From positions 320,001 through 384,000 of the forward strand of contig OZ001293.3 in the NCBI GenBank assembly GCA_963921275.4: a DNA stretch of 64,000 bases, written 5' to 3'. This DNA comes from an uncultured Hormoscilla sp. (GTDB lineage: Bacteria; Cyanobacteriota; Cyanobacteriia; Cyanobacteriales; Desertifilaceae). This document shows positions 1 to 64,000 of the stretch, piece after piece. The first letter of the stretch is position 1; the number at the start of each line of letters is the position of its first letter. Below the pieces are notes generated by a model. That model was not told where the DNA came from. It worked only from the letters and a program-made list of their open reading frames with translations, and made no database searches. The position numbers and the translations under genes were made by a program.

Positions 1-25
1 GTTTTTCCATGATAATTACCCATTT

Positions 26-763
26 TTAAGTTGCTGGAATTAAGCGGAAGAGGAGGGAGAAAACGCCAAATCCTACCAATAATACCCCGCTAGCGGGTGT
101 AATCCAACCGGACCAGCGCCGCAATTCTAACAGCTTTTTAATCGAGGCGGTGAAGGTTCCCGCTAAAACTAAGGGCCCGACGTAGCCAGCGGCGTAGGAT
201 AGCAGCAATACCGTCCCCAGTATCGGGTTTTTGGTGGTGGAGATCCAAGCTAACAAGGTGGCTAATACGGGGGTACTGCAAGGAGAGGCTACTAGACCAA
301 AGGTTAAACCCAGGAGATAGGATCGGACCCCTGGGGGCAAGTCTTTGGAAATCCATTCGGTGCCCCCAAAGGACGGTAGTTGCAGGGATAAGGCTTCTAG
401 CAGATGCAACCCCATGACGATCGCGATCAGGCTAACGACGATCGGTAAGCCAATGCCGATTTGTCCGTAGACTTTACCCAGGACTGCTGCTATCATGCCC
501 AAGCTAGCCAGAGTTGTGGCTAATCCTAGGGCAAACCAGGTAGACGCTTGCACAGCTTGGATACGACTTTTGGCTTCGTAGCCGCCGATGTAGCCGATGG
601 CGATCGGCAGCATGGATAGCATACAGGGAGTGAGACTCGTGAGCAACCCGGCGGCGAATATGACGCCGATACTCAGCCAGCTGAGGTGTGTCAGTTGCTG
701 GGAAACTAGGTTTTCTCCTAGTTGTTGCAGTTGGTACAGCCCGATCGATAGTTTTTCTAGCAT
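26..763 (-). CDS. ccdA: Cytochrome c biogenesis protein CcdA
   Basis: TPCMLSMLP and SPCSTPVL motifs in a 6-TM protein. Confidence 0.93.
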   Translation of the reverse strand: MLEKLSIGLYQLQQLGENLVSQQLTHLSWLSIGVIFAAGLLTSLTPCMLSMLPIAIGYIGGYEAKSRIQAVQASTWFALGLATTLASLGMIAAVLGKVYGQIGIGLPIVVSLIAIVMGLHLLEALSLQLPSFGGTEWISKDLPPGVRSYLLGLTFGLVASPCSTPVLATLLAWISTTKNPILGTVLLLSYAAGYVGPLVLAGTFTASIKKLLELRRWSGWITPASGVLLVGFGVFSLLFRLIPAT

Positions 764-881
764 TTCCTGTCAGTTGTCAGTGGTCATTCGCGTCCGACGG
801 GTGTCTGGCCTCGTCCGAGGCGTCCGACGGGTGTCTCGCCTGTGCGGAGATTGTTCGTTCTCAATTCTCAATTCCCAATTC

Positions 882-2753
882 TCAAGAGTTCGCCCTATAT
901 AGTTCCTCAAGCCAAGCTGCTACGACTGGTGGTTTGGCTGTGAACCGGATGTAAAAACTGCCCGGTGCCGCAGGTTTTTCTAATACTTTAGCATAGATAT
1001 CTTCTCTCACATCAGTGGGAGCGTTGGGCGCGAGCAAATTCAGCTTAATATTGCTCAACCCACTGGGCAGATTTTTGGCAGCTACCGGAATGCGCTGCGC
1101 GCACGCTACGCGATCGCAGTACACCTCTGCTTCTTTAGCAGAAAGCTTAACAATCCTCCCCGACAATATGCGATCGTCAATATGCTTGCCATCCAAAACC
1201 CTGTATTGGATCTCGATTCCTGCCGTCAGGGGTTTGAATATCTCTGCTTCTGAAGACAAAAACAGGTTGTATTCCCCCCTTATACCCTCAAGTTCGTAAA
1301 TATTAATCGGTTCTTTAACCCCTTTCGGTTGTATTTGCTTTGGCCCCGAAACATTCACGCTCTCTCCCGCTGTTTTTAATGTCTGTTCTGAAATTAATAT
1401 CTGACCTCCTACTGTATAGGATTCAATCCGATATGTCAAGTTGACATTACTGCCAACTATTCCATATTTGGTGCGTTTCTCGGAACCGATATTTCCCACC
1501 ACCACTTCCCCCGTATTAATCCCAATCCCCATTTCTAGGGGCGGTAACCCCCATGCTTTCATCTTGGCGTTAACAGGTTCCATTGCCAACTGCATCTCCA
1601 CGGCACAGGCGATCGCCCTTTGATCATCGTCTACTCTGGCAGTCGGTGCCCCAAATAGCACTAATATGCCATCTCCCAGAAACTCATCGATCGTTCCTTG
1701 GTACTTAGTAATCGCATCTGCCATGTATTCAAAATAGAAATTGAGGATTTTTACCACCTCTTCGGGGGACAAGCGTTCTGATATGGTTGTAAACCCCCTC
1801 AGATCGGAAGCAAGAATAGTGACTTTCCGCTTTTCGCCCCCCAGTTTCAATCCTGAGGGACTTGACAGTAAATTTTCTACTACTTCATCGATCAAGTAAC
1901 GCCCAAAAACTTGACGAATTAGTCTGTTACTTTTTTCTAATTCTCTATTGCTGCTTGCCAAATTCGCTTCCGCATCCTTGCGATAGCTGATCGTTTCGGT
2001 GATTTTATGAAACATTTGATTGAAGGCAGAAATCACATCTCCCAATTCATCTTGGCGTTGGACTAAAGCTGAGTAAAAATTAGGCGGTTCTTCGTCTTTA
2101 CTAATAGCTTTTCCCGCCCCAATCAAGTCATTTCTCAGACGGAGAATCGGAGTAATCACGATCGGGTCTAAGGCGATCCAAGTTCCCGCCGTGACCACAA
2201 CCGAGATAATCAGTACCAGACCAGCAATCCGTAAAATAAAAGCCTTTAACTCTGGCTTGACAGAACTCGTATCGTGATGCAGAATCAAGGTGAAACCCCC
2301 CTGCATCATCTCCGGTGTCCATACCGCTTCATAGCGCTCGCCATTTTGGCTCCGCCAATTCATCTTCGATTCACTATGGACATCATCAAATGACAGCTGA
2401 GGTTCTTCACCAAAAGTACCCACCAGCGAGCCATCTGACCTGTAAAGCGCCCCGCCTACAATTATATGTTGAAGCTTCCCGATCAATCTGATCGGCTCAA
2501 GCTCATGGAGTTGTTTTACCTGCTCCAGGAATTCTTCATCATACATTTGCGGTTGGGTTATCTGCTTAATTACAGCCACCTTTCCTGCTGACACCTCTGA
2601 TATCTGCGAGAGCAACTCTTGTTCTCTTCTTAATACTGAAGGAATCAGCAGAATTGCTTCGATCGCCACCACACTGGTAAACACCCAGAACACCACCTTC
2701 CTGGACAAGCGCCCCGTACTCAGTTGCCACTTACCTTTTGTCTGAGCCGACAT
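882..2753 (-). CDS. Membrane class III adenylate/guanylate cyclase with sensor domain and HAMP
   Basis: Two TM segments, HAMP (QDELGDVISAFNQM), catalytic motifs SDLRGFT, FLGDG, GIGINTGEVVVGNIG. Confidence 0.9.
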   Translation of the reverse strand: MSAQTKGKWQLSTGRLSRKVVFWVFTSVVAIEAILLIPSVLRREQELLSQISEVSAGKVAVIKQITQPQMYDEEFLEQVKQLHELEPIRLIGKLQHIIVGGALYRSDGSLVGTFGEEPQLSFDDVHSESKMNWRSQNGERYEAVWTPEMMQGGFTLILHHDTSSVKPELKAFILRIAGLVLIISVVVTAGTWIALDPIVITPILRLRNDLIGAGKAISKDEEPPNFYSALVQRQDELGDVISAFNQMFHKITETISYRKDAEANLASSNRELEKSNRLIRQVFGRYLIDEVVENLLSSPSGLKLGGEKRKVTILASDLRGFTTISERLSPEEVVKILNFYFEYMADAITKYQGTIDEFLGDGILVLFGAPTARVDDDQRAIACAVEMQLAMEPVNAKMKAWGLPPLEMGIGINTGEVVVGNIGSEKRTKYGIVGSNVNLTYRIESYTVGGQILISEQTLKTAGESVNVSGPKQIQPKGVKEPINIYELEGIRGEYNLFLSSEAEIFKPLTAGIEIQYRVLDGKHIDDRILSGRIVKLSAKEAEVYCDRVACAQRIPVAAKNLPSGLSNIKLNLLAPNAPTDVREDIYAKVLEKPAAPGSFYIRFTAKPPVVAAWLEELYRANS

Positions 2754-2773
2754 TCCTTTTTCCTCCCTACTGC

Positions 2774-2907
2774 GCTGTGTCCTCCGGTCGGGAGATGTCT
2801 CCTGGTGAGGTATCTCCTGGGAGCGCTAGTCGCACTACCCAGGAGATACCTCGCGCTAAAAGCACTACCCAGGAGACATCGTAGGAGCACTACTCGGGAG
2901 ACACAGC
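2774..2907. repeat. Three nested copies of a short palindromic hairpin element
   Basis: Concentric inverted arms 2807-2821/2838-2852 and 2794-2805/2869-2880 inside an outer GCTGTGTC...GACACAGC pair. Confidence 0.75.
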
Positions 2908-2970
2908 CTGCACATTTTTCCCATTTTATAGCAGATCCCTTGTCAGTTGTCAATTTTTAATTTTTAATTG

Positions 2971-5524
2971 TCAATGGGGTATCCGCCGCACAGCTAGCAG
3001 GGTAATGTCGTCAAACTGATCGGCTGCCCCAGCATGTTCTAGCACAGCTTCTGAGATTTGTTCTAGCAAGGTAGTGACAGAAGGGACAGGCTGCTCTAAC
3101 ATTGACAGCAATCCTTTGGTCGTGAAAAACTCGCCCCCAGCAGCCCGGGCCTCCGGAACGCCGTCGGTGTAACCTAACAGGGTCTGTGCGATTCGTTCTA
3201 GCCTAACGTGGTCAAACACGGAACGCTAGCCCGGTTTCATTAGCCGGGAACTCTGACCGCATGGGGGTTAAATTCCCCTCCCCCCAGGTACGGGGGTGAC
3301 ACCGGTCCTCGGTGCTACGAAGCGACATCATCGTGGTGCTAAGCGAGGACTCAAATGTAGGATAACTGGCAGCCTAAGCCGGTGACGCCGCTAGGAAAGA
3401 TATCCAAGGTTAGAGCAGGCAAACATGTGCAAGCCTCGTTATAAGGAACCAGCGAAATAAGGCTATATGCGCTGGCCTAAAAAGGAAATGGTAGCTAGTA
3501 TTAGTTTTAGACTCTGGCTAATATAGTACTCAAATAGCTCCCGGGGTATAGTGTGGACCTAAAGGTATCGCGAAATGTTGTTAGGGAACGAAGTAACCTC
3601 TCGTGTGCTGTCCATCAGGACAAGTTAGATGTTAAGCGCAAGCCACGGGGGGAGGGATGGCCCAAGAAGCGAATGCCCGGGGTAATTCCTGGGATAACAT
3701 CTACAGTAATGTAGATGATGCTGGGTAGCCAGCGCTGACGTGGGTCGGTGATACTAGGAAGCTGCTGGAATGAGTAATCCTAAAAAGCCACGGAACTAAT
3801 CCGAAACGCAAGTGGAGGATAAGGTATGGATAACTGGTAAAACTGACTTGAAAATGGTGATACTAACGGTTATCAGAACAACCACTCGCTAAACCAGGAA
3901 AGGGAAGAAAAGACAGGCGGCAAGGGCTAACGGAAGTAATTCCTATTAAGTCTACCTATGAAAAGGGCCTAGTACCCAGTAGCCGGATGCGGTGAAAATC
4001 GCAAGTCCGGTTCCTCAAGGGAGGGTCGGGAAGCGATTCCCGACTCGACCCCATCCCGCCCGGTTCTAAGCGAGTCTGCTGAACCTTAAATTTCAGGTCG
4101 GGCAACATTCCCACCGCTGGTCCGGTAGATTTAAGCCGCTGTTTCACCCCTCCATTCGGGTTGACGATAAATAGATCCTCGTGTCCGCCATTAATGTAGG
4201 TGAGCAAACCGGTCGCTGGGTCCAACACACCAAAGAAGAGGGTGGCAAACATACCCAGTTCGCCGTGATTTTCAGCGATGTAGTTATTGGTCACCTTCAC
4301 AGCTTGCAAGGCATTCAGGTGAGCTAAGTTAATTGATTTCGACTCTCCAATCCAGCCGTCAGCAGGACTATTCGTCTCCAGAATACCTGATGCATTTCCT
4401 TTCAGTCGGATTTGATGAGAAAAGATCCGGATTAAGCTACGGAACAGACCCATAAACAGTGCTGCACCTACCCCTTTGTCGCAGACATCCGCAATCACTA
4501 AGCCCACATATTCATCAATCTCGAAGCTGTCGTAGAAGTCCCCTGCTACTTGACGTGCTGGTTTGAAAAAGGCGGCGATTTCCCAACCCGGTTTTTGCAT
4601 CACTTGAACCGGTTTTTCAATCACATGCACCGGCAGAAAGTTGGTCTGCATCTCCCGACCTTTGCCTAATTCTTCGTTGAGCTTTTGCGAATATTCTTCA
4701 ACTTTATTTAAGCTCCCTTGTAGGGCCGCTTCCGCCTGCTTGCGATCGCTGATTGCCTCGGTGATTTGAGCGAACATTTGATTGAAGGCAGAAATCACAT
4801 CTCCCAACTCATCTTGGCGTTGCACTGAAGCTGAGTAAAAATCTGGCGGTTCTGCGTCTTTGCCGATCGCTTCCCCCGCCCCAATCAAGTCATTTCTCAG
4901 ACGGATAATCGGAGTAATCGCGATCGGGTCTAAGGCGATCCAAGTTCCCGCCGTGACCACAACCGAGATAATCAGCACCAGACCAGCAATCCGTAAAATA
5001 AAAGCCTTTAACTCTGGCTTGACAGAACTCGTATCGTGACGCAGAATTAAAGTGTAACCCCCCTGCATCATCTCCGGTGTCCATACCGCTTCATAGCGCT
5101 CGCCATTTTGGCTCCGGAAATCCCTTACCGACTTACTATTGACATCATCAAATGACACTTCCGGTTCTTCACCAAAGGTACCCACTAGGGTACTATCCGA
5201 CTTGTAAAGCGCCCCTCCTATAATTTTATGTTGAAGCTTCCAGATCGGATTGATCGGATCCAGATCCTGAAGTTTTTTGACCTCTTTGAGGAATTCGTCA
5301 TCATACATTTGCGGTTGGATTACCTGCTTAATTACCGCCACCTTGCCTGCTGACACCTCCTGTATTTGCGATATAAACTCTTTTTCTCGTCTCAATACTG
5401 AAGGAATCAGCAGAATTGCTTCGATCGCCATCACACTGGTAAACACCCAGAACACCACCTTCCTTGACAACCGGCTTGTGGGCAGTTTGAAACCACCTTT
5501 AGCTTCAGCAGACATAACTTTCAT
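2971..5524 (-). pseudogene. PP2C/SpoIIE (RsbU-like) phosphatase with sensor and HAMP, interrupted by an antisense group II intron
   Basis: VAGDFYD, IADVCDKG, YTDG and DDIT motifs; removing 3186-4056 restores RLEPG-E-TLLGYTDG in frame. Confidence 0.9.
3186..4056 (+). ncRNA. ORF-less group II intron (IIB-like), 871 nt
   Basis: 5' GTGCG; domain V AGCCGGATGCGGTGAAAATCGCAAGTCCGGTT at 3981; domain VI hairpin with bulged A; no RT ORF; removal restores the host frame. Confidence 0.93.
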
Positions 5525-5539
5525 AACTTTTTCTCCTAC

Positions 5540-5998
5540 CTACTCGATCTCCTTTTCTTCGGCATTATAGTAGCTAATACTCTGCCGATTCACCACAAAT
5601 ATATTGCGATTGCGGTCTCCCACCCGTTCGTAGATGAACTTATCCACTCCCTCGATCGCCAGATACAGTCCCAAACCCCCGATCGGTCGATCTTCTAAAG
5701 GCTTATTCAACATTTCCTCTTCCACTGTTTCAATCGGGATTAGATCGTAGGCTTCACCTGTATCTTCTATCCAGATATTTAAAGTTTTCTCCTCTATCTT
5801 TGCCTGCAATTCTACATCTCCTTCCATTCCCGCTTCCTCATACCCGTGAGTAATGATATTGGTTGCGATTTCATCTACTGCTAGCCGCAGTTTATAGGAT
5901 GCTTTTTTGTCCAATCCTGCTGATGACGCAGCTGCCATCACGTATTTGGCGATCGCACTTAAAGACTCCAGCTTTCCAGATACTTTCAAACTTTCCAT
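5540..5998 (-). CDS. Anti-sigma factor/serine kinase (RsbW/SpoIIAB-like HATPase)
   Basis: LAVDEIATNIITHGY, EDTG and GGLGLYL motifs. Confidence 0.9.
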   Translation of the reverse strand: MESLKVSGKLESLSAIAKYVMAAASSAGLDKKASYKLRLAVDEIATNIITHGYEEAGMEGDVELQAKIEEKTLNIWIEDTGEAYDLIPIETVEEEMLNKPLEDRPIGGLGLYLAIEGVDKFIYERVGDRNRNIFVVNRQSISYYNAEEKEIE

Positions 5999-6071
5999 AA
6001 GGATCGCCTCCTTTTTAATTCAGACTTTTACCTTAATTTTATGGACTATATCCCCCAAGCATTTGATTCAA

Positions 6072-6269
6072 TTATTGTCTGTAAAATGACCGATAGCGAT
6101 GCACCGCTAGCATGGTAATGTCATCAAACTGTGGCGCCTTATCAATATAAGCAAATAAACTGCTTTTGACGCGCTCCAATAATTCAGATGCTGATGCTGG
6201 CTGAAGAAGAAGTTCGCGCAGTCGCTTGTCAGTAAATAACTTCCCATCAGGGGATTTAGCATCAGTCAC
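6072..6269 (-). pseudogene. C-terminal remnant of a second PP2C/SpoIIE phosphatase
   Basis: VTDAKSPDGKLF...QFDDITML with no recognisable upstream domain. Confidence 0.75.
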
Positions 6270-6523
6270 GTGGGTCAGCGAACCTTTTTTCGCGATCTAA
6301 GAGGCTCAATTCCTCTGCCCCTATCGTTCCATCCACCTGCGAGCAACTATTTATGGCATTTCTCAAAACCCGTGCGCTCTATTGTCAAATCGCTGAAACA
6401 CTTACGCTGTCCGCAATTTACCTCATTTCATCAATCTCAAATCATATCGCATCTATCTGAGAAACGCTATCTGCTTGCTAATTGCTAATTATTCTTCTCC
6501 TTTCTCCTTTCTCCTTATATCAT

Positions 6524-6805
6524 TCAAAAACTTGACTGAATAATACCGCCTTCTACACGTTGGGCAGCACCATTTATCGCTGAAGCATTTGCCGCCGTTC
6601 CTGCAGCTGTTCCCACATCCGCAACGATGCCGACAACTTCACCCTGCTGACTTAGTTCCTTGACTGTCTCCTCTACTGTTTCCGAGAAGCGACCATTGAC
6701 AAATACTTTCGCACCTTCCCGGAGAAAAGCCCTAGCTGTTGCTTTGCCAATTCCTGCTGTTGACTCCGTGACCAGTACGCTTTTTGAAGCCAAACCTAAA
6801 TCCAT
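6524..6805 (-). pseudogene. Short-chain dehydrogenase remnant with internal deletion
   Basis: Rossmann N-terminus (VLVTESTAGIG) joined directly to an SDR C-terminus (ASAINGAAQRVEGG). Confidence 0.8.
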
Positions 6806-6829
6806 AATTTTACCCTCCCTTCGATCTTT

Positions 6830-7171
6830 CTACAGGTTTTCTATCTGTTCCGTGTCATACTCATCTATAATATAAACGCTCCGATCGAAGCCCGTCTTCT
6901 TAATAGTATCCAGCACCATCTCCTGAACCCCTACCAGATATATGTCTACAGATGTCCCCATCTTTTGCTTGGAGAAGATCAGCACCCGCAGACCGGCGCT
7001 GGCCATATACTCTAGGTCTTGCATTAGCAAAACCAGGCGTTGAGGTTTTGCTGCTGCTGCTGCTTCTACCTTCGCCTTGAACGCTGGTGCTGTTGCACCA
7101 TCCAGTTCTCCTGATAAAGTTATTTTCGCGATGCCGCTGCTTGTTGTTTCTAGATTTGCGTCAAAAGCCAT
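6830..7171 (-). CDS. STAS-domain anti-sigma factor antagonist
   Basis: GELD...YMASAGLRVL motif. Confidence 0.92.
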   Translation of the reverse strand: MAFDANLETTSSGIAKITLSGELDGATAPAFKAKVEAAAAAKPQRLVLLMQDLEYMASAGLRVLIFSKQKMGTSVDIYLVGVQEMVLDTIKKTGFDRSVYIIDEYDTEQIENL

Positions 7172-7223
7172 AATCTTCTGCTATTTCTTTTGTTTGTAGT
7201 AAGCGCTTTACCGCTTCTTAGGG

Positions 7224-9344
7224 CTACTTGCCCACGAGGATGACCACAGATCGATCGCCCAGCAGGAGTTTGTGCTGTTCTGACAGCACCGGTTCCGTAC
7301 CCGGTTGCCAACTGGCTTCTCCTGGGGGGGCACCTGTGTTAGCGAAGACATGCCACTGCATCCCGTCTGGCAATCCTGGGATTTCAAACCAGTGAGCTTG
7401 ATAGTGCATATTCATCGCCACATAGATGTAATTATCCTGTACTGTCCCTTCTTTAGCATGTTTCCCACATAGCATAAAGGCTAGGGTCTTGCTGTCGGAA
7501 GACCAGTCCGCGTTCCATGCCTGGGTGCCATGCCAGGTAATATCAGCATAGCCGCTGCCGACGTAGTTTCGATTCTGGAAATGATAGCGATTTCTCAGCA
7601 CTGGGTAGGCTTTGCGGAAGGCTATGCAGTGCTTGACAAAGTTAAATATGTCTACATTTTTCTTGACATAGCTCCAGTCTAGCCAGTTCAGCTCGTTATC
7701 GTGGCAATAGGTATTGTTATTGCCATGCTTGGTGCGCCCCATCTCATCTCCCATCAGCATCATCGCCACCCCCTGACTCACCATCAACATGGCGATCGCA
7801 TTCTTTATCTGCCGGTGCCGCAACGCATTGATGCCCGCATCTTCCGTCGGCCCTTCCCAACCGCAGTTCCAACTATCATTATCATTACTACCGTCATTAT
7901 TGTTTTCGCCGTTGGCTTCATTATGCTTGCCGTTATACGAAACCATATCCATCAGCGTAAAACCGTCGTGGGCCGTAATGAAATTTATCGATGTTGCCGG
8001 TGCCCTTCCGGCCCAAGCATAGAGGTCTGGGGAACCTTGCAAGCGCTGGGCCATATCCCCTACCGTCCCATCTCCCTTCAGGAACTTGCGGATGCCATCC
8101 CGATACTTGCCATTCCACTCCGCCCAGCGTCCGAAGGCGGGAAAAGAACCCACCTGGTAAAGTCCACCCGCATCCCATGCTTCCGCAATCAGTTTACACT
8201 TGGCTAAGATCGGGTCAAAAGCTAGCGTTTCTAACAGCGGTGGGTTAGCTAGGGGTGCGCTCCAAGGATCCCGTCCTAGGATCGATGCCAGGTCAAAACG
8301 AAAGCCATCAATGTGATATTCACTCGCCCAGTAGCGCAGGCAATCTAGTACGATATTCCGGACGATCGGGTTATTGCAGTTGAGAGTATTGCCACAGCCC
8401 GAGAAGTTATAGTAGTATCCTTCGGGCGTCAGCATATAGTAGGTTTTGTTGTCAATGCCTCGGAAAGATATATAGGGACCATTTTCATTGCCTTCCGCCG
8501 TGTGATTGAACACCACATCCAGAATCACTTCTATCCCGTTTTTGTGCAATTCTTTGACTAGGTTTTTCAGTTCGTCCACTTGCATCCCTAGCTTTCCCGT
8601 CGCCGCGTACCCTGCCTTGGGGGCAAAGAAACCTACCGTACTGTATCCCCAGTAGTTGTAAAGCGTTTCCCCCGTTTCCGGGTTGGGGCGGGAATTTTCA
8701 AACTCGTCAAATTCATATATGGGCATCAGTTCTACAGCATTGACGCCCAACTCCTTCAGGTAGGCAATTTTGTCCCGCAGTCCTGCAAATGTGCCTTGAT
8801 GATTCTCTTTGACCCCTGAAGATGGGTGGCGGGTAAAGCTGCGGACGTGCATCTCATATATTATCATATCCTCCGGCGGTATTTCCAGAGGCCGATCGTT
8901 CTGCCAGTCGAAATCATCGAAGGCTATTCTGGCCCGATGATGGTAAATGTTATTCCAGTCTGGCGTTACTCCCCAAACATCCCGACCCCCGATAATCTTG
9001 GCGTAGGGGTCCATGAGAATTTTGCTTTTGTCAAACCATTGACCTTCATGAAAATTATTCGGCCCATTCATTCTATAGCCGTATTCGATATTTTCGTAAT
9101 CTAGATCGAATACCACCATGCAGTACACATTTCCGATCCGGAATTCCTCGGGAAATGGTATTTCTGCCATTGGTGCTTCCGCCTGCTTCTTAAACAGCAC
9201 TAATGTACAGGATGTGGCATGGCTTGAGAAAATCGAGAAGTTAATGCCCGACGGCACTATTGTCGCACCAAAAGGAAATGGCTTCCCACAGCGCAGTTTG
9301 TACTCCCCGTAATTATGTGTCGGATGAATGTCTATTCTTTCCAT
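7224..9344 (-). CDS. glgX: Glycogen debranching enzyme/isoamylase (GH13)
   Basis: YWGYST, DVVFNH, DGFRFDLA, AEAWD and TAHDGFTL motifs. Confidence 0.93.
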   Translation of the reverse strand: MERIDIHPTHNYGEYKLRCGKPFPFGATIVPSGINFSIFSSHATSCTLVLFKKQAEAPMAEIPFPEEFRIGNVYCMVVFDLDYENIEYGYRMNGPNNFHEGQWFDKSKILMDPYAKIIGGRDVWGVTPDWNNIYHHRARIAFDDFDWQNDRPLEIPPEDMIIYEMHVRSFTRHPSSGVKENHQGTFAGLRDKIAYLKELGVNAVELMPIYEFDEFENSRPNPETGETLYNYWGYSTVGFFAPKAGYAATGKLGMQVDELKNLVKELHKNGIEVILDVVFNHTAEGNENGPYISFRGIDNKTYYMLTPEGYYYNFSGCGNTLNCNNPIVRNIVLDCLRYWASEYHIDGFRFDLASILGRDPWSAPLANPPLLETLAFDPILAKCKLIAEAWDAGGLYQVGSFPAFGRWAEWNGKYRDGIRKFLKGDGTVGDMAQRLQGSPDLYAWAGRAPATSINFITAHDGFTLMDMVSYNGKHNEANGENNNDGSNDNDSWNCGWEGPTEDAGINALRHRQIKNAIAMLMVSQGVAMMLMGDEMGRTKHGNNNTYCHDNELNWLDWSYVKKNVDIFNFVKHCIAFRKAYPVLRNRYHFQNRNYVGSGYADITWHGTQAWNADWSSDSKTLAFMLCGKHAKEGTVQDNYIYVAMNMHYQAHWFEIPGLPDGMQWHVFANTGAPPGEASWQPGTEPVLSEQHKLLLGDRSVVILVGK

Positions 9345-9374
9345 TATCTGTCTTGCTTCTCAATTCTCTCTTCC

Positions 9375-9716
9375 TTAGCTTTTGAGTGCTGTCAACCCTG
9401 CATCTACTGTCTCGCTAATTGTGAAAAAGTCCAGAAATCCCGTTACGGACATGGTGTCTTGCAACTCTTCCGACAGCCCCACCAGTACCAGTTTTCCTTC
9501 TTTCCCTTGGGTCTGCCGGTACATACACAGCAGCATCCGCAAGCCTGCACTGGACATGTACTGCACCTGTTTCATATCCATAAGAATCTTACTCCCGGGC
9601 TCAGCTAGGGGTAAAATTTGCTTTTGCACCTCCGGCGCCGTGCTAGCATCTACGTCACCACTCAGTTCTACTACCTTTATCCCTTCAACTGTCTTAATCT
9701 CGATCTCTATTGCCAT
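9375..9716 (-). CDS. STAS-domain anti-sigma factor antagonist
   Basis: GDVD...YMSSAGLRML; ATG at 9716 chosen because the longer ORF starts inside a tandem repeat. Confidence 0.9.
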   Translation of the reverse strand: MAIEIEIKTVEGIKVVELSGDVDASTAPEVQKQILPLAEPGSKILMDMKQVQYMSSAGLRMLLCMYRQTQGKEGKLVLVGLSEELQDTMSVTGFLDFFTISETVDAGLTALKS

Positions 9717-9770
9717 GATTCTGCGCTTGACTATTACTCTTGCGATCATGGATGAGCCATGACCGCTACT

Positions 9771-9946
9771 GCAAACGGTAAACGCTTTAGCGTTTACTAC
9801 AAACCGCAAACGGCAAACGCTTTAGCGTTTACTACAAACCGCAAACGGCAAACGCTTTAGCGTTTACTACAAACCGCAAACGGCAAACGCTTTAGCGTTT
9901 ACTACAAACCGCAAACGGCAAACGCTTTAGCGTTTACTACAAACCG
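9771..9946. repeat. Tandem repeat, 35-bp unit x5 (AAACGCTTTAGCGTTTACTACAAACCGCAAACGGC)
   Basis: Identical units without spacers; internal palindrome AAACGCTTTAGCGTTT. Confidence 0.95.
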
Positions 9947-9950
9947 ACGA

Positions 9951-11771
9951 TTAAACGGGGACAATCTCCACCTTGACTTTAACCCTTTCCTTGCTATCGG
10001 GCAACTTGACTGTCAAGACATCGGCGTCGAAGTCCCTGTAGGCTTTGCCATCTATTTCACAGGAGCCAATTTTGATGCTTCCTGCTGGCAGAATATCCGG
10101 CGACACCCGCAGGATCTTGTCTGGGAACCCTCCTGGTATCGGTTTGAAGTAAAAGGTCATCGGCTGTTTGGTTATCAGCAGGTTGGTATACACTGCCGCT
10201 AGATAGCACAACTCGGTGGAGTGATAACCACTCATGGAGTGAGAACCTTTGCCTCGTTCGTTTCCACCGGCGAGGAAGGGAATGCCGTTGGCCAAAACGT
10301 TGAAGTACACCCCGCCATCTTCTGTATCCAGGAACCAGGCATTGTAAAAAGCCGCTGATTCCCGAGCTAAACGGTGATATTTTGCGTTTTTCAGGGAGCC
10401 CGCTAGGATGTAGTAGGCCAGGATTCCCTGTTCTTGCTGCCACCAAGCTTTGCGATCGTGCCATACATGGCGGTAATGGCTTTGGCCTTCCCCCAGAAGC
10501 CGCTCCACTACATCATACCACCCGCCGCGCTGTTGGTCGCTCCCTGTAGCTGGCATGATCTCTGCTATTTTTTTCGCCAGGTTGACATACTTATCTTTGG
10601 GTTTCAGATGCTGCATCCGCATCAAGTTCCAGGCGATCTTCAGGTTGTGACCGACTACGGCTCGGTTTTGCTGCCACCCCCAGGTCTGGTCGGGACTCCA
10701 GTCCTGGTAAAACCTCTCATTCACAAAGGGACTGTTGTCGTAATCTGGAAAACGCCGTTCGATCGTGTCAAAGGTGTACTCCAGCATATCAGCGTATTGC
10801 TGCTTCCCAGTAGCCAACCACAGGTTAATCAGATAAGCTGGGGCATGGTCGCCCACGGAGTTCCAATTCTTTGTCCCCTTGTTGCGACCCAAGGACTCGC
10901 TGAGGGGGTCTAGCATCACCGGATCCAGATGGGAGAAGTACCCCCCATATTCGCTTTTGTCGAGAAAAAACTCCTGAAATAGCTCGATCGTCTTCTCCGT
11001 GTCCTCCATGATCTGGGGATCCCCAGTGACGCGATAGGTTTGGATCGGACCTGCTAGGGCGTATATTTGCTCGTAGGCGGGGATAGCGTCATAGTCATCC
11101 CCGAACTCTGAGGCGAAGATTTTCTGTTCCCGTTCTCCCTGCACGTCTATGCCGTGATACCAATAGACGATGTCTTCGTCTAGGTCCACAAACCGCATAT
11201 GTTCCCGCAGGTATTCGGTGCCTTTTTCCGCTGCTTCCAGGAACTTGTCTTCCCCCGTCATCATGAAAGCACTGGCAAACCCATAGACTAGGCGCGATAT
11301 CGTGTCCGTTTCTTGGCGAAAATTATCCATTGACCTGGCCCCTGAAAGACTCAGGTTGGTCCGATATTTCCGGTAGTCTATCTCTTCTTCGCCAAACTGG
11401 GCTTGCAGGTAAAACTTGGCTAGCGATCGCACCTGATCGATCCACCAAGAAGGTTTCTCGAAAATGTAATCATCTGCTGTGCGCCCCACGAACACAATTT
11501 GTCTGGCTTCAAATATGGGACTATCCGGGTAAAACACCCCATACACAAATAGATACCTACCCGGGACCAGCATCGATCGCATTTGTCCGGTGGCATCTGG
11601 GTAGGCTTCATCTAGATTCTGGATCAATTTAGCATAGGCTGTTGCCCCTATTTTTGCTTGGAACTCTCGACCATCAGATGTTTTGATGCCAAAATTTTCC
11701 GTCTGGGAGTCGTACTGCTGGGTAACGTACCCAGCGATCAGATCCGAAAAAGAAAATTCTACATTGCTATT
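9951..11771 (-). CDS. AGE-family (N-acylglucosamine 2-epimerase-like) protein; start unresolved
   Basis: VGHNLKIAWNL, KAWWQQEQ and MSGYHSTEL; frame stays open upstream of 11627 (SNVEFSFSDLIAGYV) into the end of the DJ-1 gene with no ATG. Confidence 0.8.
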   Translation of the reverse strand, partial: NSNVEFSFSDLIAGYVTQQYDSQTENFGIKTSDGREFQAKIGATAYAKLIQNLDEAYPDATGQMRSMLVPGRYLFVYGVFYPDSPIFEARQIVFVGRTADDYIFEKPSWWIDQVRSLAKFYLQAQFGEEEIDYRKYRTNLSLSGARSMDNFRQETDTISRLVYGFASAFMMTGEDKFLEAAEKGTEYLREHMRFVDLDEDIVYWYHGIDVQGEREQKIFASEFGDDYDAIPAYEQIYALAGPIQTYRVTGDPQIMEDTEKTIELFQEFFLDKSEYGGYFSHLDPVMLDPLSESLGRNKGTKNWNSVGDHAPAYLINLWLATGKQQYADMLEYTFDTIERRFPDYDNSPFVNERFYQDWSPDQTWGWQQNRAVVGHNLKIAWNLMRMQHLKPKDKYVNLAKKIAEIMPATGSDQQRGGWYDVVERLLGEGQSHYRHVWHDRKAWWQQEQGILAYYILAGSLKNAKYHRLARESAAFYNAWFLDTEDGGVYFNVLANGIPFLAGGNERGKGSHSMSGYHSTELCYLAAVYTNLLITKQPMTFYFKPIPGGFPDKILRVSPDILPAGSIKIGSCEIDGKAYRDFDADVLTVKLPDSKERVKVKVEIVPV

Positions 11772-12358
11772 TTTTTTTCCAGTTCCCTCAAGAAAACCTG
11801 CATAAATTCCTCGACTACCCCTGGGTGACGCCCTGATATCAGACCCCCGTCAACATAGGTTGACGCGGTTTCGGCCTTTTCATACATGACCGTCCCCCCA
11901 GCATTTTCCACATCGCATAGGATGTTGTGGGCGCAGGTTACTTTCCGACCTTTAATCAGTTCTGGATCTGCGCAAAATAGCCACATACTATGGCAAATTG
12001 TCCCGATCTTGAGTTCCTCTGCATCCATTGCTTTGACCGCTTTGCGGAGAAATTCTACTGCTGGCGACTGGTTGGGCTGACCGGGTTGCACCTGCACTTG
12101 ATAGCGCAGCCGATCCATCGCATAACCGCCGATCAGGATCAAGCCTTTGTAAGCAGATAAATCTACATCTTGGAAATCTTTCGTAACTGTGACTTCTTCT
12201 TCGTGGTCGTTTCCCTTGAAAGTGAGGCTGGGCTGATTCCAAAGATTGGAAATATATTCTACTTCGTATCCATTCTCCGGGAAAAATTCTCCAAATCTGC
12301 GATATTCTGTTTCATCAAAATGTTCCTCAACGATTACGCCGATTTTGCCTTTTTTCAC
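11759..12358 (-). CDS. DJ-1/PfpI family protein
   Basis: FDETE, LILIGG and TICHS nucleophile elbow. Confidence 0.88.
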   Translation of the reverse strand: MKKGKIGVIVEEHFDETEYRRFGEFFPENGYEVEYISNLWNQPSLTFKGNDHEEEVTVTKDFQDVDLSAYKGLILIGGYAMDRLRYQVQVQPGQPNQSPAVEFLRKAVKAMDAEELKIGTICHSMWLFCADPELIKGRKVTCAHNILCDVENAGGTVMYEKAETASTYVDGGLISGRHPGVVEEFMQVFLRELEKKIAM

Positions 12359-12749
12359 TGCTCATCTCGTTATCACTCCGCCAAGGTCATCTACTGTCAG
12401 TTGTTTGTTGTCAGTTGTTTGTTGTCAGTTGTCACCGCATGGCTACACGCGCTATCGCTATGGGAGCATCTCAATTTTGTCAAGGATAAAAATTTATCCT
12501 CTTCTATCTCCGTCATCTCCATCATTTCTGTCATCTACACCAAAAATGAGTACACAGGTTGGGTTTCGTGCCTCTACCCAACCTACGGACTGCCAAAAAT
12601 GAGATGCACCCCACACGCTAACACGATCGCGTAGCGATCGGCAATGTTGCCAGAATTCTTTGCCTGTAATTTCCTTTCTTCCCTGTCAGCCCGCCGGGGG
12701 GTTAACCTCTCGCGTCATAGCTCAAGTCAGTTAAAACTCAGATCTTGCA

Positions 12750-13028
12750 GGGTGTGGTCAAAACCCGTTGATCGTTCATGGGTCTTCCCAGTCGCCGGAT
12801 CCCCCCAAACCCCCCTGGGTTGGGTGTGGTCAAAAGTAGTTGATAGCCAGGTGCAGGCTCCCGGACCCCCCCGCTGCCCGGATACATGTATATAGCCCGC
12901 GCAGGCGGGCTTTGTTCGTGTAGCCGGGCCCTTTAGGGTGAGGGCTACTCCGTCTCCTACCAACGGGTTTTGACCACACCCCCCTGGGTTTGGGGGGGAT
13001 CCCGTTGCAACTACTTTTGACCACACCC
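12750..13028. mobile_element. MITE, 279 bp, with a 9-bp target duplication
   Basis: TIR GGGTGTGGTCAAAA/TTTTGACCACACCC; GATCTTGCA at 12741-12749 and 13029-13037. Confidence 0.85.
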
Positions 13029-13212
13029 GATCTTGCACCATTCGCAACTAGAGGCGGAGCCTCGATAGCGCGTTCCCAGGCGGAGCCAGGGAACGAGGGT
13101 AAAACGCTTTCTATATAATGCTTTTAGTGGGTTTTAACCCACTTTAGCTATTAGCCGTGGGTTTGAACCCACGGCGGGCCAGGAGACCAATTGAGAATGG
13201 TGCAAGATCTCA
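13029..13212. mobile_element. MITE-like element with TIR AGATCTTGCACCATTC (relatives at about 35396-35460 and 37015-37150)
   Basis: Inverted ends GATCTTGCACCATTC/GAATGGTGCAAGATC; shared internal sequence with the 37 kb copy. Confidence 0.7.
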
Positions 13213-13291
13213 ATTAAAACAGACTCTTGAGATGCTGTTAAACTAATTATAGCATTGTTTTGACAAAATGCTATAATTCAGATTTTTTTCC

Positions 13292-13858
13292 TCAAGTAGT
13301 AATCAGCTTCAGCAACTCTTCGGAAGCAAAGACATCCCGGTATAAAGTCAGCTGTTCCGTTTTCAAGTAGCATCCCCCACGGTGTCCCCGACGCACCCAG
13401 GTAACATTTCCCTTAGCAATGGTTTCGTTCGTCTCGTCGTCCACACTTTTCCATTCAAAGTAAGTATGTTCTCCATAAAACATGACGATCGGCCAGCACA
13501 TGGTCACCCCTGGTTGGGAGATCAACGCCCACCAATGCTTTTCCCGCTCTTTTTGTTCTTCCAAGCCTTGATAAGATCCGTCCTGGCAGAAATAAACCAG
13601 ATTCTCGTGATATTCTGCTGTTAAAATATCTCCCCGTCTCTGGCGCAAAGCTTCGCAATGGGTAGGCCACCATTCCTTGTTCTCTTTTTCAATTTGTTCC
13701 AGGGTGTAATCTGGACCGATCGCTGGCAGAGTAGCTTCTTTCATGGCTACTATTTTTTCGCCCTGGGCGATCAGTGCTTTAGCTTTTTCCGGACTCACGA
13801 GACCCGGGCGGGAATAATCTGCTGACAAATATTTGTAGTAATTGGTACGCTTTTTCAT
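13292..13858 (-). CDS. Hypothetical protein, possibly NTF2/SnoaL-like
   Basis: 188-aa ORF co-oriented with the cluster; fold is a guess from sequence pattern. Confidence 0.65.
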   Translation of the reverse strand: MKKRTNYYKYLSADYSRPGLVSPEKAKALIAQGEKIVAMKEATLPAIGPDYTLEQIEKENKEWWPTHCEALRQRRGDILTAEYHENLVYFCQDGSYQGLEEQKEREKHWWALISQPGVTMCWPIVMFYGEHTYFEWKSVDDETNETIAKGNVTWVRRGHRGGCYLKTEQLTLYRDVFASEELLKLITT

Positions 13859-13906
13859 TTGTTTGGTCTAGCTTAGTTTAAAATGGGCAAAGGGCGATCA
13901 CAAGCT

Positions 13907-14290
13907 TCAGGCTGACGGACCCAGGATTTCATTCAGTGCGCCAAAGCAACCTGCAGCTTTGTTAAAGCTTGCATAGACGCACGTGAACAGCAACAATTCT
14001 TCAATTTCCTCGCGAGTAGCACCTTGTTTCATCGCCATATTCACGTGGGCCCCAAATGGGTTTCCCGGTCCCACGTGATCTTGATTTACCACATCTATGG
14101 CGATCGTGATTAGCGCCTTAGTTTTTTGGTCGATTAACGGCCGACCCCAGGCTTCCCCTGCTACGCGGGTACAAAAGTCTCCAAACTTGGGGTTGATGCT
14201 ATTCAATCCCGCTTGCAGCTCTTGATCGTCTAAAACCGCATTTTTGTACACTGCTTTTTCTCCTTGTGAGCGATCGATCGTGTCCTGCAA
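13907..14290 (-). CDS. Carboxymuconolactone decarboxylase (CMD/AhpD) family protein
   Basis: WGRPLIDQKTKALITIA and HVNMAMKQGATREEIEE. Confidence 0.85.
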   Translation of the reverse strand: MQDTIDRSQGEKAVYKNAVLDDQELQAGLNSINPKFGDFCTRVAGEAWGRPLIDQKTKALITIAIDVVNQDHVGPGNPFGAHVNMAMKQGATREEIEELLLFTCVYASFNKAAGCFGALNEILGPSA

Positions 14291-14404
14291 CTCACCTTTC
14301 TATCTTAACTTGCATTCTCCCCTCCATTCCAGATTTTTTTCAGATTTTCAGCAAATTTTAATCTTTTTATCATCTATCAGCTTCGTCGAAAAAGCCCAAA
14401 TCGG

Positions 14405-15787
14405 CTAACTTAAAAAGTATTCGCTGGGAACGAAATTAAGTGCCTGACCGTTTAATTGCGAAAACTCAATGAAGACATCCATAAATTCTCCTGTTATGCC
14501 GTCAAAACGGAGAACGCTACTCGTTCCGGTGCTGCTGACGTACAGATTGCCATCGGGTCCGAATCCCATGCCCCTGGGAGCGCTCAACCTGGGCTGTCCC
14601 CGTTCGTCAACTCCTCCATCCAGAACATTTAATAGTTCCCCAGTCATAATATCATAGATGCGAACCGTCCCCACTGAATCGGCAGAACCAAAGGGAAATT
14701 CGCTACTGACGTAGAGATTGCCATCCAGTCCGCTAATCACATCTAAGGGACTCAATTGAGGATCGGTGACAAAATTCGGATTGAGAACCTGCCCCGTGAT
14801 GCCATCAAATTGGACGATCGAGCCACCGCCGCTGCCGGTTGCCGGATCGGCACCATTCCCCAAGTATAAGTTGCCATCCGAGCCAAACACAAAGCCTCTG
14901 GGAAAGTTAGCCACGCCGTCGGGAATAAACTGGTCGATAAAGGCTCCTGTCTCGCCGTCAAAGCGCAAAATTGTCCTCAAAGAGCGCGCTCCAGCATAGT
15001 AATTGCCATCGGGACCGAAGACCCCTCCCCCGGCATTCAAATCGGGAAATTCGATGAAGGTTTCAATAAAATCTCCAGACTCGGCATCGAACAGAAGGGT
15101 ATCATCATTCCCCCCGTTGATGAGAACGCTGTTTGGCGTGGGGAATACCGACAGGATATCAGTTGGATCCGTTGGGGTGGTTAAGACAATGTCTCTCGGA
15201 TCGATGAGGTCGCCACCATCGGGAAATTCGGCAATGAACGAACCGGTGAGTCCATCAAAGCGCAAGGCAGCGCTATTGCCGTTATTGGCGGCACTGGTGA
15301 CCACCACATCAAATGTCGTTCCCAGAAAGTCTGGGGCCGGGAGTCGTCCCTCTTGAATGCCAAATGTAACAAAATGCTCGAAGGCCGTAAGCTCACCCGC
15401 CTGGACGGCAGCGGCAACATCGGGATTTTGTTCGAGATACAGATTGGTATCAAATTGGGCGATCGGATTGCGTCCTTCAAATTTGCCAAATTTGATAAAG
15501 TGGTCAATAGCGGTAATCTGACCATCTCGGACAGCGGCAGCGACATCTGGGTTTTGCTGAAGGTAGAGGTCGGTCTCAAAGAAGCTGCTGGGGTCCCGTC
15601 CTTCAAATTGACCAAATTGAATAAAGTGGTCGAGGGCAGTAATTTGACCCGCTGCCACAGCAGCAGGGACATCTGGGTTGCGGTCTAGATAAAAGTTTTC
15701 GTCGAAAGAAAATTTGTGCGATATTCAGCATCGATTCTGTGATTGATTGTGGTTAGTATCGATCGTTTCGGGATTCAGGTTCATCAT
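14405..15787 (-). CDS. Surface-type protein with FD...YL..NPDVAAAV repeats and a C-terminal beta-propeller; 5' end disrupted
   Basis: Three NPDVAAAV-type repeats and repeated FGPDGNLYV blades; in-frame TGA near 15725 upstream of the first repeat. Confidence 0.7.
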
Positions 15788-15824
15788 CTGACAATGTACA
15801 ATGCCCCAATGAACCAGTCCGAAC

Positions 15825-16193
15825 TTAAAATTCGGGGTGTTCCATTGGCTCGATCAGCTCATAAGTTACCCCCCTAATGTCGTAAATTCTGATCTTGGGT
15901 TCCCCATCGACAATTTCATTAAATCTTGACAACAAAGCCTGGGTATAAGGCTGGGCTAAATGTGATGCGAGAGCTTCTTCACTTTGCCATTCCTCGAAGT
16001 AGATAAAGGAATTTGGCTCGCTTGATTCCTCGTAGAAGCTATAACTAATGTTTCCTGGTTCTTTCCTGGTCGGTTCTAAAGTTGCCGTGGCCAGCCTTAA
16101 AAATAGCTCCCGTTTGGACGGTTTTACCCGAAATCTTGCCGACAGCACGAGGGGAACAGAGACCATTTGAGTCTCCTCCATCACTTCTGACAT
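15825..16193 (-). CDS. Putative quinol monooxygenase (ABM domain)
   Basis: TRKEPGNISYSFY...FIYFEEWQSEEALASHL. Confidence 0.85.
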   Translation of the reverse strand: MSEVMEETQMVSVPLVLSARFRVKPSKRELFLRLATATLEPTRKEPGNISYSFYEESSEPNSFIYFEEWQSEEALASHLAQPYTQALLSRFNEIVDGEPKIRIYDIRGVTYELIEPMEHPEF

Positions 16194-16533
16194 CGCTTCG
16201 GTGGTTCTTTGGGGAGGCTTTTGGCTTTTAATCTCTTATTCACATCCGGTGCTAGATATGGCAAGCACCAGTAGCAACAAAGAAAATGCCTTTCTGATTT
16301 TTCCGGAACGGTGGGACTGGCCCAAATGGTTTATGTATTGCATTTGACTGTCAGTAGGGAATTTCGCCTTCATCGTATAATTGCTTATCGCCGGTGCGAT
16401 AGCGACTCGCGGACATGGCTGACCAGCGTAGCGCTATCGGACCGAAACTGGCTGACAATTCCTATTGTCGAGCAACTGCTAGGATAAAGCAAGGTGATTT
16501 TTCCGATTGGTCTGATAGATTTCGTCTATAACA

Positions 16534-17397
16534 ATGGATCTGTATCAAATTCGGTATTTTGTGACGATCGCTCAAACCGGTAACTTCACGAAGGCTGCCG
16601 AACGGCTGTTCGTGTCCCAACCGTCCCTGTCAGCAGGGATCAAAAAGCTGGGACGGGAACTGGGGGTGATGCTATTTGAGCACGGCGGGCGACGGGTACG
16701 GCTGACGCCTGCCGGTCGGTTCCTCCTAGCCAAGGCTGAGGCCATGCTCAAAGACTACCAATTTATGTTACAGGATATACAGAAATTCAAAGAGCAACCG
16801 ACCCTGAGATTGGTAACTCTGCATACCCTGCGGGGCTGCGACTTGGCTCAGTTAATGGGCGCTTTTCGTTCAAAACATGGGAATGTGGCCATTGAGCCGT
16901 ATAGCGGCAGCCTAGAAAACCTGGAAGACTGGCTAGACGGTGGCGATATTGACCTGACCATCACCTGGCTGAGGGCTGATGAGACCAAAACCTCTTTATT
17001 TCTGTTTTCCCAACAGCTCATGCTGGCTGTCTTCCCGTCTCATCCCTTTGCTCAACGCAGCACTGTTCCTTTGATGGACTTAAATGGCCAACCCTATATC
17101 GAGCGTATCCATTGTGAATTTTTGCAAACTGGCCCTCATCTGTTAGAATCGGCTGGGGTTGAGCCCCATATTGTTTATTCAGCTAACAGTGAAGAATGGG
17201 TAATATCTCTGATTAAAGCTAGCTTAGGCATGAGCATTATGCCCAAATGGCGGCAACTTTCTAATCTGATCTATGTCCCGATCGACAATCTGAGTATAGC
17301 ACGCACCATTGGCTTAAAATGGAGAAATAATCATACCTCGGAGGCTGTCGAATGGTTTCGGATATTTGCTTCTAACTATGCTTGGCAAGTTCAATAG
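16534..17397 (+). CDS. LysR family transcriptional regulator
   Basis: GNFTKAAERLFVSQPSLSAGIKKL helix-turn-helix. Confidence 0.93.
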   Translation: MDLYQIRYFVTIAQTGNFTKAAERLFVSQPSLSAGIKKLGRELGVMLFEHGGRRVRLTPAGRFLLAKAEAMLKDYQFMLQDIQKFKEQPTLRLVTLHTLRGCDLAQLMGAFRSKHGNVAIEPYSGSLENLEDWLDGGDIDLTITWLRADETKTSLFLFSQQLMLAVFPSHPFAQRSTVPLMDLNGQPYIERIHCEFLQTGPHLLESAGVEPHIVYSANSEEWVISLIKASLGMSIMPKWRQLSNLIYVPIDNLSIARTIGLKWRNNHTSEAVEWFRIFASNYAWQVQ

Positions 17398-17566
17398 AAT
17401 TGAAAATGGAGAATTGAGAATTGAGATTAGCAAGCCCACAATTAATGGTAGGGGCACGGCATCAGTAGATGAGCGGGATAAACGATCGTAATTGTGTAAT
17501 TGCCGTGCCCCGGAGCGCAACCCCGCAATTAGCAATTAGCAAAAATTACCAAATTAAGAGGTGGCC

Positions 17567-17857
17567 ATGACTACTACAAAGGGAATCACAATTCAAATCG
17601 ATCGTCAACCGAGTCCAGAACGCCTGCAAGAGTTGGGTGTATATAGCTGGCCGATTTGGACGAAAGAAGTTTCGGAATTTCCCTGGACTTATGGGGAACA
17701 GGAAACCTGCTATTTGCTAGCAGGGGAGGTGATTGTTACGCCGGATGGGGGCGAACCCGTTCAATTTGGCCAGGGGGACTTGGTGATTTTCCCTGCTGGC
17801 ATGTCTTGCACTTGGAAGATTTTACAAGATGTGAAAAAGCATTATCAATTTGGATGA
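17567..17857 (+). CDS. Cupin (DUF861-like) protein
   Basis: WPIWTKEVSEFPWTY, ETCYLLAG and GDLVIFPAG. Confidence 0.88.
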   Translation: MTTTKGITIQIDRQPSPERLQELGVYSWPIWTKEVSEFPWTYGEQETCYLLAGEVIVTPDGGEPVQFGQGDLVIFPAGMSCTWKILQDVKKHYQFG

Positions 17858-18253
17858 TTGTTGCTTGTTTGGGGTTCGTAATGGCAGCAGTAGGAACAGG
17901 GACCGCTGGGATTAACTGCACAAAGCAAAAAGGCGGAATTGGCAAAATATTTGCAGTTGGTTCTTTTGGCCGGACCCTGCTGCGATCGCATGGATATGCG
18001 TTGCTCGTAATGGGTTATCATACGCCTAATGCGAGCGTGGGAGAGCAGGCGCATTCTCTTCATGCCGATAGTTCGTAGTTCGTAGTTCGTAGTTAGTTTT
18101 GGTGCTCTCGTTCGGAGAGGAGGGTTTCAGCATTTTTGCTGGTAGGGCGAGAATATGCAGTTTAGATGCAGGACAGCTTAATATCGAGATGGTTAATGTG
18201 GTTTGGTGGTGTATCTGTATTATAGGCTATGTCCCGATCGATCGCAGGGGTAG

Positions 18254-18832
18254 CTAGGCTTGAGAGCCACTTTCTCCGGTCATGACCGCAGCACCGATCA
18301 AATGGGCAATCCTCAAGGCTTCTAGTACTTTACCACAGTCTGTCAGGTTTGCCAAGACTCTCCCGATCGCATCTGGGTCATCGGCGCCGCAGACTTGAAA
18401 GAAAAAGGGTGGATAGGCATGAATCTTACCAGCGCGCTGCAACAGGGAAAGACGTTTTTCAGGATCTGGTAAGTGACGCAAAGCTCGTTCCATTGCTGCG
18501 AGATCTGGTTGACGCCGCATGACGGCGACGCAGGGGAGTTGCAGTCGGGATGCGAGGGTGGGTAAATCTACAAGATTGAAACCGCCAAACCCAATACCAT
18601 CCAGTAATACTATATATAATTGTGGCAAGAATTTGCTACCAATGAGTAAATTGCAGATGGCGTCCCATCCATCTTGCTGCACTTGTCCCCATACCATCCC
18701 TTCAAAGCGAGTCCCGCCACAGACTACTCCGGTAATGAATACTTTTTCCCTAGTATGGCGCACAAATGGGGCATCGTCAAACCCGATCGCCCGAATAACT
18801 CGACCCAGTCTCACTAAAGATTCCAGTTTCAT
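18254..18832 (-). CDS. DUF99 family protein
   Basis: IGFDDAPF, LLDGIGFGGFN and EALRIAHL. Confidence 0.82.
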   Translation of the reverse strand: MKLESLVRLGRVIRAIGFDDAPFVRHTREKVFITGVVCGGTRFEGMVWGQVQQDGWDAICNLLIGSKFLPQLYIVLLDGIGFGGFNLVDLPTLASRLQLPCVAVMRRQPDLAAMERALRHLPDPEKRLSLLQRAGKIHAYPPFFFQVCGADDPDAIGRVLANLTDCGKVLEALRIAHLIGAAVMTGESGSQA

Positions 18833-18954
18833 CGTACCTCCGGGAGTTACGTAGGAAGGACGGGCGGATCGTCGCCTGTTCGCGTAGGGCTTGTCCGCGC
18901 CTGGAAAGCACGCTAGCGCTGACGCACGCTACGCTGCTACGCGAAACGTGCTTA

Positions 18955-19152
18955 CTACAAACGGCCCGATCGATTGTTTTGTAGCCTAGTTCTGCGGCTT
19001 CGTTGATTATAATCATCCAGTATAGCGATCCCCTCTTCAAATTGCAAGCCCAGTTCTGCCATTTTCAGGCGAGTGCGACGCAAATTAGCAAGTAGTCGCT
19101 TATCTACTGCTATATCTAACATATAGAGTTGGTTGTTCATAGGTGACTCCAT
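18955..19152 (-). CDS. Small hypothetical protein
   Basis: 65-aa helical-looking ORF; 3' end runs into a repeat. Confidence 0.4.
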   Translation of the reverse strand: MESPMNNQLYMLDIAVDKRLLANLRRTRLKMAELGLQFEEGIAILDDYNQRSRRTRLQNNRSGRL

Positions 19153-19212
19153 GCATTAGTAGTCCATAAACCTGGTTTCTTAATTTAAGCATCGATCGCG
19201 GCTATCGGGCAA

Positions 19213-20112
19213 TTAATCTTGTTTCAACTTTTGCACCTCCTCAAGGCTGAGTCCTGTCGTTTGACTAATCGTTTCTTCATTTAAAACATCAATCAGTCGC
19301 TTAGCGATTTCCACTTGAGATTCTTTCATTCCAAGTTCGTGACCTTCTTCAAGTCCTAGTTTGCGACCTTCTTCGAGTCCAAGTTCGCGACCAACTTTTT
19401 CCGCCTTTTTCACCGCATTACGCTGGTCATGGATATAGATTTCCCGTTTTTCCAAATCTTCCAATTCTGACGGCTGCATGGTTGCTATACTAGCAATCTC
19501 AAAAGCTTTCTTGATTTCTGGCACTTCCGACATTGTCCCGGGCACTGTTTGCAAAGTCCTGGCACTTTTGAGAAAATAAAGCCATTTATCGGTTATCGTC
19601 TCCAAATTTTCCAATTCTTTCTCAAAGTTTGGCAATTACACAAACACCAACTCAATGTCGTCAACCATATAATCACTCAGAAAGTTCTTGTCTTTCAATA
19701 CCAATTTAGAAATGACATTTTCCCATTCCGTAAACATTTTAAAATCCGTAATCGTCAAAGCTATTACCGGGTTCAGCAGCGTATAATCTTCTCCAGCATC
19801 CAGTTGAATGGAATAAGCTTTAGCCGCATTGTATAAAATCCGCTTCTCAAAACCCTCTACATTCAACACCTGCATCTCGATAATCACTTTTTTGTTATCG
19901 GCCAACTGAGCTTTTACATCCAAGTACGTATCTTTGAGTCCGCGAAGTCGGGGAGCCTGATATGGGTTAATGATGGTCAAATCAGAGATCGTCTCTTTTC
20001 CCTCATAGATGATAGCATTTAAGAAGCTAATCAGAATTTCCTTACTTTGCTCGGAGCCAAAGATTTTCTTAAAGGCGAAATCTGTTTTGGGATTAATAAA
20101 CTTAATCTTCAT
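19213..20112 (-). pseudogene. Rpn/PD-(D/E)XK recombination-promoting nuclease with a premature stop
   Basis: FINPKTDFAFKKIFG and IIEMQ; in-frame TAA at 19636-19638 where FVELP is expected. Confidence 0.9.
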
Positions 20113-20184
20113 TTAATCTCTCTCACGCTATTCTATTGCTAGTATAACATAATTGGTGGGCATTGCCCACCAGACCTGCTGGAA

Positions 20185-20406
20185 ATGTCAGAGGAAATCA
20201 AAATGTCAGAAAGAAAGCCCGAAGAGAACCGGAAACTGCTGGAAACATGGCGGTTAACAATAGAGGTGGCTAACCACAATAATATTTTCTGCCACTGTCG
20301 CAGTTGTGGCTATGAATGGGTAGATTCTTCGGAAGATGCTATCTGTAGTAACTGTGGCAGCAAGTCTGTCCACAAGATCTTGTGCTAGCAGTTCCCAGAT
20401 GATTGA
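20185..20406 (+). pseudogene. Small Cys-rich (zinc-ribbon-like) protein with a probable late nonsense codon
   Basis: CHCRSCG...CSNCG; TAG at 20386 followed in frame by QFPDD*. Confidence 0.55.
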
Positions 20407-20669
20407 GTTATCATCGGAGTAGAGGGAATGGTTGGTTGCCAATACCCGCTCAGGAGGCTGGCTGGACTGAGCGCGATCGCCCCCATGAAACTCAGACCTA
20501 GAGCTCCTATCCCACTGGGGCAGGGGGTGCAGTGATCCCAGTCACTCCCACTTCATAATGTGCGATCGCAGATAAGACTGACAAAGATCACAAAGGATCG
20601 GGGTAAGAATCACGGTAGTCCCAGGAATGAGAGCAGATACTTGAGGGGTAGAGTTGGGCAAGACCGAAA

Positions 20670-20951
20670 ATGGCAGATCGAGTTGAACGGATATCAGATG
20701 CAGTATCGGAAATTTTCTACTCTGTCGCTGAAACAGGCGTTCTAAACTTGTCGGATTATTATAAACTGATGTCAGCGGCATTGAATGAAGCTCTAGACGA
20801 TCAAGAGATCGGCTCGATTAACAGACTGCTGTATTTTGTAAGGAAAAGACGGATTGCGGTAGTGGATGACATTGCTGTGAGATTCGGAAAATACGTTAAG
20901 CAAGATAGTGATTATACGGAACTGGAACTGCCGATGCTGCAAGTGGCATAA
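20670..20951 (+). CDS. Small cyanobacterial hypothetical protein (paralog 1)
   Basis: SEIFYSVA.TG...SDY.K.M...RLLYFVRK, shared with the next ORF. Confidence 0.75.
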   Translation: MADRVERISDAVSEIFYSVAETGVLNLSDYYKLMSAALNEALDDQEIGSINRLLYFVRKRRIAVVDDIAVRFGKYVKQDSDYTELELPMLQVA

Positions 20952-21208
20952 GACAGGCGATCGGACTAGCAAGCATTATCAATCACAGAGATCTAGGAGA
21001 TGAATAATGTGGCTAGTGAAGTTGTTGGCTAGGGCTGGAAAGGTAAGGAAGGGAGCAGGTGTGTGATATAAGTCACTCAAATTGTCAGTTTATGGTCACC
21101 AGATATGATGCTGTGCCATCACGTTTCCAGAGCAGAACAGATCACAAAGAAAGGCGGGGAACAGTCACGGTAGTAACGGGAAGTTGAGGAGATATTGGAA
21201 TAGTAGAG

Positions 21209-21580
21209 TTGAGAACTTCCCAGATACTATCTCCAGTTGAAATTTACTCCGAGACAATCTCTGAAATTTTCTATTCTGTGGCAGTAACTGGCAGAATTAC
21301 TGAGTCGGACTATAAGAAAATAATGGTCGCAATGTTAACTTTATCTATGGATGAAGAAGAGCTCAAATCCGTTAGGAGGACGATGCATTTTGTCAAGAGA
21401 GGAAAGATTTCGGTAGTCAAGGAAAGCCTTGATAATCTTGAGCTCTCCACTCCTATTGATTATACTGCTGAATTGGTACTTACCATGGGTATAAAGGGTA
21501 TTTTTCAGGATCTCCAACAGTTTGGGTCTAAGAAGTGGCTCAACAATAAAGCTTATCCTCAAACAGGTCTTCACAAGTAA
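21209..21580 (+). CDS. Small cyanobacterial hypothetical protein (paralog 2)
   Basis: SEIFYSVAVTG...SDYKKIM similarity to 20670-20951; start uncertain. Confidence 0.7.
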   Translation: MRTSQILSPVEIYSETISEIFYSVAVTGRITESDYKKIMVAMLTLSMDEEELKSVRRTMHFVKRGKISVVKESLDNLELSTPIDYTAELVLTMGIKGIFQDLQQFGSKKWLNNKAYPQTGLHK

Positions 21581-21581
21581 C

Positions 21582-21812
21582 TTAGATCGCATCCTTTAGT
21601 CCCAGGCTTTCCAAGTAGGAGATCCACCCTTGGGAAGTATTTTCGACTTCTATAATACCCAGGGCCCTGGCCACATCGGCTATCCAGGGAACGGTGGAGA
21701 TCCTATATCCTTGCCAATTTACTCCTACGGATAGCCATTCAGGTACAGCGCTTTCGTCAAACTGGGTTGATAGTTTGTAGCTAGCCCGGAAACAATAGAT
21801 TTGACTGTTCAT
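21582..21812 (-). CDS. Hypothetical protein, probably truncated
   Basis: ATG directly after the ABC pseudogene; protein-like composition. Confidence 0.5.
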   Translation of the reverse strand: MNSQIYCFRASYKLSTQFDESAVPEWLSVGVNWQGYRISTVPWIADVARALGIIEVENTSQGWISYLESLGLKDAI

Positions 21813-21821
21813 GGTTAATTG

Positions 21822-23555
21822 TTAGCTATTAGCAATACTCTCTTGGAGATTGTAGCTAGAAACTTGCAAGCGAAACATCCGCGCATAGAGACCATCATTG
21901 GCCATCAGTTGAGTGTGGTCTCCCACTTCGACAATGCGACTATTATCTAGCACGACAATGCGATCGGCCAAGAGGACAGTAGAAAAGCGGTGACTGACAA
22001 AGAAAGTCATTTTTCCCTAAGTTAGCTGGCGAAACTTATGAAACAATTGATATTCGGCTAAGGCATCTAAGGCGGCGGTGGGTTCGTCTAAAATGAGGAT
22101 GGGTGCATCTGTCATAAAAGCCCTGGCCATGCCAAATTTTTGCCATTGTCCCCCAGAGAGTTCAACTCCCGATGAGAACATCTTACCCAAAATTGTCTCA
22201 TATCCCCGATCGAGCCCAGCAATTAATTCTTGGGCTCCCCCATCAGCAGCAGCTTGCTGGAGACGAGACATGTTCGAGCGTTCTGGCAGGTTGCCAAAGC
22301 CAATATTATCCTGTACGCTCAGGTGATGGCGGGCAAAATCCTGAAAAATCACATCAATGTTGCGGCACAACTCTTGCAGGTCTAATTCCGACAGGGGAAT
22401 GCCATCCAGAGTGATTTCCCTAGTATCAATCATATAATCGAGTGAGGAGTTTCAGTAAAGCGGTTTTGCCAGCGCCGTTCAATCCTACTAGAGCAATACT
22501 TTCTCCTGGCTGTACGGTTAAGTTCAAATCAACTAGGGTGGGGCTGGTAGATCCGGAATAAGTGAAACTTACATTCCGCAACTCCAGACCTGTTTGCAGG
22601 GGACTGGGAAAAGGTTTGGGACTCTTTGGCGTCACCACGAGGGGCTGCAAGTCCAAGAATTCAAAATACTGACTGACATAGAGATTGGCATCGTAGATGT
22701 TGGCCACATTTTGGAGAATACCAGGAATGAGATTCTGAGCCTGGCCAAAAGCACCTGTATACATAGTGAAGTCTCCGAGGGTAATGGCTCCCATTACGGC
22801 CTGCACTACTGCCCAGATATAAGCTGTGTAAAAGCCCAAGTTAGCAACTATGCCTGCGCCACCGCGAACTGCTGCATACTTGCCTGCCAAAGCAGCTGAT
22901 GTTTGATTAAACTCGGTACGAATGTCGCGCCATTGCCCGAGTAAATATGCTCCCAGGTTAAACAAACGCACTTCTTTAGCATATTCGCCCTGAGTGAGCA
23001 GACGCTGCAAGTAGTCCGCTAGTCTTCCACTCTCGGTTTGAGAACGTAACATCCAGAAGCGCTTGCCAGAAAAAATCACTGCTACCCAGAAAGCTGGGAA
23101 ACCCGTGATTATAAGTATTCCGGCGATCGGGGGACTAAATCTGAGTAGCAAGGTAAGTAAGCTAAACAGGGTAAATATTTGTCCCAAGAGGGTGGTGAGG
23201 GTGCTAACCACTGTGACAGGATAGTAACTGCCACTTTTGCTGGCGCGACTGAGAGCATTATGAAACTCTGATGATTCATAATGAGCTAAATCCAGTTGCA
23301 CTGCTTGTACTAGCAGCACTCCATTGGCATGGAGGGTGAACCTGTCCTTAAATACTTGGGAGACATAGACGTTTACCTGGTTCAGCCCTTCCTGTAGTAG
23401 ACTGAGGCCAAACTTAAACCCACCAGTGTTAGTAAGGGCGTCCAGTCAACCTCTGTCTGTTTTACATTAATCAGAATCTGGTCTATAATCAGCTTGCTGA
23501 CGATCAGTTGCGCTGCTGGCAGCGCGGATCTAATCAGGGCGATCGCTAAAGATAA
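21822..23555 (-). pseudogene. ABC exporter (TMD plus NBD), multiply frameshifted
   Basis: GLNGAGK, LSGGQWQ, ILDEPT and VSHR lie in three separate ORF pieces. Confidence 0.9.
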
Positions 23556-23600
23556 TAGTTAATTGCGTTTCCAGCCAGATTCAGTCAAGGGCGGGGCGGA

Positions 23601-24308
23601 TTAGGGAATCAAGGCCAATACTGATACGGGTGTTCCCGAACCTCCCCGGAGACGGAGAATGCCAATTACTAATGTAGCACCTGTAGGAGGCAGGCGATCG
23701 AGGTTGGTCAAATTTTCCAGGACAAGTTTCTGCTGGGACAGTACCAGCTTATTAATAGAGAAGGTGCTGTCTACTCCGGGGTCTACTCCGTGGGTGTCAA
23801 TTCCAACTCCGGCAATGCCTCTTTCTGCTAGCATAAAGCAGGTGGATTCAGTCCCGAACCCCGGAAATTGCTGCAAAAATGCTCGTGCATCGCCCCACTT
23901 GTTTTGCCAACCGGTGTATAATAGGACAATACTGCCGACGGGTATGCGATCGTGCTTTGATTCCCAACTGAGAATGTCATCTTTGGTTAAGGCATAATCG
24001 GGATTAGCCGCAGCGCGATCGCAAATATCGATCGCCACAGATGGGACAACCAGCGATCGGGCGGGATAGCGATCGATTCCGGGACCATCAGGATAAAAAC
24101 TCTTGGGTGCATTTATATGAGTCCCGCTATGTTCTCCCATGGAGAAGCGGCGCAGATAGTAACCATCTTGGTTTAACTCAGCTACTGACTCAAATTCAAT
24201 GGGAGGATCCCCTGGCCATCGGGGGATGTTGGGGTCGATAATATGGCTGAGGTCTATTACTTGACTGTAACTGATGGTTTCGATCGGATTTGAGTTGGAG
24301 TTCATCAC
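23601..24308 (-). CDS. Cyclase family metallohydrolase (kynurenine formamidase-like)
   Basis: EHSGTHINAP, GIDT and ENLTNL. Confidence 0.88.
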   Translation of the reverse strand: MMNSNSNPIETISYSQVIDLSHIIDPNIPRWPGDPPIEFESVAELNQDGYYLRRFSMGEHSGTHINAPKSFYPDGPGIDRYPARSLVVPSVAIDICDRAAANPDYALTKDDILSWESKHDRIPVGSIVLLYTGWQNKWGDARAFLQQFPGFGTESTCFMLAERGIAGVGIDTHGVDPGVDSTFSINKLVLSQQKLVLENLTNLDRLPPTGATLVIGILRLRGGSGTPVSVLALIP

Positions 24309-24425
24309 GGTAATGGGTTGAGTTAGTCCACATCCTAGATTATGGTAACATATTAGCAGGGCTATTTTATGCTTGAGGGTGAATCAAAAATGATGCCAGA
24401 TGATTGAGAAGAAAAGAAACAGCAA

Positions 24426-25604
24426 ATGCAAAATATCAAGGAAGTAGTTGCCCAAGCTGCCCAGCATCTAACGGGGCAAGAAGATTTTCCAGGGGCGGCA
24501 AGTTGGTATATAGGCAGCAAAGTTGTCAAAGCAGATATAATTGAGTTCTTGGAGGATGCAGCGACTCGTTTTCTCCAGATTAAGGTTTCTAGTAAGGATA
24601 CTAAAGATTGGTTGATTGCCACGCTGTTAGAACATCCCCAACTATGGGATAGTTTTTTCCAGAGGTTTAACCAGGCTTTGGCCCTGCATCCTCCGGATGT
24701 AGAGTATATTTTGCAATGCTCCCGAACGGAACGCAAGCGTTGGGAGTCGGAAGGTAAACTGCCTGTAGTGGGTTCTGATTCTGTGAGGAAGCATGGCCAG
24801 GATTTGGTTTTTTCTCTGTTCGATCTGAGGGCGATCGCCCGGCTGTCTCCAGAGGAGATTTCGGCTTGGCGCAGCACTCACGCACAGTTGCTGAAACGTT
24901 CTCAAAAAATCGGAGCATATAAGGCCAAGGAAACTAAGGTAGAACATAACCGGACTCGTTTAGAATTTGGTTTAACTTGGCAAGAACTGTGCGAACAATG
25001 GGAAATCCGGGATGCTGCTGCTGCACCAGTGCTTAAGCTAGCTTATTGGTGTGTCTGGGTTTCTCGGTGGGCGAAGGAATATCAGATCCGGGCTCATCGC
25101 GCTAGGAAATATGCTGATGAGTATCGGGCTAAATCTGAGGAATATTATCAACTGAAGACTGAAATTGTTCGAGTTTTGGTGCGGTCTCCTTATGCCCAGT
25201 TGAGTTTTTATCGCCCCGATCGCCCTCACAAAATTATTTGGGACGATCGTGATTTTGATGATGAATATGATGAACCCGATCGCTTTTACGACCGACTCCG
25301 GGAACCAGTGCGTCAAATTAAAGATTACTTCTCTCTGTATTATTTATCCGTAGCCTCTGATCGCATTCCCGATGTCAGGTTTTCTTTCCACACCCCCTAT
25401 CCGATCGGGAAAAATTTCTTCCCTTTTCCGAATAGTTTACCGCAAGTAAATCATTCCGAACAAGAAGGACTATTCCGGTTTGGTCGGGTGCTTTTTGATA
25501 AGGAAAAGATTACTCACAGCGAAAAAATGACCTGTAAGCAGGTGGATTTTTATTTAGATTTGTTGCGACATCAACATGCTGCAATTGATCAATTAAATCA
25601 ATAG
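24426..25604 (+). CDS. Hypothetical protein
   Basis: 392-aa ORF; no family recognised. Confidence 0.75.
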   Translation: MQNIKEVVAQAAQHLTGQEDFPGAASWYIGSKVVKADIIEFLEDAATRFLQIKVSSKDTKDWLIATLLEHPQLWDSFFQRFNQALALHPPDVEYILQCSRTERKRWESEGKLPVVGSDSVRKHGQDLVFSLFDLRAIARLSPEEISAWRSTHAQLLKRSQKIGAYKAKETKVEHNRTRLEFGLTWQELCEQWEIRDAAAAPVLKLAYWCVWVSRWAKEYQIRAHRARKYADEYRAKSEEYYQLKTEIVRVLVRSPYAQLSFYRPDRPHKIIWDDRDFDDEYDEPDRFYDRLREPVRQIKDYFSLYYLSVASDRIPDVRFSFHTPYPIGKNFFPFPNSLPQVNHSEQEGLFRFGRVLFDKEKITHSEKMTCKQVDFYLDLLRHQHAAIDQLNQ

Positions 25605-25674
25605 TGTTTATCCTTCTAAATTATAGCAGCAGCATGTTTAATTGGAGCAATTTTAAGGGTAAATGTCACACTCG

Positions 25675-26112
25675 TTAAACTGTAGAAGTTGCTTGCGGGC
25701 GATCGAGTCCCTGTTTGATCCAGTTGATACATTCTTGTTCCGATGGGAACAGCTTGGGTGCGGCAATATTTCTCAAGCTGTCGGGGGGATAATGATCGTA
25801 AAAATATTTCCCGCATTGTTGGTAGATGATAATCAGATTGTGGCGATAGGTATATCGAGATTTGAAATAATCTACCTGACTGAGGACATCGGTATGGCGA
25901 TCGAGATATTCTTTAGCAATTTCAATCAAGCTAGCAATGCCACCGGAATAGATCCCAGCGGGATTTTCTGATTTATGGAATTTACCTTTATGTCCCAGAT
26001 CGGATAGTAGCTTATAGGAGTAGATGGAGTAACCGTCCGCCATGCCAAAGACAAAGGGGACGATCAGATGTCCCCGATGGGAAACTGAGTTTTCGTAAAT
26101 TAACCTATTCAT
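25675..26112 (-). CDS. Cyanobacterial hypothetical protein
   Basis: 145-aa ORF with a two-fold internal repeat (HRGHLIVP/YRHNLIII). Confidence 0.75.
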   Translation of the reverse strand: MNRLIYENSVSHRGHLIVPFVFGMADGYSIYSYKLLSDLGHKGKFHKSENPAGIYSGGIASLIEIAKEYLDRHTDVLSQVDYFKSRYTYRHNLIIIYQQCGKYFYDHYPPDSLRNIAAPKLFPSEQECINWIKQGLDRPQATSTV

Positions 26113-26347
26113 GGTGCTTTTTGCGGTATAATCAGCGGTAGAGGAGATGCTGAGGTGAGTACCGGTATTTTATCACTATCAAGTCACTATGACCTCCGAT
26201 CGCGCAGGCGCAGCCGTGTGGCGCAGCCATGCGATCGCCGCCGTCACCCGTTCCCAGGCAGATGGGAACAAGGGGTGGGGCCTTGAGCAGCCCGCCGGGC
26301 TTAATTGCTTCCATCATCGATGGGGTAAACTACATCGATGGAGTCAA

Positions 26348-27115
26348 CTATGACAGCTGTTCGGGATCGATTCCTTGTTGGCGCAGTCGCGCTATCAAGA
26401 TTTGATAGCGCTGTTGTTCCTGTTCCAATTGAGTAATTGCTTCCAAAGCCCGTTGGCGTTCCCGTTCTGCCCGTTGGCGTTCCTGTTCTGCCCGTTGGTG
26501 TTCCCGTTCTGCCCGTTGGTGTTCCTGTTCGCGGAGTCGATCCAGTTCAACGGGAGTGAGGAACTTGCGCCCATCAGGACGATAAATTTCCAGGCTGTCC
26601 GATGTCAGTTCAAACCTGATTCCCAACCGGGGACTAACCCAACCATTCATCTGGCGAATCTCTTCTAAGCTTTCCCCAGAACGCTGCAACCCATCTAAGT
26701 ATATCCTCTCTGGGTCATAGATGTAATATTCCTGGACTCCATAGCGTTCGTAAAAGCCGAGTTTCCTGGTCATTTCTTTGAGTCGGTTGCCCGGAGATAG
26801 AATTTCAAACACCACCTGGGGAGCGATGTTATCTTCTTCCCACTGTCTGTAGGAACCTCTGTCTCCTTTTGGCCTGCCAAAGACAACCATCACATCGGGC
26901 GCTTGCCGAATTGTGTTATCTCCCTCAACGGGATACCATAATAGATCCCCCGCGACAAACAAATCCTCGATCGGGGCAAACAAGATTTCCAAGTTTTCTT
27001 TGATTATCACAATCCAGCGGAATTGTTTGGTATTATCAGCCATTGGTTGACCGTCACTATCGGGATAGATGATTTCTGTTTTTTTCTCAGCGAGGACTTC
27101 TTGTACCTGTACCAT
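26348..27115 (-). CDS. Uma2 family endonuclease
   Basis: YPDSDGQPMADNT, APDVMV and FEILSP; C-terminal heptad repeats. Confidence 0.92.
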   Translation of the reverse strand: MVQVQEVLAEKKTEIIYPDSDGQPMADNTKQFRWIVIIKENLEILFAPIEDLFVAGDLLWYPVEGDNTIRQAPDVMVVFGRPKGDRGSYRQWEEDNIAPQVVFEILSPGNRLKEMTRKLGFYERYGVQEYYIYDPERIYLDGLQRSGESLEEIRQMNGWVSPRLGIRFELTSDSLEIYRPDGRKFLTPVELDRLREQEHQRAEREHQRAEQERQRAERERQRALEAITQLEQEQQRYQILIARLRQQGIDPEQLS

Positions 27116-27234
27116 TGGTGCTTTACCTCCAGCGAACTTTGGTCATGAATCTTGCCAAAGCTATCCATTTCTATTATAATCTAACATATAAATCATCCGC
27201 GATCGAGCAAATCTGTTTGTTACCACCCTTGTTT

Positions 27235-28113
27235 ATGTCGAGCAGTTTTTTACCCCCGGAAGTCACGCAACTGACAGAGTCTACTTCTATTACTCTGGCC
27301 CAAAGGATCCAGTGTCAGCAGATCGCCACTCCTCTGAACGATCGGCCAATTCCGACCGCCTACGTGCATGAGGGGAAAGGCGGTACCCCGATTTTATTAT
27401 TGCACGGTTTTGACAGTTCCGTGCTGGAATTCCGCCGCCTCTTCCCCCTACTGGCCCCTGAATCAGAAACTTGGGCGATCGACTTGTTAGGTTTTGGCTT
27501 TACAGAACGCATTCCGGGCATTACCCCAGAAACCATTAAAGCACATCTCTATGCTTGCTGGCAAAGTTTTATCGATCGGCCAGTAATTTTGGTGGGGGTG
27601 TCCATGGGAGGTGCTGCTGCGATAGATTTTAGCATCTGTTACCCGAAAGCTGTCAAAAAGCTAGCGTTAATTGACAGTGCGGGTTTTGCTAAAGCCCCAG
27701 CAATGCAGGGATTTTGCTTGACTCCCTTGGTATACCTGGCGGCTGAATTTCTGCGTCAGCCGAAGGTGCGCCAGAATGCCGGTCAAAAGGCTTACTATGA
27801 CCGGAAGTTGGCTTCCCTTGATGCTAATTTATGTGCATCCCTACACCTGAAAATGCCCAATTGGCGTCAAAGTATGGTAGAGTTTACTAAGAGTGGTGGT
27901 TATAACTTTTTGGCCGATCGCATTTCTGAAGTTAAGCAGGAGACCTTGATTTTGTGGGGAGACTCGGATAAGATATTGGGAACGTCCGATGCAGAAAGGT
28001 TCCAGAAGGCGATCGGCGGTTCACAACTGATCTGGATCGAAGAGTGCGGTCACGTACCGCACCTGGAGAAGCCGGAAATTACTGCCAAGCACATTCTCGC
28101 CTTCCGCGATTAA
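27235..28113 (+). CDS. Alpha/beta hydrolase
   Basis: LHGFDSS, GVSMGG and CGHVPHLE. Confidence 0.9.
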   Translation: MSSSFLPPEVTQLTESTSITLAQRIQCQQIATPLNDRPIPTAYVHEGKGGTPILLLHGFDSSVLEFRRLFPLLAPESETWAIDLLGFGFTERIPGITPETIKAHLYACWQSFIDRPVILVGVSMGGAAAIDFSICYPKAVKKLALIDSAGFAKAPAMQGFCLTPLVYLAAEFLRQPKVRQNAGQKAYYDRKLASLDANLCASLHLKMPNWRQSMVEFTKSGGYNFLADRISEVKQETLILWGDSDKILGTSDAERFQKAIGGSQLIWIEECGHVPHLEKPEITAKHILAFRD

Positions 28114-28180
28114 AAGGTTTGTACTAAAGTTTGTACTAAAGTTTGTGCTAAAGTTCGTAGTAAGGACTTAGTCCTTGCAC

Positions 28181-28330
28181 TCCGGAAACACTAAAGTGTT
28201 TACTACGAACCCCCGAAGCACTAAAGTGCTTACTACGAACTCCGGAAACACTTTAGTGTTTACTACAAACCCCGGAAAGACTTTAGTGTTTACTACGAAC
28301 TCCGGAAACACTAAAGTGCTTACTACGAAC
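28181..28330. repeat. Tandem repeat, 30-bp unit x5, of the AAGCACTAAAGTGCTTACTACGAAC family
   Basis: Relatives near 7200, 9780, 29315, 32395, 57675, 59670 and 60395. Confidence 0.9.
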
Positions 28331-28352
28331 CAACTAACAAGGTAAAAAGAAA

Positions 28353-29318
28353 ATGATTTCACCGAATCAATTAATTCTTGCCCTCGACTTTGGAGGCACT
28401 AAACACGCAGCCGCGATCGTTCAAAGCGGAGACAGAAAGTGGCAGAAAGGTCGCCGCGTCCTTTCTCCTCCCTTCGCTGGTGCTAGCGTCGATCGCGAAA
28501 TTATGCGATCGCTCATCCACCAGTTGCTGCAAGGAGAAAAACCAGGGGCGATCGGGGTAAGTTTTGGCGGACCAATAGACGCCACCACGGGCACAGTACG
28601 GCTTTCCCATCACGTCCTGGGTTGGAAAAATACTCCTCTGCGGGAACTCTTAGAAACCGAATATGGCGCACCCGTCAGCGTAGACAATGACGCCAATGTA
28701 GCAGCATTAGGAGAATATCGGTTTGGGGCGGGAAAGGGTTACGATAGTATGTTTTATATTACCATCAGTACGGATGTAGGAGGGGGATAGATTCTGAATG
28801 GACGGCCTTGGCGGGGTGCTGATGGCATGGCAGGAAAAATAGGTCATATAGTAGTCGATCCAGAAGGACCAAAATGCTTGTGTGGGAAGCGCGGATGTGT
28901 GGAACGTTTCGCTTCGGGACCATATATTGCCCAAACAGCGCAGCAGTTCTTGCAGCAGCAACCACATCGAGGTGAATTATTGCGGAATTTGGCAGGAAAT
29001 AATTTGTCAGATATAACTGCACAATTAGTCAGTCAAGCGGCAGCCCAAGGAGATAATCTAGCTAGTGAAGTATTAGAAGTAGCAGGATGGGCCCTAGGAG
29101 TAGGGATTGGAAATGTGGCGAATTTGATCAATCCTCAGCTTTTTGTGTTGGGGGGAGGCGTGACGAAAGCAGGGGCAAAGTTTTGGGAAGCAGTGCGTCT
29201 GGTTGCCCGGAAGACTGCTTTACCAGAAGTTAATTTTGAAATTGTTCCTGCTGCTCTGTCAGATGAAGCCCCGCTGTGGGGTGCGGTGGCATTGGCAGAA
29301 GATTTACTTGGTTCGTAG
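28353..29318 (+). pseudogene. ROK family kinase with a premature stop
   Basis: DFGGTK, DNDANVAALGE and CLCGKRGCVE; in-frame TAG at 28788-28790. Confidence 0.9.
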
Positions 29319-29376
29319 TAAGCACTTTAGTGCTTGCTCTATACTATAATTACAGCAACTAATTCACGGGATTACT

Positions 29377-29988
29377 ATGACACAAATCATCCAGGCAAAT
29401 ACATTAACATTACACGATGTTAAGGAAAAGTTTAGCATCCAGCTTATTGATGACGAAGATTTTTTCCCCGAATGGCAATATAATTTGCCACAGGTGACTG
29501 AGGCGGAAAAAGAATGGCTCGATCGGATGAAAGCAGATTTCCTTTCTCTAGAAGAGTACCCCTTCCACGAAGAAATTGTCAAGCTGGCTGTCTTGGGCCC
29601 TTTGCTGTCCTTAGCAGGTTTATTTGGTCATCCTTTTCATCCGGAGGTTGAGGTAATAGTTGAGGCTGAAGATGAGGAAGAAGTTATACGCGGAAGTATT
29701 GATGTGTTGATTTTACGGCAAAATTTTTGGGTAACATTAATAGAGGCAAAAAATCAACAGTTTAGTCTGGTAAAAGCTTTGCCGCAAGCTTTGTTTTATA
29801 TGCTGAAAAATCCTCATCCTGAGAAATCAACCTTTGGCTTGATGACGAATGGCAGTCATTTCACCTTTATCAAACTTACTCGGCAGGATACTCCTAAGTA
29901 CGGGTTGTCTGAAGAGTTTAGTTTGTATCGCCGGGGTAATGAGTTATACCGGGTTTTGAGTATTTTGAGGCGGTTGGGAGATTTATAA
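29377..29988 (+). CDS. Restriction-endonuclease-like (PD-(D/E)XK) cyanobacterial protein
   Basis: GSIDVLI...IEAK...QALFYM...GLMTNG. Confidence 0.75.
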   Translation: MTQIIQANTLTLHDVKEKFSIQLIDDEDFFPEWQYNLPQVTEAEKEWLDRMKADFLSLEEYPFHEEIVKLAVLGPLLSLAGLFGHPFHPEVEVIVEAEDEEEVIRGSIDVLILRQNFWVTLIEAKNQQFSLVKALPQALFYMLKNPHPEKSTFGLMTNGSHFTFIKLTRQDTPKYGLSEEFSLYRRGNELYRVLSILRRLGDL

Positions 29989-30079
29989 ACGAGCGATCGC
30001 CCTATTGGCTTGACTTCGCTTTCATCCCGCCGGGGGTTCAAACCCCCGGCTAATAGCTAAAGTCGGTTAAAACCGACTA

Positions 30080-30951
30080 GGGTGTGTCATCAATCAAATT
30101 GCTTGACAGAAGTAGATGGATACGATATGGAGTCCTTATCCAGCAATAACAATCAAGAGGGCATGATATGAGACGCTATGGCTTGCGAGACGACCAGTGG
30201 GAACGGATCGAACACCTTTTACCTGGTAAAGAGGGTGACCCAGGCGCTACAGCCAAGAACAATAGATTATTCGTGTTCTGCCGTGTTATATCGATATCGT
30301 GCTGGCATTCCCTGGCGGGATTTACCGGAGTGTTTTGGGGATTTTCGGGTTGTTCATACCCGCCATACCCGTTGGTCTGAAAAGGGAGTTTGGAAGCAGG
30401 TATTCGATGTCTTGGCCTCAGACGCCGATAACGAATACGCCGCGATTGATGCCACCATCCTGCGTGCCCATCAACGAGCGTGCGGGTGCAAAAAAAACAC
30501 CCTCAGATACGTGCGAAACCCAAGCCATAGGCCGTAGTAAAGGGGGACTATCGACAAAGATTCATGCCACTTGCGATTGCCCAAGGCAATCCCACAGGAT
30601 TTCATCTTACCCCTGGCCAAGCCCACGACGGGAAAGGCGCTGACGTGCTATTGGATAAAATCGGTGAGATTGGCGCGCTGCTTGCAGATAAAGCCTATGA
30701 TGCGGAACAACGTGTGCTCGAGCGCCTGAAAGAGGCGGATTGGATGGCTGTCATTCCTCCAAAAAGTAACCGCACAGAACACAGAGAATACGATGAAGAA
30801 ATGTACAAGTGGCGGCATCTAATTGAAAATCTATTCCAAAAACTCAAGCAATACAGGGCTCTGGCGACACGCTACGATAAAACGGCTCGCAATTTCTTGG
30901 GTGCCATCTACCTCGCGGCAGCTGTAATATGGCTTAATTGATGACACGCCC
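30080..30951 (+). mobile_element. IS5-family insertion sequence (IS427-like), transposase split across several frames
   Basis: TIR GGGTGTGTCATCAAT/ATTGATGACACGCCC; TA duplication; GRSKGGLSTKIH, ADKAYD and RYDK motifs. Confidence 0.93.
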
Positions 30952-31080
30952 TAATATCATTTGAATTTATCAACCATAAGGACTAAGAAACCCGGTTTCT
31001 CCAAGAAACCGGGTTTCTGGGTACTCCCAACGATAAGGACTAAGAAACCGAGTTTCTGGGTACTCTTAGACTTGGACAGG

Positions 31081-32784
31081 TTAAATGTTGCTACATTCTA
31101 AGCCCTGTAATTCCCTCCCTTTCCTGTCATCTTGCTGGTGGGCGGTGCCCACCCTACAGAGACATTCTATTCTCGAAATTGCTGCTGCTGCTTCCTCTTC
31201 ATCTTCAGCTTGCTTCGCATGGTAATGGGCTAAATGTAGCGGTTTGATGTCCTCTATTTCTTGCCATTCCGCTTCCGGTTTGAGGGGAATATTCAAGAAA
31301 TAATTGTATGCTTGACGATGGGCTGCGCGCAGGTTTTCGAGTTTTTCACATAGCATTATTTCGCCCTTGGCCCGCCGGAGGGGATGCAGTTGAAAAGATC
31401 GGAGTTCGGGGTGATAAGATAATAAATGTCGGCGTTTGAGGGCGCGGATGATATCTTCTTTCAATTCATACAAACTCACTTCTGGCATCTGTGCGGCAAT
31501 GGCGCCACAGTCCAGGGGATATTCTGTTGTTTGATAGATGGAAATGCGGCCCAGACATGTCCGTTCTATGTCGCTGAGACGCGCTATAATTTCATCTGTC
31601 AGCTTTTCTAGCTCCCGAATTAGCAGCCAGTCTCTATCCTGCAAAAACTTGCCGACGTTGCCAGCAAATTCCAAGTCATTGATAATTAAGGTGGCAAGCT
31701 GTTCTAAGGCTTGGGGATGGCCTTGATAGCCTGTAGCTAGTCGTGCTAATTCTGAGTCTGAGGCCGTCAGGTGAAAAGTTTGCAGCAGGGCAATGGCAGC
31801 TTCTGGTTGCAGTCCTGTCAGGGGCAGTTCCCGGGTGAAAGTAGGGGGCATTTCGGCTATGCTTTCCCGACTGATAAAGAGGATCTTGCTCTGATGTTCC
31901 GTTGCTACCAGTTCTCGGAATAACCATTTATATTCGAGACAGTCATTGGCAATATATCCCGCCGTGCTGGCGGCGCGGCTTTGCAAGACTGTCTCGACGC
32001 TATCGAATACCAGTATGCAGGGTTTGCGCTTGAGAATCTCGATCAGTCTTTGGGTCTTTTGCTGATAATCTTCTGGGGAGATTACTGTTGGGGTGGTTTC
32101 GCTTTTTCCTAACAGCGGACAGGCCCCAGCATGACAGCTTGCGGCGATCGCAGTGGAACTGCTTTTCCTCGAAAGGGTGGATAACAAACTTTCAAGGATG
32201 CGATCGCATGGGGGTGGTTTGTCGGTGGGCGATCGCAAGTTAGCCCAGGCGGCGGCAAGGAAGGGAGCATTTTCGCTGTGGAGTTCGCGGAGTAGCTGAC
32301 TGACGAGGGTAGTTTTGCTGATGGCTGCCATGCCGACGATACTGATACCGGTGATGGGTGCGATCGTAGGATAGGCGTCTCGCCTGTCACTGTTCGTAGT
32401 AAGCACTTCAGTGCTTCCCCCCATGACATTGGTATCGAGAATTTGAGCTTTCAGAGTTGCCAGTGCCTGCGTGCGCCCCACCCAGTTCCTCACTGGCGGT
32501 AAGTTGTCCGGTAGGGTAAAGCCTCGATCGGACTGATGCGCCTCCGCTTCCATAAACTCGTCGCGCTCAATGATATCTTCCCAGTTATCGATACCTACAG
32601 CCTTGCAGATATCGATAAACGTCTCTCGTTTAATTGGATGTCGCTGCCAAAACCGCTTCAAGGTAGCGTTTGAAGTAAAGGCCGCGTCACGCCAACTCTC
32701 AGATGATTTCTTCCACCCAAAATTGCGTCTGGCTAGATTAACGATTCTCAGCCCCTCTTCCGATGCTCTGAGTGACCCTGCCAT
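31081..32784 (-). CDS. NB-ARC/STAND-like NTPase with an N-terminal HTH-like domain; degenerate Walker A
   Basis: WVGR, GMAAISKT, LVFDSVE, FISRE and GHPQAL; contains a repeat-derived STEVLTTN insert. Confidence 0.75.
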   Translation of the reverse strand: MAGSLRASEEGLRIVNLARRNFGWKKSSESWRDAAFTSNATLKRFWQRHPIKRETFIDICKAVGIDNWEDIIERDEFMEAEAHQSDRGFTLPDNLPPVRNWVGRTQALATLKAQILDTNVMGGSTEVLTTNSDRRDAYPTIAPITGISIVGMAAISKTTLVSQLLRELHSENAPFLAAAWANLRSPTDKPPPCDRILESLLSTLSRKSSSTAIAASCHAGACPLLGKSETTPTVISPEDYQQKTQRLIEILKRKPCILVFDSVETVLQSRAASTAGYIANDCLEYKWLFRELVATEHQSKILFISRESIAEMPPTFTRELPLTGLQPEAAIALLQTFHLTASDSELARLATGYQGHPQALEQLATLIINDLEFAGNVGKFLQDRDWLLIRELEKLTDEIIARLSDIERTCLGRISIYQTTEYPLDCGAIAAQMPEVSLYELKEDIIRALKRRHLLSYHPELRSFQLHPLRRAKGEIMLCEKLENLRAAHRQAYNYFLNIPLKPEAEWQEIEDIKPLHLAHYHAKQAEDEEEAAAAISRIECLCRVGTAHQQDDRKGRELQGLECSNI

Positions 32785-32853
32785 AAGGCTTAGCTCCTGC
32801 CGGTGTTCTATCTAGTCTAGATGGGATTATTGGTCATTTTAGCAGGGAATAAC

Positions 32854-32945
32854 TGAGCTAACTGAGCCAAGTGAGACAAGTGAGACAAAATTTTGAGCCA
32901 AATGAGCCAAAATTTTGAGCTAAATGAGACAAAAACTGAGACAAA
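32854..32945 (+). repeat. Array of about 9 TGAG(A/C)(C/T)AA direct repeats in a divergent intergenic region
   Basis: Seen directly; TTGACA follows at 32951. Confidence 0.8.
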
Positions 32946-33118
32946 TAAGATTGACAGTTGTTAGGAAAATAAGGCAAGATATAAGAGGGTGAAGTTAAAG
33001 AACCCGATATCAGTTCTCCATGACGGTAGCAGCGACCTTGGGTTAAATGGATACCAATGGTTGTTGCTAGATTGTGGTAGTTAGCTAGCTAAGCGGAATT
33101 CGAGAGAGGTATTTACTT

Positions 33119-33850
33119 ATGAAATTATCTCATAGTAAATTAGGCAGTACAGCAGCCAGTATTGTTCTAGCAGCCGTTTCTACCTTATTAACTGCTTTGC
33201 CTTCTCAGGCAGATGGTTATAGGATTGGTTTTTCTAACGGCTGTCATTCCGCGACTATAAGAGTTGCTGTATCTTGGAAGGATACTAATTCAGGTGAATG
33301 GATCGATCAGGGTTGGTATGAGTTTTCACCAGGTGAACGATCTCTTTTGAATGGGCCTCGGACAAGAAACAGAACGTTCTACTACTATGCAGAATCCACT
33401 GATGGTTCAAAGAAATGGTATTCAAACGATCAGCCTGCATTAGTTGTAAATGGCCGAGTTATAGTCCTAGAAGGGAAGTTGCTGATTTTTCTAATGGCTG
33501 CTAATAACTCTGGTACTAGAGCCACAGTTAATGTTGTTGGGTTAGACAGAAAAGAAAATGTATTATTTGTGTCAAAACACTTGGATATTCCTACAGCTTG
33601 CGGCAGATGGGATACCTGTTCTTCAGATCGAAGGGGTCGTAGAGATCAACAGATTTCACCTGAGATAGCAAAATTTGTAAATCGTCTCAGAATCCACCTT
33701 TCCGATCGTCAAGGTCCGAGCATTTATAGCAGAATGACCCGAGCCATTCGCGAATCTTGCAGTACTTACGACGAACTACCTGTTACAGCTCGGGCCGCTA
33801 TAGCTGCTGAAACTGGCTTTCCAGGCTGCAATCCTGCGGGCGCACCCTGA
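33119..33850 (+). CDS. Secreted protein with a DUF1036-like domain
   Basis: Signal peptide; N.C...IRVAVS...W..QGWY...PGE...YYYAE. Confidence 0.65.
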   Translation: MKLSHSKLGSTAASIVLAAVSTLLTALPSQADGYRIGFSNGCHSATIRVAVSWKDTNSGEWIDQGWYEFSPGERSLLNGPRTRNRTFYYYAESTDGSKKWYSNDQPALVVNGRVIVLEGKLLIFLMAANNSGTRATVNVVGLDRKENVLFVSKHLDIPTACGRWDTCSSDRRGRRDQQISPEIAKFVNRLRIHLSDRQGPSIYSRMTRAIRESCSTYDELPVTARAAIAAETGFPGCNPAGAP

Positions 33851-34725
33851 AGCGCGTGAGCCACTTGAATTGCCAGTGGTGATAAAACAAGTTTACCACT
33901 ACCAAAAAATTATCCTTGTAGGGGCGAAGCATTGCGGCTTCGCCCCTACCCCGCGACAGAGGAATTATAGCTTCGTTTCATCATATCCCTTGTCTTCGGG
34001 GGCCGGGCGAAGCATTTGGATCCCATATTATTCATTTATCCCCATCACCGATCGCCCAAATGCGGGCCCCTACAGCTTCTGGTGTTCCCGATAACTTTTC
34101 TGCTGGAGAAAGGGTGCGATCGCCTTCCGTTATATTGACAATACCACGTCCGAGGGCGTCCGAGGGTAGGGGCACGGCATCAAATAACTATGCGATCGCC
34201 CCCGAAAATTAACGTTCCGCCGTGCCCCGACGCGATCCGATCGCAATATCCATCCGGGGCACGGCAATAGATAGATCCGCGATCGTACCCGAAAATCAAC
34301 TGATGCCGTGCCCCTACTACATATTGTGTCAAATTGGTCCAGCGCCGCGATCGCCTTCCATTCTGTTAACAATTTCATCTTTGAATAGGGAAACCCGCTG
34401 GCGGGTTTTATTTTTGTAGACGCGACTGGTGTTCCCGATAACTTTTCTGCTGGATAAAGGGTGCGATCGTGCGATCGTCTTGTAGGGGCGGCCTTCGCAG
34501 CGGCTGCGCAGCAGCTAGCATTGCGGCGATCGAAAAAAGCATTGCTCAAGTTTCAAAAACGCGCTTAACCCTTGCGCTGTGGGAATTTTGCTCTCTCTTT
34601 TTCAAACTACGAACTACGAACTACTTACACCCCACGCACCGATCTCGCAGTCTGGTGTCCCGATCGGGCGCGACCTGTGCTTCTCCCTTTTCTGGCATCG
34701 CCTTATGTGGTATACTATAGAGTAG

Positions 34726-35055
34726 ATGCGCGATCGAACCAAAAAAGACATTCGATATTTTCTTTATAGTTCCGACACCACTGGGCTTTACCGTTCGCAC
34801 TACAGTTTACTACTGGGACTTATTACCACCGACAAGCATCCCATAATGCTGGGTAGAGAAGTTGACGTGCAGGAAACATTGCGAATGATGAAATTTGTCG
34901 GAGTCGAGAAAACCCACATGTATCTTTTTTATCGATTGGAACGTCCCTTACGGTGGCTATGCGCGGTTGCCAAGCGCCTCAACGGCGAAGGTTTTTTGAT
35001 TACTGCTTATCCCACCGATGCAATTAAGGAAGGCGAACAAATATGGGTCAAGTAA
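34726..35055 (+). pseudogene. Small toxin-like protein preceding a DUF2283-like gene, apparently frameshifted
   Basis: KHP and GFLITAYPTD motifs; overlaps the next ORF. Confidence 0.5.
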
Positions 35056-35255
35056 AAATTATTCACGATCGGATTGGCAATACCCTGACGGTTTGGTGGG
35101 GAAATCCACAAAATGAATATGTTTGCGAAGAAACGGGGAATGGTGTTATCCAGATGAAAGACCGCAATGGGCAAGTCATTGGTTTTGAAAAGCTTTATTT
35201 CCAAGTGGATGATTCTGAACCCTTACAGTGCGCTTTGTCAACAGTCGAGATTTGA
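35043..35255 (+). CDS. DUF2283-like small protein
   Basis: D..GNTLTVWW...KDRNGQVIGFE. Confidence 0.7.
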   Translation: MGQVKIIHDRIGNTLTVWWGNPQNEYVCEETGNGVIQMKDRNGQVIGFEKLYFQVDDSEPLQCALSTVEI

Positions 35256-35469
35256 ATGGTAAAAGTAGTACCGCCCACCAATGCAGTCGAGCGGTAGGGT
35301 GGCAATACTTCTCGGTTAAGCATGGCGGCAGGTACATTGTCATTGCGAGGGGGGGGTACGTAGCGATAACTTATGCTCAATTGAGGTAATGGTGCTTACA
35401 TCTTGCGCCGATCGCCATAACCCTTGGCGGGCCATGAGGCTAATCTCCAATGGCGCAAGTGCGATCGGC

Positions 35470-36093
35470 CTATGGAAACAAGTCGCGGACCCTCAAGGAA
35501 CCCACAGTCCGATCGCCGATCGCCACCTCAACTGCATCGGATAGGCTATAATATTGGCGCTGCTGATAAAGTGGCCCTGACGGAAGCTCAACCGGTTGGG
35601 AATAAACTTCAAGTTGCCTTTCCACAAGATTAACAATCCAATAAACCGGTATTCCCGCCCGCCCATAGAGGCGTTGTTTCAAAGTGCGATCGCGTTCCAG
35701 GGTAGAGTCAGCAACTTCCACCACTAAACTTAAGTCTCGCGCACCTGGATGGCGATCGAGATAATCGCGGGTATCGCCTCGCACGACCACAATATCTGGT
35801 TCCGGCTCGCTATCATCTAGTGTAATGGGTTCTTGCGAGTCTACGTACCAGCCGTCAGGTGCGATCGCTTCCAGAGCATTTCGAGTTAGCTTAGTAGCAG
35901 CGCGATGTTGAGGATTTTTGGGCATTTTCTGAATTAACCAACCTTCCAGCAGTTCGATCGCATCATCGGAGTCGAGGATACCCGATCGAATCATTTGGTG
36001 ATACTGCTCGACCGTCAAGCGCCAAACAGGTTCAGTGGGTACAGCCAGAGGTTGGCTCTTAATTTGCCGATCTGTTTTAGTAGAGACAGACAA
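35470..36093 (-). CDS. Uma2 family endonuclease
   Basis: LTVEQYHQM, EPEPD, VEVADST and YWIVNL. Confidence 0.92.
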   Translation of the reverse strand: MSVSTKTDRQIKSQPLAVPTEPVWRLTVEQYHQMIRSGILDSDDAIELLEGWLIQKMPKNPQHRAATKLTRNALEAIAPDGWYVDSQEPITLDDSEPEPDIVVVRGDTRDYLDRHPGARDLSLVVEVADSTLERDRTLKQRLYGRAGIPVYWIVNLVERQLEVYSQPVELPSGPLYQQRQYYSLSDAVEVAIGDRTVGSLRVRDLFP

Positions 36094-36209
36094 TTCTTTT
36101 CTCCTGTCAGAGCTTATCCCATCCTAGCACATCCGCTCTGGCTCTATCAGCTTCCTTGACGGTGTCTCCTGGGAGCGCTACTCGCACATTCATAGGAGAC
36201 ACCGCTCAG

Positions 36210-36593
36210 TCATCCGACAGTCTGAGGTTTAGCTATTTTATCTTCTCTATGAGCCCCAGCGTCAACTTCTCCATGCTTGTCCCGATGCACCAACTCGCCA
36301 AACAGCTCAAAAAACCTATCCAAAGCTTCCCTCTCATCTTCAGAATAAAAGAGAATGATTCGATCCCATGACTGAGTTGAAGGTTGGTCAAATCGCCTCT
36401 CGATCCACTCTTGAAACTCTTCAAATTCCCGTTCTTCTTCTGTTATCGGCACTTCCATTTCTCTTCGCGCCAAGCTGTACTCATCCAAAAACACCTGCAA
36501 ATGACTAAGCGATCGTCTCCCCAAATACATAAAATGTCTTTGTTTAATCTTTGTCAACATTTCATAAAAACTGCTCATCTTCTTTTCCCTCAA
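36210..36593 (-). CDS. Hypothetical protein
   Basis: MYLGRRS...FQEWI...SWDRII...FFELF pattern. Confidence 0.65.
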   Translation of the reverse strand: MREKKMSSFYEMLTKIKQRHFMYLGRRSLSHLQVFLDEYSLARREMEVPITEEEREFEEFQEWIERRFDQPSTQSWDRIILFYSEDEREALDRFFELFGELVHRDKHGEVDAGAHREDKIAKPQTVG

Positions 36594-36680
36594 TCTTTGT
36601 TACCCAACGAACGCAACCTCAATAACATCTATTGGTTGGGTTTCGTCCGGAAACCCAACCGGAGGGCGATCGTCGCAGAA

Positions 36681-36954
36681 TTAGTCATCACGTAATTCGT
36701 CAGCGATTTGGTCATAGTCTAGGTTGATTACCGGGATTTTCATTCGTCCGATAGCGCAGCGTGGCGCAGCCATGTTCAAACATAAATTGAATTTTGTTCA
36801 TGTGACAAAATTCAGCGGCCTTGCCTAGAGACAACCGCCGTAACTCATACAGTTTTACTGCCAGCAAGAAGACCAGTTCTGCTTCTAAATCTTGGGGTGA
36901 TTTGCCCGAGGTAATGAGTAACTCCTCGGGGTAGGAAATAGACATATCTGGCAT
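36681..36954 (-). pseudogene. UPF0175 family protein frameshifted by a 22-bp repeat insertion
   Basis: LAVKLYE...SLGKAAE; deleting 36752-36773 restores FELGRMKIPVINLD...ELRDD*. Confidence 0.85.
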
Positions 36955-37223
36955 AGTTGTCTGAGGTAGTTAATCTGGTGTAATGCGATCGGTATCACTT
37001 GAAAATACATTATACTTACATCTTGCACCGATCGCAACAACCAGCTTTTTCTATAATGTTTTCAGTCGGTTTTAACCGACTTTAGCTATTAGCGGGAGGT
37101 TTTAACCCCCGGCGGGCCATGAGGCTAATCGAGAATGGTGCAATATCTCATTTATAGCATAATTATGCGCTTCTTGAGGTACAGTGAGATCGCCTCTCAA
37201 ATCTTTCCGTTGACTAGATTTTC

Positions 37224-37515
37224 TCACAGCAACACCGCCTCTTGCAATACCCGATCGCGGATGCTAGTTTTCAAACCATTTTCGGTCACCACATCCACAT
37301 TTATCCCCAGCAAGCTTTCCAACTCACGAATTAATCGTACTGGAAACCAAGGACTGAGATTTTCCCCTAAATATATCAAAAAATTAATACGCTTCGCTGC
37401 TATCTGCATCAGCTTCTCCCCTAGCTACCGAACCAAAAACCCGCACAAGCGCCATGTTTCGCCGCTATTTGCAGGATCTTTCTCGCTTTTCTTTCTGCAG
37501 TTACTCAATACCCAT
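37224..37515 (-). pseudogene. Minimal nucleotidyltransferase (MNT) remnant
   Basis: VRVFGSVARGEA and ELESLLGINVDVVT lie in different frames; early stop. Confidence 0.8.
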
Positions 37516-37716
37516 CGCCCGATCGCCTCTATCAACCCATTTTGACTACATCATCCATCTTAGCACAGAACCCAAGATTTCGGCAAGCGCTCGAGAATTA
37601 TTCATACCCAGAAACCCGGTTTCTCCAAGAAACGGGTTTCTTAGACTTGATAATAGACATCCAGGTTAGCTATAATCTACAATAGAAGCGATAGTTCAGA
37701 TAGTGAAGAGGTCGAG

Positions 37717-38013
37717 ATGACAAAAACCGCTACTCATAATGTGCTATTGGCACCGGAACAATATGAAACCCTAGCCCAGATGGCCAGTCAAGAAGGTCGC
37801 AGCATTTCCGATCTAGCACAAGAAATGGTGCGCTTAGGGCTAGAAACTCGGGAAAAGCAAAAACAGCACAACTTGAAAATCCTCGATCGTTTAACCCAGC
37901 GGCGCATCAAATACCATCGCCAGCACGGTATGTATCCAGGCGATCTAGTTGCCCAAGTCCGAGCCGAACGGGAAAAACAAATTGACAGGGTAATCAGAGG
38001 TGAACCAGGCTAA
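37717..38013 (+). CDS. Ribbon-helix-helix/antitoxin-like small protein
   Basis: LAQMASQEGRSISDLAQE. Confidence 0.6.
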   Translation: MTKTATHNVLLAPEQYETLAQMASQEGRSISDLAQEMVRLGLETREKQKQHNLKILDRLTQRRIKYHRQHGMYPGDLVAQVRAEREKQIDRVIRGEPG

Positions 38014-38060
38014 CTATAATAGACAAGAGAAGCAAGTGTTCAGATAGTGAAGAAGTCAAG

Positions 38061-38297
38061 ATGACCCCAAAAAATCTAGCACAAGAAATGCTGCGCTTAG
38101 AGCTAGAAACTCGGGAAAAACAAAAACAGCACAACTTGGCAATTCTCGATCGCGTAGCGTGCGCGCAGCGCAATCGTTTGACCCTCCTCCGGGAAGAAAT
38201 ATACCAAACTCACGGTATGTTTCCAGGCGATCTAGTTGTCCAAGTCCGGGCCGAACGGGAAAAACAAATTGACAGAGTAATGAGAGGTGAACCATGA
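38061..38297 (+). pseudogene. Tandem duplicate of 37717-38013 with an N-terminal deletion and a 24-bp insertion
   Basis: Near-identical sequence with RVACAQRN inserted. Confidence 0.75.
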
Positions 38298-38357
38298 AAA
38301 TCCGATTTATTAATATTAATTAAAATAGCTTTAGAGTTATATAAAGTTATTTAGTTA

Positions 38358-39360
38358 ACGTGAGTTCGACGGACTGGACAAAAGCGAAAGAAAGGCGGAG
38401 ACTGGGTTTGAAGGATTTTCGTCTCTGCCACCATGAGTCAAATTGTATCGCGCCTGGACATCACCAGCATCTTCTGCGATGTAGACGACTTCTGTCAGTT
38501 TTTCGAGCGCCAGTGGAAACAGCAGCCCCAGTTGCCCTCTATGCCAGGGGAACGGCGATTTCGTTCCCGTATGAGTCTATCAGAAATCATGACGATCGCG
38601 ATCGCCTTCCATGGCTCGGGTTTTCGCATTTTCAAGGAGTTCTACACTTTGTGTGTACTCCCCCATTGGCACAAAGCCTTCCCCAATTTGGTCAGCTACA
38701 CACGCTTTGTCGAGTTGATGCCCTGGTGTTTGATGCTATTGTGTTGCTTCCTTCACACCCGAAAAGGGGAAGTAACTGGTATTTCTTTTGTCGATTCTAT
38801 TCCGATAGAAGTCTGTAGCCTTTGTTGTGCCCGGGGTCACATGGTTTTTGAGGGACTGGCTCATTGGGGGAAAACTCGGTGGGTTGGCTCTTTGGATTCA
38901 AGTTGCTCCTGGTTATCAATGCTCGAGGAGAACTGTTGGCTTTCAAACTGACTCCCGGGAATATTGACGATCGGAAACTTGTACCAGACATGGCTCAAGA
39001 TTTGTTTGGTAAGTTGTTTGGCGATCGAGGGTATGTCTCTTAAAAACTATTCGAGGGGTTGTACGAGTAAGGTTTTCAATTGATTACCAAATATAAACGA
39101 AAGATGAAAAACGGCTTTGTTAAGATGGTGGACAAAATTTTCCTCCGGAAGCGAGCCTTGATTTCATCGGTCAACGACCAACTCAAGAACATCTGTCAAA
39201 TCGAACATTCTCGCTATCGTAGCGTGTTCAACTTCCTGGTCAACCTGCTGGCCGGGTTGGTGGCTTACACCTACGCTGATCAAAAACCTCGCCTCGTTCT
39301 GGAGTTCAAAGGCTTACTAGCACTGCCTCCTGCTTTCTTCTAGTTTCGTCGAACTCACGT
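38358..39360 (+). mobile_element. IS982-family insertion sequence, transposase pseudogenised
   Basis: TIR ACGTGAGTTCGACG/CGTCGAACTCACGT; 7-bp duplication TTAGTTA; IFCDVDDF and QIEHSR motifs; frameshift and stops. Confidence 0.92.
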
Positions 39361-39524
39361 TTAGTTAATATTTCAACAAACTGAAACCCTTACCCTGTGG
39401 GGGTTACAGCTTTTGTATCTTGGCCAGCGATCGCAAAGGATCGACTCGTTATATAGATGGTCTCACCCCTTAGCTGCTAATGTAGGATGGTACCCAACAG
39501 ACCCCTAGCGCCTAACATTTAGTT

Positions 39525-40616
39525 ATGCCCCGACCTGTTTTATACATCGCCATCACCAATCACGGATTCGGTCATGCCGTGAGAGCATCATCGGTGGCCG
39601 CAGCCCTGAAGCAACGGTATCCCGAACTGCTGCTGATTCTGGTGACAGCCGCACCGCGATGGTTGCTAGAATCCTACATTCCCGGGGATTTCATTCATCG
39701 CCCTCGGGCCTTCGATGTGGGCGTGATTCAATCTGATAGCTTGACAATGGATAAGGACGCAACTCTAGAAAAATTGCGGCATATTCGCGCTCAACAAAAA
39801 TCAATTGTCGCCGGAGAAGTCAGTTATATCCGTCAAAATCGGGTAGGTCTAGTTTTGGCTGATATCCCCCCCTTGGCAGCGGAAATTGCCACAGCCGCTG
39901 GGATTCCCTGTTGGATGTTGAGTAATTTCGGTTGGGATTTTATTTATCGAGATTGGGGCGGTGAGTTTCTCGAAATTGCCGATTGGATTGGCCAGTCTTA
40001 CCAAAAGTGCGATCGGCTATTTCGCCTCCCCCTCTACGAACCCATGACTGCCTTTGAGAATATTACCGATGTCGGGTTAACTGGCGGCAACTCGCGCTAT
40101 ACTGCTGCCGAAATCCGCGATCGCCTGGAACTAACAGCACCTCGGGAAAAAACCATCTTACTCACCTTTGGGGGACTGAGTTTGCAGGCCATTCCCTACC
40201 AAATATTGCCACAGTTTCCTGATTGGCAATTCATCACCCTGGATCGACTTGCACCTGACTTACCCAATTTACTGAAAATTTCTGGTCAAGAATACCGTCC
40301 CGTAGACATAATGCCAGCCTGCGGGCGCGTAATTTCTAAACCTGGATACAGCACCTTTGCCGAAGCTATGCAACAGGAAGTACCAATTATCTCTCTGACC
40401 AGGGAGGGTTTTGCCGAAACCCCCCTGTTGCTGGCTGGCATTCAAGATTATAGTTATCATCAAATTATTACCCCCGCTGAGTTTTACTCTAGCAATTGGC
40501 AGTTACTGCGGCAAGCACCCCTGCCCCCCCGCCAGCAGTCACCCTTGGATAAAAATGGCAGCCAGGCGATCGCCCGAGAAGTGGCGAACTATTTTAAGAG
40601 TTTAAATAAAACTTGA
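39525..40616 (+). CDS. GT-B glycosyltransferase-like protein
   Basis: HGFGHAVR, SNFGWD and SKPGYST. Confidence 0.8.
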   Translation: MPRPVLYIAITNHGFGHAVRASSVAAALKQRYPELLLILVTAAPRWLLESYIPGDFIHRPRAFDVGVIQSDSLTMDKDATLEKLRHIRAQQKSIVAGEVSYIRQNRVGLVLADIPPLAAEIATAAGIPCWMLSNFGWDFIYRDWGGEFLEIADWIGQSYQKCDRLFRLPLYEPMTAFENITDVGLTGGNSRYTAAEIRDRLELTAPREKTILLTFGGLSLQAIPYQILPQFPDWQFITLDRLAPDLPNLLKISGQEYRPVDIMPACGRVISKPGYSTFAEAMQQEVPIISLTREGFAETPLLLAGIQDYSYHQIITPAEFYSSNWQLLRQAPLPPRQQSPLDKNGSQAIAREVANYFKSLNKT

Positions 40617-40628
40617 CAATTAACCAAG

Positions 40629-41048
40629 ATGAGTCATTATCAACAGCAACTGCGAATCAAAACCAGAGGCAAATCCTTTTGCCGCATCACATCTAACCTG
40701 CAAGAAATAGTCACATATTCAGGGATCCAAACGGGACTATGTACCATATTTTTGCGTCACACATCAGCTAGCTTGCTGATCCAAGAAAACGCCGATCCAG
40801 ACATGCTTAAAGACATGGAAAACTTCTTTGCCAAGCTAGTGCCAGAGGATGGCAAAAGCTACATTCACGATACCGAAGGACCGGACGACATGCCTGCCCA
40901 TATTCGCACAGCCCTCACCAAGACATCAGAACAGATCCCCATTCATCAAGGAAAATTGCTGCTAGGAACCTGGCAGGGCATTTACCTTTGGGAGCACCGG
41001 CAGCAGGGGCATTCCCGAGAAATCATCGTTCACATTACAGGCAATTGA
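40629..41048 (+). CDS. yjbQ: YjbQ/UPF0047 family protein
   Basis: HTSASLLIQENADP, MPAHIR and LGTWQG. Confidence 0.9.
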   Translation: MSHYQQQLRIKTRGKSFCRITSNLQEIVTYSGIQTGLCTIFLRHTSASLLIQENADPDMLKDMENFFAKLVPEDGKSYIHDTEGPDDMPAHIRTALTKTSEQIPIHQGKLLLGTWQGIYLWEHRQQGHSREIIVHITGN

Positions 41049-41088
41049 GCTAAAATAATATTCAGAAACACCCCACTAGAGGGGTGAA

Positions 41089-43236
<2,148 letters not shown>

Positions 43237-43296
43237 AGCTTATCAGGGTGGATGGCCAATCAGAGTATAGATTATTATCCCCAAGGTGATGATTGG

Positions 43297-45745
43297 ATGC
43301 AATCTCTAAACCACTTAATTTCTAAATTTTCTGAAAAAGTTCACCTGCGCACCGTCCTGGTCGTACCCTTCGTGCTCCAGATCTGTGCGGCGGTGGGGCT
43401 GACGGGATATCTCTCGATTAAAAAGGGGCAAACAGCCGTCAACGATGTCGCCACCCAACTGCGTAGCGAAATAACCGATCAGGTTGACCAAAAACTGCGC
43501 AGTTACCTAGGGACACGCCCCATCTAGTTAATCAAAGCAACCAAGATGCCATTACAGCCAGGCTGTTGAGTCTGCAAAACAGCAAACCCTGGGAACAGCA
43601 TTTGTCGCAACAAGTGAAATTATTTGATTCCCTGAGTCTGACGGGCCTAGGGACGGAGCAAGGGGAATTCATCACCGCCGAAAAAGTAACTGATGGTAAA
43701 CTGGTGCGGCAAATAGCGGGTAAGTATACAGATTTAGAACGTCAAAATCAAGATTATCGAGCCACATTATTAACCAAAAACTACGACCCGCGCAGCCAAG
43801 ATTGGTATAAAACAGCTGTCAAGGCAGGGAAACCGACTTGGAGTGCAATTTTTTCCCATTTGGTAGAACCGGAGCTACTGATGGTTGCGGTGCAACCTGT
43901 ATACGACCAACAGGGAAAGTTAGAGGGAGTTCTAGCCAGTAGTATCAGTATATCAGAAATTGGCGAGTTTCTGGAAACTATCAAGGTGGGGAAATCAGGG
44001 CAAACTTTTATTATCGATCAGGCGGGCATGTCGGTAGCCACCTCCACGAGGGAAAAGCCCTTCGCCTTCAATAGACAAGGGCAACGGCTGCAAGCAGATC
44101 GAAGTAGTGACCCCTTAACGAGAGAGACAGCTAAATATTTGCAGACAAGGTTGCCGCAAATTCAAAGTAGGCAGCTCTTAGAATATAATATTCAGGGGCA
44201 GAGGCAATTTTTACAAGTAATGCCACTGCAAGATAGCTTTGGTTTAGACTGGCTGATTGTAGTGGTAGTCCCAGAAGCAGACTTCATGGAGCTTCTCAAC
44301 GCTAACACCCGCACTACCATCGGGCTATGTCTGGCGGCCTTGGTGCTAGCTTACGCCCTAGGCATGGGGACATCTCGCTGGGTGGTCAGGCCGATCCTGC
44401 GCTTAAACATAGTGGTAAGGGCGATCGCCAAAGGTGAATGGGGCAAAAAGTAGATGTGCAATGGCCCGACGAACTAGGGGGAACTAGCTAGGTCATTCGG
44501 TTCAATGGCCGCACAGCTGCAAGAGTCCTTTGCCACCCTAGAGGCTAAAAATCAAGAGTTGCAACGCTTCGACTAGCTCAAAGATGAATTTTTAGCAAAT
44601 ACCTCCCACGAACTCCGCACCCCCCCTGAATGGCATGATCGGCATTGCTGAGTCAATGATTGACGGTGCCGCCGGACATGTATCGGTACTGCAAATGAGA
44701 AATCTATTAATGATCGCTCAAAGCGGAGCAAGACTTGTCAACCTAGTCAGCGACCTCCTGGACTTCTCCAAACTGAAGCTCTAAAAAGTTGAACTCCAAC
44801 TCAAGCCAGTGGGAATCCGAGAATTCGCCGAGGCCGTGGTTTCTCTCAGCCAATTTCTGGTTGGCAACAAAGATTTGCGGCTAATTGACGCTATTCTTGA
44901 GGAGCTATCTCTAGTATATACCGATGAAAATCGCCTGCAACAGATTCTACACAATCTAGTTGGCAATGCCATCAAGTTCACTAATGGCGGCATGGTGGAA
45001 ATCTCAACCAAGATTATTCACGGTTCATCCTTCATTGTTGATGGCAGTGCCAGATCGACCCTCGACAACGAACAATTAGCAATTTCTGTGTCCGATACTG
45101 GCATCGGCGTCCTCAAGGATAAATTAGACCGCATCTTTGAATCTTTTGAACAAGCGGACGGTTCCACAGCCCGCGATGTGGCACAGGTTTAGGGTTTAGC
45201 AATTACCAAACAGCTAGTGGAATTGCACGGGGGAGAAATTCGCGTCTCCTCGATAGTGGGCGAGGGCACCCGGTTTACCTTTACCCTACCATTAGCCCCA
45301 GGCAGAGCCCCGAGAACAAGTGATCGCTCCGCCACCCTTACCGATCCTGCGGTCGTCAATTGGCGTGAAAGCATAATGCACGGCCAAGCACAAAGCAACA
45401 ATCAACAATTAACAGTCAACGGTCAACAGCCTCACCAGTTCAAAATCCTGATAGTTGATGATGAGCCAGTGAATCTTCAGGTACTGGTCAACCATCTTTC
45501 CCTAGAAAATTAGGCGTTGCACAATCACGGGATGATGGGTCTCTTTGCATAAGTCTTAAACGTAGACTATAAGCCACTTTCAGTTATGTGCAAACAATGA
45601 CATCATCCCCAAAATGTGCAACGCCGAAAATTATAGTCTCGCCCTGGCCGAGAATGGCATAGATGCTTTATCAATGTTATCCACCGGTGAAAATTGGCAT
45701 TGGCATCAATACAGGTTCTCTGATGCTGGGGACGATCGGGGGACA
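43297..45745 (+). pseudogene. Hybrid sensor histidine kinase (Cache-HAMP-HisKA-HATPase-REC) with an adenylate cyclase fragment
   Basis: [36 protein letters not shown] and KIGIGINTGSLMLG, broken by stops, frameshifts and a MITE. Confidence 0.88.
45513..45625. mobile_element. MITE, 113 bp, with an 8-bp target duplication
   Basis: TIR GGCGTTGCACA/TGTGCAACGCC; GAAAATTA on both sides; removal restores NHLSLENYSLAL. Confidence 0.9.
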
Positions 45746-45818
45746 TTCCCGCTTTGCTATTGTCTGACAGATGCATGTCAAGTGACGCCGGGTACAGATT
45801 GGCGGAGTGAGTTGAGAG

Positions 45819-46220
45819 ATGCCCAAAAAACCTAGACTACTGGTGGTAGATGACGAGGGTAACAACCTGGACTTACTGTACAGGACGGTTCGGCGTGAAT
45901 TTCAAGTATTTAGAGCCGACAGTCCTGCCAGCGCGATGGAAATTATGGATACGGAAGGCGAAATGGCGGTGATTATTTCCGACCAGAGTATGCCAGAAAT
46001 GACAGGGGTGGAATTTTTGGGCAAGACAAAAGACCGCTTCCCCGATACAATTGGTATTCTGCTCACTGGCTACGACCATGACCAACTGGGTGATGAAGGA
46101 GAAGAGATTGACTTCTCCCATGTTTTCAAATGCATCACCAAGCCTTGGCAGCCTGAGGAATTTAAGGCTGTGATTCAAGAAGCACTGGAAAAATACCTGG
46201 CCGCCAAACCTCCCGGGTAG
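45819..46220 (+). CDS. Single-domain response regulator (REC)
   Basis: LLVVDDE, ISDQSMP, LLTGY and TKPW. Confidence 0.88.
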   Translation: MPKKPRLLVVDDEGNNLDLLYRTVRREFQVFRADSPASAMEIMDTEGEMAVIISDQSMPEMTGVEFLGKTKDRFPDTIGILLTGYDHDQLGDEGEEIDFSHVFKCITKPWQPEEFKAVIQEALEKYLAAKPPG

Positions 46221-46729
46221 CGAATACCATGTCAGTTGTTAGTTGTCAGTTGTCAGGATCACGGTACTCGATGTGCTCTGCGCGCTCGATGTCCCCGGGG
46301 AGCGCGCAGAGCACATCGTATTCGCACTACGCATCGCACATCGCCTCGTCACTCGGCCTGGTAGGTGCTCACTGATAACTGCTCACAGGTCACTGGTCAG
46401 CAGTGCAGTCTGCTCATATCCGGTTTGGCCTCCGGAGTTGGCGGCGATGTCTCCTGTGTGCCGAGTCCCCTGGGACAAGAGCAAGGAATCGAAGATCCCC
46501 GATCGATTTTGAGTTGCGTGGCCGTTTTGCCCTTAACTTTGACCCCAGAACTGGCAGCATTAGATCGAGTCTGCTTGCAGACTTCCTGTCCAGAGGCGGG
46601 AACACCACCAAAAGGCGACTTTGGTGCTATTTCCGGGTTTTGGCACTCCAGATGCCACTGGACATGCTCCCATAATTCATCCTTCTTATTGACCTTGATT
46701 TTAATCATTACCCTGCTTCCCTTGACACC

Positions 46730-47969
46730 AAGGTTGTCAGGGACGATCGTCTATGTGAAGAAGGTAAATGGCCGCGAGCTGCGAACGGGGGATTTTGTGA
46801 GAAAAGGGGACCTGCTAGCCCAGGTAGACCCTCGCAAACTGGCTTCGGATGTGACGGTGGCCCAGGCCCAGCGGCAGGATGCCCAGCAGCGGTTGAGTAC
46901 GGCCCTGGCTTCTTTAAGGCAGTCGGAGTCGGCGGTGAGTCAGGCCCAAGCTGAAAAAGCAAGAGCGGAAGCTTCTTTAGCGTCTGCCCAAGCGGACTTG
47001 AAAAGAGCTGAAGCTAATCGCGATTTCGCCCAGACCGATGTTAACCGCTACCAGAAACTTTGGGAAGACGGCGTCGTATCGAAGAGCGAGCGGGACACCA
47101 GAGAAACCCAGTTTGCGGAAGCTCAAGCGGCGGTTGAAGCTGCACGAGCGCAGGTGAAAGCGGCAGCTGCTGGAATAAGGGCAGCGTCGAGCGCTGTCTC
47201 TTCAGTTCAGGCGGCAGTCTTATCCCAACAGGCCCAGGTAGAATCAGCGCAGTCGGGAATTAAATCGGCGATCGCCTCCCTGAACAAAACCCAAGTCATC
47301 CTGGAAGACACGGAGATAGTCGCCCCTTTTGACGGCATTATCGCCCATCTCAACATCAAAGAAGGGGACTATTGGATGCCCCAGGTCATCAACGTCGGAG
47401 GGGACTATCAGCAGATGGTAGAGTCGGTGCCGATAATTGCGATCGACCCGAGTGAGTTTGAGGTAAATGTAGAATTGCCAGCTTTCGATGGTGCTAGGGT
47501 CAGAACGGGTCAACGCGCTTTCATTATTGCCAATGAACGGCTGCACAACCCTGATGCTATGACTGGCTCAGATCTGATTAATTTGGCTAGTGCTGAAGGG
47601 ATTGTGTTCTCTGTCAGTCCTTCGGTGACTCCAGGAGAACGGGCGATCGAGATAAAAATCAGGGTAAATAAAGGCGCCCAAAACCTGAAGAATGGGGCTC
47701 GCGTTTCTACTTGGATCGCCGTAGCAGAAAAGCCGAACGCTACAACGGCTCCTTTCAGTGCTTTTCTCTGGAGGGACCAAGTACCACATGTATTCGTAGT
47801 TAATCAACAAGAGGGAATAGTAGAACAGCGCCGGATAAAAACGGGCATTCGTGGGAACTCCCAACGGGAAATAATCGATGGCGTTCAACCAGGCGAACTG
47901 GTTGTGATTGAGGGAAAAAATCGTCTCGTGGATGGAACACCAGTGGAGGTGATTGAAATAGTTGAATAG
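46730..47969 (+). pseudogene. RND efflux periplasmic adaptor (HlyD/MFP); normal N-terminus not found
   Basis: SGTIVYV...GDFVRKGDLLA, coiled coil and IVAPFDGII; upstream in-frame sequence is repeat-rich with no signal anchor. Confidence 0.7.
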
Positions 47970-49433
47970 GCGAATTGAGCAATTGAGAATTTAGAATCTG
48001 GAGAGTGCGAAGTTCTCCTGAAAAACGACCTAGTATAAAGAGGGCAAGGGTATAATGGGGGTTTCGGACTCCGCGCCCCAATCACCAAGGCTAGAATGCG
48101 GGTTGCAGCCGTACTCCTAAAATTGTCCGGACTGTTGCAATTGGCTATGAAGAATTAGCAATGAACAATTAGCAATGAACAATGAACGAAGAACATGATG
48201 TTACAGATGTAAGCAAAGCATCCCCGATCGCCAAGTTCTTTTTACTGAATACGGTTTTTGCCATTCTCATGTGCGTCCTACTGGTAATTGGAAAGCTGAT
48301 CGGGGCGGCGACAATAGTGAAAGAAGGCAACCCTGATATCGATCAAACCTTCGCTAGCGTGACGACCATTTGGCCAGGTGCAGATCCAGAAACGATCGAA
48401 AACCAGGTCACGGACAAGCTAGAGAAAGAACTCAAATCCCTCAAGGGACTCAAAAAACTCAGTAGTGCTTCCTTCGATGGCAGTTCGCTCATTATTATCG
48501 AATTCCGCGCCGAAGCACCTGTGGCAGAGTCGATCGCCCTGGTGAGAGCAGAAGTAGATGAAAGCGCAGCAGAGTTAGATTTGTCCTCGGACGCCTCTCA
48601 GCCCAAAGTCGAGCAAATCTCCGCCCAAGACACCCCCGTACTCAGCCTAAGCCTGTTTGGCAATATCGACCAGGCAGTCCTAAGTCGCGCTACAGAAGAC
48701 ATCGAAGAACTGTTAGAAAAAGTCCCCAACGTCAGAAAGGTTGACCTGAGTGGCGATCGCAAAAAAGTGATCCACGTGCAGCTGCTGCCCGATCGCCTCC
48801 TGACTCTCAATATTTCTCCCACTCAGGTGAGAAATGCGATCGCCAGTAGCAACCGAGACCTACCCTAAGACGAAGTAGAGAGAGACCAAATAGGCACCCA
48901 AGTGCATTATTACGGTCGGTTTAGAACCGAAGCAGACCTGCGCAGTTTACCCGTCACCCGCCTAGGGAAGGGCAGAGAGAAGAATAGTGTATCTGTCAGA
49001 AATAGCAAAAGAGCGTCGCGACCTAGAACGAGAACAGACTCGCGCTTTTATTAGTGGTAAAAGAGAAGAATTTGAACCAGTAACTAGCGTAGATGTAGTC
49101 AAGATACCGAGTTCGGACACAATTAAAATGATTAATAATTGCCTAGGGGCGATCAAGCAGGCCAGACAAAATCCCTCAACCCGGCCCTACAGGATAAAAT
49201 ACAAAATCGTCAGCACAGAAGCAGATATTATTAACCAGCAACTGCAGTCTCCATTCAAAAACGCTTGGCAAAGAGTCCTGGCAGTTTTTATCGTATAACT
49301 GTTAGCCCTCAGCTGGCGCGAAGCCATCATCGCTGGGTTGTCTACCCTCCTCTTTATGGGGGCGATCGCCGTCCCTTGGATATTCAGTAACACACTGAAC
49401 AAGATAGTACAAGAGAGTCTGATCCTCGCCCTC

Positions 49434-51314
49434 AGCTGGAGTCGAGCCCATAATCACCTCCCAACCCTCCCTTTCGGAAACATGCATGCAACTCTCACCG
49501 CACACAGCTACCGAGTAGATAGCCCTTGTCCTAAGTAGAATTACTCAGGATTACCCCCCTCATTCCTTTCCTCATGCAATTTCACCCCTTATGGTTAGTC
49601 TCAGACTACATATATGCCCAACCCCGGAAAATTCGCGGGGGATAACAGAACCAACCCATATCATCCGCTCCTTACCAACATTTACCTAACTTATCAGGTT
49701 CTCCAAGTCTTACCCAGTCAAATCTTTAGCCCAACATTCATTACCTAGGATTTCACCTGGACTATAACATTAAAGTTACCTTCACCCCAAGACTCTATCC
49801 ATCACCGACCCACGTCAGCATATCCATAGGAGTTACCCCAGGCGTTCGCCTCTTGGGCCATCTCTCATCTCATAGCCCGCACCTTACATCTAACCCGTCC
49901 AAACAAAAACAGCCCATAAAAAATTACCTCGTTCCCCGATCTCATCTCACGATATCCTTAGACCCTCACCTTACCCCCGCAACTCTTCAAGCACAATAGT
50001 CAAAATCCACAACCAACACTAACCACCTTCCCCTTTTGAGCCAGCACATAAAACCTTACTTCGCTGGTTCTACATTACGAAGCTTACACGAGTTTGTTTC
50101 CTCTGATCTTAGACATCTTTCCTAGCGGCGTCACTGACTTAGGCTATCAGCTACCCTACATTTAAGTCCTCGCTTAGCACCGCGACGATTTGGCTCCGCA
50201 GCACCTCACGCGGTTACCCCATACCTAAGAAAAAGTCGGGGTCGAGCTGTCCCTCGCGGGACAACCCTCCCTTTCGGAACCGTGCATGCGACTTTCACCG
50301 CACACGGCTACTGGGTACTAGGCCCCTTTCACGGGTAGGATTACTAGGGATTACTCCCATTATCCCTTACTACTTGCACGTCCGCCCCTTTCCTGGTTGG
50401 TGAGTGGAGCTGCCGGATAACCTTTAGTATCACCATTTAACACTCCGTTTTACCAGTTAAACATTCCTCAATCCTCAACTCGCTTTCGCTAACGCTGTAA
50501 ATGGGCTTATGACATTTTAGAGCTACTTGTACCAATAGTTTACTAGTATCACCGACCCGCGTCTGCGTATCCATAGGCATTACCGGCGTCTTCCGCATGC
50601 TCTTGTCCTGAAGGACTTTGGCGTCTTCCGCACACTCTTGTCCTGAAGGACTCGGTGTGCTCCAGACACCAAGGCATGCTCCAGACACCGCCTAGGCATT
50701 AGCTTCTCGGGCCATCTCTCCCCTCATGGGCATGCGCTATGCGCTGCGCGCACGCTACGCGGACGCACATCTGACTTGTCCAAATGAGGACAGCACCACG
50801 AGGGTTACTTCGTTCCTCTCGCTGAGGTTACTTCGTTCCCTGATATCATTTCACGATGCCTTTAGGCCCCTACTTTTCCCCGGCAGTTATTTGGGTACAA
50901 TGTTAGCCAATTCCCTAATTAACACTAACTGCATTAACTTTTGTTCCAGCGCATTAAGCCTTATTTCGCTGGTTGAGTTTAACGAGGTTTACATAGGTTC
51001 GCTTGTTCTAGCCATGGACATCTTTCCTAGCAGAGTCACCGGCTTGGGCTGCCAGTTATCCTACATTTGAGTCCTCGCTTGGCACCACGATGATGTTACT
51101 TCGCAGCACCTCACGCGGTTATCCCTGTACCTGGGGAGGGGGAATTAAACCCCCATGATTACCAGAGTTCCTAGTTTCCTAGGCCAGCGTTCCGTATATG
51201 ACTACGTTAGGCTGGAACTCATCGCACGGGAATTTAACCCCATGAGTACCAGAGTTCCTAGTTTCCTAGGCTAGCGTTCCGTATTTGACCACGTTAGGCT
51301 AGAACTCATCGCAC
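49434..51314 (-). ncRNA. ORF-less group II intron copy D (parts 51314-51228 and 50233-49434; 3' part degenerate)
   Basis: GTGCGATGAG start at 51314; degenerate domain V near 49475-49511; removal restores the host frame. Confidence 0.88.
50234..51227 (-). ncRNA. ORF-less group II intron copy E nested in D (twintron), 994 nt
   Basis: GTGCGATGAG at 51227; domain V AGCCGTGTGCGGTGAAAGTCGCATGCACGGTT; ends CTCGACCCCGACT. Confidence 0.92.
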
Positions 51315-53242
51315 GGACTCCTTGTAGATGTATTCATTCTGATGATGGAAGGGATGCACGAGGGGATTTTCGTTAAAGGTCTGTCTTTCGAGCAAGCTGC
51401 CTTGAAAACTTTTAAAACCTACGCAGTGCCAGCATTGTCCGGTCAGCTAACCACGATCCTGGCAATGGCACCATTGATGGCAATTAGCGGCACCCTGGGC
51501 AAATTTATCCGCTTGATTCCCATTAGTGCGATTACTTGCTTGCTGCTCAGCTACGCGATCGCCCTCTTAGTAGATATCCCTCTCTCCCGCTACCTCCTTG
51601 CTAATGTCAAAGGCGGCGCAAAAAAGACTTTCATTGACAAACTTACAGAAGTCGCTTCCGAGAAGTTTCTGCATTGGAGTTTGCGATCGACTGTCCGCAA
51701 CAAAACTACTGCCCGCTTTTGGACTATGGGGGCGATCGCCCTATTTGTTGGCACCACTATTCTGGTGGGAAACGTACCAGGGACTCTGTTTCCCGACTCC
51801 GACCAACTCAAATTGAGCATCAACATCGAAATGCCCCCCACTACTACTCTCGACAGTTCCCAGATCCTAGCAGATGAAGTGGGGGAAATTCTGCGGAGCA
51901 AGGATTACTTGGAGACGGTAGTCAAATTCGTCGGTCAGCGGAGTAAACTAGTAGGAGAAAGCGGCATCAAACCCAACACTGGCAATTACCTAGTGGGCTT
52001 TTCGGTAAGGTTTGTACCTAAAGAAGACCGCGAAAAATTCTCATTTGAATATATCGACCCGCTGCGGTCCGAGTTAACCCAGGCATTACGCAACTATCCA
52101 GGGGCATCTCTCGTGGTAAATTTAGATGCTGTAGGAGAAGGGGGAGACCCGATCTCCATTGAGCTCACGGGCAGCGACATGGACGAGTTGCGCCGCATTT
52201 CTGGGAACGTGCAGCTAGCTTTGCGACAGATTCCGGGAACAGCAGATGTCCGCGACGACTTAGGTCCGGAACGACCGGACGTGAAACTCCTTCCCCGCCG
52301 GGAAGCGATGAATTTCTATGGCATTACTCCAGAAGATTTCGCCCTCCAGGGGCGCTACCTGATGACTGATAACGATATCGGCGATTTCCCGATCGGAGGC
52401 AGACAGGAAGACTTGGAAATTCACCTCAGTACGAGATGGCAGTCCCGTGGTGGAGCAGTTGGCGGACCCACCCGCATAGACGAACTGGTAACGACTCGTT
52501 TCTTCTCCCCAGACGGGGCAATTGCCGCTACCCAAGTAATCGATATCGTGTCCGATCAGGCACCTTTGTCAATTACCCACCAGGATGCTCAGCGCACGGT
52601 CACCGTTTTGGCGAAGACCAAAGATCGCACAGTCGGGGAGATATTAGCAGATTTGGAACCGCAGCTACAGGAAATGCAGCGCCGCTGGCCGGGAGGCTAT
52701 GACTACAAATTCGGCGGAGAAGCGGAAAGCCAAAGCGAGACTTTTGGTTCGGCGGGACGGATGGCATATGTTGCGCTGTTCCTAGTCTTTGCCGTCCTAG
52801 TGATTCAATTTGGTTCTTTCACCCAGCCCTTTATCATTATGCTGGCTATCCCCTTCGCTTTGATCGGCACTTTTGGCGGCTTCTTTCTGTTCTGGATCCC
52901 GATATCTTTCCCGGCGGTAATTGGGATTATAGCCTTAACAGGAATTGTGGTTAATGATTCAATTGTCATGGTAGAAACGATGAATGCTTATCGCCAGCGA
53001 GGCATGAACCTGCGTGAAGCTGCTGCACGTGGGGCTGCCGATCGCCTCCGTCCTGTCCTGACTACCAGTATTACCACGATCGCGGGTGTGCTTCCCTTGG
53101 CCCTGAACGATCCGGTCTGGTTTCCCCTCTGCATGGCGATCGTCTTTGGGTTGATGGCCTCAACTGCGATCTCTCTTTTAGTCGTGCCCTGTTTGTATCT
53201 CCAATTGACTCCCAGTCATAGCTAATTGTCGATCGCTAATCG

Positions 53243-55452
53243 TTAATTGCTAATTATTATTCTTAATTGATTAGCAATTAGCGATACCAATCGCTCGATT
53301 TCCGACTCTAAGGTAAAATAATGAACGCAAGCACGCACGCAGTTTGGAGCGCGAATTGTCCGTACCATGATGTTCTTTGTCTCCCAAAAATTCACTAGCT
53401 GGGAATGCTTTTTATTAGCTAACCTAAGTTGCGACCTATTAAAAAAAATATGAATTACCCACTTAGACTTTACAGATATTTGGAATATTTCGTAGCTTTT
53501 GATACAAAATTATATTTTTTTGTGCTAGACGGCGGGTTGGCTGTTTATAGGTTATAATGTACTAAAATAATAGTTAATTGCTGGGGGATGTAGATGATGG
53601 AAGATATGATTACAACAATTTTTGTTCTTTGTGACGAGCTACTAAAAGCGTTAAATATAAAAGAAGATCCACAAGTAAAAATGAACAATGCCGAAGTGAT
53701 GACAGTCGGATTAGTTGCTGCATATTTTTTCGGAGGACACCACGATCGCTCTTGTCAATTTATGGTCCAACACAAGTATATAAAAAATCTGTTAAGTAAA
53801 AGTAGGTTCAATCGTCGATTACACAATATTGAGGAACCAATTTGGATGTTTTTCTTCCAAGTTATAGCTCAAACATTTAAGAGCTCAATCCGGGTCAAGA
53901 ATATATTCTTGATAGTTTCCCGGTGCCAGTATGTGATAATATTAGGATTGATAGATGCCAAATTTATAACAAGGAAGAATATCGAGGGTATATTGCCAGT
54001 AAAAAACGTTATTTTTATGGATTAAGAGTTCATATGTTGGTAAACAAAAATGGAAAGCCAATAGAATTTTATCTAGATCCTGGTAGTTATAATGATGTTA
54101 AAGTTTTGCAATCTTTTGGCTTTGACTTACCATCAAATTCAATAGTTTATGGAGATAAAGCTTATAATGATTATCAATTAGAGGATTTACTAAAAGAGTC
54201 GTCAAGTATAATGTTAAAACCTTTGCGAAAAAAGAACTCAAAAAGAAAAGAATATTCTTGTTTTGAATATATACAAAAAGTAACAAGAAAACAAGTTGAA
54301 ACCTGTTTTAGTCGAATCACCAATTTGTTTCCCAAGTCAATTCATGCTGTTACATCTAAGGGATTAGAGTTGAAAATAATTCTCTTTATCATAGCTTTTT
54401 GTATCCAATTTTTATAGGTCGCAACTTGAGTTAGCTAGCTGAAAGGAAACTAAACCCGATAGAGGAGGAGATTCCCGCAAGCAGATAACCCCTTCTACTT
54501 GGGTCAATTTTTGCCAGAGATATGCACTTAATTCACATATGCGTTGATAGCGTTCTTGGGCCGTTCCCCAGGCAGAATGGAGGCCGATCGCCTCTCGCAA
54601 CCCGGCATACAAGGGATAAGCAGATGTAGCAATTTCATACTGCTGTCCATCGGGTTTCCATCCTACGGGATGACCGGTACTATCCATGACTATGCCGCGC
54701 CAACCAATAAAGGTGGGATGCAAATCTTCCCTCGCCTCCTGACTTACATATAAACCACCCACTCCTTCTGGTCCGCACCACCATTTATGACCCGTAAAGG
54801 CATAGAAGTCAACCCCCTCATCAATTAAATTTAAGGGCAAACTCCCCACAGACTGGGCCGCATCCACTAAAATCTTCACATTCCCATTAACCGACTTGCA
54901 AGCTGTGACAATTTCAGCTAGAGGTAATAATTGACCCGTATTCCAGAGGATATGACTGAGTATTACCAGTCTGGTATTGGGTTGCACCGCACCAGCAATT
55001 ACTTCCACGGGGTTTCCCCGATTTAAGGTTGCCATCACCCCACAGGTAGAAACTTTCACATCAAACCGCCTGCTAATTTCTTTGGCAGTTGCGACGATAC
55101 CTGGATGTTCGCAGTCCGTCAGTAACATGCGATCGCCCCCCCGCCAGTCTATTCCCCACATGGCAATATTACAACCCACGGTCACATCTTCCGTCAGGGT
55201 AATCGTTGCTGTTGGCACTTTCAATTCACTGGCGATCGCCTCTCTTGTTTTCTGCTTCTCTTCATCTACCCAGTCATTTATCTGCTGAGAAAACGGTCCC
55301 CGATTTTGGATCTGGTCATAGGAACTGGCGATCGCCTCTCTTGCCCTTTGGGGCATAGGTCCTTGTCCGCCATAATTAAAATAAGCCTTATTTCCCAGTC
55401 CTGGAAACTGTTCTCGATGGCGGAGAGTTTTCGGTGTCCTACTGCTTGTCAT
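53243..55452 (-). pseudogene. Class V PLP aminotransferase (cysteine desulfurase/lyase-like), interrupted near the 3' end by IS982
   Basis: YFNYGG, VDAAQS and TGHKW; frame resumes past the IS as LANKKHSQL...CVRACVHYF. Confidence 0.9.
53422..54431 (+). mobile_element. IS982-family insertion sequence (AT-rich), transposase frameshifted
   Basis: TIR ACCTAAGTTGCGACCTAT/ATAGGTCGCAACTTGAGT; 6-bp duplication TAGCTA; YGDKAY and RKQVET. Confidence 0.92.
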
Positions 55453-55619
55453 AATTTTAACGCTCCTTCTATGTTCCCAGCATACAGCACTTTTTCCACA
55501 TTTTTGCCACTAATTGCTTTCACCACTAGATCGCCATTGGGAGCAGCAGTCAACTCACATCTACATATCCACCCCGAATGTATCAATCCTGCATCTCCTA
55601 GAAACTACCAAGTCTCCGT

Positions 55620-56101
55620 TCGCGCAGCGTGGCGCAGCCATTCGCGCAGCGTGGCGCAGCCATAGATGGCAGGGTCGAAAGAGCGCTATTACCATGCACT
55701 TCGACCCGATCCTCTTCAGTCCCCTCCTGCGTACCCAGCAAACAGCCGAAATACTGCAAAAAGCAGGTCTAGCAACCCAGATAGAAACATCTCACCACCT
55801 CGCCCCCGCCGGTGACATCAAAGCATGGCTAGACTGGTTAGACAAATGGCAGCAGACTGGCGGTAGCACCTTAGCCCTAGTCGGTCATCAACCAAACCTG
55901 GGAAACTGGGCAGAAATCTTAGTCTGGGGCGAACCCTACTGTGTCCCCCGGGTAGTGCGAGTAGCGCTCCCGGGGGACACAGGAGGTGCATTAGTCGTGA
56001 AAAAAGCTGGAGTTATCGGTTTGAGTCTCCCTGAAACTGGATCTCCCCTTGGCAGGTGCTCTCTGTTTTTGCTAGCTCCGCCCAAATTTCTCTTATCATA
56101 G
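55620..56101 (+). pseudogene. sixA: Phosphohistidine phosphatase SixA; N-terminal RHG motif not found
   Basis: SPLLRTQQTAE and LVGHQP; lies upstream of citrate synthase; two repeat insertions. Confidence 0.75.
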
Positions 56102-56212
56102 CGAGGGCGATCTTCCCTATAGGGGGGATCGATTAGCGATTTGACAGTAAGGATTTGATGTGATAGGTACTCTGATACAGAAGAAATTTCACGCTCAGTA
56201 AAGGATACAGCT

Positions 56213-57352
56213 ATGTCCATTGCCTGCGAATATAAACCAGGGCTAGAAGGAATTCCCGCTAGTCAATCCAGCATCGGTTTCATCGATGGACACAAAGGAG
56301 TCCTGGAGTATCGAGGAGTTCCCATAGAAGAACTAGCAGCTCATAGTACTTTCATAGAAACGACCTATCTGCTGATCTGGGGTCATCTGCCCAGCGCCCC
56401 AGAGATGGAAGCATTTGAATATGAAATACGCCATCACCGGCGCATCAAATATCGGATCCGGGACATGATGAAGTGCTTTCCCGAAACAGGTCACCCGATG
56501 GATGCTTTGCAATCCTCTGCTGCGGCCTTGGGGTTATTTTATGCCCGTCGCGCCTTGGATGACCCCCAATACATTCGCAGTGCGGTGGTCCGCCTGATTG
56601 CTAAAATGCCCTCGATGGTAGCAGCATTTAATCTGATGCGGAAAGGTAACGATGCCGTGATGCCTAGAGATGACCTCGACTATGCTGCCAATTTTCTGTA
56701 TATGCTCACGGAAAGCGAACCAGATCCCCTAGCTGCTCGGGTATTTGATGTCAGTCTGACCCTGCACGCGGAACATACGATGAATGCTTCGACATTCTCC
56801 GCCAGAGTTACGGCTTCTACTCTAACTGACCCCTATGCGGTGATCGCTTCCGCTGTGGGCACCCTGGCCGGTCCGCTCCATGGCGGGGCTAATGAAGAAG
56901 TTCTGGATATGTTGGAGAAAATTGGCTCGGTGGAGAATGTTCGTCCCTACCTGGAAGATGCGATCGCACGCAGAGCCAAAATTATGGGATTCGGTCACAG
57001 AGTATATAAGGTTAAAGACCCCCGCGCCAATATCCTTCAAAGTCTAGCAGAAAAGCTGTTTGATAAGTTTGGTCATGACAAATACTACGCGATCGCCCTA
57101 GAGTTGGAAAAACAGATCTCGGAAAAACTCGGTCCCAAAGGGATTTACCCGAATGTGGACTTTTATTCAGGCTTAGTATACCGGAAGCTAGGCATTCCCA
57201 GGGACTTGTTTACCCCAGTGTTCGCGATCGCCCGGGTAGCCGGTTGGCTAGCCCACTGGAAAGAGCAGCTAGAAGAAAACCGCATCTACCGTCCCACCCA
57301 AGTTTACACTGGCGAGCATAACATGCCCTACATTCCCATAGACAAACGCTAA
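56213..57352 (+). CDS. gltA: Citrate synthase
   Basis: GPLHGGAN, GFGHRVYK and YPNVDFYSG. Confidence 0.97.
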   Translation: MSIACEYKPGLEGIPASQSSIGFIDGHKGVLEYRGVPIEELAAHSTFIETTYLLIWGHLPSAPEMEAFEYEIRHHRRIKYRIRDMMKCFPETGHPMDALQSSAAALGLFYARRALDDPQYIRSAVVRLIAKMPSMVAAFNLMRKGNDAVMPRDDLDYAANFLYMLTESEPDPLAARVFDVSLTLHAEHTMNASTFSARVTASTLTDPYAVIASAVGTLAGPLHGGANEEVLDMLEKIGSVENVRPYLEDAIARRAKIMGFGHRVYKVKDPRANILQSLAEKLFDKFGHDKYYAIALELEKQISEKLGPKGIYPNVDFYSGLVYRKLGIPRDLFTPVFAIARVAGWLAHWKEQLEENRIYRPTQVYTGEHNMPYIPIDKR

Positions 57353-57898
57353 TGTCAGCGAGCAGTGATTCAGCGATATCTCGGGAGTAGTGCGAATAGC
57401 GCTCTCCCGAGATATCAGCTCGATGCTACCAGTGCTAAAATGGCTGTGGGCTCAGAAACCCGGTAAGTTAAGAGTTACCGGGTTTCTGGATGTTCGGTTA
57501 ATTTATACCTGCCTACTTAATGCTCTCGGGTTTCTAGCTCAGTTGTGGAGGGTTTCACCCCCTGCGAAGAATCGATAGCTTCTGTTCACAATGAATGATA
57601 GTGACGATTTCAGGTAATGCTAGCTCTCAGACCTATGAGTCTGAGGGTTTTGTTTTTTCAGGCCGCGAAAGGCAAGGACTAAAGTCCTTACTACGAACGA
57701 GGGTAAGGACTAAAGTCCTTACTACGAACGATCGGCCCGCAGACGGTCCGAAAAATCGCTCGGGATTTCTGGTAAAAGTCGTTAAAAAACTTTAAAATCG
57801 ATCGAGTCAGCCGTCAGCCATCCAGTTACGGTAGCTAGTAAACCGGCAGTTAAGACCGCTGGGATATTGCCCAGCCAGATATTGCGTATATAGGAAAC

Positions 57899-59017
57899 AT
57901 GAACCCAGGAATAGACTTACAAGGAAGTTTTATCCAGTTCTTCAGGGATATTGGCGTCCCTGGGGAAGTGGCCCAAGCAATGTGGCTGCCACTGCCGATG
58001 GTGCTGGTGCTGGTAGGTGCCACAGTAGGAGTGTTAGTAACAACCTGGTTAGAACGGAAAATTTCCGCAGCCGTCCAGCAGCGGATCGGTCCGGAATACA
58101 TGGGCCCATTCGGCGTGTTAGTCCCGGTAGCAGATGGTCTCAAACTGCTGTTCAAAGAGGATGTCATCCCCAATTCCTCAGATCCATTGTTATTCACCCT
58201 CGGTCCCGCCCTCGTAGTGGTGCCAGTCTTTGTCTCTTACCTGATTGTCCCCTTTGGCCAGAATTTGGTCATCACTGACTTGGGTGTCGGTATTTTTCTC
58301 TGGATCGCCCTTTCCAGTATTGCCCCGATCGGTCTGTTGATGTCAGGTTACGCCTCTAATAATAAGTATTCTTTGCTGGGGGGACTCAGGGCCGCAGCTC
58401 AATCTATCAGTTATGAGGTGCCCCTGGCCCTCTGCGTACTGGCGATCGTCATGATGTCCAACAGCCTCAGCACGATCGACATCGTCGAACAGCAATCAGG
58501 TTACGGTATTTTAGGCTGGAATGTTTGGCGTCAACCAGTAGGGTTCGTCATCTTTTGGATCGCCGCCCTAGCAGAATGCGAACGGCTACCCTTTGACTTG
58601 CCAGAAGCAGAAGAAGAACTGGTAGCAGGATACCAGACAGAGTATACTGGGATGAAATTCGCTCTGTTTTACCTCGGTTCTTACGTCAACCTAGTGCTGT
58701 CTGCCCTCCTAGTGGCAATATTGTACCTGGGAGGTTGGGAATTTCCGGTATCGCTCGATTTCTTAGCCAGTTTCCTAGGAGTAAGTGAGACGACGCCTTG
58801 GTTGCAGGTAATCGCAGCTAGCATTGGCATCATAATGGTAATCCTGAAAGCCTACTTTCTAGTATTCCTAGCAATTCTGCTCCGCTGGACTGTGCCACGG
58901 GTGAGAATAGACCAGTTACTAGACCTAGGGTGGAAGTTTTTATTGCCCGTATCCCTAGTGAACCTGCTGTTAACCGCTGGCCTGAAGCTAGCCTTCCCCT
59001 TTGCCTTCGGCGGATAA
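57899..59017 (+). CDS. ndhA: NDH-1 subunit 1 (NdhA/NuoH)
   Basis: [14 protein letters not shown] and [15 protein letters not shown]. Confidence 0.97.
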
Positions 59018-59076
59018 GTTAGAATGTAGGGTGGGCACCGCCCACCAACAAGGGAGATGTAGAGAGAGAACACACC

Positions 59077-59664
59077 ATGCTGAAATTCCTCAAGCAAGTT
59101 AGCGAATACACGAAAGAGACATTTCAAGCTGCTAAATACATCGGTCAGGGACTATCTGTCACCTTTGACCACATGCAGCGGCGTCCGATCACAGTGCAGT
59201 ACCCCTATGAAAAACTTATCCCATCGGAGCGCTTCCGGGGTAGGATTCATTTTGAATTTGATAAGTGCATCTCCTGCGAAGTCTGCGTGCGGGTTTGCCC
59301 GATCAACCTGCCAGTGGTAGATTGGGAATTCAACAAGGAAAGCAAGAAGAAACAGTTGAAGCATTACAGCATCGACTTCGGTGTTTGTATATTCTGCGCT
59401 AATTGTATAGAATATTGTCCCACAAACTGTCTATCGGCGACAGAGGAGTACGAACTGGCAGCCTATGACAGGCATGAGTTGAACTATGACAATGTGGCAC
59501 TAGGACGGCTTCCCTATAAAGTCACGAATGACCCCATGGTACAGCCGATGCGGGAACTGGCTTACCTACCAAAGGGGGTCATGGATCCTCATGAAGTGTC
59601 ACATACTCAGCCTCGTGCAGGTAAGCGCCCAGAAGAAATTATCGCAGAAATGGAAAAAAATTAA
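59077..59664 (+). CDS. ndhI: NDH-1 subunit I
   Basis: Two CxxCxxCxxxCP clusters; operon position. Confidence 0.97.
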
Positions 59665-59771
59665 GGGTTTGTAGTAAGCACTTTATACTTTAGTGCTTGC
59701 TCTCCGGAAGCACTAAAGTGCTTACTACGAAAAATATACGAACGATGAACAATTAGCAAAGGACAAGCAGA

Positions 59772-60383
59772 GTGAATTTAGCAGAAGGAGTTCAGTTAGT
59801 TGCTTTTGGTCTGCTGGCAGTGATGGCGATCGCCGCAGCATTGGGAGTGGTACTGCTAGAGAATATCGTCTACTCAGCTTTTTTGCTGGGAGGGGTGTTT
59901 ATCAGCATCGCAGGCATGTACATTTTATTGAATGCAGGCTTTGTGGCAGCGGCCCAAGTACTGATTTATGTGGGGGCGGTGAACGTCCTGATTTTGTTTG
60001 CTATCATGCTGGTGAACAAACGGGAAGAGTTGAAACCCCTGCCGCGTGCCTGGATCCGGAAGGGGGCAACGGGTTTGGTATGTGTCGGCCTGTTTGCCCT
60101 ATTGAGTACGATGGTTTTAACAACTCCTTGGTCTCTCTCAACAGGGGCGATCGCAGGAGATGCTTCTACATTAATCATCGGACAGCATTTCTTCAGTGAC
60201 TTTTTACTCCCCTTTGAACTGGCATCAGTGCTGTTGTTGATAGCTTTAGTCGGGGCAATAATTCTGGCCCGTCGCGAGTATTTGCCCGATGAAATGCCTT
60301 CCGGACCGGTGCCGCCAGCTTTGACGCTACCCGAACGCCCACGGGAACTCGTATCAGCATCAGAGAAAACTTCCCAGAATTAA
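59772..60383 (+). CDS. ndhG: NDH-1 subunit 6 (NdhG)
   Basis: QVLIYVGAVNVL and LPFELAS. Confidence 0.96.
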   Translation: MNLAEGVQLVAFGLLAVMAIAAALGVVLLENIVYSAFLLGGVFISIAGMYILLNAGFVAAAQVLIYVGAVNVLILFAIMLVNKREELKPLPRAWIRKGATGLVCVGLFALLSTMVLTTPWSLSTGAIAGDASTLIIGQHFFSDFLLPFELASVLLLIALVGAIILARREYLPDEMPSGPVPPALTLPERPRELVSASEKTSQN

Positions 60384-60471
60384 TTAAACATAGATAAGCG
60401 CTAAAGCGCTGACTACGAACGCAGAAGCAGCGCTTTAGCGCTGACTACGAACTCAGAAGAAGCAGTAAATT

Positions 60472-60783
60472 ATGAGCATACAACTTCAGGATTTCTTGTT
60501 AATAGCAGCAGCATTGTTCTGCATTGGCATTTATGGTTTGATTAACAGCCGCAATGCCGTGCGGGTGCTGATGTCGATCGAGTTGCTGCTGAATGCAGTA
60601 AATATAAATTTGATGGCATTTTCAAATTTCCTCGACTCCCAAGGGATAAAGGGACAAGTTTTTACAGTGTTTGTGATTACAGTGGCAGCGGCAGAAGCGG
60701 CGGTGGGTCTGGCGATCGTGTTGTCAATTTACCGCAATCGCGATACAGTGGATATGGAGCAGTTTAACTTATTGAAGTGGTAG
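60472..60783 (+). CDS. ndhE: NDH-1 subunit 4L (NdhE)
   Basis: MSIELLLN and [10 protein letters not shown]. Confidence 0.96.
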
Positions 60784-60787
60784 ATTA

Positions 60788-61708
60788 GTGGAGCTAAAGC
60801 GGGTCATAATTGCCCATAAAGCTGGAGATGATGAGAGTCGCCGCTGGGCGGAAACATGTGCGAGACAGCTGGAGGATCGGGGTTCTCAGGTGTTGATGGG
60901 ACCGAGTGGGGTCAAGGATAATCCCTACCCGGTGTTTTTGGCTTCCCGAACGCAACCGATCGATCTGGCAGTGGTCCTGGGTGGTGATGGCACGGCTTTA
61001 GCTGCTGCTAGACAAGTGGCCCCAGATGGCATCCTGATTTTAGCTGTAAATATCGGGGGTCATCTGGGGTTTTTGACGGAATCTTTTGAAGCCTTTAAGG
61101 ATACAGAACGGGTTTGGGACAGGTTGATGGAAGACCGCTATGCAATACAGCGCCGGATGATGTTGCAGGCGGCTGTGTTTGAAGGCGATCGCACTAATAG
61201 GAAACCTGTAAGCGATCGCTTTTTGGCCCTAAATGAAATCTGTATCAAGCCTGCGTCTGCTGACCGGATGATTACCTCAATTCTGGAAGTGGCGATCGAC
61301 GGGGAAGTGGTGGATCAATATCAGGGAGATGGGCTGATTGTTGCCACGCCTACCGGTTCGACTTGCTACACCTTGTCGGCAAATGGCCCGATCGTCCATG
61401 AGGGCATGGAGGCGATCGCGGTTACTCCCATTTGTCCTTTGAGTCTATCTAGTCGTGCCATTGTTTTGCCATCGGGTTCTGTAGTCAGTGTCTGGCCTTT
61501 AGAAGACCGGGAGTTAAATACGAAACTCTGGACAGACGGGGTGATGGGAACTGCCATTTGGTCCGGACAGCGAGTGGACGTGAGAATGGCTAATTGTCTA
61601 GCCAAGTTTATTATTCTGCGGGAAAATTATTCTTACTATCAGACCCTACGGGAAAAGCTACAGTGGGCAGGGGCGAGGATTAGCTATAGTAAGGATAATC
61701 GGGATTGA
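60788..61708 (+). CDS. NAD(+) kinase
   Basis: GGDGT, LNE and DGLIVATPTGST. Confidence 0.95.
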   Translation: MELKRVIIAHKAGDDESRRWAETCARQLEDRGSQVLMGPSGVKDNPYPVFLASRTQPIDLAVVLGGDGTALAAARQVAPDGILILAVNIGGHLGFLTESFEAFKDTERVWDRLMEDRYAIQRRMMLQAAVFEGDRTNRKPVSDRFLALNEICIKPASADRMITSILEVAIDGEVVDQYQGDGLIVATPTGSTCYTLSANGPIVHEGMEAIAVTPICPLSLSSRAIVLPSGSVVSVWPLEDRELNTKLWTDGVMGTAIWSGQRVDVRMANCLAKFIILRENYSYYQTLREKLQWAGARISYSKDNRD

Positions 61709-62076
61709 TGGGAAGAAAAGGTTGGTTAATATAATTAATTAGGAGGTTTTTCATGCTGGACAGTACAAAGTTCTGAATTGGTATGTCACCAGCATTACAT
61801 AACGGGACTTGAGAATTTTCTCAGGCAAAAAACGGCTCAAACCCTTACTGAGTGGAGGTTTTATGTCGAAGGGTATTAAATGGCAGCAAACCCTGAGCCT
61901 GCGGAGATCGAGACCCGATCGACCTAAAAATGGCTCTGTCAAAGGGTTTGAGGCTCCTTTAGGCCTATTTTTTCCCAAAGTCCCGTTAGTGACCAAAAAT
62001 CAAGGCCCTTAATCAGGTGCATTCAACCCGACATGATATAAACTGCATGTTGGGGCCTCCGGTAAAATCGAGGCGG

Positions 62077-62195
62077 GTGCATCTCATATTTGCAGATGTA
62101 TCTGTAGGGGCGAAGCATTTCTGCGACAAATTGAGTCATAAACCGACAGATTTACGCTTCGATTTGCTTCGCCCCGTGCGAAAGTGAGATGCACC
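62077..62195. mobile_element. MITE-like element with GGTGCATCTCA ends enclosing a GTAG-REP hairpin (relative near 12464-12610)
   Basis: GGTGCATCTCA...TGAGATGCACC; no clear target duplication. Confidence 0.5.
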
Positions 62196-62744
62196 GCCCA
62201 TTATGCCGATGGCGTTCATTGGGAATTTGCTGCTCTGATCCTTAACCCAAATCAGCGTGCCGACTACTACGACCAGCTTGATGAGCGGGCAGCTTGGTTT
62301 TACGAGGCTGTAACCATTTCCGACGGTATGGTGATTCAGGAGCCAAGTAAAGAGGGACAAGTTTACCTTGCTGCTTATCAAGACAGCGAGGATAACTGGC
62401 TTGATGGTTCTAACACCTATAAAATGACGGTTCCCGCCAATCCTCCTGCCGAGAAGTTTTGATCGGTTACGGTGTATGACAACAATGCGCGCGTTTTCAT
62501 CAACACCGACACCAAAAAACCCGATCGCTCCTCTAAGGATAAGCTATGCGAGAATCCTGACGGCACAGTTGATATCTACGTCGGTCTTCAAGAACCTACC
62601 GATCCTTGCAAAGCCGCCAACTGGATTAAGAGCAACCCAGGGGAAGGTTGGTTCGCGTACTTCCGACTTTATGGTCCCACGGAAGACCACTTTAATGGAA
62701 AGTGGGTTCTCAATGACTTCGTAAAGGTTGGCGGAACGCTCTAA
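62196..62744 (+). pseudogene. DUF1214-domain protein, 3'-terminal remnant
   Basis: LDGSNTY...PANPP..KF*SVTVYD...RLYGP; TGA where W is expected. Confidence 0.8.
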
Positions 62745-62763
62745 ATTCCTCAGTTGATTGAAT

Positions 62764-62879
62764 GGTGTTGCACAATCACCGGATGATGGGTAGATTTGCA
62801 AACGTTTGAAAGCTAGAGTATCAGCCACTTTCAGTTTTCAGTTACGTACCAAAAATACTATCATCCCCCGTGCAACGCC
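62764..62879. mobile_element. Second copy of the GGCGTTGCACA MITE
   Basis: Similar throughout to 45513-45625. Confidence 0.8.
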
Positions 62880-62995
62880 ATGAAAAAGGAGGCCAAATGA
62901 TGGATGGTGCAGCCCGCGATTTGAGAAAAGCTGGAAAAATTATCAAAATCGCCGCAAACAGAAGCACTTCACTACATTGGCCAATTACTCATTCA

Positions 62996-63782
62996 TTATT
63001 CGTGCAGTTCTAATAATTCCCTCAAGAAATCTACAAAACTTGCCAGAATCGGAACCTGCATGTTGGTGGACTCACTTACCCAATTATTATCTGCAAGACT
63101 CACCGTATTCGTCTTTCCTGGTTTGAGAACACTGACGATCGTAGCAATTAGAGCTTTGTCCTGATCGAAAGGTTTCCACTTGAGAGATTTCCTCTCCTCC
63201 TCGGAAAATTGGGCAAGATAGGAATTAGCTCTCTCCGCGTACATAGGATAAGCTACTTCACCACAACTGCATAACAAAGTATCCAGCACCCCCTGAGAGA
63301 CATTATCAGGTAACACATAAATTCCCGTGCGAGGAGAACCTGTATCTACAACGCCTGCTCGATCGGGGAAACCAGGAAATAAATTACTGAAGCCATTACA
63401 GTAGTCTAAGGCTACCTGTTCGGGAGACTGGCGATCGGCATCAGCAACTATCCCGAATGCTGCGATATCAGTTCGATACTCAGGGTAGTTAGAAAAATTT
63501 TGCCTTCAGATTTCGTACTAGCTTACTTCCTTCTCCTGAGTAAATGGCTACCGAAACCGATTCTGTGAATAAGATAGAAGGCATATCCAGACGCTTGTAT
63601 AAGTTTCCCTGTTTGGGATAAGATGGAACAAAATTAATCCAGAAAGGAATGCGCTGCGCGCACGCTGCGCGATCGAGATTGGCTTCATTGCCGTCAAAAG
63701 ATTGACAGCCAAGCAATTTCAGCACTTTGCCCACAAAGGCTTGATCGTGAGGACCTTCTACACCGATGAGTGCATATCTCAC
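62996..63782 (-). pseudogene. DUF3226-like (TOPRIM-like) protein, frameshifted near 63495
   Basis: IGVEGPHD and GIVADAD in the shifted frame, then GIYVLPDN; carries a 24-bp insertion. Confidence 0.7.
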
Positions 63783-64000
63783 CGTCGTACCTCCTGTCCC
63801 AGTTCTTCCCGAATTATACACAGGGTTTCTCGATCTAGTCTGATTAATTTAGTCTGGGACTCCTCTGGCCTTAAGCGATAGAGGACTAGATCCACATCCG
63901 AGGAAGTAGCATCCAACATTGCATCAATAGCTTCCAGACTTTGAGTAGTTGCAAATAACTGCACGTCCATCTTACTACACCACTGGACAAGCCAAGAGAA
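63779..64000 (-). CDS. 3' end of an ABC/AAA-type ATPase (runs off the window)
   Basis: VQLFATTQSLEAID...GQEVR; stop overlaps the DUF3226-like start. Confidence 0.7.
   Translation of the reverse strand, partial: FSWLVQWCSKMDVQLFATTQSLEAIDAMLDATSSDVDLVLYRLRPEESQTKLIRLDRETLCIIREELGQEVRR

Follow-up and report, generated by a model that had tools for sequence, protein, structure and literature searches.

ORF-less group II introns with guide sequences matched to their insertion sites, partly nested in one another, in an uncultured Hormoscilla sp.

The 64-kb stretch of DNA analysed here (hereafter the window), in which 45 HIP1 sites point to a cyanobacterium, harbours six members of a single family of ORF-less group II introns, designated I1, A, B, C, D and E. 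As some of them have inserted into others (E into D and B into A) and C abuts A, these copies are confined to three loci. With a probability of about 0.85, we regard them as group IIB introns of the chloroplast-like lineage, which as RT-less retroelements would target DNA by base pairing and be mobilised in trans.

Intron identity and ends

An Rfam scan with Intron_gpII (RF00029; gathering score 40 bits) placed five of the six copies above the gathering score (44.6-47.9 bits), with D as the exception at 26 bits. In the corresponding alignments, a GA bulge can be seen on the 3' side of domain VI, as expected for a bulged branch-point A. GTGCG, in agreement with the consensus GUGYG, forms the 5' end of all five copies that retain one (at 3186, 41089, 42242(-), 51227(-) and 51314(-)); C is 5'-truncated. 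The copies have lengths of 834-993 nt and, according to Pfam and tblastn, contain no intron-encoded protein, so that the original prediction of ORF-less group II introns was borne out. A consensus structure of the four full copies obtained with RNAalifold includes 62 of 195 pairs with compensatory changes and clear helices in domains I, V and VI, along with a spurious long-range pairing between the 5' end and domain V. Within the 5' three quarters of the introns, the only Rfam families matched at E values up to 1 were of the domain V/VI type, the class coverage of the Rfam models for domains I-IV being taken as it is.

The 3' end is ambiguous by a single nucleotide. Comparison of B with its empty site and the reading frame of the gene hosting D both place the T after GAC inside the insert, whereas the host-gene frame at I1 assigns the T following the intron 3' end to the exon. 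This T, with which EBS3 would pair if it opens the 3' exon, comes directly after GAC (CCCCA in I1) in all six window copies, and L071, one of the relatives described below, carries a C at that place.

The expectation that the window lacks an RT was confirmed: neither Pfam (71 of 113 ORFs of at least 90 aa) nor a six-frame tblastn search with two related intron RTs (best E value 1.9) revealed one. Remnants of an RT ORF were likewise not found within the copies, as tblastn with the RTs of the ORF-containing relatives L079 and L018 returned only matches with E values of 3.8 and 7.6, the former overlapping domain V.

Guide sequences and their targets

In each subfamily, a different EBS1 hexamer is presented in a loop of 8-10 nt, the terminal loop of subdomain ID, on top of a covarying stem. 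Across 14 sequences, 88.9% of the cells of this stem are paired and five of nine pairs vary on both sides, compared with at most 48% paired cells in slid controls. All of the hexamers originally quoted were recovered, namely AGACTC in I1 (3509-3514(+)), GGGAAT in E (50910-50915(-)), GGATTT in D (50003-50008(-)) and TGCACT in B (41916-41921(-)), A (42243-42248(+)) and C (42723-42728(+)). EBS1 pairs with exon positions -6 to -1 in all five window copies having a 5' end, with six Watson-Crick pairs each in B and E, five plus one G-U pair in I1, four plus two G-U pairs in D, and four plus one G-U pair and one mismatch in A, the copy already listed as a match of five in six. The perfect match of B holds by construction, since the flank of B is A's own EBS1 read on the antisense strand. 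The target of E sits within another intron copy, D.

To these five copies we added eight relatives, yielding a set of 13 for permutation tests. Omitted were L070 (5'-truncated), L055b (5' exon non-contiguous), L018 (locus stops short of the 5' exon), L028, L085, L093, L097 and L098 (loci too short) and L023 (not an intron). The mean EBS1 score of cognate combinations was 5.15 as opposed to 3.24 for non-cognate ones, and none of 100,000 permutations reached the cognate sum. With the window copies alone, two of 120 permutations reached it, which are the identity and the swap of A and B, two copies that have one loop in common.

A second guide, EBS2, was recognised as a variable 5-mer directly 5' of a conserved ACCAGCG hairpin and pairs with exon positions -13 to -9. 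This is the 5-bp layout given in PMC8643678. In the window, all five positions pair in A and D, four plus one G-U pair in E, four of five in I1 and three plus one G-U pair in B. Over the 13 copies, the cognate mean was 3.62 compared with 1.59 for non-cognate combinations, again with no permutation out of 100,000 reaching the cognate score, although at a fixed register EBS2 is poorly paired in four of the 13 (L055a, L111, L079 and L012). Two nucleotides 5' of EBS2, a single position termed EBS2a forms a Watson-Crick pair with exon position -14 in four of five window copies and in 10 of 13 overall, a number reached by 526 of 100,000 permutations. These pairs occur as T-A, A-T and C-G, the window exception being E with a T opposite G. 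According to PMC8643678, the EBS2a/IBS2a pair is required for retrohoming, but not for splicing. EBS1, EBS2 and EBS2a pairings together constitute the group IIB recognition scheme, and the matching EBS2 and EBS2a strengthen the original interpretation of the loop as a guide.

We also considered the GGYYAR motif (3408-3413 and homologous positions) as a candidate for EBS2, as it pairs well in I1 and B. Given that A, B and E share this motif although their targets differ, we take it to be a conserved structural element; the hypervariable 5-mer beside ACCAGCG fits the role instead.

Could the complementarity between loop and flank be a matter of chance, the loop being variable? Such a view could point to the shortness of the hexamers, to the G-U pairs allowed, to the several registers tried in a 9-nt loop, to the mismatch in A and to the two G-U pairs on which D depends. 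A chance origin has nevertheless been rejected by the permutation tests and has a practically negligible probability: EBS1 and, independently, EBS2 score better with their own flanks than in any permutation, EBS2a covaries with position -14, and the ORF-containing relative L079 pairs at all six EBS1 positions. The claim that the loop hexamer is an EBS1 differing between subfamilies and matching the 5' exons is thus well founded. Its stronger version, retargeting at each locus, needs qualification: guides do differ and do fit their flanks, but four guide sets account for the five insertions, and in two cases the target is a sibling intron.

Regarding the mechanism, ORF-less copies would be unable to make an RT of their own and would depend for splicing and mobilisation on an intron-encoded RT/maturase supplied from elsewhere in the genome. 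The intron RNA would choose its DNA target through pairing of EBS1 with positions -6 to -1, of EBS2 with -13 to -9 and of EBS2a with -14, such that subfamilies with different EBS sets would have inserted at sites matching these sets. In two of five cases, the insertion would have hit a sibling copy: E probably entered a site conserved across copies, giving rise to a twintron, and B probably entered A at its EBS1 loop, whose antisense strand by definition offers a perfect IBS1.

Interrupted genes and nested insertions

I1 (3186..4054(+), 868-869 nt, Rfam 44.6 bits, GTGCG at 3186) is full-length. As read from the sequence, its EBS2a is located at 3440, EBS2 at 3442-3446, EBS1 at 3509-3514 and domain V/VI at 3978-4049. 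It lies antisense in a PP2C/SpoIIE-type phosphatase gene (2974..5524(-)), with positions 2-124 of the Pfam SpoIIE profile matched in 3956-5524(-) and positions 125-191 in 2974-3183(-). In silico removal of 3186-4053 restored a PP2C reading frame of 561 aa, and the gene has no other defect. For this gene as well as for the acrB-like gene described below, continuity across the junction was judged from reading frames and from the Pfam profile coordinates of the separate pieces.

The second locus comprises A, B and C, which are 98.8-100% identical and differ from each other at 0-4 positions. The 5' part of A (41089..41407(+)) corresponds to B positions 1-321, from which it differs by a 2-nt indel and two substitutions (blastn identity to B 98.75%), and contains its EBS2 at 41341-41345(+). 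A begins 40 nt past the stop codon of a UPF0047 gene (40629-41048; Pfam UPF0047). A consensus scan identified no terminator at this insertion site; a promoter-like site is located at 41029-41056. B (41408..42242(-), 834-835 nt, Rfam 46.6 bits) is a full-length copy inside A, with domain V/VI at 41409-41486, EBS1 at 41916-41921 and EBS2 at 41984-41988. The 3' part of A (42243..42629(+)) was delimited by mapping onto B, by Rfam and by direct repeat D2 and inverted repeat I2. It starts with EBS1 (42243-42248) and the equivalent of B positions 322-335, continues after a deletion of ~127 nt (B positions 336-462) with B positions 463/464-835 and ends with domain V/VI at 42551-42628. C (42630..43236(+)) starts directly at the 3' end of A in a head-to-tail arrangement and, according to Rfam, blastn and mapping onto B, corresponds to B positions 229-835 with one substitution; it has EBS2 at 42656-42660, an intact EBS1 loop at 42723-42728 and domain V/VI at 43158-43235.

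B was inserted antisense and exactly 5' of A's EBS1 hexamer, so that AGTGCA, the reverse complement of the TGCACT of A, serves as its 5' exon; the ends of the insertion are precise when compared to the uninterrupted loop of C. Being antisense, B is not removable from A's transcript, and its insertion leaves A without an intact guide loop. Two of the three antisense-EBS1 sites are empty.

Instead of intron insertion, the cluster at 41.1-43.2 kb might have resulted from DNA-level rearrangement (inverted or tandem duplication, recombination) or from misassembly. Inverted repeats of 609 and 373 nt and a direct repeat of 300 nt, all of them 100% identical, would suit such an origin, and neither the internal deletion of A nor the fusion of C to A is a simple retrohoming product. 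We nonetheless consider this origin unlikely, because B is a complete unit from GTGCG to the 3' end of domain VI that lies exactly beside the reverse complement of its own EBS1, with position -14 pairing with its EBS2a. Moreover, A differs from B by the indel and two substitutions and C from B by one substitution, which argues for distinct copies rather than one collapsed repeat.

The third locus is a twintron in which E is inserted in sense orientation at position 87/88 of D. The first 87 nt of the outer intron D (51228..51314(-)), detected with nhmmer and blastn and also apparent as an 87-nt 'tandem repeat', contain the IBS2 and IBS1 used by E within a target motif at 51228-51240. The remainder of D, from position 88 to its end (49434..50234(-)), was identified with nhmmer and stays below the Rfam threshold (26 bits); EBS2 lies at 50070-50074, EBS1 at 50003-50008 and a degenerate domain V/VI at 49435-49512. 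E (50235..51227(-), 993 nt, Rfam 47.9 bits), delimited by alignment of the copies, has EBS2 at 50975-50979, EBS1 at 50910-50915 and domain V/VI at 50235-50312 and carries ~160 nt of additional sequence made up of repeats and palindromic inserts (alignment; TRF 50585-50652). All five copies in which the homologous region is retained contain the target motif of E, GGGTTNNATTCCC. These five occurrences, compared to a chance expectation of 0.05, are the only ones in the window and all lie at the homologous intron place; one is occupied and four are empty.

The twintron splits, in antisense orientation, an acrB-like RND transporter pseudogene (48182..53225(+); Pfam ACR_tran), with profile positions 1-213 in 48182-48868 and 405-1019 in 51342-53225. 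Removal of 49434-51314 renders the frame continuous across the junction. Stop codons are present between 48868 and 49433, and two pieces of 45 and 103 aa left of D gave no Pfam match.

From this arrangement, one might go further and propose that every copy of the family is itself a target of the family, through the sense E-type site and through the antisense strand of EBS1 as an obligatory perfect IBS1. B in A would then be a case of 'fratricidal' self-targeting that caps proliferation and drives nests instead of spread, with the A-C junction stemming from a template switch of the driver RT. This idea is speculative, and we think it rather improbable.

Relatives, mobility and significance

A contig scan with a 15-nt domain I pattern yielded at least 111 stretches, mostly chance matches in unrelated phyla; among the scan matches listed, at least 13 loci have intron similarity by blastn. 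The closest relatives among the matches listed are from the Hormoscilla sp. GUM202 and GM7CHS1pb assemblies (L071, L111, L070, L005 and L055/L056). These ORF-less copies are 70-82% identical to ours over domain I and have the same layout of EBS1 loop, EBS2 and EBS2a, but belong to other genomes and represent separate insertions. L071 pairs at EBS1 with five Watson-Crick pairs and one G-U pair and at all five EBS2 positions, L005 features a C-G pair at EBS2a, L055 likewise contains a twintron and L070 is likewise 5'-truncated. Unlike the window copies, L071 has a domain V split by an insertion of ~115 nt, and in L055 an IS1 transposase is encoded within the outer intron. No RT genes were detected in the neighbourhood of these ORF-less Hormoscilla copies, where the ORFs code for a subtilase, an IS1 transposase and an M48 peptidase, among others. 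ORF-containing relatives among the matches listed occur in other cyanobacteria (L018, L026 and L079). L079 and L018 share domain I motifs with the window copies and encode proteins with RVT_N, RVT_1, GIIM and HNH domains, the L079 protein having its best match among solved structures in the T. elongatus intron RT 6ME0 (E value 1.6e-111). In a plasmid collection, only domain V-level matches were obtained, in 12 records and with a query coverage of no more than 9% each. We found no open-access literature linking Hormoscilla with group II introns.

For the ORF-less TeI3 introns of T. elongatus, mobilisation in trans by the RTs of related introns (TeI4 drivers) has been shown (Mohr, Ghanem and Lambowitz 2010, PMC2882425). 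Like these, the window copies belong to group IIB, come from a cyanobacterium and lack an ORF, and the RT of relatives of the window copies (L079) is, among solved structures, nearest to that of T. elongatus. Judged by such features, the biology of the window introns matches that of the Thermosynechococcus ORF-less introns. We infer that a driver RT is encoded in this genome, that insertion proceeds by RT-dependent retrohoming or retrotransposition and that activity may extend to the present day. Three differences should be mentioned. TeI3 introns are described as retaining N- and C-terminal ORF remnants, whereas none are detectable in the window copies. Few T. elongatus introns are reported within genes, whereas two of three chromosomal sites lie inside genes here, in antisense orientation. 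Antisense insertion in the EBS1 loop of a sibling is absent from that account in the portions available to us, and we found no relevant open-access literature on antisense intron-in-intron insertion at EBS1.

Large numbers of CL-type and ORF-less group II introns are also described for filamentous cyanobacteria such as Arthrospira platensis, with up to 101 group II introns per genome (Miura et al. 2022, PMC8919778). That study, as available to us, counts and classifies introns, whereas EBS tabulation and nesting come from the window copies. Intron-in-intron arrangements in prokaryotes are likewise described, namely a Trichodesmium group II twintron with sequential splicing (Pfreundt and Hess 2015, PMC4649490) and nested introns in Methanosarcina acetivorans (as cited within PMC2882425). 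In contrast to the sequentially spliced Trichodesmium twintron, B stays in the transcript of A.

The original prediction of a large, recent expansion is not supported, as nesting reduces the six copies to three loci and identity between the subfamilies (I1, A/B/C, D and E) amounts to only ~72-77%, near-identity being restricted to A/B/C, where it does fit recent events. Mobility may even be low or extinct, given that most of the E-type and antisense-EBS1 target sites (four of five and two of three) are empty. The copies could accordingly be fossils of past retromobility that are now inert after loss or inactivation of the driver RT, their EBS/IBS matches recording old insertions. Besides subfamily divergence and empty targets, this is suggested by the weak domain V of D, the disruption and deletion of A, the truncation of C, the repeat insertions in E and the many split genes in the window (ROK, ABC, PDDEXK_2, DUF1214 and acrB, all by Pfam). 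On the other hand, domains V and VI of I1, B and E still score above the threshold of Rfam, and the near-identity of A, B and C together with an interrupted, but otherwise intact PP2C gene points towards recent insertions. We thus regard a fully inert family as possible, yet doubtful, and favour trans-mobilised, base-pairing retroelements as the explanation for the six copies.

For the host, the cost is the interruption of two genes (PP2C and acrB-like) in unspliceable orientation. The antisense insertion into the guide loop of a sibling is placed on record here. While the picture established for Thermosynechococcus remains unchanged, the introns described here add to it another, independent lineage of cyanobacterial group II introns that are compact and RT-less and whose full guide set can be read from natural insertions. 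Such insertions constitute raw material for studies on the targeting rules and the spread of these introns.

Intron copies and interrupted genes

The window is cyanobacterial, with 45 HIP1 octamers and a G+C content of 48%. Group II intron domain V/VI was matched six times by Rfam, five times above the gathering score (3978-4049, +; 41409-41486, −; 42551-42628, +; 43158-43235, +; 50235-50312, −) and once below it, with 26 bits (49435-49512, −). Repeat finding, blastn and nhmmer yielded no further intron fragments in the window beyond six copies. Copy I1 extends from 3186 to 4053/4054 (+). Copy A (+), which has lost about 127 nt internally, consists of two parts (41089-41407 and 42243-42629) with the complete copy B (42242 down to 41408, −) between them, and copy C (42630-43236, +), 5'-truncated at position 229, starts directly at A's 3' end. 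Copy D (−) comprises 51314 down to 51228 and 50234 down to 49434, with copy E (51227 down to 50235, −) inserted after its position 87; since E has the same orientation as D, the pair forms a twintron, and an 87-nt 'tandem repeat' at 51140-51316 is D's first 87 nt followed by those of E. GTGCG is the 5' start of all five copies with a retained 5' end. Directly after the 3' end of DVI, a T is found in all six copies and a C in L071, a relative from Hormoscilla sp. GUM202. This T falls inside the inserted unit when C, with its uninterrupted loop, serves as the reference for B and when D's host-gene frame is used, but in the exon according to the host-gene frame of I1, a conflict of 1 nt.

Relative to B, the 3' part of A is identical, its 5' part shows two substitutions and a 2-nt indel, and C has a single substitution; we argue from these few differences that A, B and C are separate copies. 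B shares 72.6% identity with I1 and approximately 71-77% with E and D (up to 83.5% over the first 91 nt).

I1 is located antisense within a PP2C/SpoIIE-type phosphatase gene, of which Pfam profile positions 2-124 lie upstream and 125-191 downstream; in silico deletion of 3186-4053 restores a 561-aa frame without interruption. Likewise, D/E lies antisense within an acrB-like gene (profile positions 1-213 upstream, 405-1019 downstream), whose frame is continuous once 49434-51314 is removed; the length of the DNA remaining between the pieces approximately fits the missing profile positions. As an antisense intron cannot be spliced from the host mRNA, the insertions knocked out both genes. The acrB-like gene is a pseudogene, since further stop codons occur elsewhere in it. 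The A/B/C locus follows a co-oriented UPF0047 gene, starting 40 nt past its stop codon, and a sigma-70-like promoter match (41029-41056, 10/12, consensus match only) is found on the intron strand just upstream of A's 5' end.

Further genes are split into adjacent ORFs at 19213-20112, 22017-23319, 28353-29318, 30178-30941 and 62184-62744, comprising a PDDEXK_2 transposase, an ABC ATPase, a ROK kinase, an IS4/5 transposase and a DUF1214 gene, and the region looks rich in pseudogenes. An adenylate/guanylate cyclase gene (882-2753, −) shares a 300-nt direct repeat (1965-2264 versus 4727-5026, 92% identity) with the PP2C gene (3956-5524, −); the two genes are paralogous in their N-terminal regions.

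Guide sequences and their exon partners

The original prediction described a loop hexamer retargeted at each locus to the sequence upstream of the copy. We found the named hexamers at their predicted positions, in an 8-10 nt loop (EBS1) closed by a helix. Across 14 family sequences, 88.9% of the cells in this helix and the neighbouring hairpin were paired, compared to 19-48% when the helix partners were slid by 1-3 columns, and both sides had changed in five of the nine pairs of the EBS1-loop helix. Against exon positions −6 to −1, B and E each form six Watson-Crick pairs, I1 five plus one G-U and D four plus two G-U, all without mismatch, while A forms four plus one G-U with one mismatch. We extended the five window copies by eight relatives with an intact 5' exon (L005, L055a, L071, L111, L026, L079, L012 and L011). 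In this 13-copy set, cognate pairing averaged 5.15 compared to 3.24 for non-cognate combinations, and none of 100,000 permutations reached the cognate sum, which confirms the predicted pairing. For the window copies alone, two of 120 permutations reached it, namely the identity and the swap of A and B, which have one EBS1 loop in common. B's 6/6 match is real but is not independent evidence of retargeting, as its target is the antisense of A's EBS1 and every EBS1, read on the opposite strand, is a perfect IBS1 by definition.

A hypervariable 5-mer directly 5' of an invariant ACCAGCG hairpin pairs with exon −13 to −9. Pairing is complete in A (TCTAG with CTAGA, 5/5), D (TGTAG with CTACA, 5/5), L071 and L026 (both 5/5), E and L005 reach 4 plus one G-U, I1 4/5 and B 3 plus one G-U; the cognate sum was reached by 0 of 100,000 permutations. 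These 5 bp are the canonical EBS2-IBS2 pairing of group IIB introns. PMC8643678 places EBS2a two nt upstream of EBS2, with exon −14 as partner, and states that retrohoming requires this pair whereas splicing does not. Here, Watson-Crick pairs are formed in four of the five window copies and in 10 of the full set of 13, a count reached by 526 of 100,000 permutations, and they covary (mostly T-A, but A-T in D and C-G in both L005 and L079). With EBS1, EBS2 and EBS2a pairing, the group IIB DNA-targeting code would be complete in the window copies, down to the part that serves mobility only. The 5' exons of A (41071-41088) and B (42243-42263, −) are also identical at −18 to −12 (CCCCACT), where part of B's stretch arose through the internal deletion in A. 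The identity may be a coincidence or may mark a distal exon feature that the RT reads.

Intron copies as target sites

We counted five instances of E's target motif (IBS2, two nt, IBS1), GGGTTNNATTCCC, in the window compared to 0.05 expected by chance, always at the homologous intron position (I1, A, B, E itself and D), and D's site alone is occupied. This insertion into a sibling resembles the homing of T. elongatus introns into a conserved sibling-intron site. B lies directly beside the reverse complement of A's EBS1, where −14 also pairs with EBS2a and EBS2 contributes its 3 plus one G-U; of three antisense sites of this type, one carries an insertion, and A's guide loop was destroyed by B. 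At the A-C junction, A's 3' end runs straight into position 229 of a further copy. This junction and the internal deletion in A do not amount to a simple retrohoming product; the junction could stem from RT template switching, recombination or misassembly.

Other repeats include intergenic tandem arrays at 9771-9946 (period 35 nt, ~5 copies), 28182-28331 (30 nt, ~5) and 60396-60463 (32 nt, ~2), with a unit of a short palindrome followed by ACTAC(A/G)AAC. Copies at 37661-38294, 13106-13236 versus 37044-37174 and 45513-45585 versus 62764-62836 (local duplication or dispersed repeats, 73-131 nt, 80-94% identity) are not intron-related. A single CRISPR-DR28 match in Rfam (12893-12916) has a marginal score (36.6 versus a threshold of 35 bits), is surrounded by short GGGTGTGGTCAAAA-type repeats without an array, and is probably not a CRISPR.

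Relatives and known systems

A short-pattern scan of genome contigs, most matches of which were chance, yielded at least the relatives described here. Among the matches listed, ORF-less relatives from two Hormoscilla assemblies share 70-82% identity over domain I and include a twintron (L055) and a 5'-truncated copy (L070). The outer intron of L055/L056 (Hormoscilla sp. GM7CHS1pb) also contains an opposite-strand ORF for an IS1-family transposase. In L071 (within 2230-3276, −), the closest relative among the matches listed, domain V is split midway by a palindromic insertion of ~115 nt; copy E also contains inserts, GC-rich palindromic and 35-nt tandem ones (e.g. 50585-50652). ORF-containing relatives, again among the matches listed, occur in Symploca, Nostoc and a Synechococcales MAG and encode a domain IV product of ~600 aa with RVT_N, RVT_1, GIIM and HNH domains; the best match of the L079 protein among solved structures is the T. 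elongatus intron RT 6ME0 (E 1.6e-111). As predicted, the window itself lacks an RT: of the 113 ORFs with 90 aa or more, 71 were compared with Pfam and none matched an RT (the other 42 being shorter, overlapping ones), and a six-frame tblastn search of the window with two related intron RTs as queries gave a best E of 1.9 and no ORF remnants inside the copies.

According to Mohr et al. 2010 (PMC2882425), the group IIB introns of T. elongatus, 17 without and 11 with an ORF, form six families set by EBS1-3; EBS/IBS pairing is good at most of their sites, twintrons occur, and driver RTs mobilise the ORF-less copies. For filamentous cyanobacteria, Miura et al. 2022 (PMC8919778) describe genomes with as many as 101 group II introns. 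The kind of element was predicted correctly. The window does not demonstrate a 'large, recent expansion' or a trans-acting RT. Our search of the open-access literature found nothing on Hormoscilla introns and no description of antisense insertion into a sibling's EBS1 loop. Compared to what these accounts describe, the window introns represent a different lineage with relatives in Hormoscilla, lack ORF remnants, disrupt genes in antisense orientation and include such an insertion. These differences are of second order; the window introns work like the T. elongatus and filamentous-cyanobacterial systems.

Follow-up and report, generated by a model that had tools for sequence, protein, structure and literature searches.

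A group II intron lineage that appears to target the domain I hairpin of its own family in an uncultured Hormoscilla sp.

The window analysed here, a 64,000-nt stretch of a Hormoscilla sp. contig, contains a twintron in which one group II intron (E) lies wholly inside another (D). E is very probably a recent retrohoming insertion, made by an ORF-less lineage that is complementary to a hairpin in domain I of its own family. Intron-targeting lineages are already known from Thermosynechococcus and Methanosarcina, where the target lies in domain IV or in an ORF; measured against the parts of the earlier accounts available to us, the domain I hairpin is a new site.

Both introns are on the minus strand. 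D runs from 51314 to 49434, and E (994 nt, 51227 to 50234) interrupts it in the same orientation after its 87th nucleotide, exactly where the original prediction had placed it. This leaves a 5' segment of D (nt 1–87, 51228 to 51314) and a hypermutated 3' segment (nt 88–887, 49434 to 50233). GTGCG forms the first letters of both introns (at 51314 for D and 51227 for E), ATTCCC (51233 to 51228) stands directly 5' of E, and E ends in GACT at 50234. The terminal T was assigned to E because uninterrupted family members read ATTCCC followed immediately by TCTCCCC. With E removed, D is 887 nt long and can be aligned over its full length with two paralogs that have no insertion, C1:1037154-1036263 (89.7% identity) and C1:1731460-1730570 (89.6%), in both cases unbroken across nt 87/88. 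Compared with the first of these paralogs, the 5' segment shows no substitutions and one 1-nt deletion.

E itself combines the GTGCG start with canonical group II domains V–VI (50235 to 50312, minus strand), which match Rfam RF00029 over model positions 1–77 with 47.9 bits (cut-off 40 bits) and have an MFE of -37.6 kcal/mol (z -3.77). It contains no protein-coding frame: its longest ORFs are only 83 and 114 aa, so E is ORF-less and encodes no reverse transcriptase/maturase of its own. Three other full copies in the genome are 99.3–99.5% identical to it.

An alignment of 345 family introns was used to locate the exon-binding sites by covariation. In this alignment, the GGGAAT of E (50910 to 50915, minus strand; E nt 313–318) falls within a hypervariable loop flanked by conserved, covarying stem arms, i.e., at the EBS1 position. 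Pairing between this loop and the upstream exon is a property of the whole family, with at least 5/6 pairs in 303/345 introns vs approximately 80/345 when partners are shuffled. The predicted match between GGGAAT and the ATTCCC inside D is borne out as an EBS1–IBS1 pairing, with six of six Watson-Crick pairs to the final 6 nt 5' of E (51228 to 51233). EBS2 of E, located by family covariation, is AACTC (50975 to 50979, E nt 249–253) and forms five of five pairs, one of them G.U, with the IBS2 GGGTT in D's domain I hairpin (51236 to 51240, positions -13 to -9). Most GGGAAT copies have AACCC here, and the C>T change is private to E. The candidate EBS3 is the A at E nt 353 (50875), in a column that covaries with exon base +1 and is complementary to it in 80.6% of the 345 introns; in E it pairs with the +1 T at 50233 (IBS3). 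Taken together, these pairings are those of IIB-type recognition. The target hairpin is present in E as well, in the form GGGGG-UUUAAUU-CCCCC (51140 to 51156, minus strand; from sequence and predicted fold), which contains the second ATTCCC that had been noticed in its 5' region (51145 to 51140).

The family to which these introns belong is large, with approximately 470 introns that make up about 5% of the chromosome. Genome-wide there are 372 occurrences of the target motif GGGTTNRATTCCC, vs approximately 1.5 expected from base composition, and GTGCGA lies within 100 nt upstream in 351 of them. Only 13 of the 372 sites are occupied, so homing is either infrequent or recent. In the main family, of 869/871 nt, the +1 base is C and the site is not invaded; at the readable intron-hosted 3' junctions, +1 is T in 9/10. 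A further 145 sites with T at +1 stand empty.

A genome-wide search for GGGAAT-loop copies found no scatter over non-intron sites. In eleven of the 12 cases the copy is lodged in a sister intron, at its homologous domain I hairpin, directly after the host's GGGTTA(A/G)(A/G)TTCCC and 85–93 nt from the host 5' end, while the twelfth (C1:5978581) occupies a look-alike non-intron site, AGGGCAAGATTCCT. One of the 11 hosts has an extra antisense intron in its 5' segment, and an IS element interrupts one of the 11 inner introns. The same hairpin also holds two E-like copies with internal deletions (C1:1387525 and C1:5243199) and two copies of another subtype (C1:5258757 and C1:1809083), both broken by other insertions. 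The original prediction of an EBS1 variant that makes sister introns its targets is thus supported. As to its suggestion that the lineage could nest repeatedly, no case of E within E was found, and the multi-level nests in this genome are made of other introns. A search of 60 relatives for the twintron junction pattern gave no hit.

Recurrence at one site could also be produced by a few composite twintrons, with outer and inner introns moving or duplicating together, and we consider this improbable as the general explanation. Eleven twintrons, those of C1:1387525 and of 10 GGGAAT-loop copies, were used to compare hosts with inner copies. Identity among the host 5' segments is 64–100% (median 70%), with at least eight sequence types and 11 different flanks, whereas the inner copies share 98–100% over their first 84 nt. 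Diverged hosts with near-identical inner copies point to repeated independent homing, and 11 of 12 copies at one site, with such inners and hosts, is the pattern of an intron-targeting lineage like the F3 introns of Thermosynechococcus elongatus. D's close paralogs are uninterrupted, and no second D-plus-E composite was found. However, two host pairs (C1:1428599/1387439 and C1:4584451/4581401, the latter two only 3 kb apart) have identical 5' segments, so some twintrons may have spread as composites or by duplication. A second twintron class, in which an 871-nt intron lies within itself at offset 767–768 (n=5), likewise includes two copies with common outer flanks.

It is far less probable still that the nesting is an artefact, be it a repeat mis-join in the assembly or ectopic recombination between intron copies. 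Such an error is conceivable in a family of about 470 copies, where short-read contigs end at repeat edges, and chimeric E-like copies with a common 5' 402 nt and differing 3' halves do exist. Junctions were checked against short-read contigs of four runs, counting a junction as bridged when at least 31 nt lay on each side. Among the pieces listed (32 of 672), none bridges an E–D junction by this rule and none crosses the E 5' junction; at the D 5' junction the pieces listed reach at most 30 nt inside D, while X1 and X3 supply bridges from the 3' end of D into the flank (49433/49434). One contig (50155-50262) does extend across the 3' end of E, covering 29 nt of it, and the contigs agree with the body of D and the D–exon junction with 0 differences. 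Moreover, the junctions fall exactly at E's first and last nucleotides, beside a fully complementary IBS1, IBS2 and +1, and this type of junction is found 13 times in different hosts.

The outer intron has not fared well. D lies antisense to an RND efflux pump gene, which it divides into an N-terminal part (48182 to 49433, plus strand; ACR_tran profile positions 1–213) and a C-terminal part (51315 to 53225, plus strand; ACR_tran positions 396–1019, E-value 1.6e-88). The gene is uninterrupted at this site in all four of four congeners, and D appears to be a recent, lineage-specific insertion. Its own target can be recognised in the flank (51315 to 51327, minus strand): EBS1 GGATTT (50003 to 50008; GGACTT in paralogs) makes six of six pairs, two of them G.U, with the IBS1 GAGTCC (51320 to 51315), and EBS2 TGTAG (50070 to 50074) corresponds to the IBS2 CTACA (51327 to 51323). 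Domains V–VI of D (49435 to 49512, minus strand) are degenerate, scoring 26 bits with RF00029, below the cut-off of 40, with an MFE of -21.7 kcal/mol (z 0.01). Relative to the paralogs they show AGCC>AGCT, GAAA>GAGA and CACGG>CATGT; in the predicted fold, a C-G pair of the triad helix becomes a C.U mismatch and domain VI no longer forms. By descent D is therefore still a family member (89.7% identity to paralogs that are intact), but a degenerate one, and it is to all appearances catalytically compromised.

That the twintron is functional, with stepwise splicing restoring a host transcript as in Trichodesmium, is hardly credible: E has canonical domains V/VI and the same orientation as D, and its removal restores D's domain I sequence, but D's domains V/VI have lost the triad-helix pairing, the only gene interrupted is antisense, and that gene also carries a stop (TGG>TAA at 48866-48868) and a 1-nt insertion near 48964. 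Sequential splicing that restores the gene is thus unlikely, and outer splicing of D seems doubtful in any case. With D compromised, the twintron is better seen as a genomic record of mobility than as a working two-step splicing unit. A promoter/terminator scan of 47900-51500 gave no minus-strand promoter-like site; its counts were below shuffle expectation, so we give it no weight. The same scan returned a weak terminator-like site at 48454-48431.

D's changes, scored by nearest-neighbour comparison, belong to a longer tract of strand-coordinated hypermutation (48293 to 50232, minus strand). A subfamily consensus from 85% clustering had been tried for polarising the changes, but it was too heterogeneous and was replaced. 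About 135 transitions, A>G and C>T when read along the sense strand of the introns, fall within its approximately 1.9 kb. They show a neighbour bias, being rare after G, with A>G frequent before G. It begins 2 nt past the E 3' junction (at +2) and continues through the remainder of D into the flanking gene, while E, D nt 1–87 and the other flank are spared. This sharp edge could conceivably be a molecular footprint of E's activity, a reading we hold only tentatively and consider somewhat unlikely. It might have formed in one of two ways. During retrohoming, the part of the target strand that lies downstream of the insertion site may have been single-stranded and heavily deaminated before copying. 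Alternatively, free 3'-exon RNA released from E's 3' splice site may have been deaminated (A-to-I, C-to-U), reverse-transcribed and recombined into the chromosome.

A search for deaminase families found no genome match to the DNA deaminase family YwqJ; OTT_1508 and DddA-like profiles matched neither the genome nor any control. MafB19-deam had three genome matches, but it also matched 12/14 control genomes. The cumulative GC skew of the genome is weak and irregular. If the footprint reading were true in either version, this would be a first natural record in which deaminase-type hypermutation is tied to the activity of a group II intron in bacteria; if the tract is linked to E, it would raise the new question of whether bacteria, like eukaryotes, subject the intermediates of retroelements to deamination.

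For E itself, we infer the following course of events. Three exon-binding sites (EBS2 AACYC, EBS1 GGGAAT and EBS3 A) would have become complementary to the family hairpin GGGTT-NN-ATTCCC and the T that follows it. Reverse transcriptase would probably have been supplied in trans to the E ribonucleoprotein by ORF-carrying relatives, of which the intron at C1:1143966-1147413 is an example; the genome contains 75 group II maturase domain matches, so sources for it exist. The ribonucleoprotein would then reverse-splice into the hairpin DNA of sister introns with T at +1, giving same-orientation twintrons, and the copy in the window would have entered D in this way, probably recently.

A hairpin that no member of the family can do without offers hundreds of gene-free landing sites (the 372 motif sites), insertion into it may be of little cost to the host, and the number of sites rises as the family grows. 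The copies described here also provide a natural, well-replicated set of EBS/IBS pairings for the family, including a +1 rule on which the invasion of a given subfamily depends, and the domain I hairpin is a concrete target for mobility assays.

Among the closest known systems is that of T. elongatus, in which ORF-less TeI3 “F3” introns lie within TeI4 “F1” introns; their site is in domain IV, where it separates the first and second ATG of the host intron's ORF (five twintrons among 28 introns). According to the part of that account available to us, the inners are identical and the outers diverged, which was read as recent independent insertion with reverse transcriptase acting in trans, and an intron-targeting proliferation strategy was proposed (Mohr, Ghanem and Lambowitz 2010, PMC2882425). 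E resembles this system in being part of an ORF-less cyanobacterial lineage at a conserved site of related introns, with near-identical inners and diverged outers. It differs in its site (a hairpin approximately 87 nt into domain I), in its mostly ORF-less hosts and in the size of the family (about 470 copies).

Homing of group II introns into the ORFs of related introns, giving nested arrays, is reportedly seen in Methanosarcina acetivorans (work attributed to Dai and Zimmerly in 2003). Both cases involve group II introns homing into related group II introns. Unlike the archaeal introns with their ORF targets, E targets ribozyme domain I, and repeated self-nesting of its lineage was not found.

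The Tery_4732 twintron of Trichodesmium erythraeum also has its inner intron in domain I, within a host intron beginning GUGCGAUUC; as described in the accessible part of the source, it is a single locus in sense orientation within a conserved gene, inner and outer intron alike have ORFs, and splicing in vivo is sequential (Pfreundt and Hess 2015, PMC4649490). Both are thus cyanobacterial twintrons with the inner intron inside the host's domain I. In contrast, E and D belong to a multi-copy, ORF-less lineage, lie antisense to a broken gene and have a degenerate outer ribozyme.

Plant mitochondria, finally, provide a self-invading “hypermobile” group II intron and “zombie” twintrons (Zumkeller et al. 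2020, PMC7049729, in the portion available to us). Here too, an intron family invades its own copies and some of the resulting twintrons are without function. However, those introns are organellar and depend on host-encoded factors, whereas the host of E and D is bacterial and has many reverse transcriptase genes; and whereas the plant intron invades itself, the E lineage invades sister subfamilies, the self-invader of this genome being a different, 871-nt family.

The twintron is genuine and its boundaries are precise. On the minus strand, the outer group II intron (D) starts with GTGCG at 51314 and extends to 49434. A second GTGCG, 87 nt into D at 51227 and directly after ATTCCC (51233-51228), opens the inner, ORF-less intron (E), which ends ...GACT at 50234. 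The terminal T belongs to E because uninterrupted family members read ATTCCC followed directly by TCTCCCC, and because TCTCCCC or TCCGCCC comes next after the 3' end of other E copies. With E removed, D is 887 nt long and aligns end to end, through the nt 87/88 junction, with two uninterrupted paralogs on the same chromosome (C1), at C1:1037154-1036263 (89.7% identity) and C1:1731460-1730570 (89.6%). The original prediction was correct in its coordinates and in its description of E within D. In the Rfam group II domain V-VI model (cut-off 40 bits), the 3' end of E scores 47.9 bits, that of D only 26 bits.

Both introns belong to a large family. In the 6.88-Mb chromosome (the window is C1:320001-384000), two rounds of nhmmer with the ends of E as query identified 473 intron 5' ends and 442 3' ends. 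Stack-pairing joined these into 371 introns, leaving 88 5' ends and 36 3' ends unpaired; most introns are 750-1000 nt long and ORF-less, and 369/371 start with GTGCG. Top-level paired introns cover 338,504 bases, or 4.9% of the chromosome, a very large load for one group II intron family. The family is also present, and abundant, in all four congeneric genomes searched, at no more than 81% identity to E. With 75 group II maturase domain matches in the genome, reverse transcriptases able to act in trans are plentiful.

To place the exon-binding sites (EBS), we aligned the 345 introns (216 unique sequences) that measured 700-1100 nt once inner introns were removed, which left out 26 of the 371. 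EBS1 of E is GGGAAT (E nt 313-318, window 50915-50910, minus strand), which lies in the single hypervariable loop between conserved, covarying stem arms (e.g., TTAG..CTAA, CTGG..CCAG and TCAGTG..CACTGA). In 303/345 introns, five or six bases of the hexamer at this position pair with the six that precede the intron, versus about 80/345 with shuffled partners. EBS2 is a second hypervariable block just 3' of the conserved CCTCGTTA, and in each subfamily its sequence can pair with positions -13 to -9 of the flank (e.g., TAAGG with CCTTA in a 140-copy family). E-type copies, i.e., relatives of E with the GGGAAT loop, have AACCC here, with GGGTT as its partner, and E itself has AACTC by a private C>T. 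The EBS3 column is E nt 353, where 80.6% of the 345 introns have a base complementary to exon +1. The base in E, a candidate EBS3, is A, and +1 is T in nine of the ten intron-hosted E-type copies with a readable 3' junction; the tenth carries a small junctional deletion, and a further junction gave no reading. From the placement and complementarity of EBS1, EBS2 and EBS3, E is predicted to recognise GGGTT-NN-ATTCCC with T at +1 via three IIB-type pairings. D follows the same logic at its own site, where EBS2 TGTAG faces CTACA and EBS1 GGATTT (GGACTT in paralogs) faces GAGTCC.

The original prediction held that this EBS1 variant makes sister introns its targets and proposed a genome search for GGGAAT copies, the outcome of which bears it out. 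Requiring GGGAAT and tolerating at most 4 substitutions across 22 nt, the search found 12 copies, 11 of which lie directly 3' of the domain I hairpin GGGTTA(A/G)(A/G)TTCCC in another intron, 85-93 nt from the host GTGCGA. The twelfth (C1:5978581) occupies a non-intron look-alike site, AGGGCAAGATTCCT followed by G, with IBS1 pairing at 6/6 (one G.U) and IBS2 at 3/5. Also inserted at the hairpin site are two E-like copies that have internal deletions, along with two introns of another subtype. Such sites are abundant: the motif GGGTTNRATTCCC occurs 372 times, versus about 1.5 expected from base composition, with GTGCGA no more than 100 nt upstream in 351 cases and an intron 5' end next in 13. 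Of the unoccupied sites, about 145 carry T at +1, and the commonest family, which has C at +1, is free of E-type insertions. Judged by sequence, then, E belongs to a lineage specialised on sister introns.

Mohr et al. used near-identical inner introns in diverged hosts to argue for recent independent insertions (PMC2882425). The same reasoning applies here. Across 11 twintrons (C1:1387525 and 10 copies with the GGGAAT loop), identity is 98-100% over the first 84 nt of the inner intron and 64-100% (median 70%) over the host 5' segments, and there are 11 different flanks. Two pairs of hosts are identical, so part of the twintrons may have spread as composites or by duplication.

Several copies show further rearrangement. 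At C1:2265897 an antisense intron splits the 5' segment of the host. The E-type copy at C1:5893755 (C1:5893755 to 5891673, minus strand) is interrupted at roughly nt 100 by a ~2-kb insertion. The 15-nt terminal inverted repeats of this insertion, with one mismatch, and its 10-bp target duplication (CCCCAGGTAC) mark it as a probable IS element. Five E-like copies (C1:1428685, 2265897, 4581308, 6622111 and 4515295; 754-895 nt) have their first ~402 nt in common (92-99% identical, including EBS1 and EBS2) and differ in their 3' halves, a pattern suggestive of exchange between subfamilies by modular recombination or template switching. At C1:5243199 (minus strand), the host of an E-like copy lacks its first 5 nt (GTGCG) and is joined straight to the 3' end of another intron (...GACT), in what looks like a tandem or recombinant arrangement.

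The further suggestion that this lineage could nest repeatedly fared less well. E does carry its own copy of the target (51156-51140, minus strand) and deeper nests exist, but no E inside E was found in the genome and the deeper nests involve other lineages. For example, C1:5193306-5196019 is a three-level nest: within the outer intron, an E-type copy occupies the domain I site and itself contains an opposite-orientation intron between its nt 84 and 85. The 14 nt duplicated at the junction include the final 4 nt of an intron. A second twintron class consists of an 871-nt intron (EBS1 AGACTC) within its own copy, at offset 767-768 after AAGTCT, with five instances (C1:1325884-1327625, 5180205-5181946, 6411996-6410256, 6031315-6029574 and 4743593-4741852), two of which have outer flanks in common. 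Within the window, an 835-nt intron (42242-41408, minus strand; EBS1 TGCACT) lies antisense in a 1541-nt plus-strand intron-like span (41089-42629), and after this opposite-strand pair comes an orphan intron 3' end at 43234 (plus strand).

The only gene interrupted by the twintron encodes an RND efflux pump and lies on the plus strand, so the twintron is antisense to it. Its N-terminal part (48182-48865) matches ACR_tran profile positions 1-213 and its C-terminal part (51315-53222) positions 396-1019. The gene is uninterrupted at the D insertion point in all four congeners, with an intact frame of 1055 codons in one (G004) and one internal stop in another (G002). Here it has further lesions, namely TGG>TAA at 48866-48868 and a 1-nt insertion near 48964. 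Domain V of D differs from its paralogs (AGCC>AGCT, GAAA>GAGA, GTCGC>GTTGC and CACGG>CATGT), and its domain V-VI fold (-21.7 kcal/mol, z 0.01) is no better than that of shuffled sequence, compared with -37.6 kcal/mol (z -3.77) for E. The D+E copy is thus probably no functional splicing unit but an inactive relic of mobility. Upstream of the broken RND pump gene, as in a pump operon, is a HlyD-family membrane-fusion protein gene (46365-47969, plus strand); elsewhere in the window, 12893-12916 (minus strand) is a single Rfam CRISPR-DR28 repeat match (36.6 bits, cut-off 35).

The part most likely to surprise a specialist is a strand-coordinated hypermutated tract at the edge of the twintron (48293-50232, minus strand), in which about 135 changes are A>G or C>T and about 10 are the reverse transitions. 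From +2 after the E 3' junction it spans D nt 88-887 and reaches 1.14 kb into the RND gene, sparing E, D nt 1-87 and the other flank. Where the two paralogs agree, D has 41 A>G, 35 C>T, 6 A>T and 4 other changes on the intron sense strand, with no G>A or T>C. The family majority sides with the paralogs at 66/86 of these sites, so D is the derived sequence. Against its nearest neighbour, transitions in D split 77 to 3 (binomial p = 1.4e-19); among 38 other intron copies with enough transitions to test, none came close (next p 0.0125). None of the 41 A or C sites in D nt 1-87 is changed, and from nt 88 the changed fraction is 9-36% per 100 nt. Flank changes private to this genome, polarised with the four congeners and counted on the minus strand, include 58 A>G or C>T, 7 G>A or T>C and 11 transversions at 48182-49433; the corresponding counts are 1, 6 and 12 at 46700-48181, and 6, 12 and 8 at 51315-52814, on the other side of D. 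The last tract-type change is at 48293, and the TGG>TAA stop is of the tract mutation type. E has only five private differences from three siblings, four of which are C>T.

C>T is scarce after G (7/81) and frequent after C (29/77), and A>G within D is scarce after G (5/65) and frequent before G (19/67; Fisher p 0.0003 to 0.02 for these biases). Of the A sites, 17% show A>G where the D RNA is structured and about 6% do so in the flank; for C>T the corresponding shares of C sites are 25% and 20%. A consensus error is unlikely because read-derived contigs match the mutated sequence without differences at 49300-49544 and 49814-50131 (these runs may share the assembly's sample). Three candidate explanations involve deamination. 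First, the target strand 3' of the insertion site may have been single-stranded during E retrohoming and deaminated, with E spared because it was then RNA. Second, free 3'-exon RNA released at the E 3' splice site may have undergone deamination and reverse transcription before returning to the chromosome by recombination. Third, unrelated deamination may have been followed by recombination between chromosome copies, ending at the E heterology. A narrow search of the genome found no dedicated DNA deaminase gene. Such a tract occurs in only 1 of about 11 twintrons, so it is no regular by-product of E insertion.

The twintron junction pattern was found in none of 60 relatives, many of whose assemblies are fragmented and may lack repeats. 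When the pattern was relaxed to two intron starts separated by 80-98 nt, this genome yielded 13 true twintrons and the four congeners only non-intron matches. In the open-access literature searched, we found nothing on twintrons at this domain I site or on hypermutation adjoining a group II intron. Methanosarcina acetivorans is reported to have intron-targeting lineages with nested arrays in ORFs, Trichodesmium carries just one domain I twintron, which is spliced in vivo (PMC4649490), and plant mitochondria are reported to have self-invading introns (PMC7049729). Closest is Thermosynechococcus elongatus, described as having intron-targeting ORF-less lineages and twintrons with the site in domain IV/ORF (PMC2882425). 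The present case works in the same way, but its landing site is a domain I ribozyme hairpin and its family is much larger. Intron-targeting twintron lineages are therefore already known, and what is new is the domain I hairpin as a landing site at this family size.
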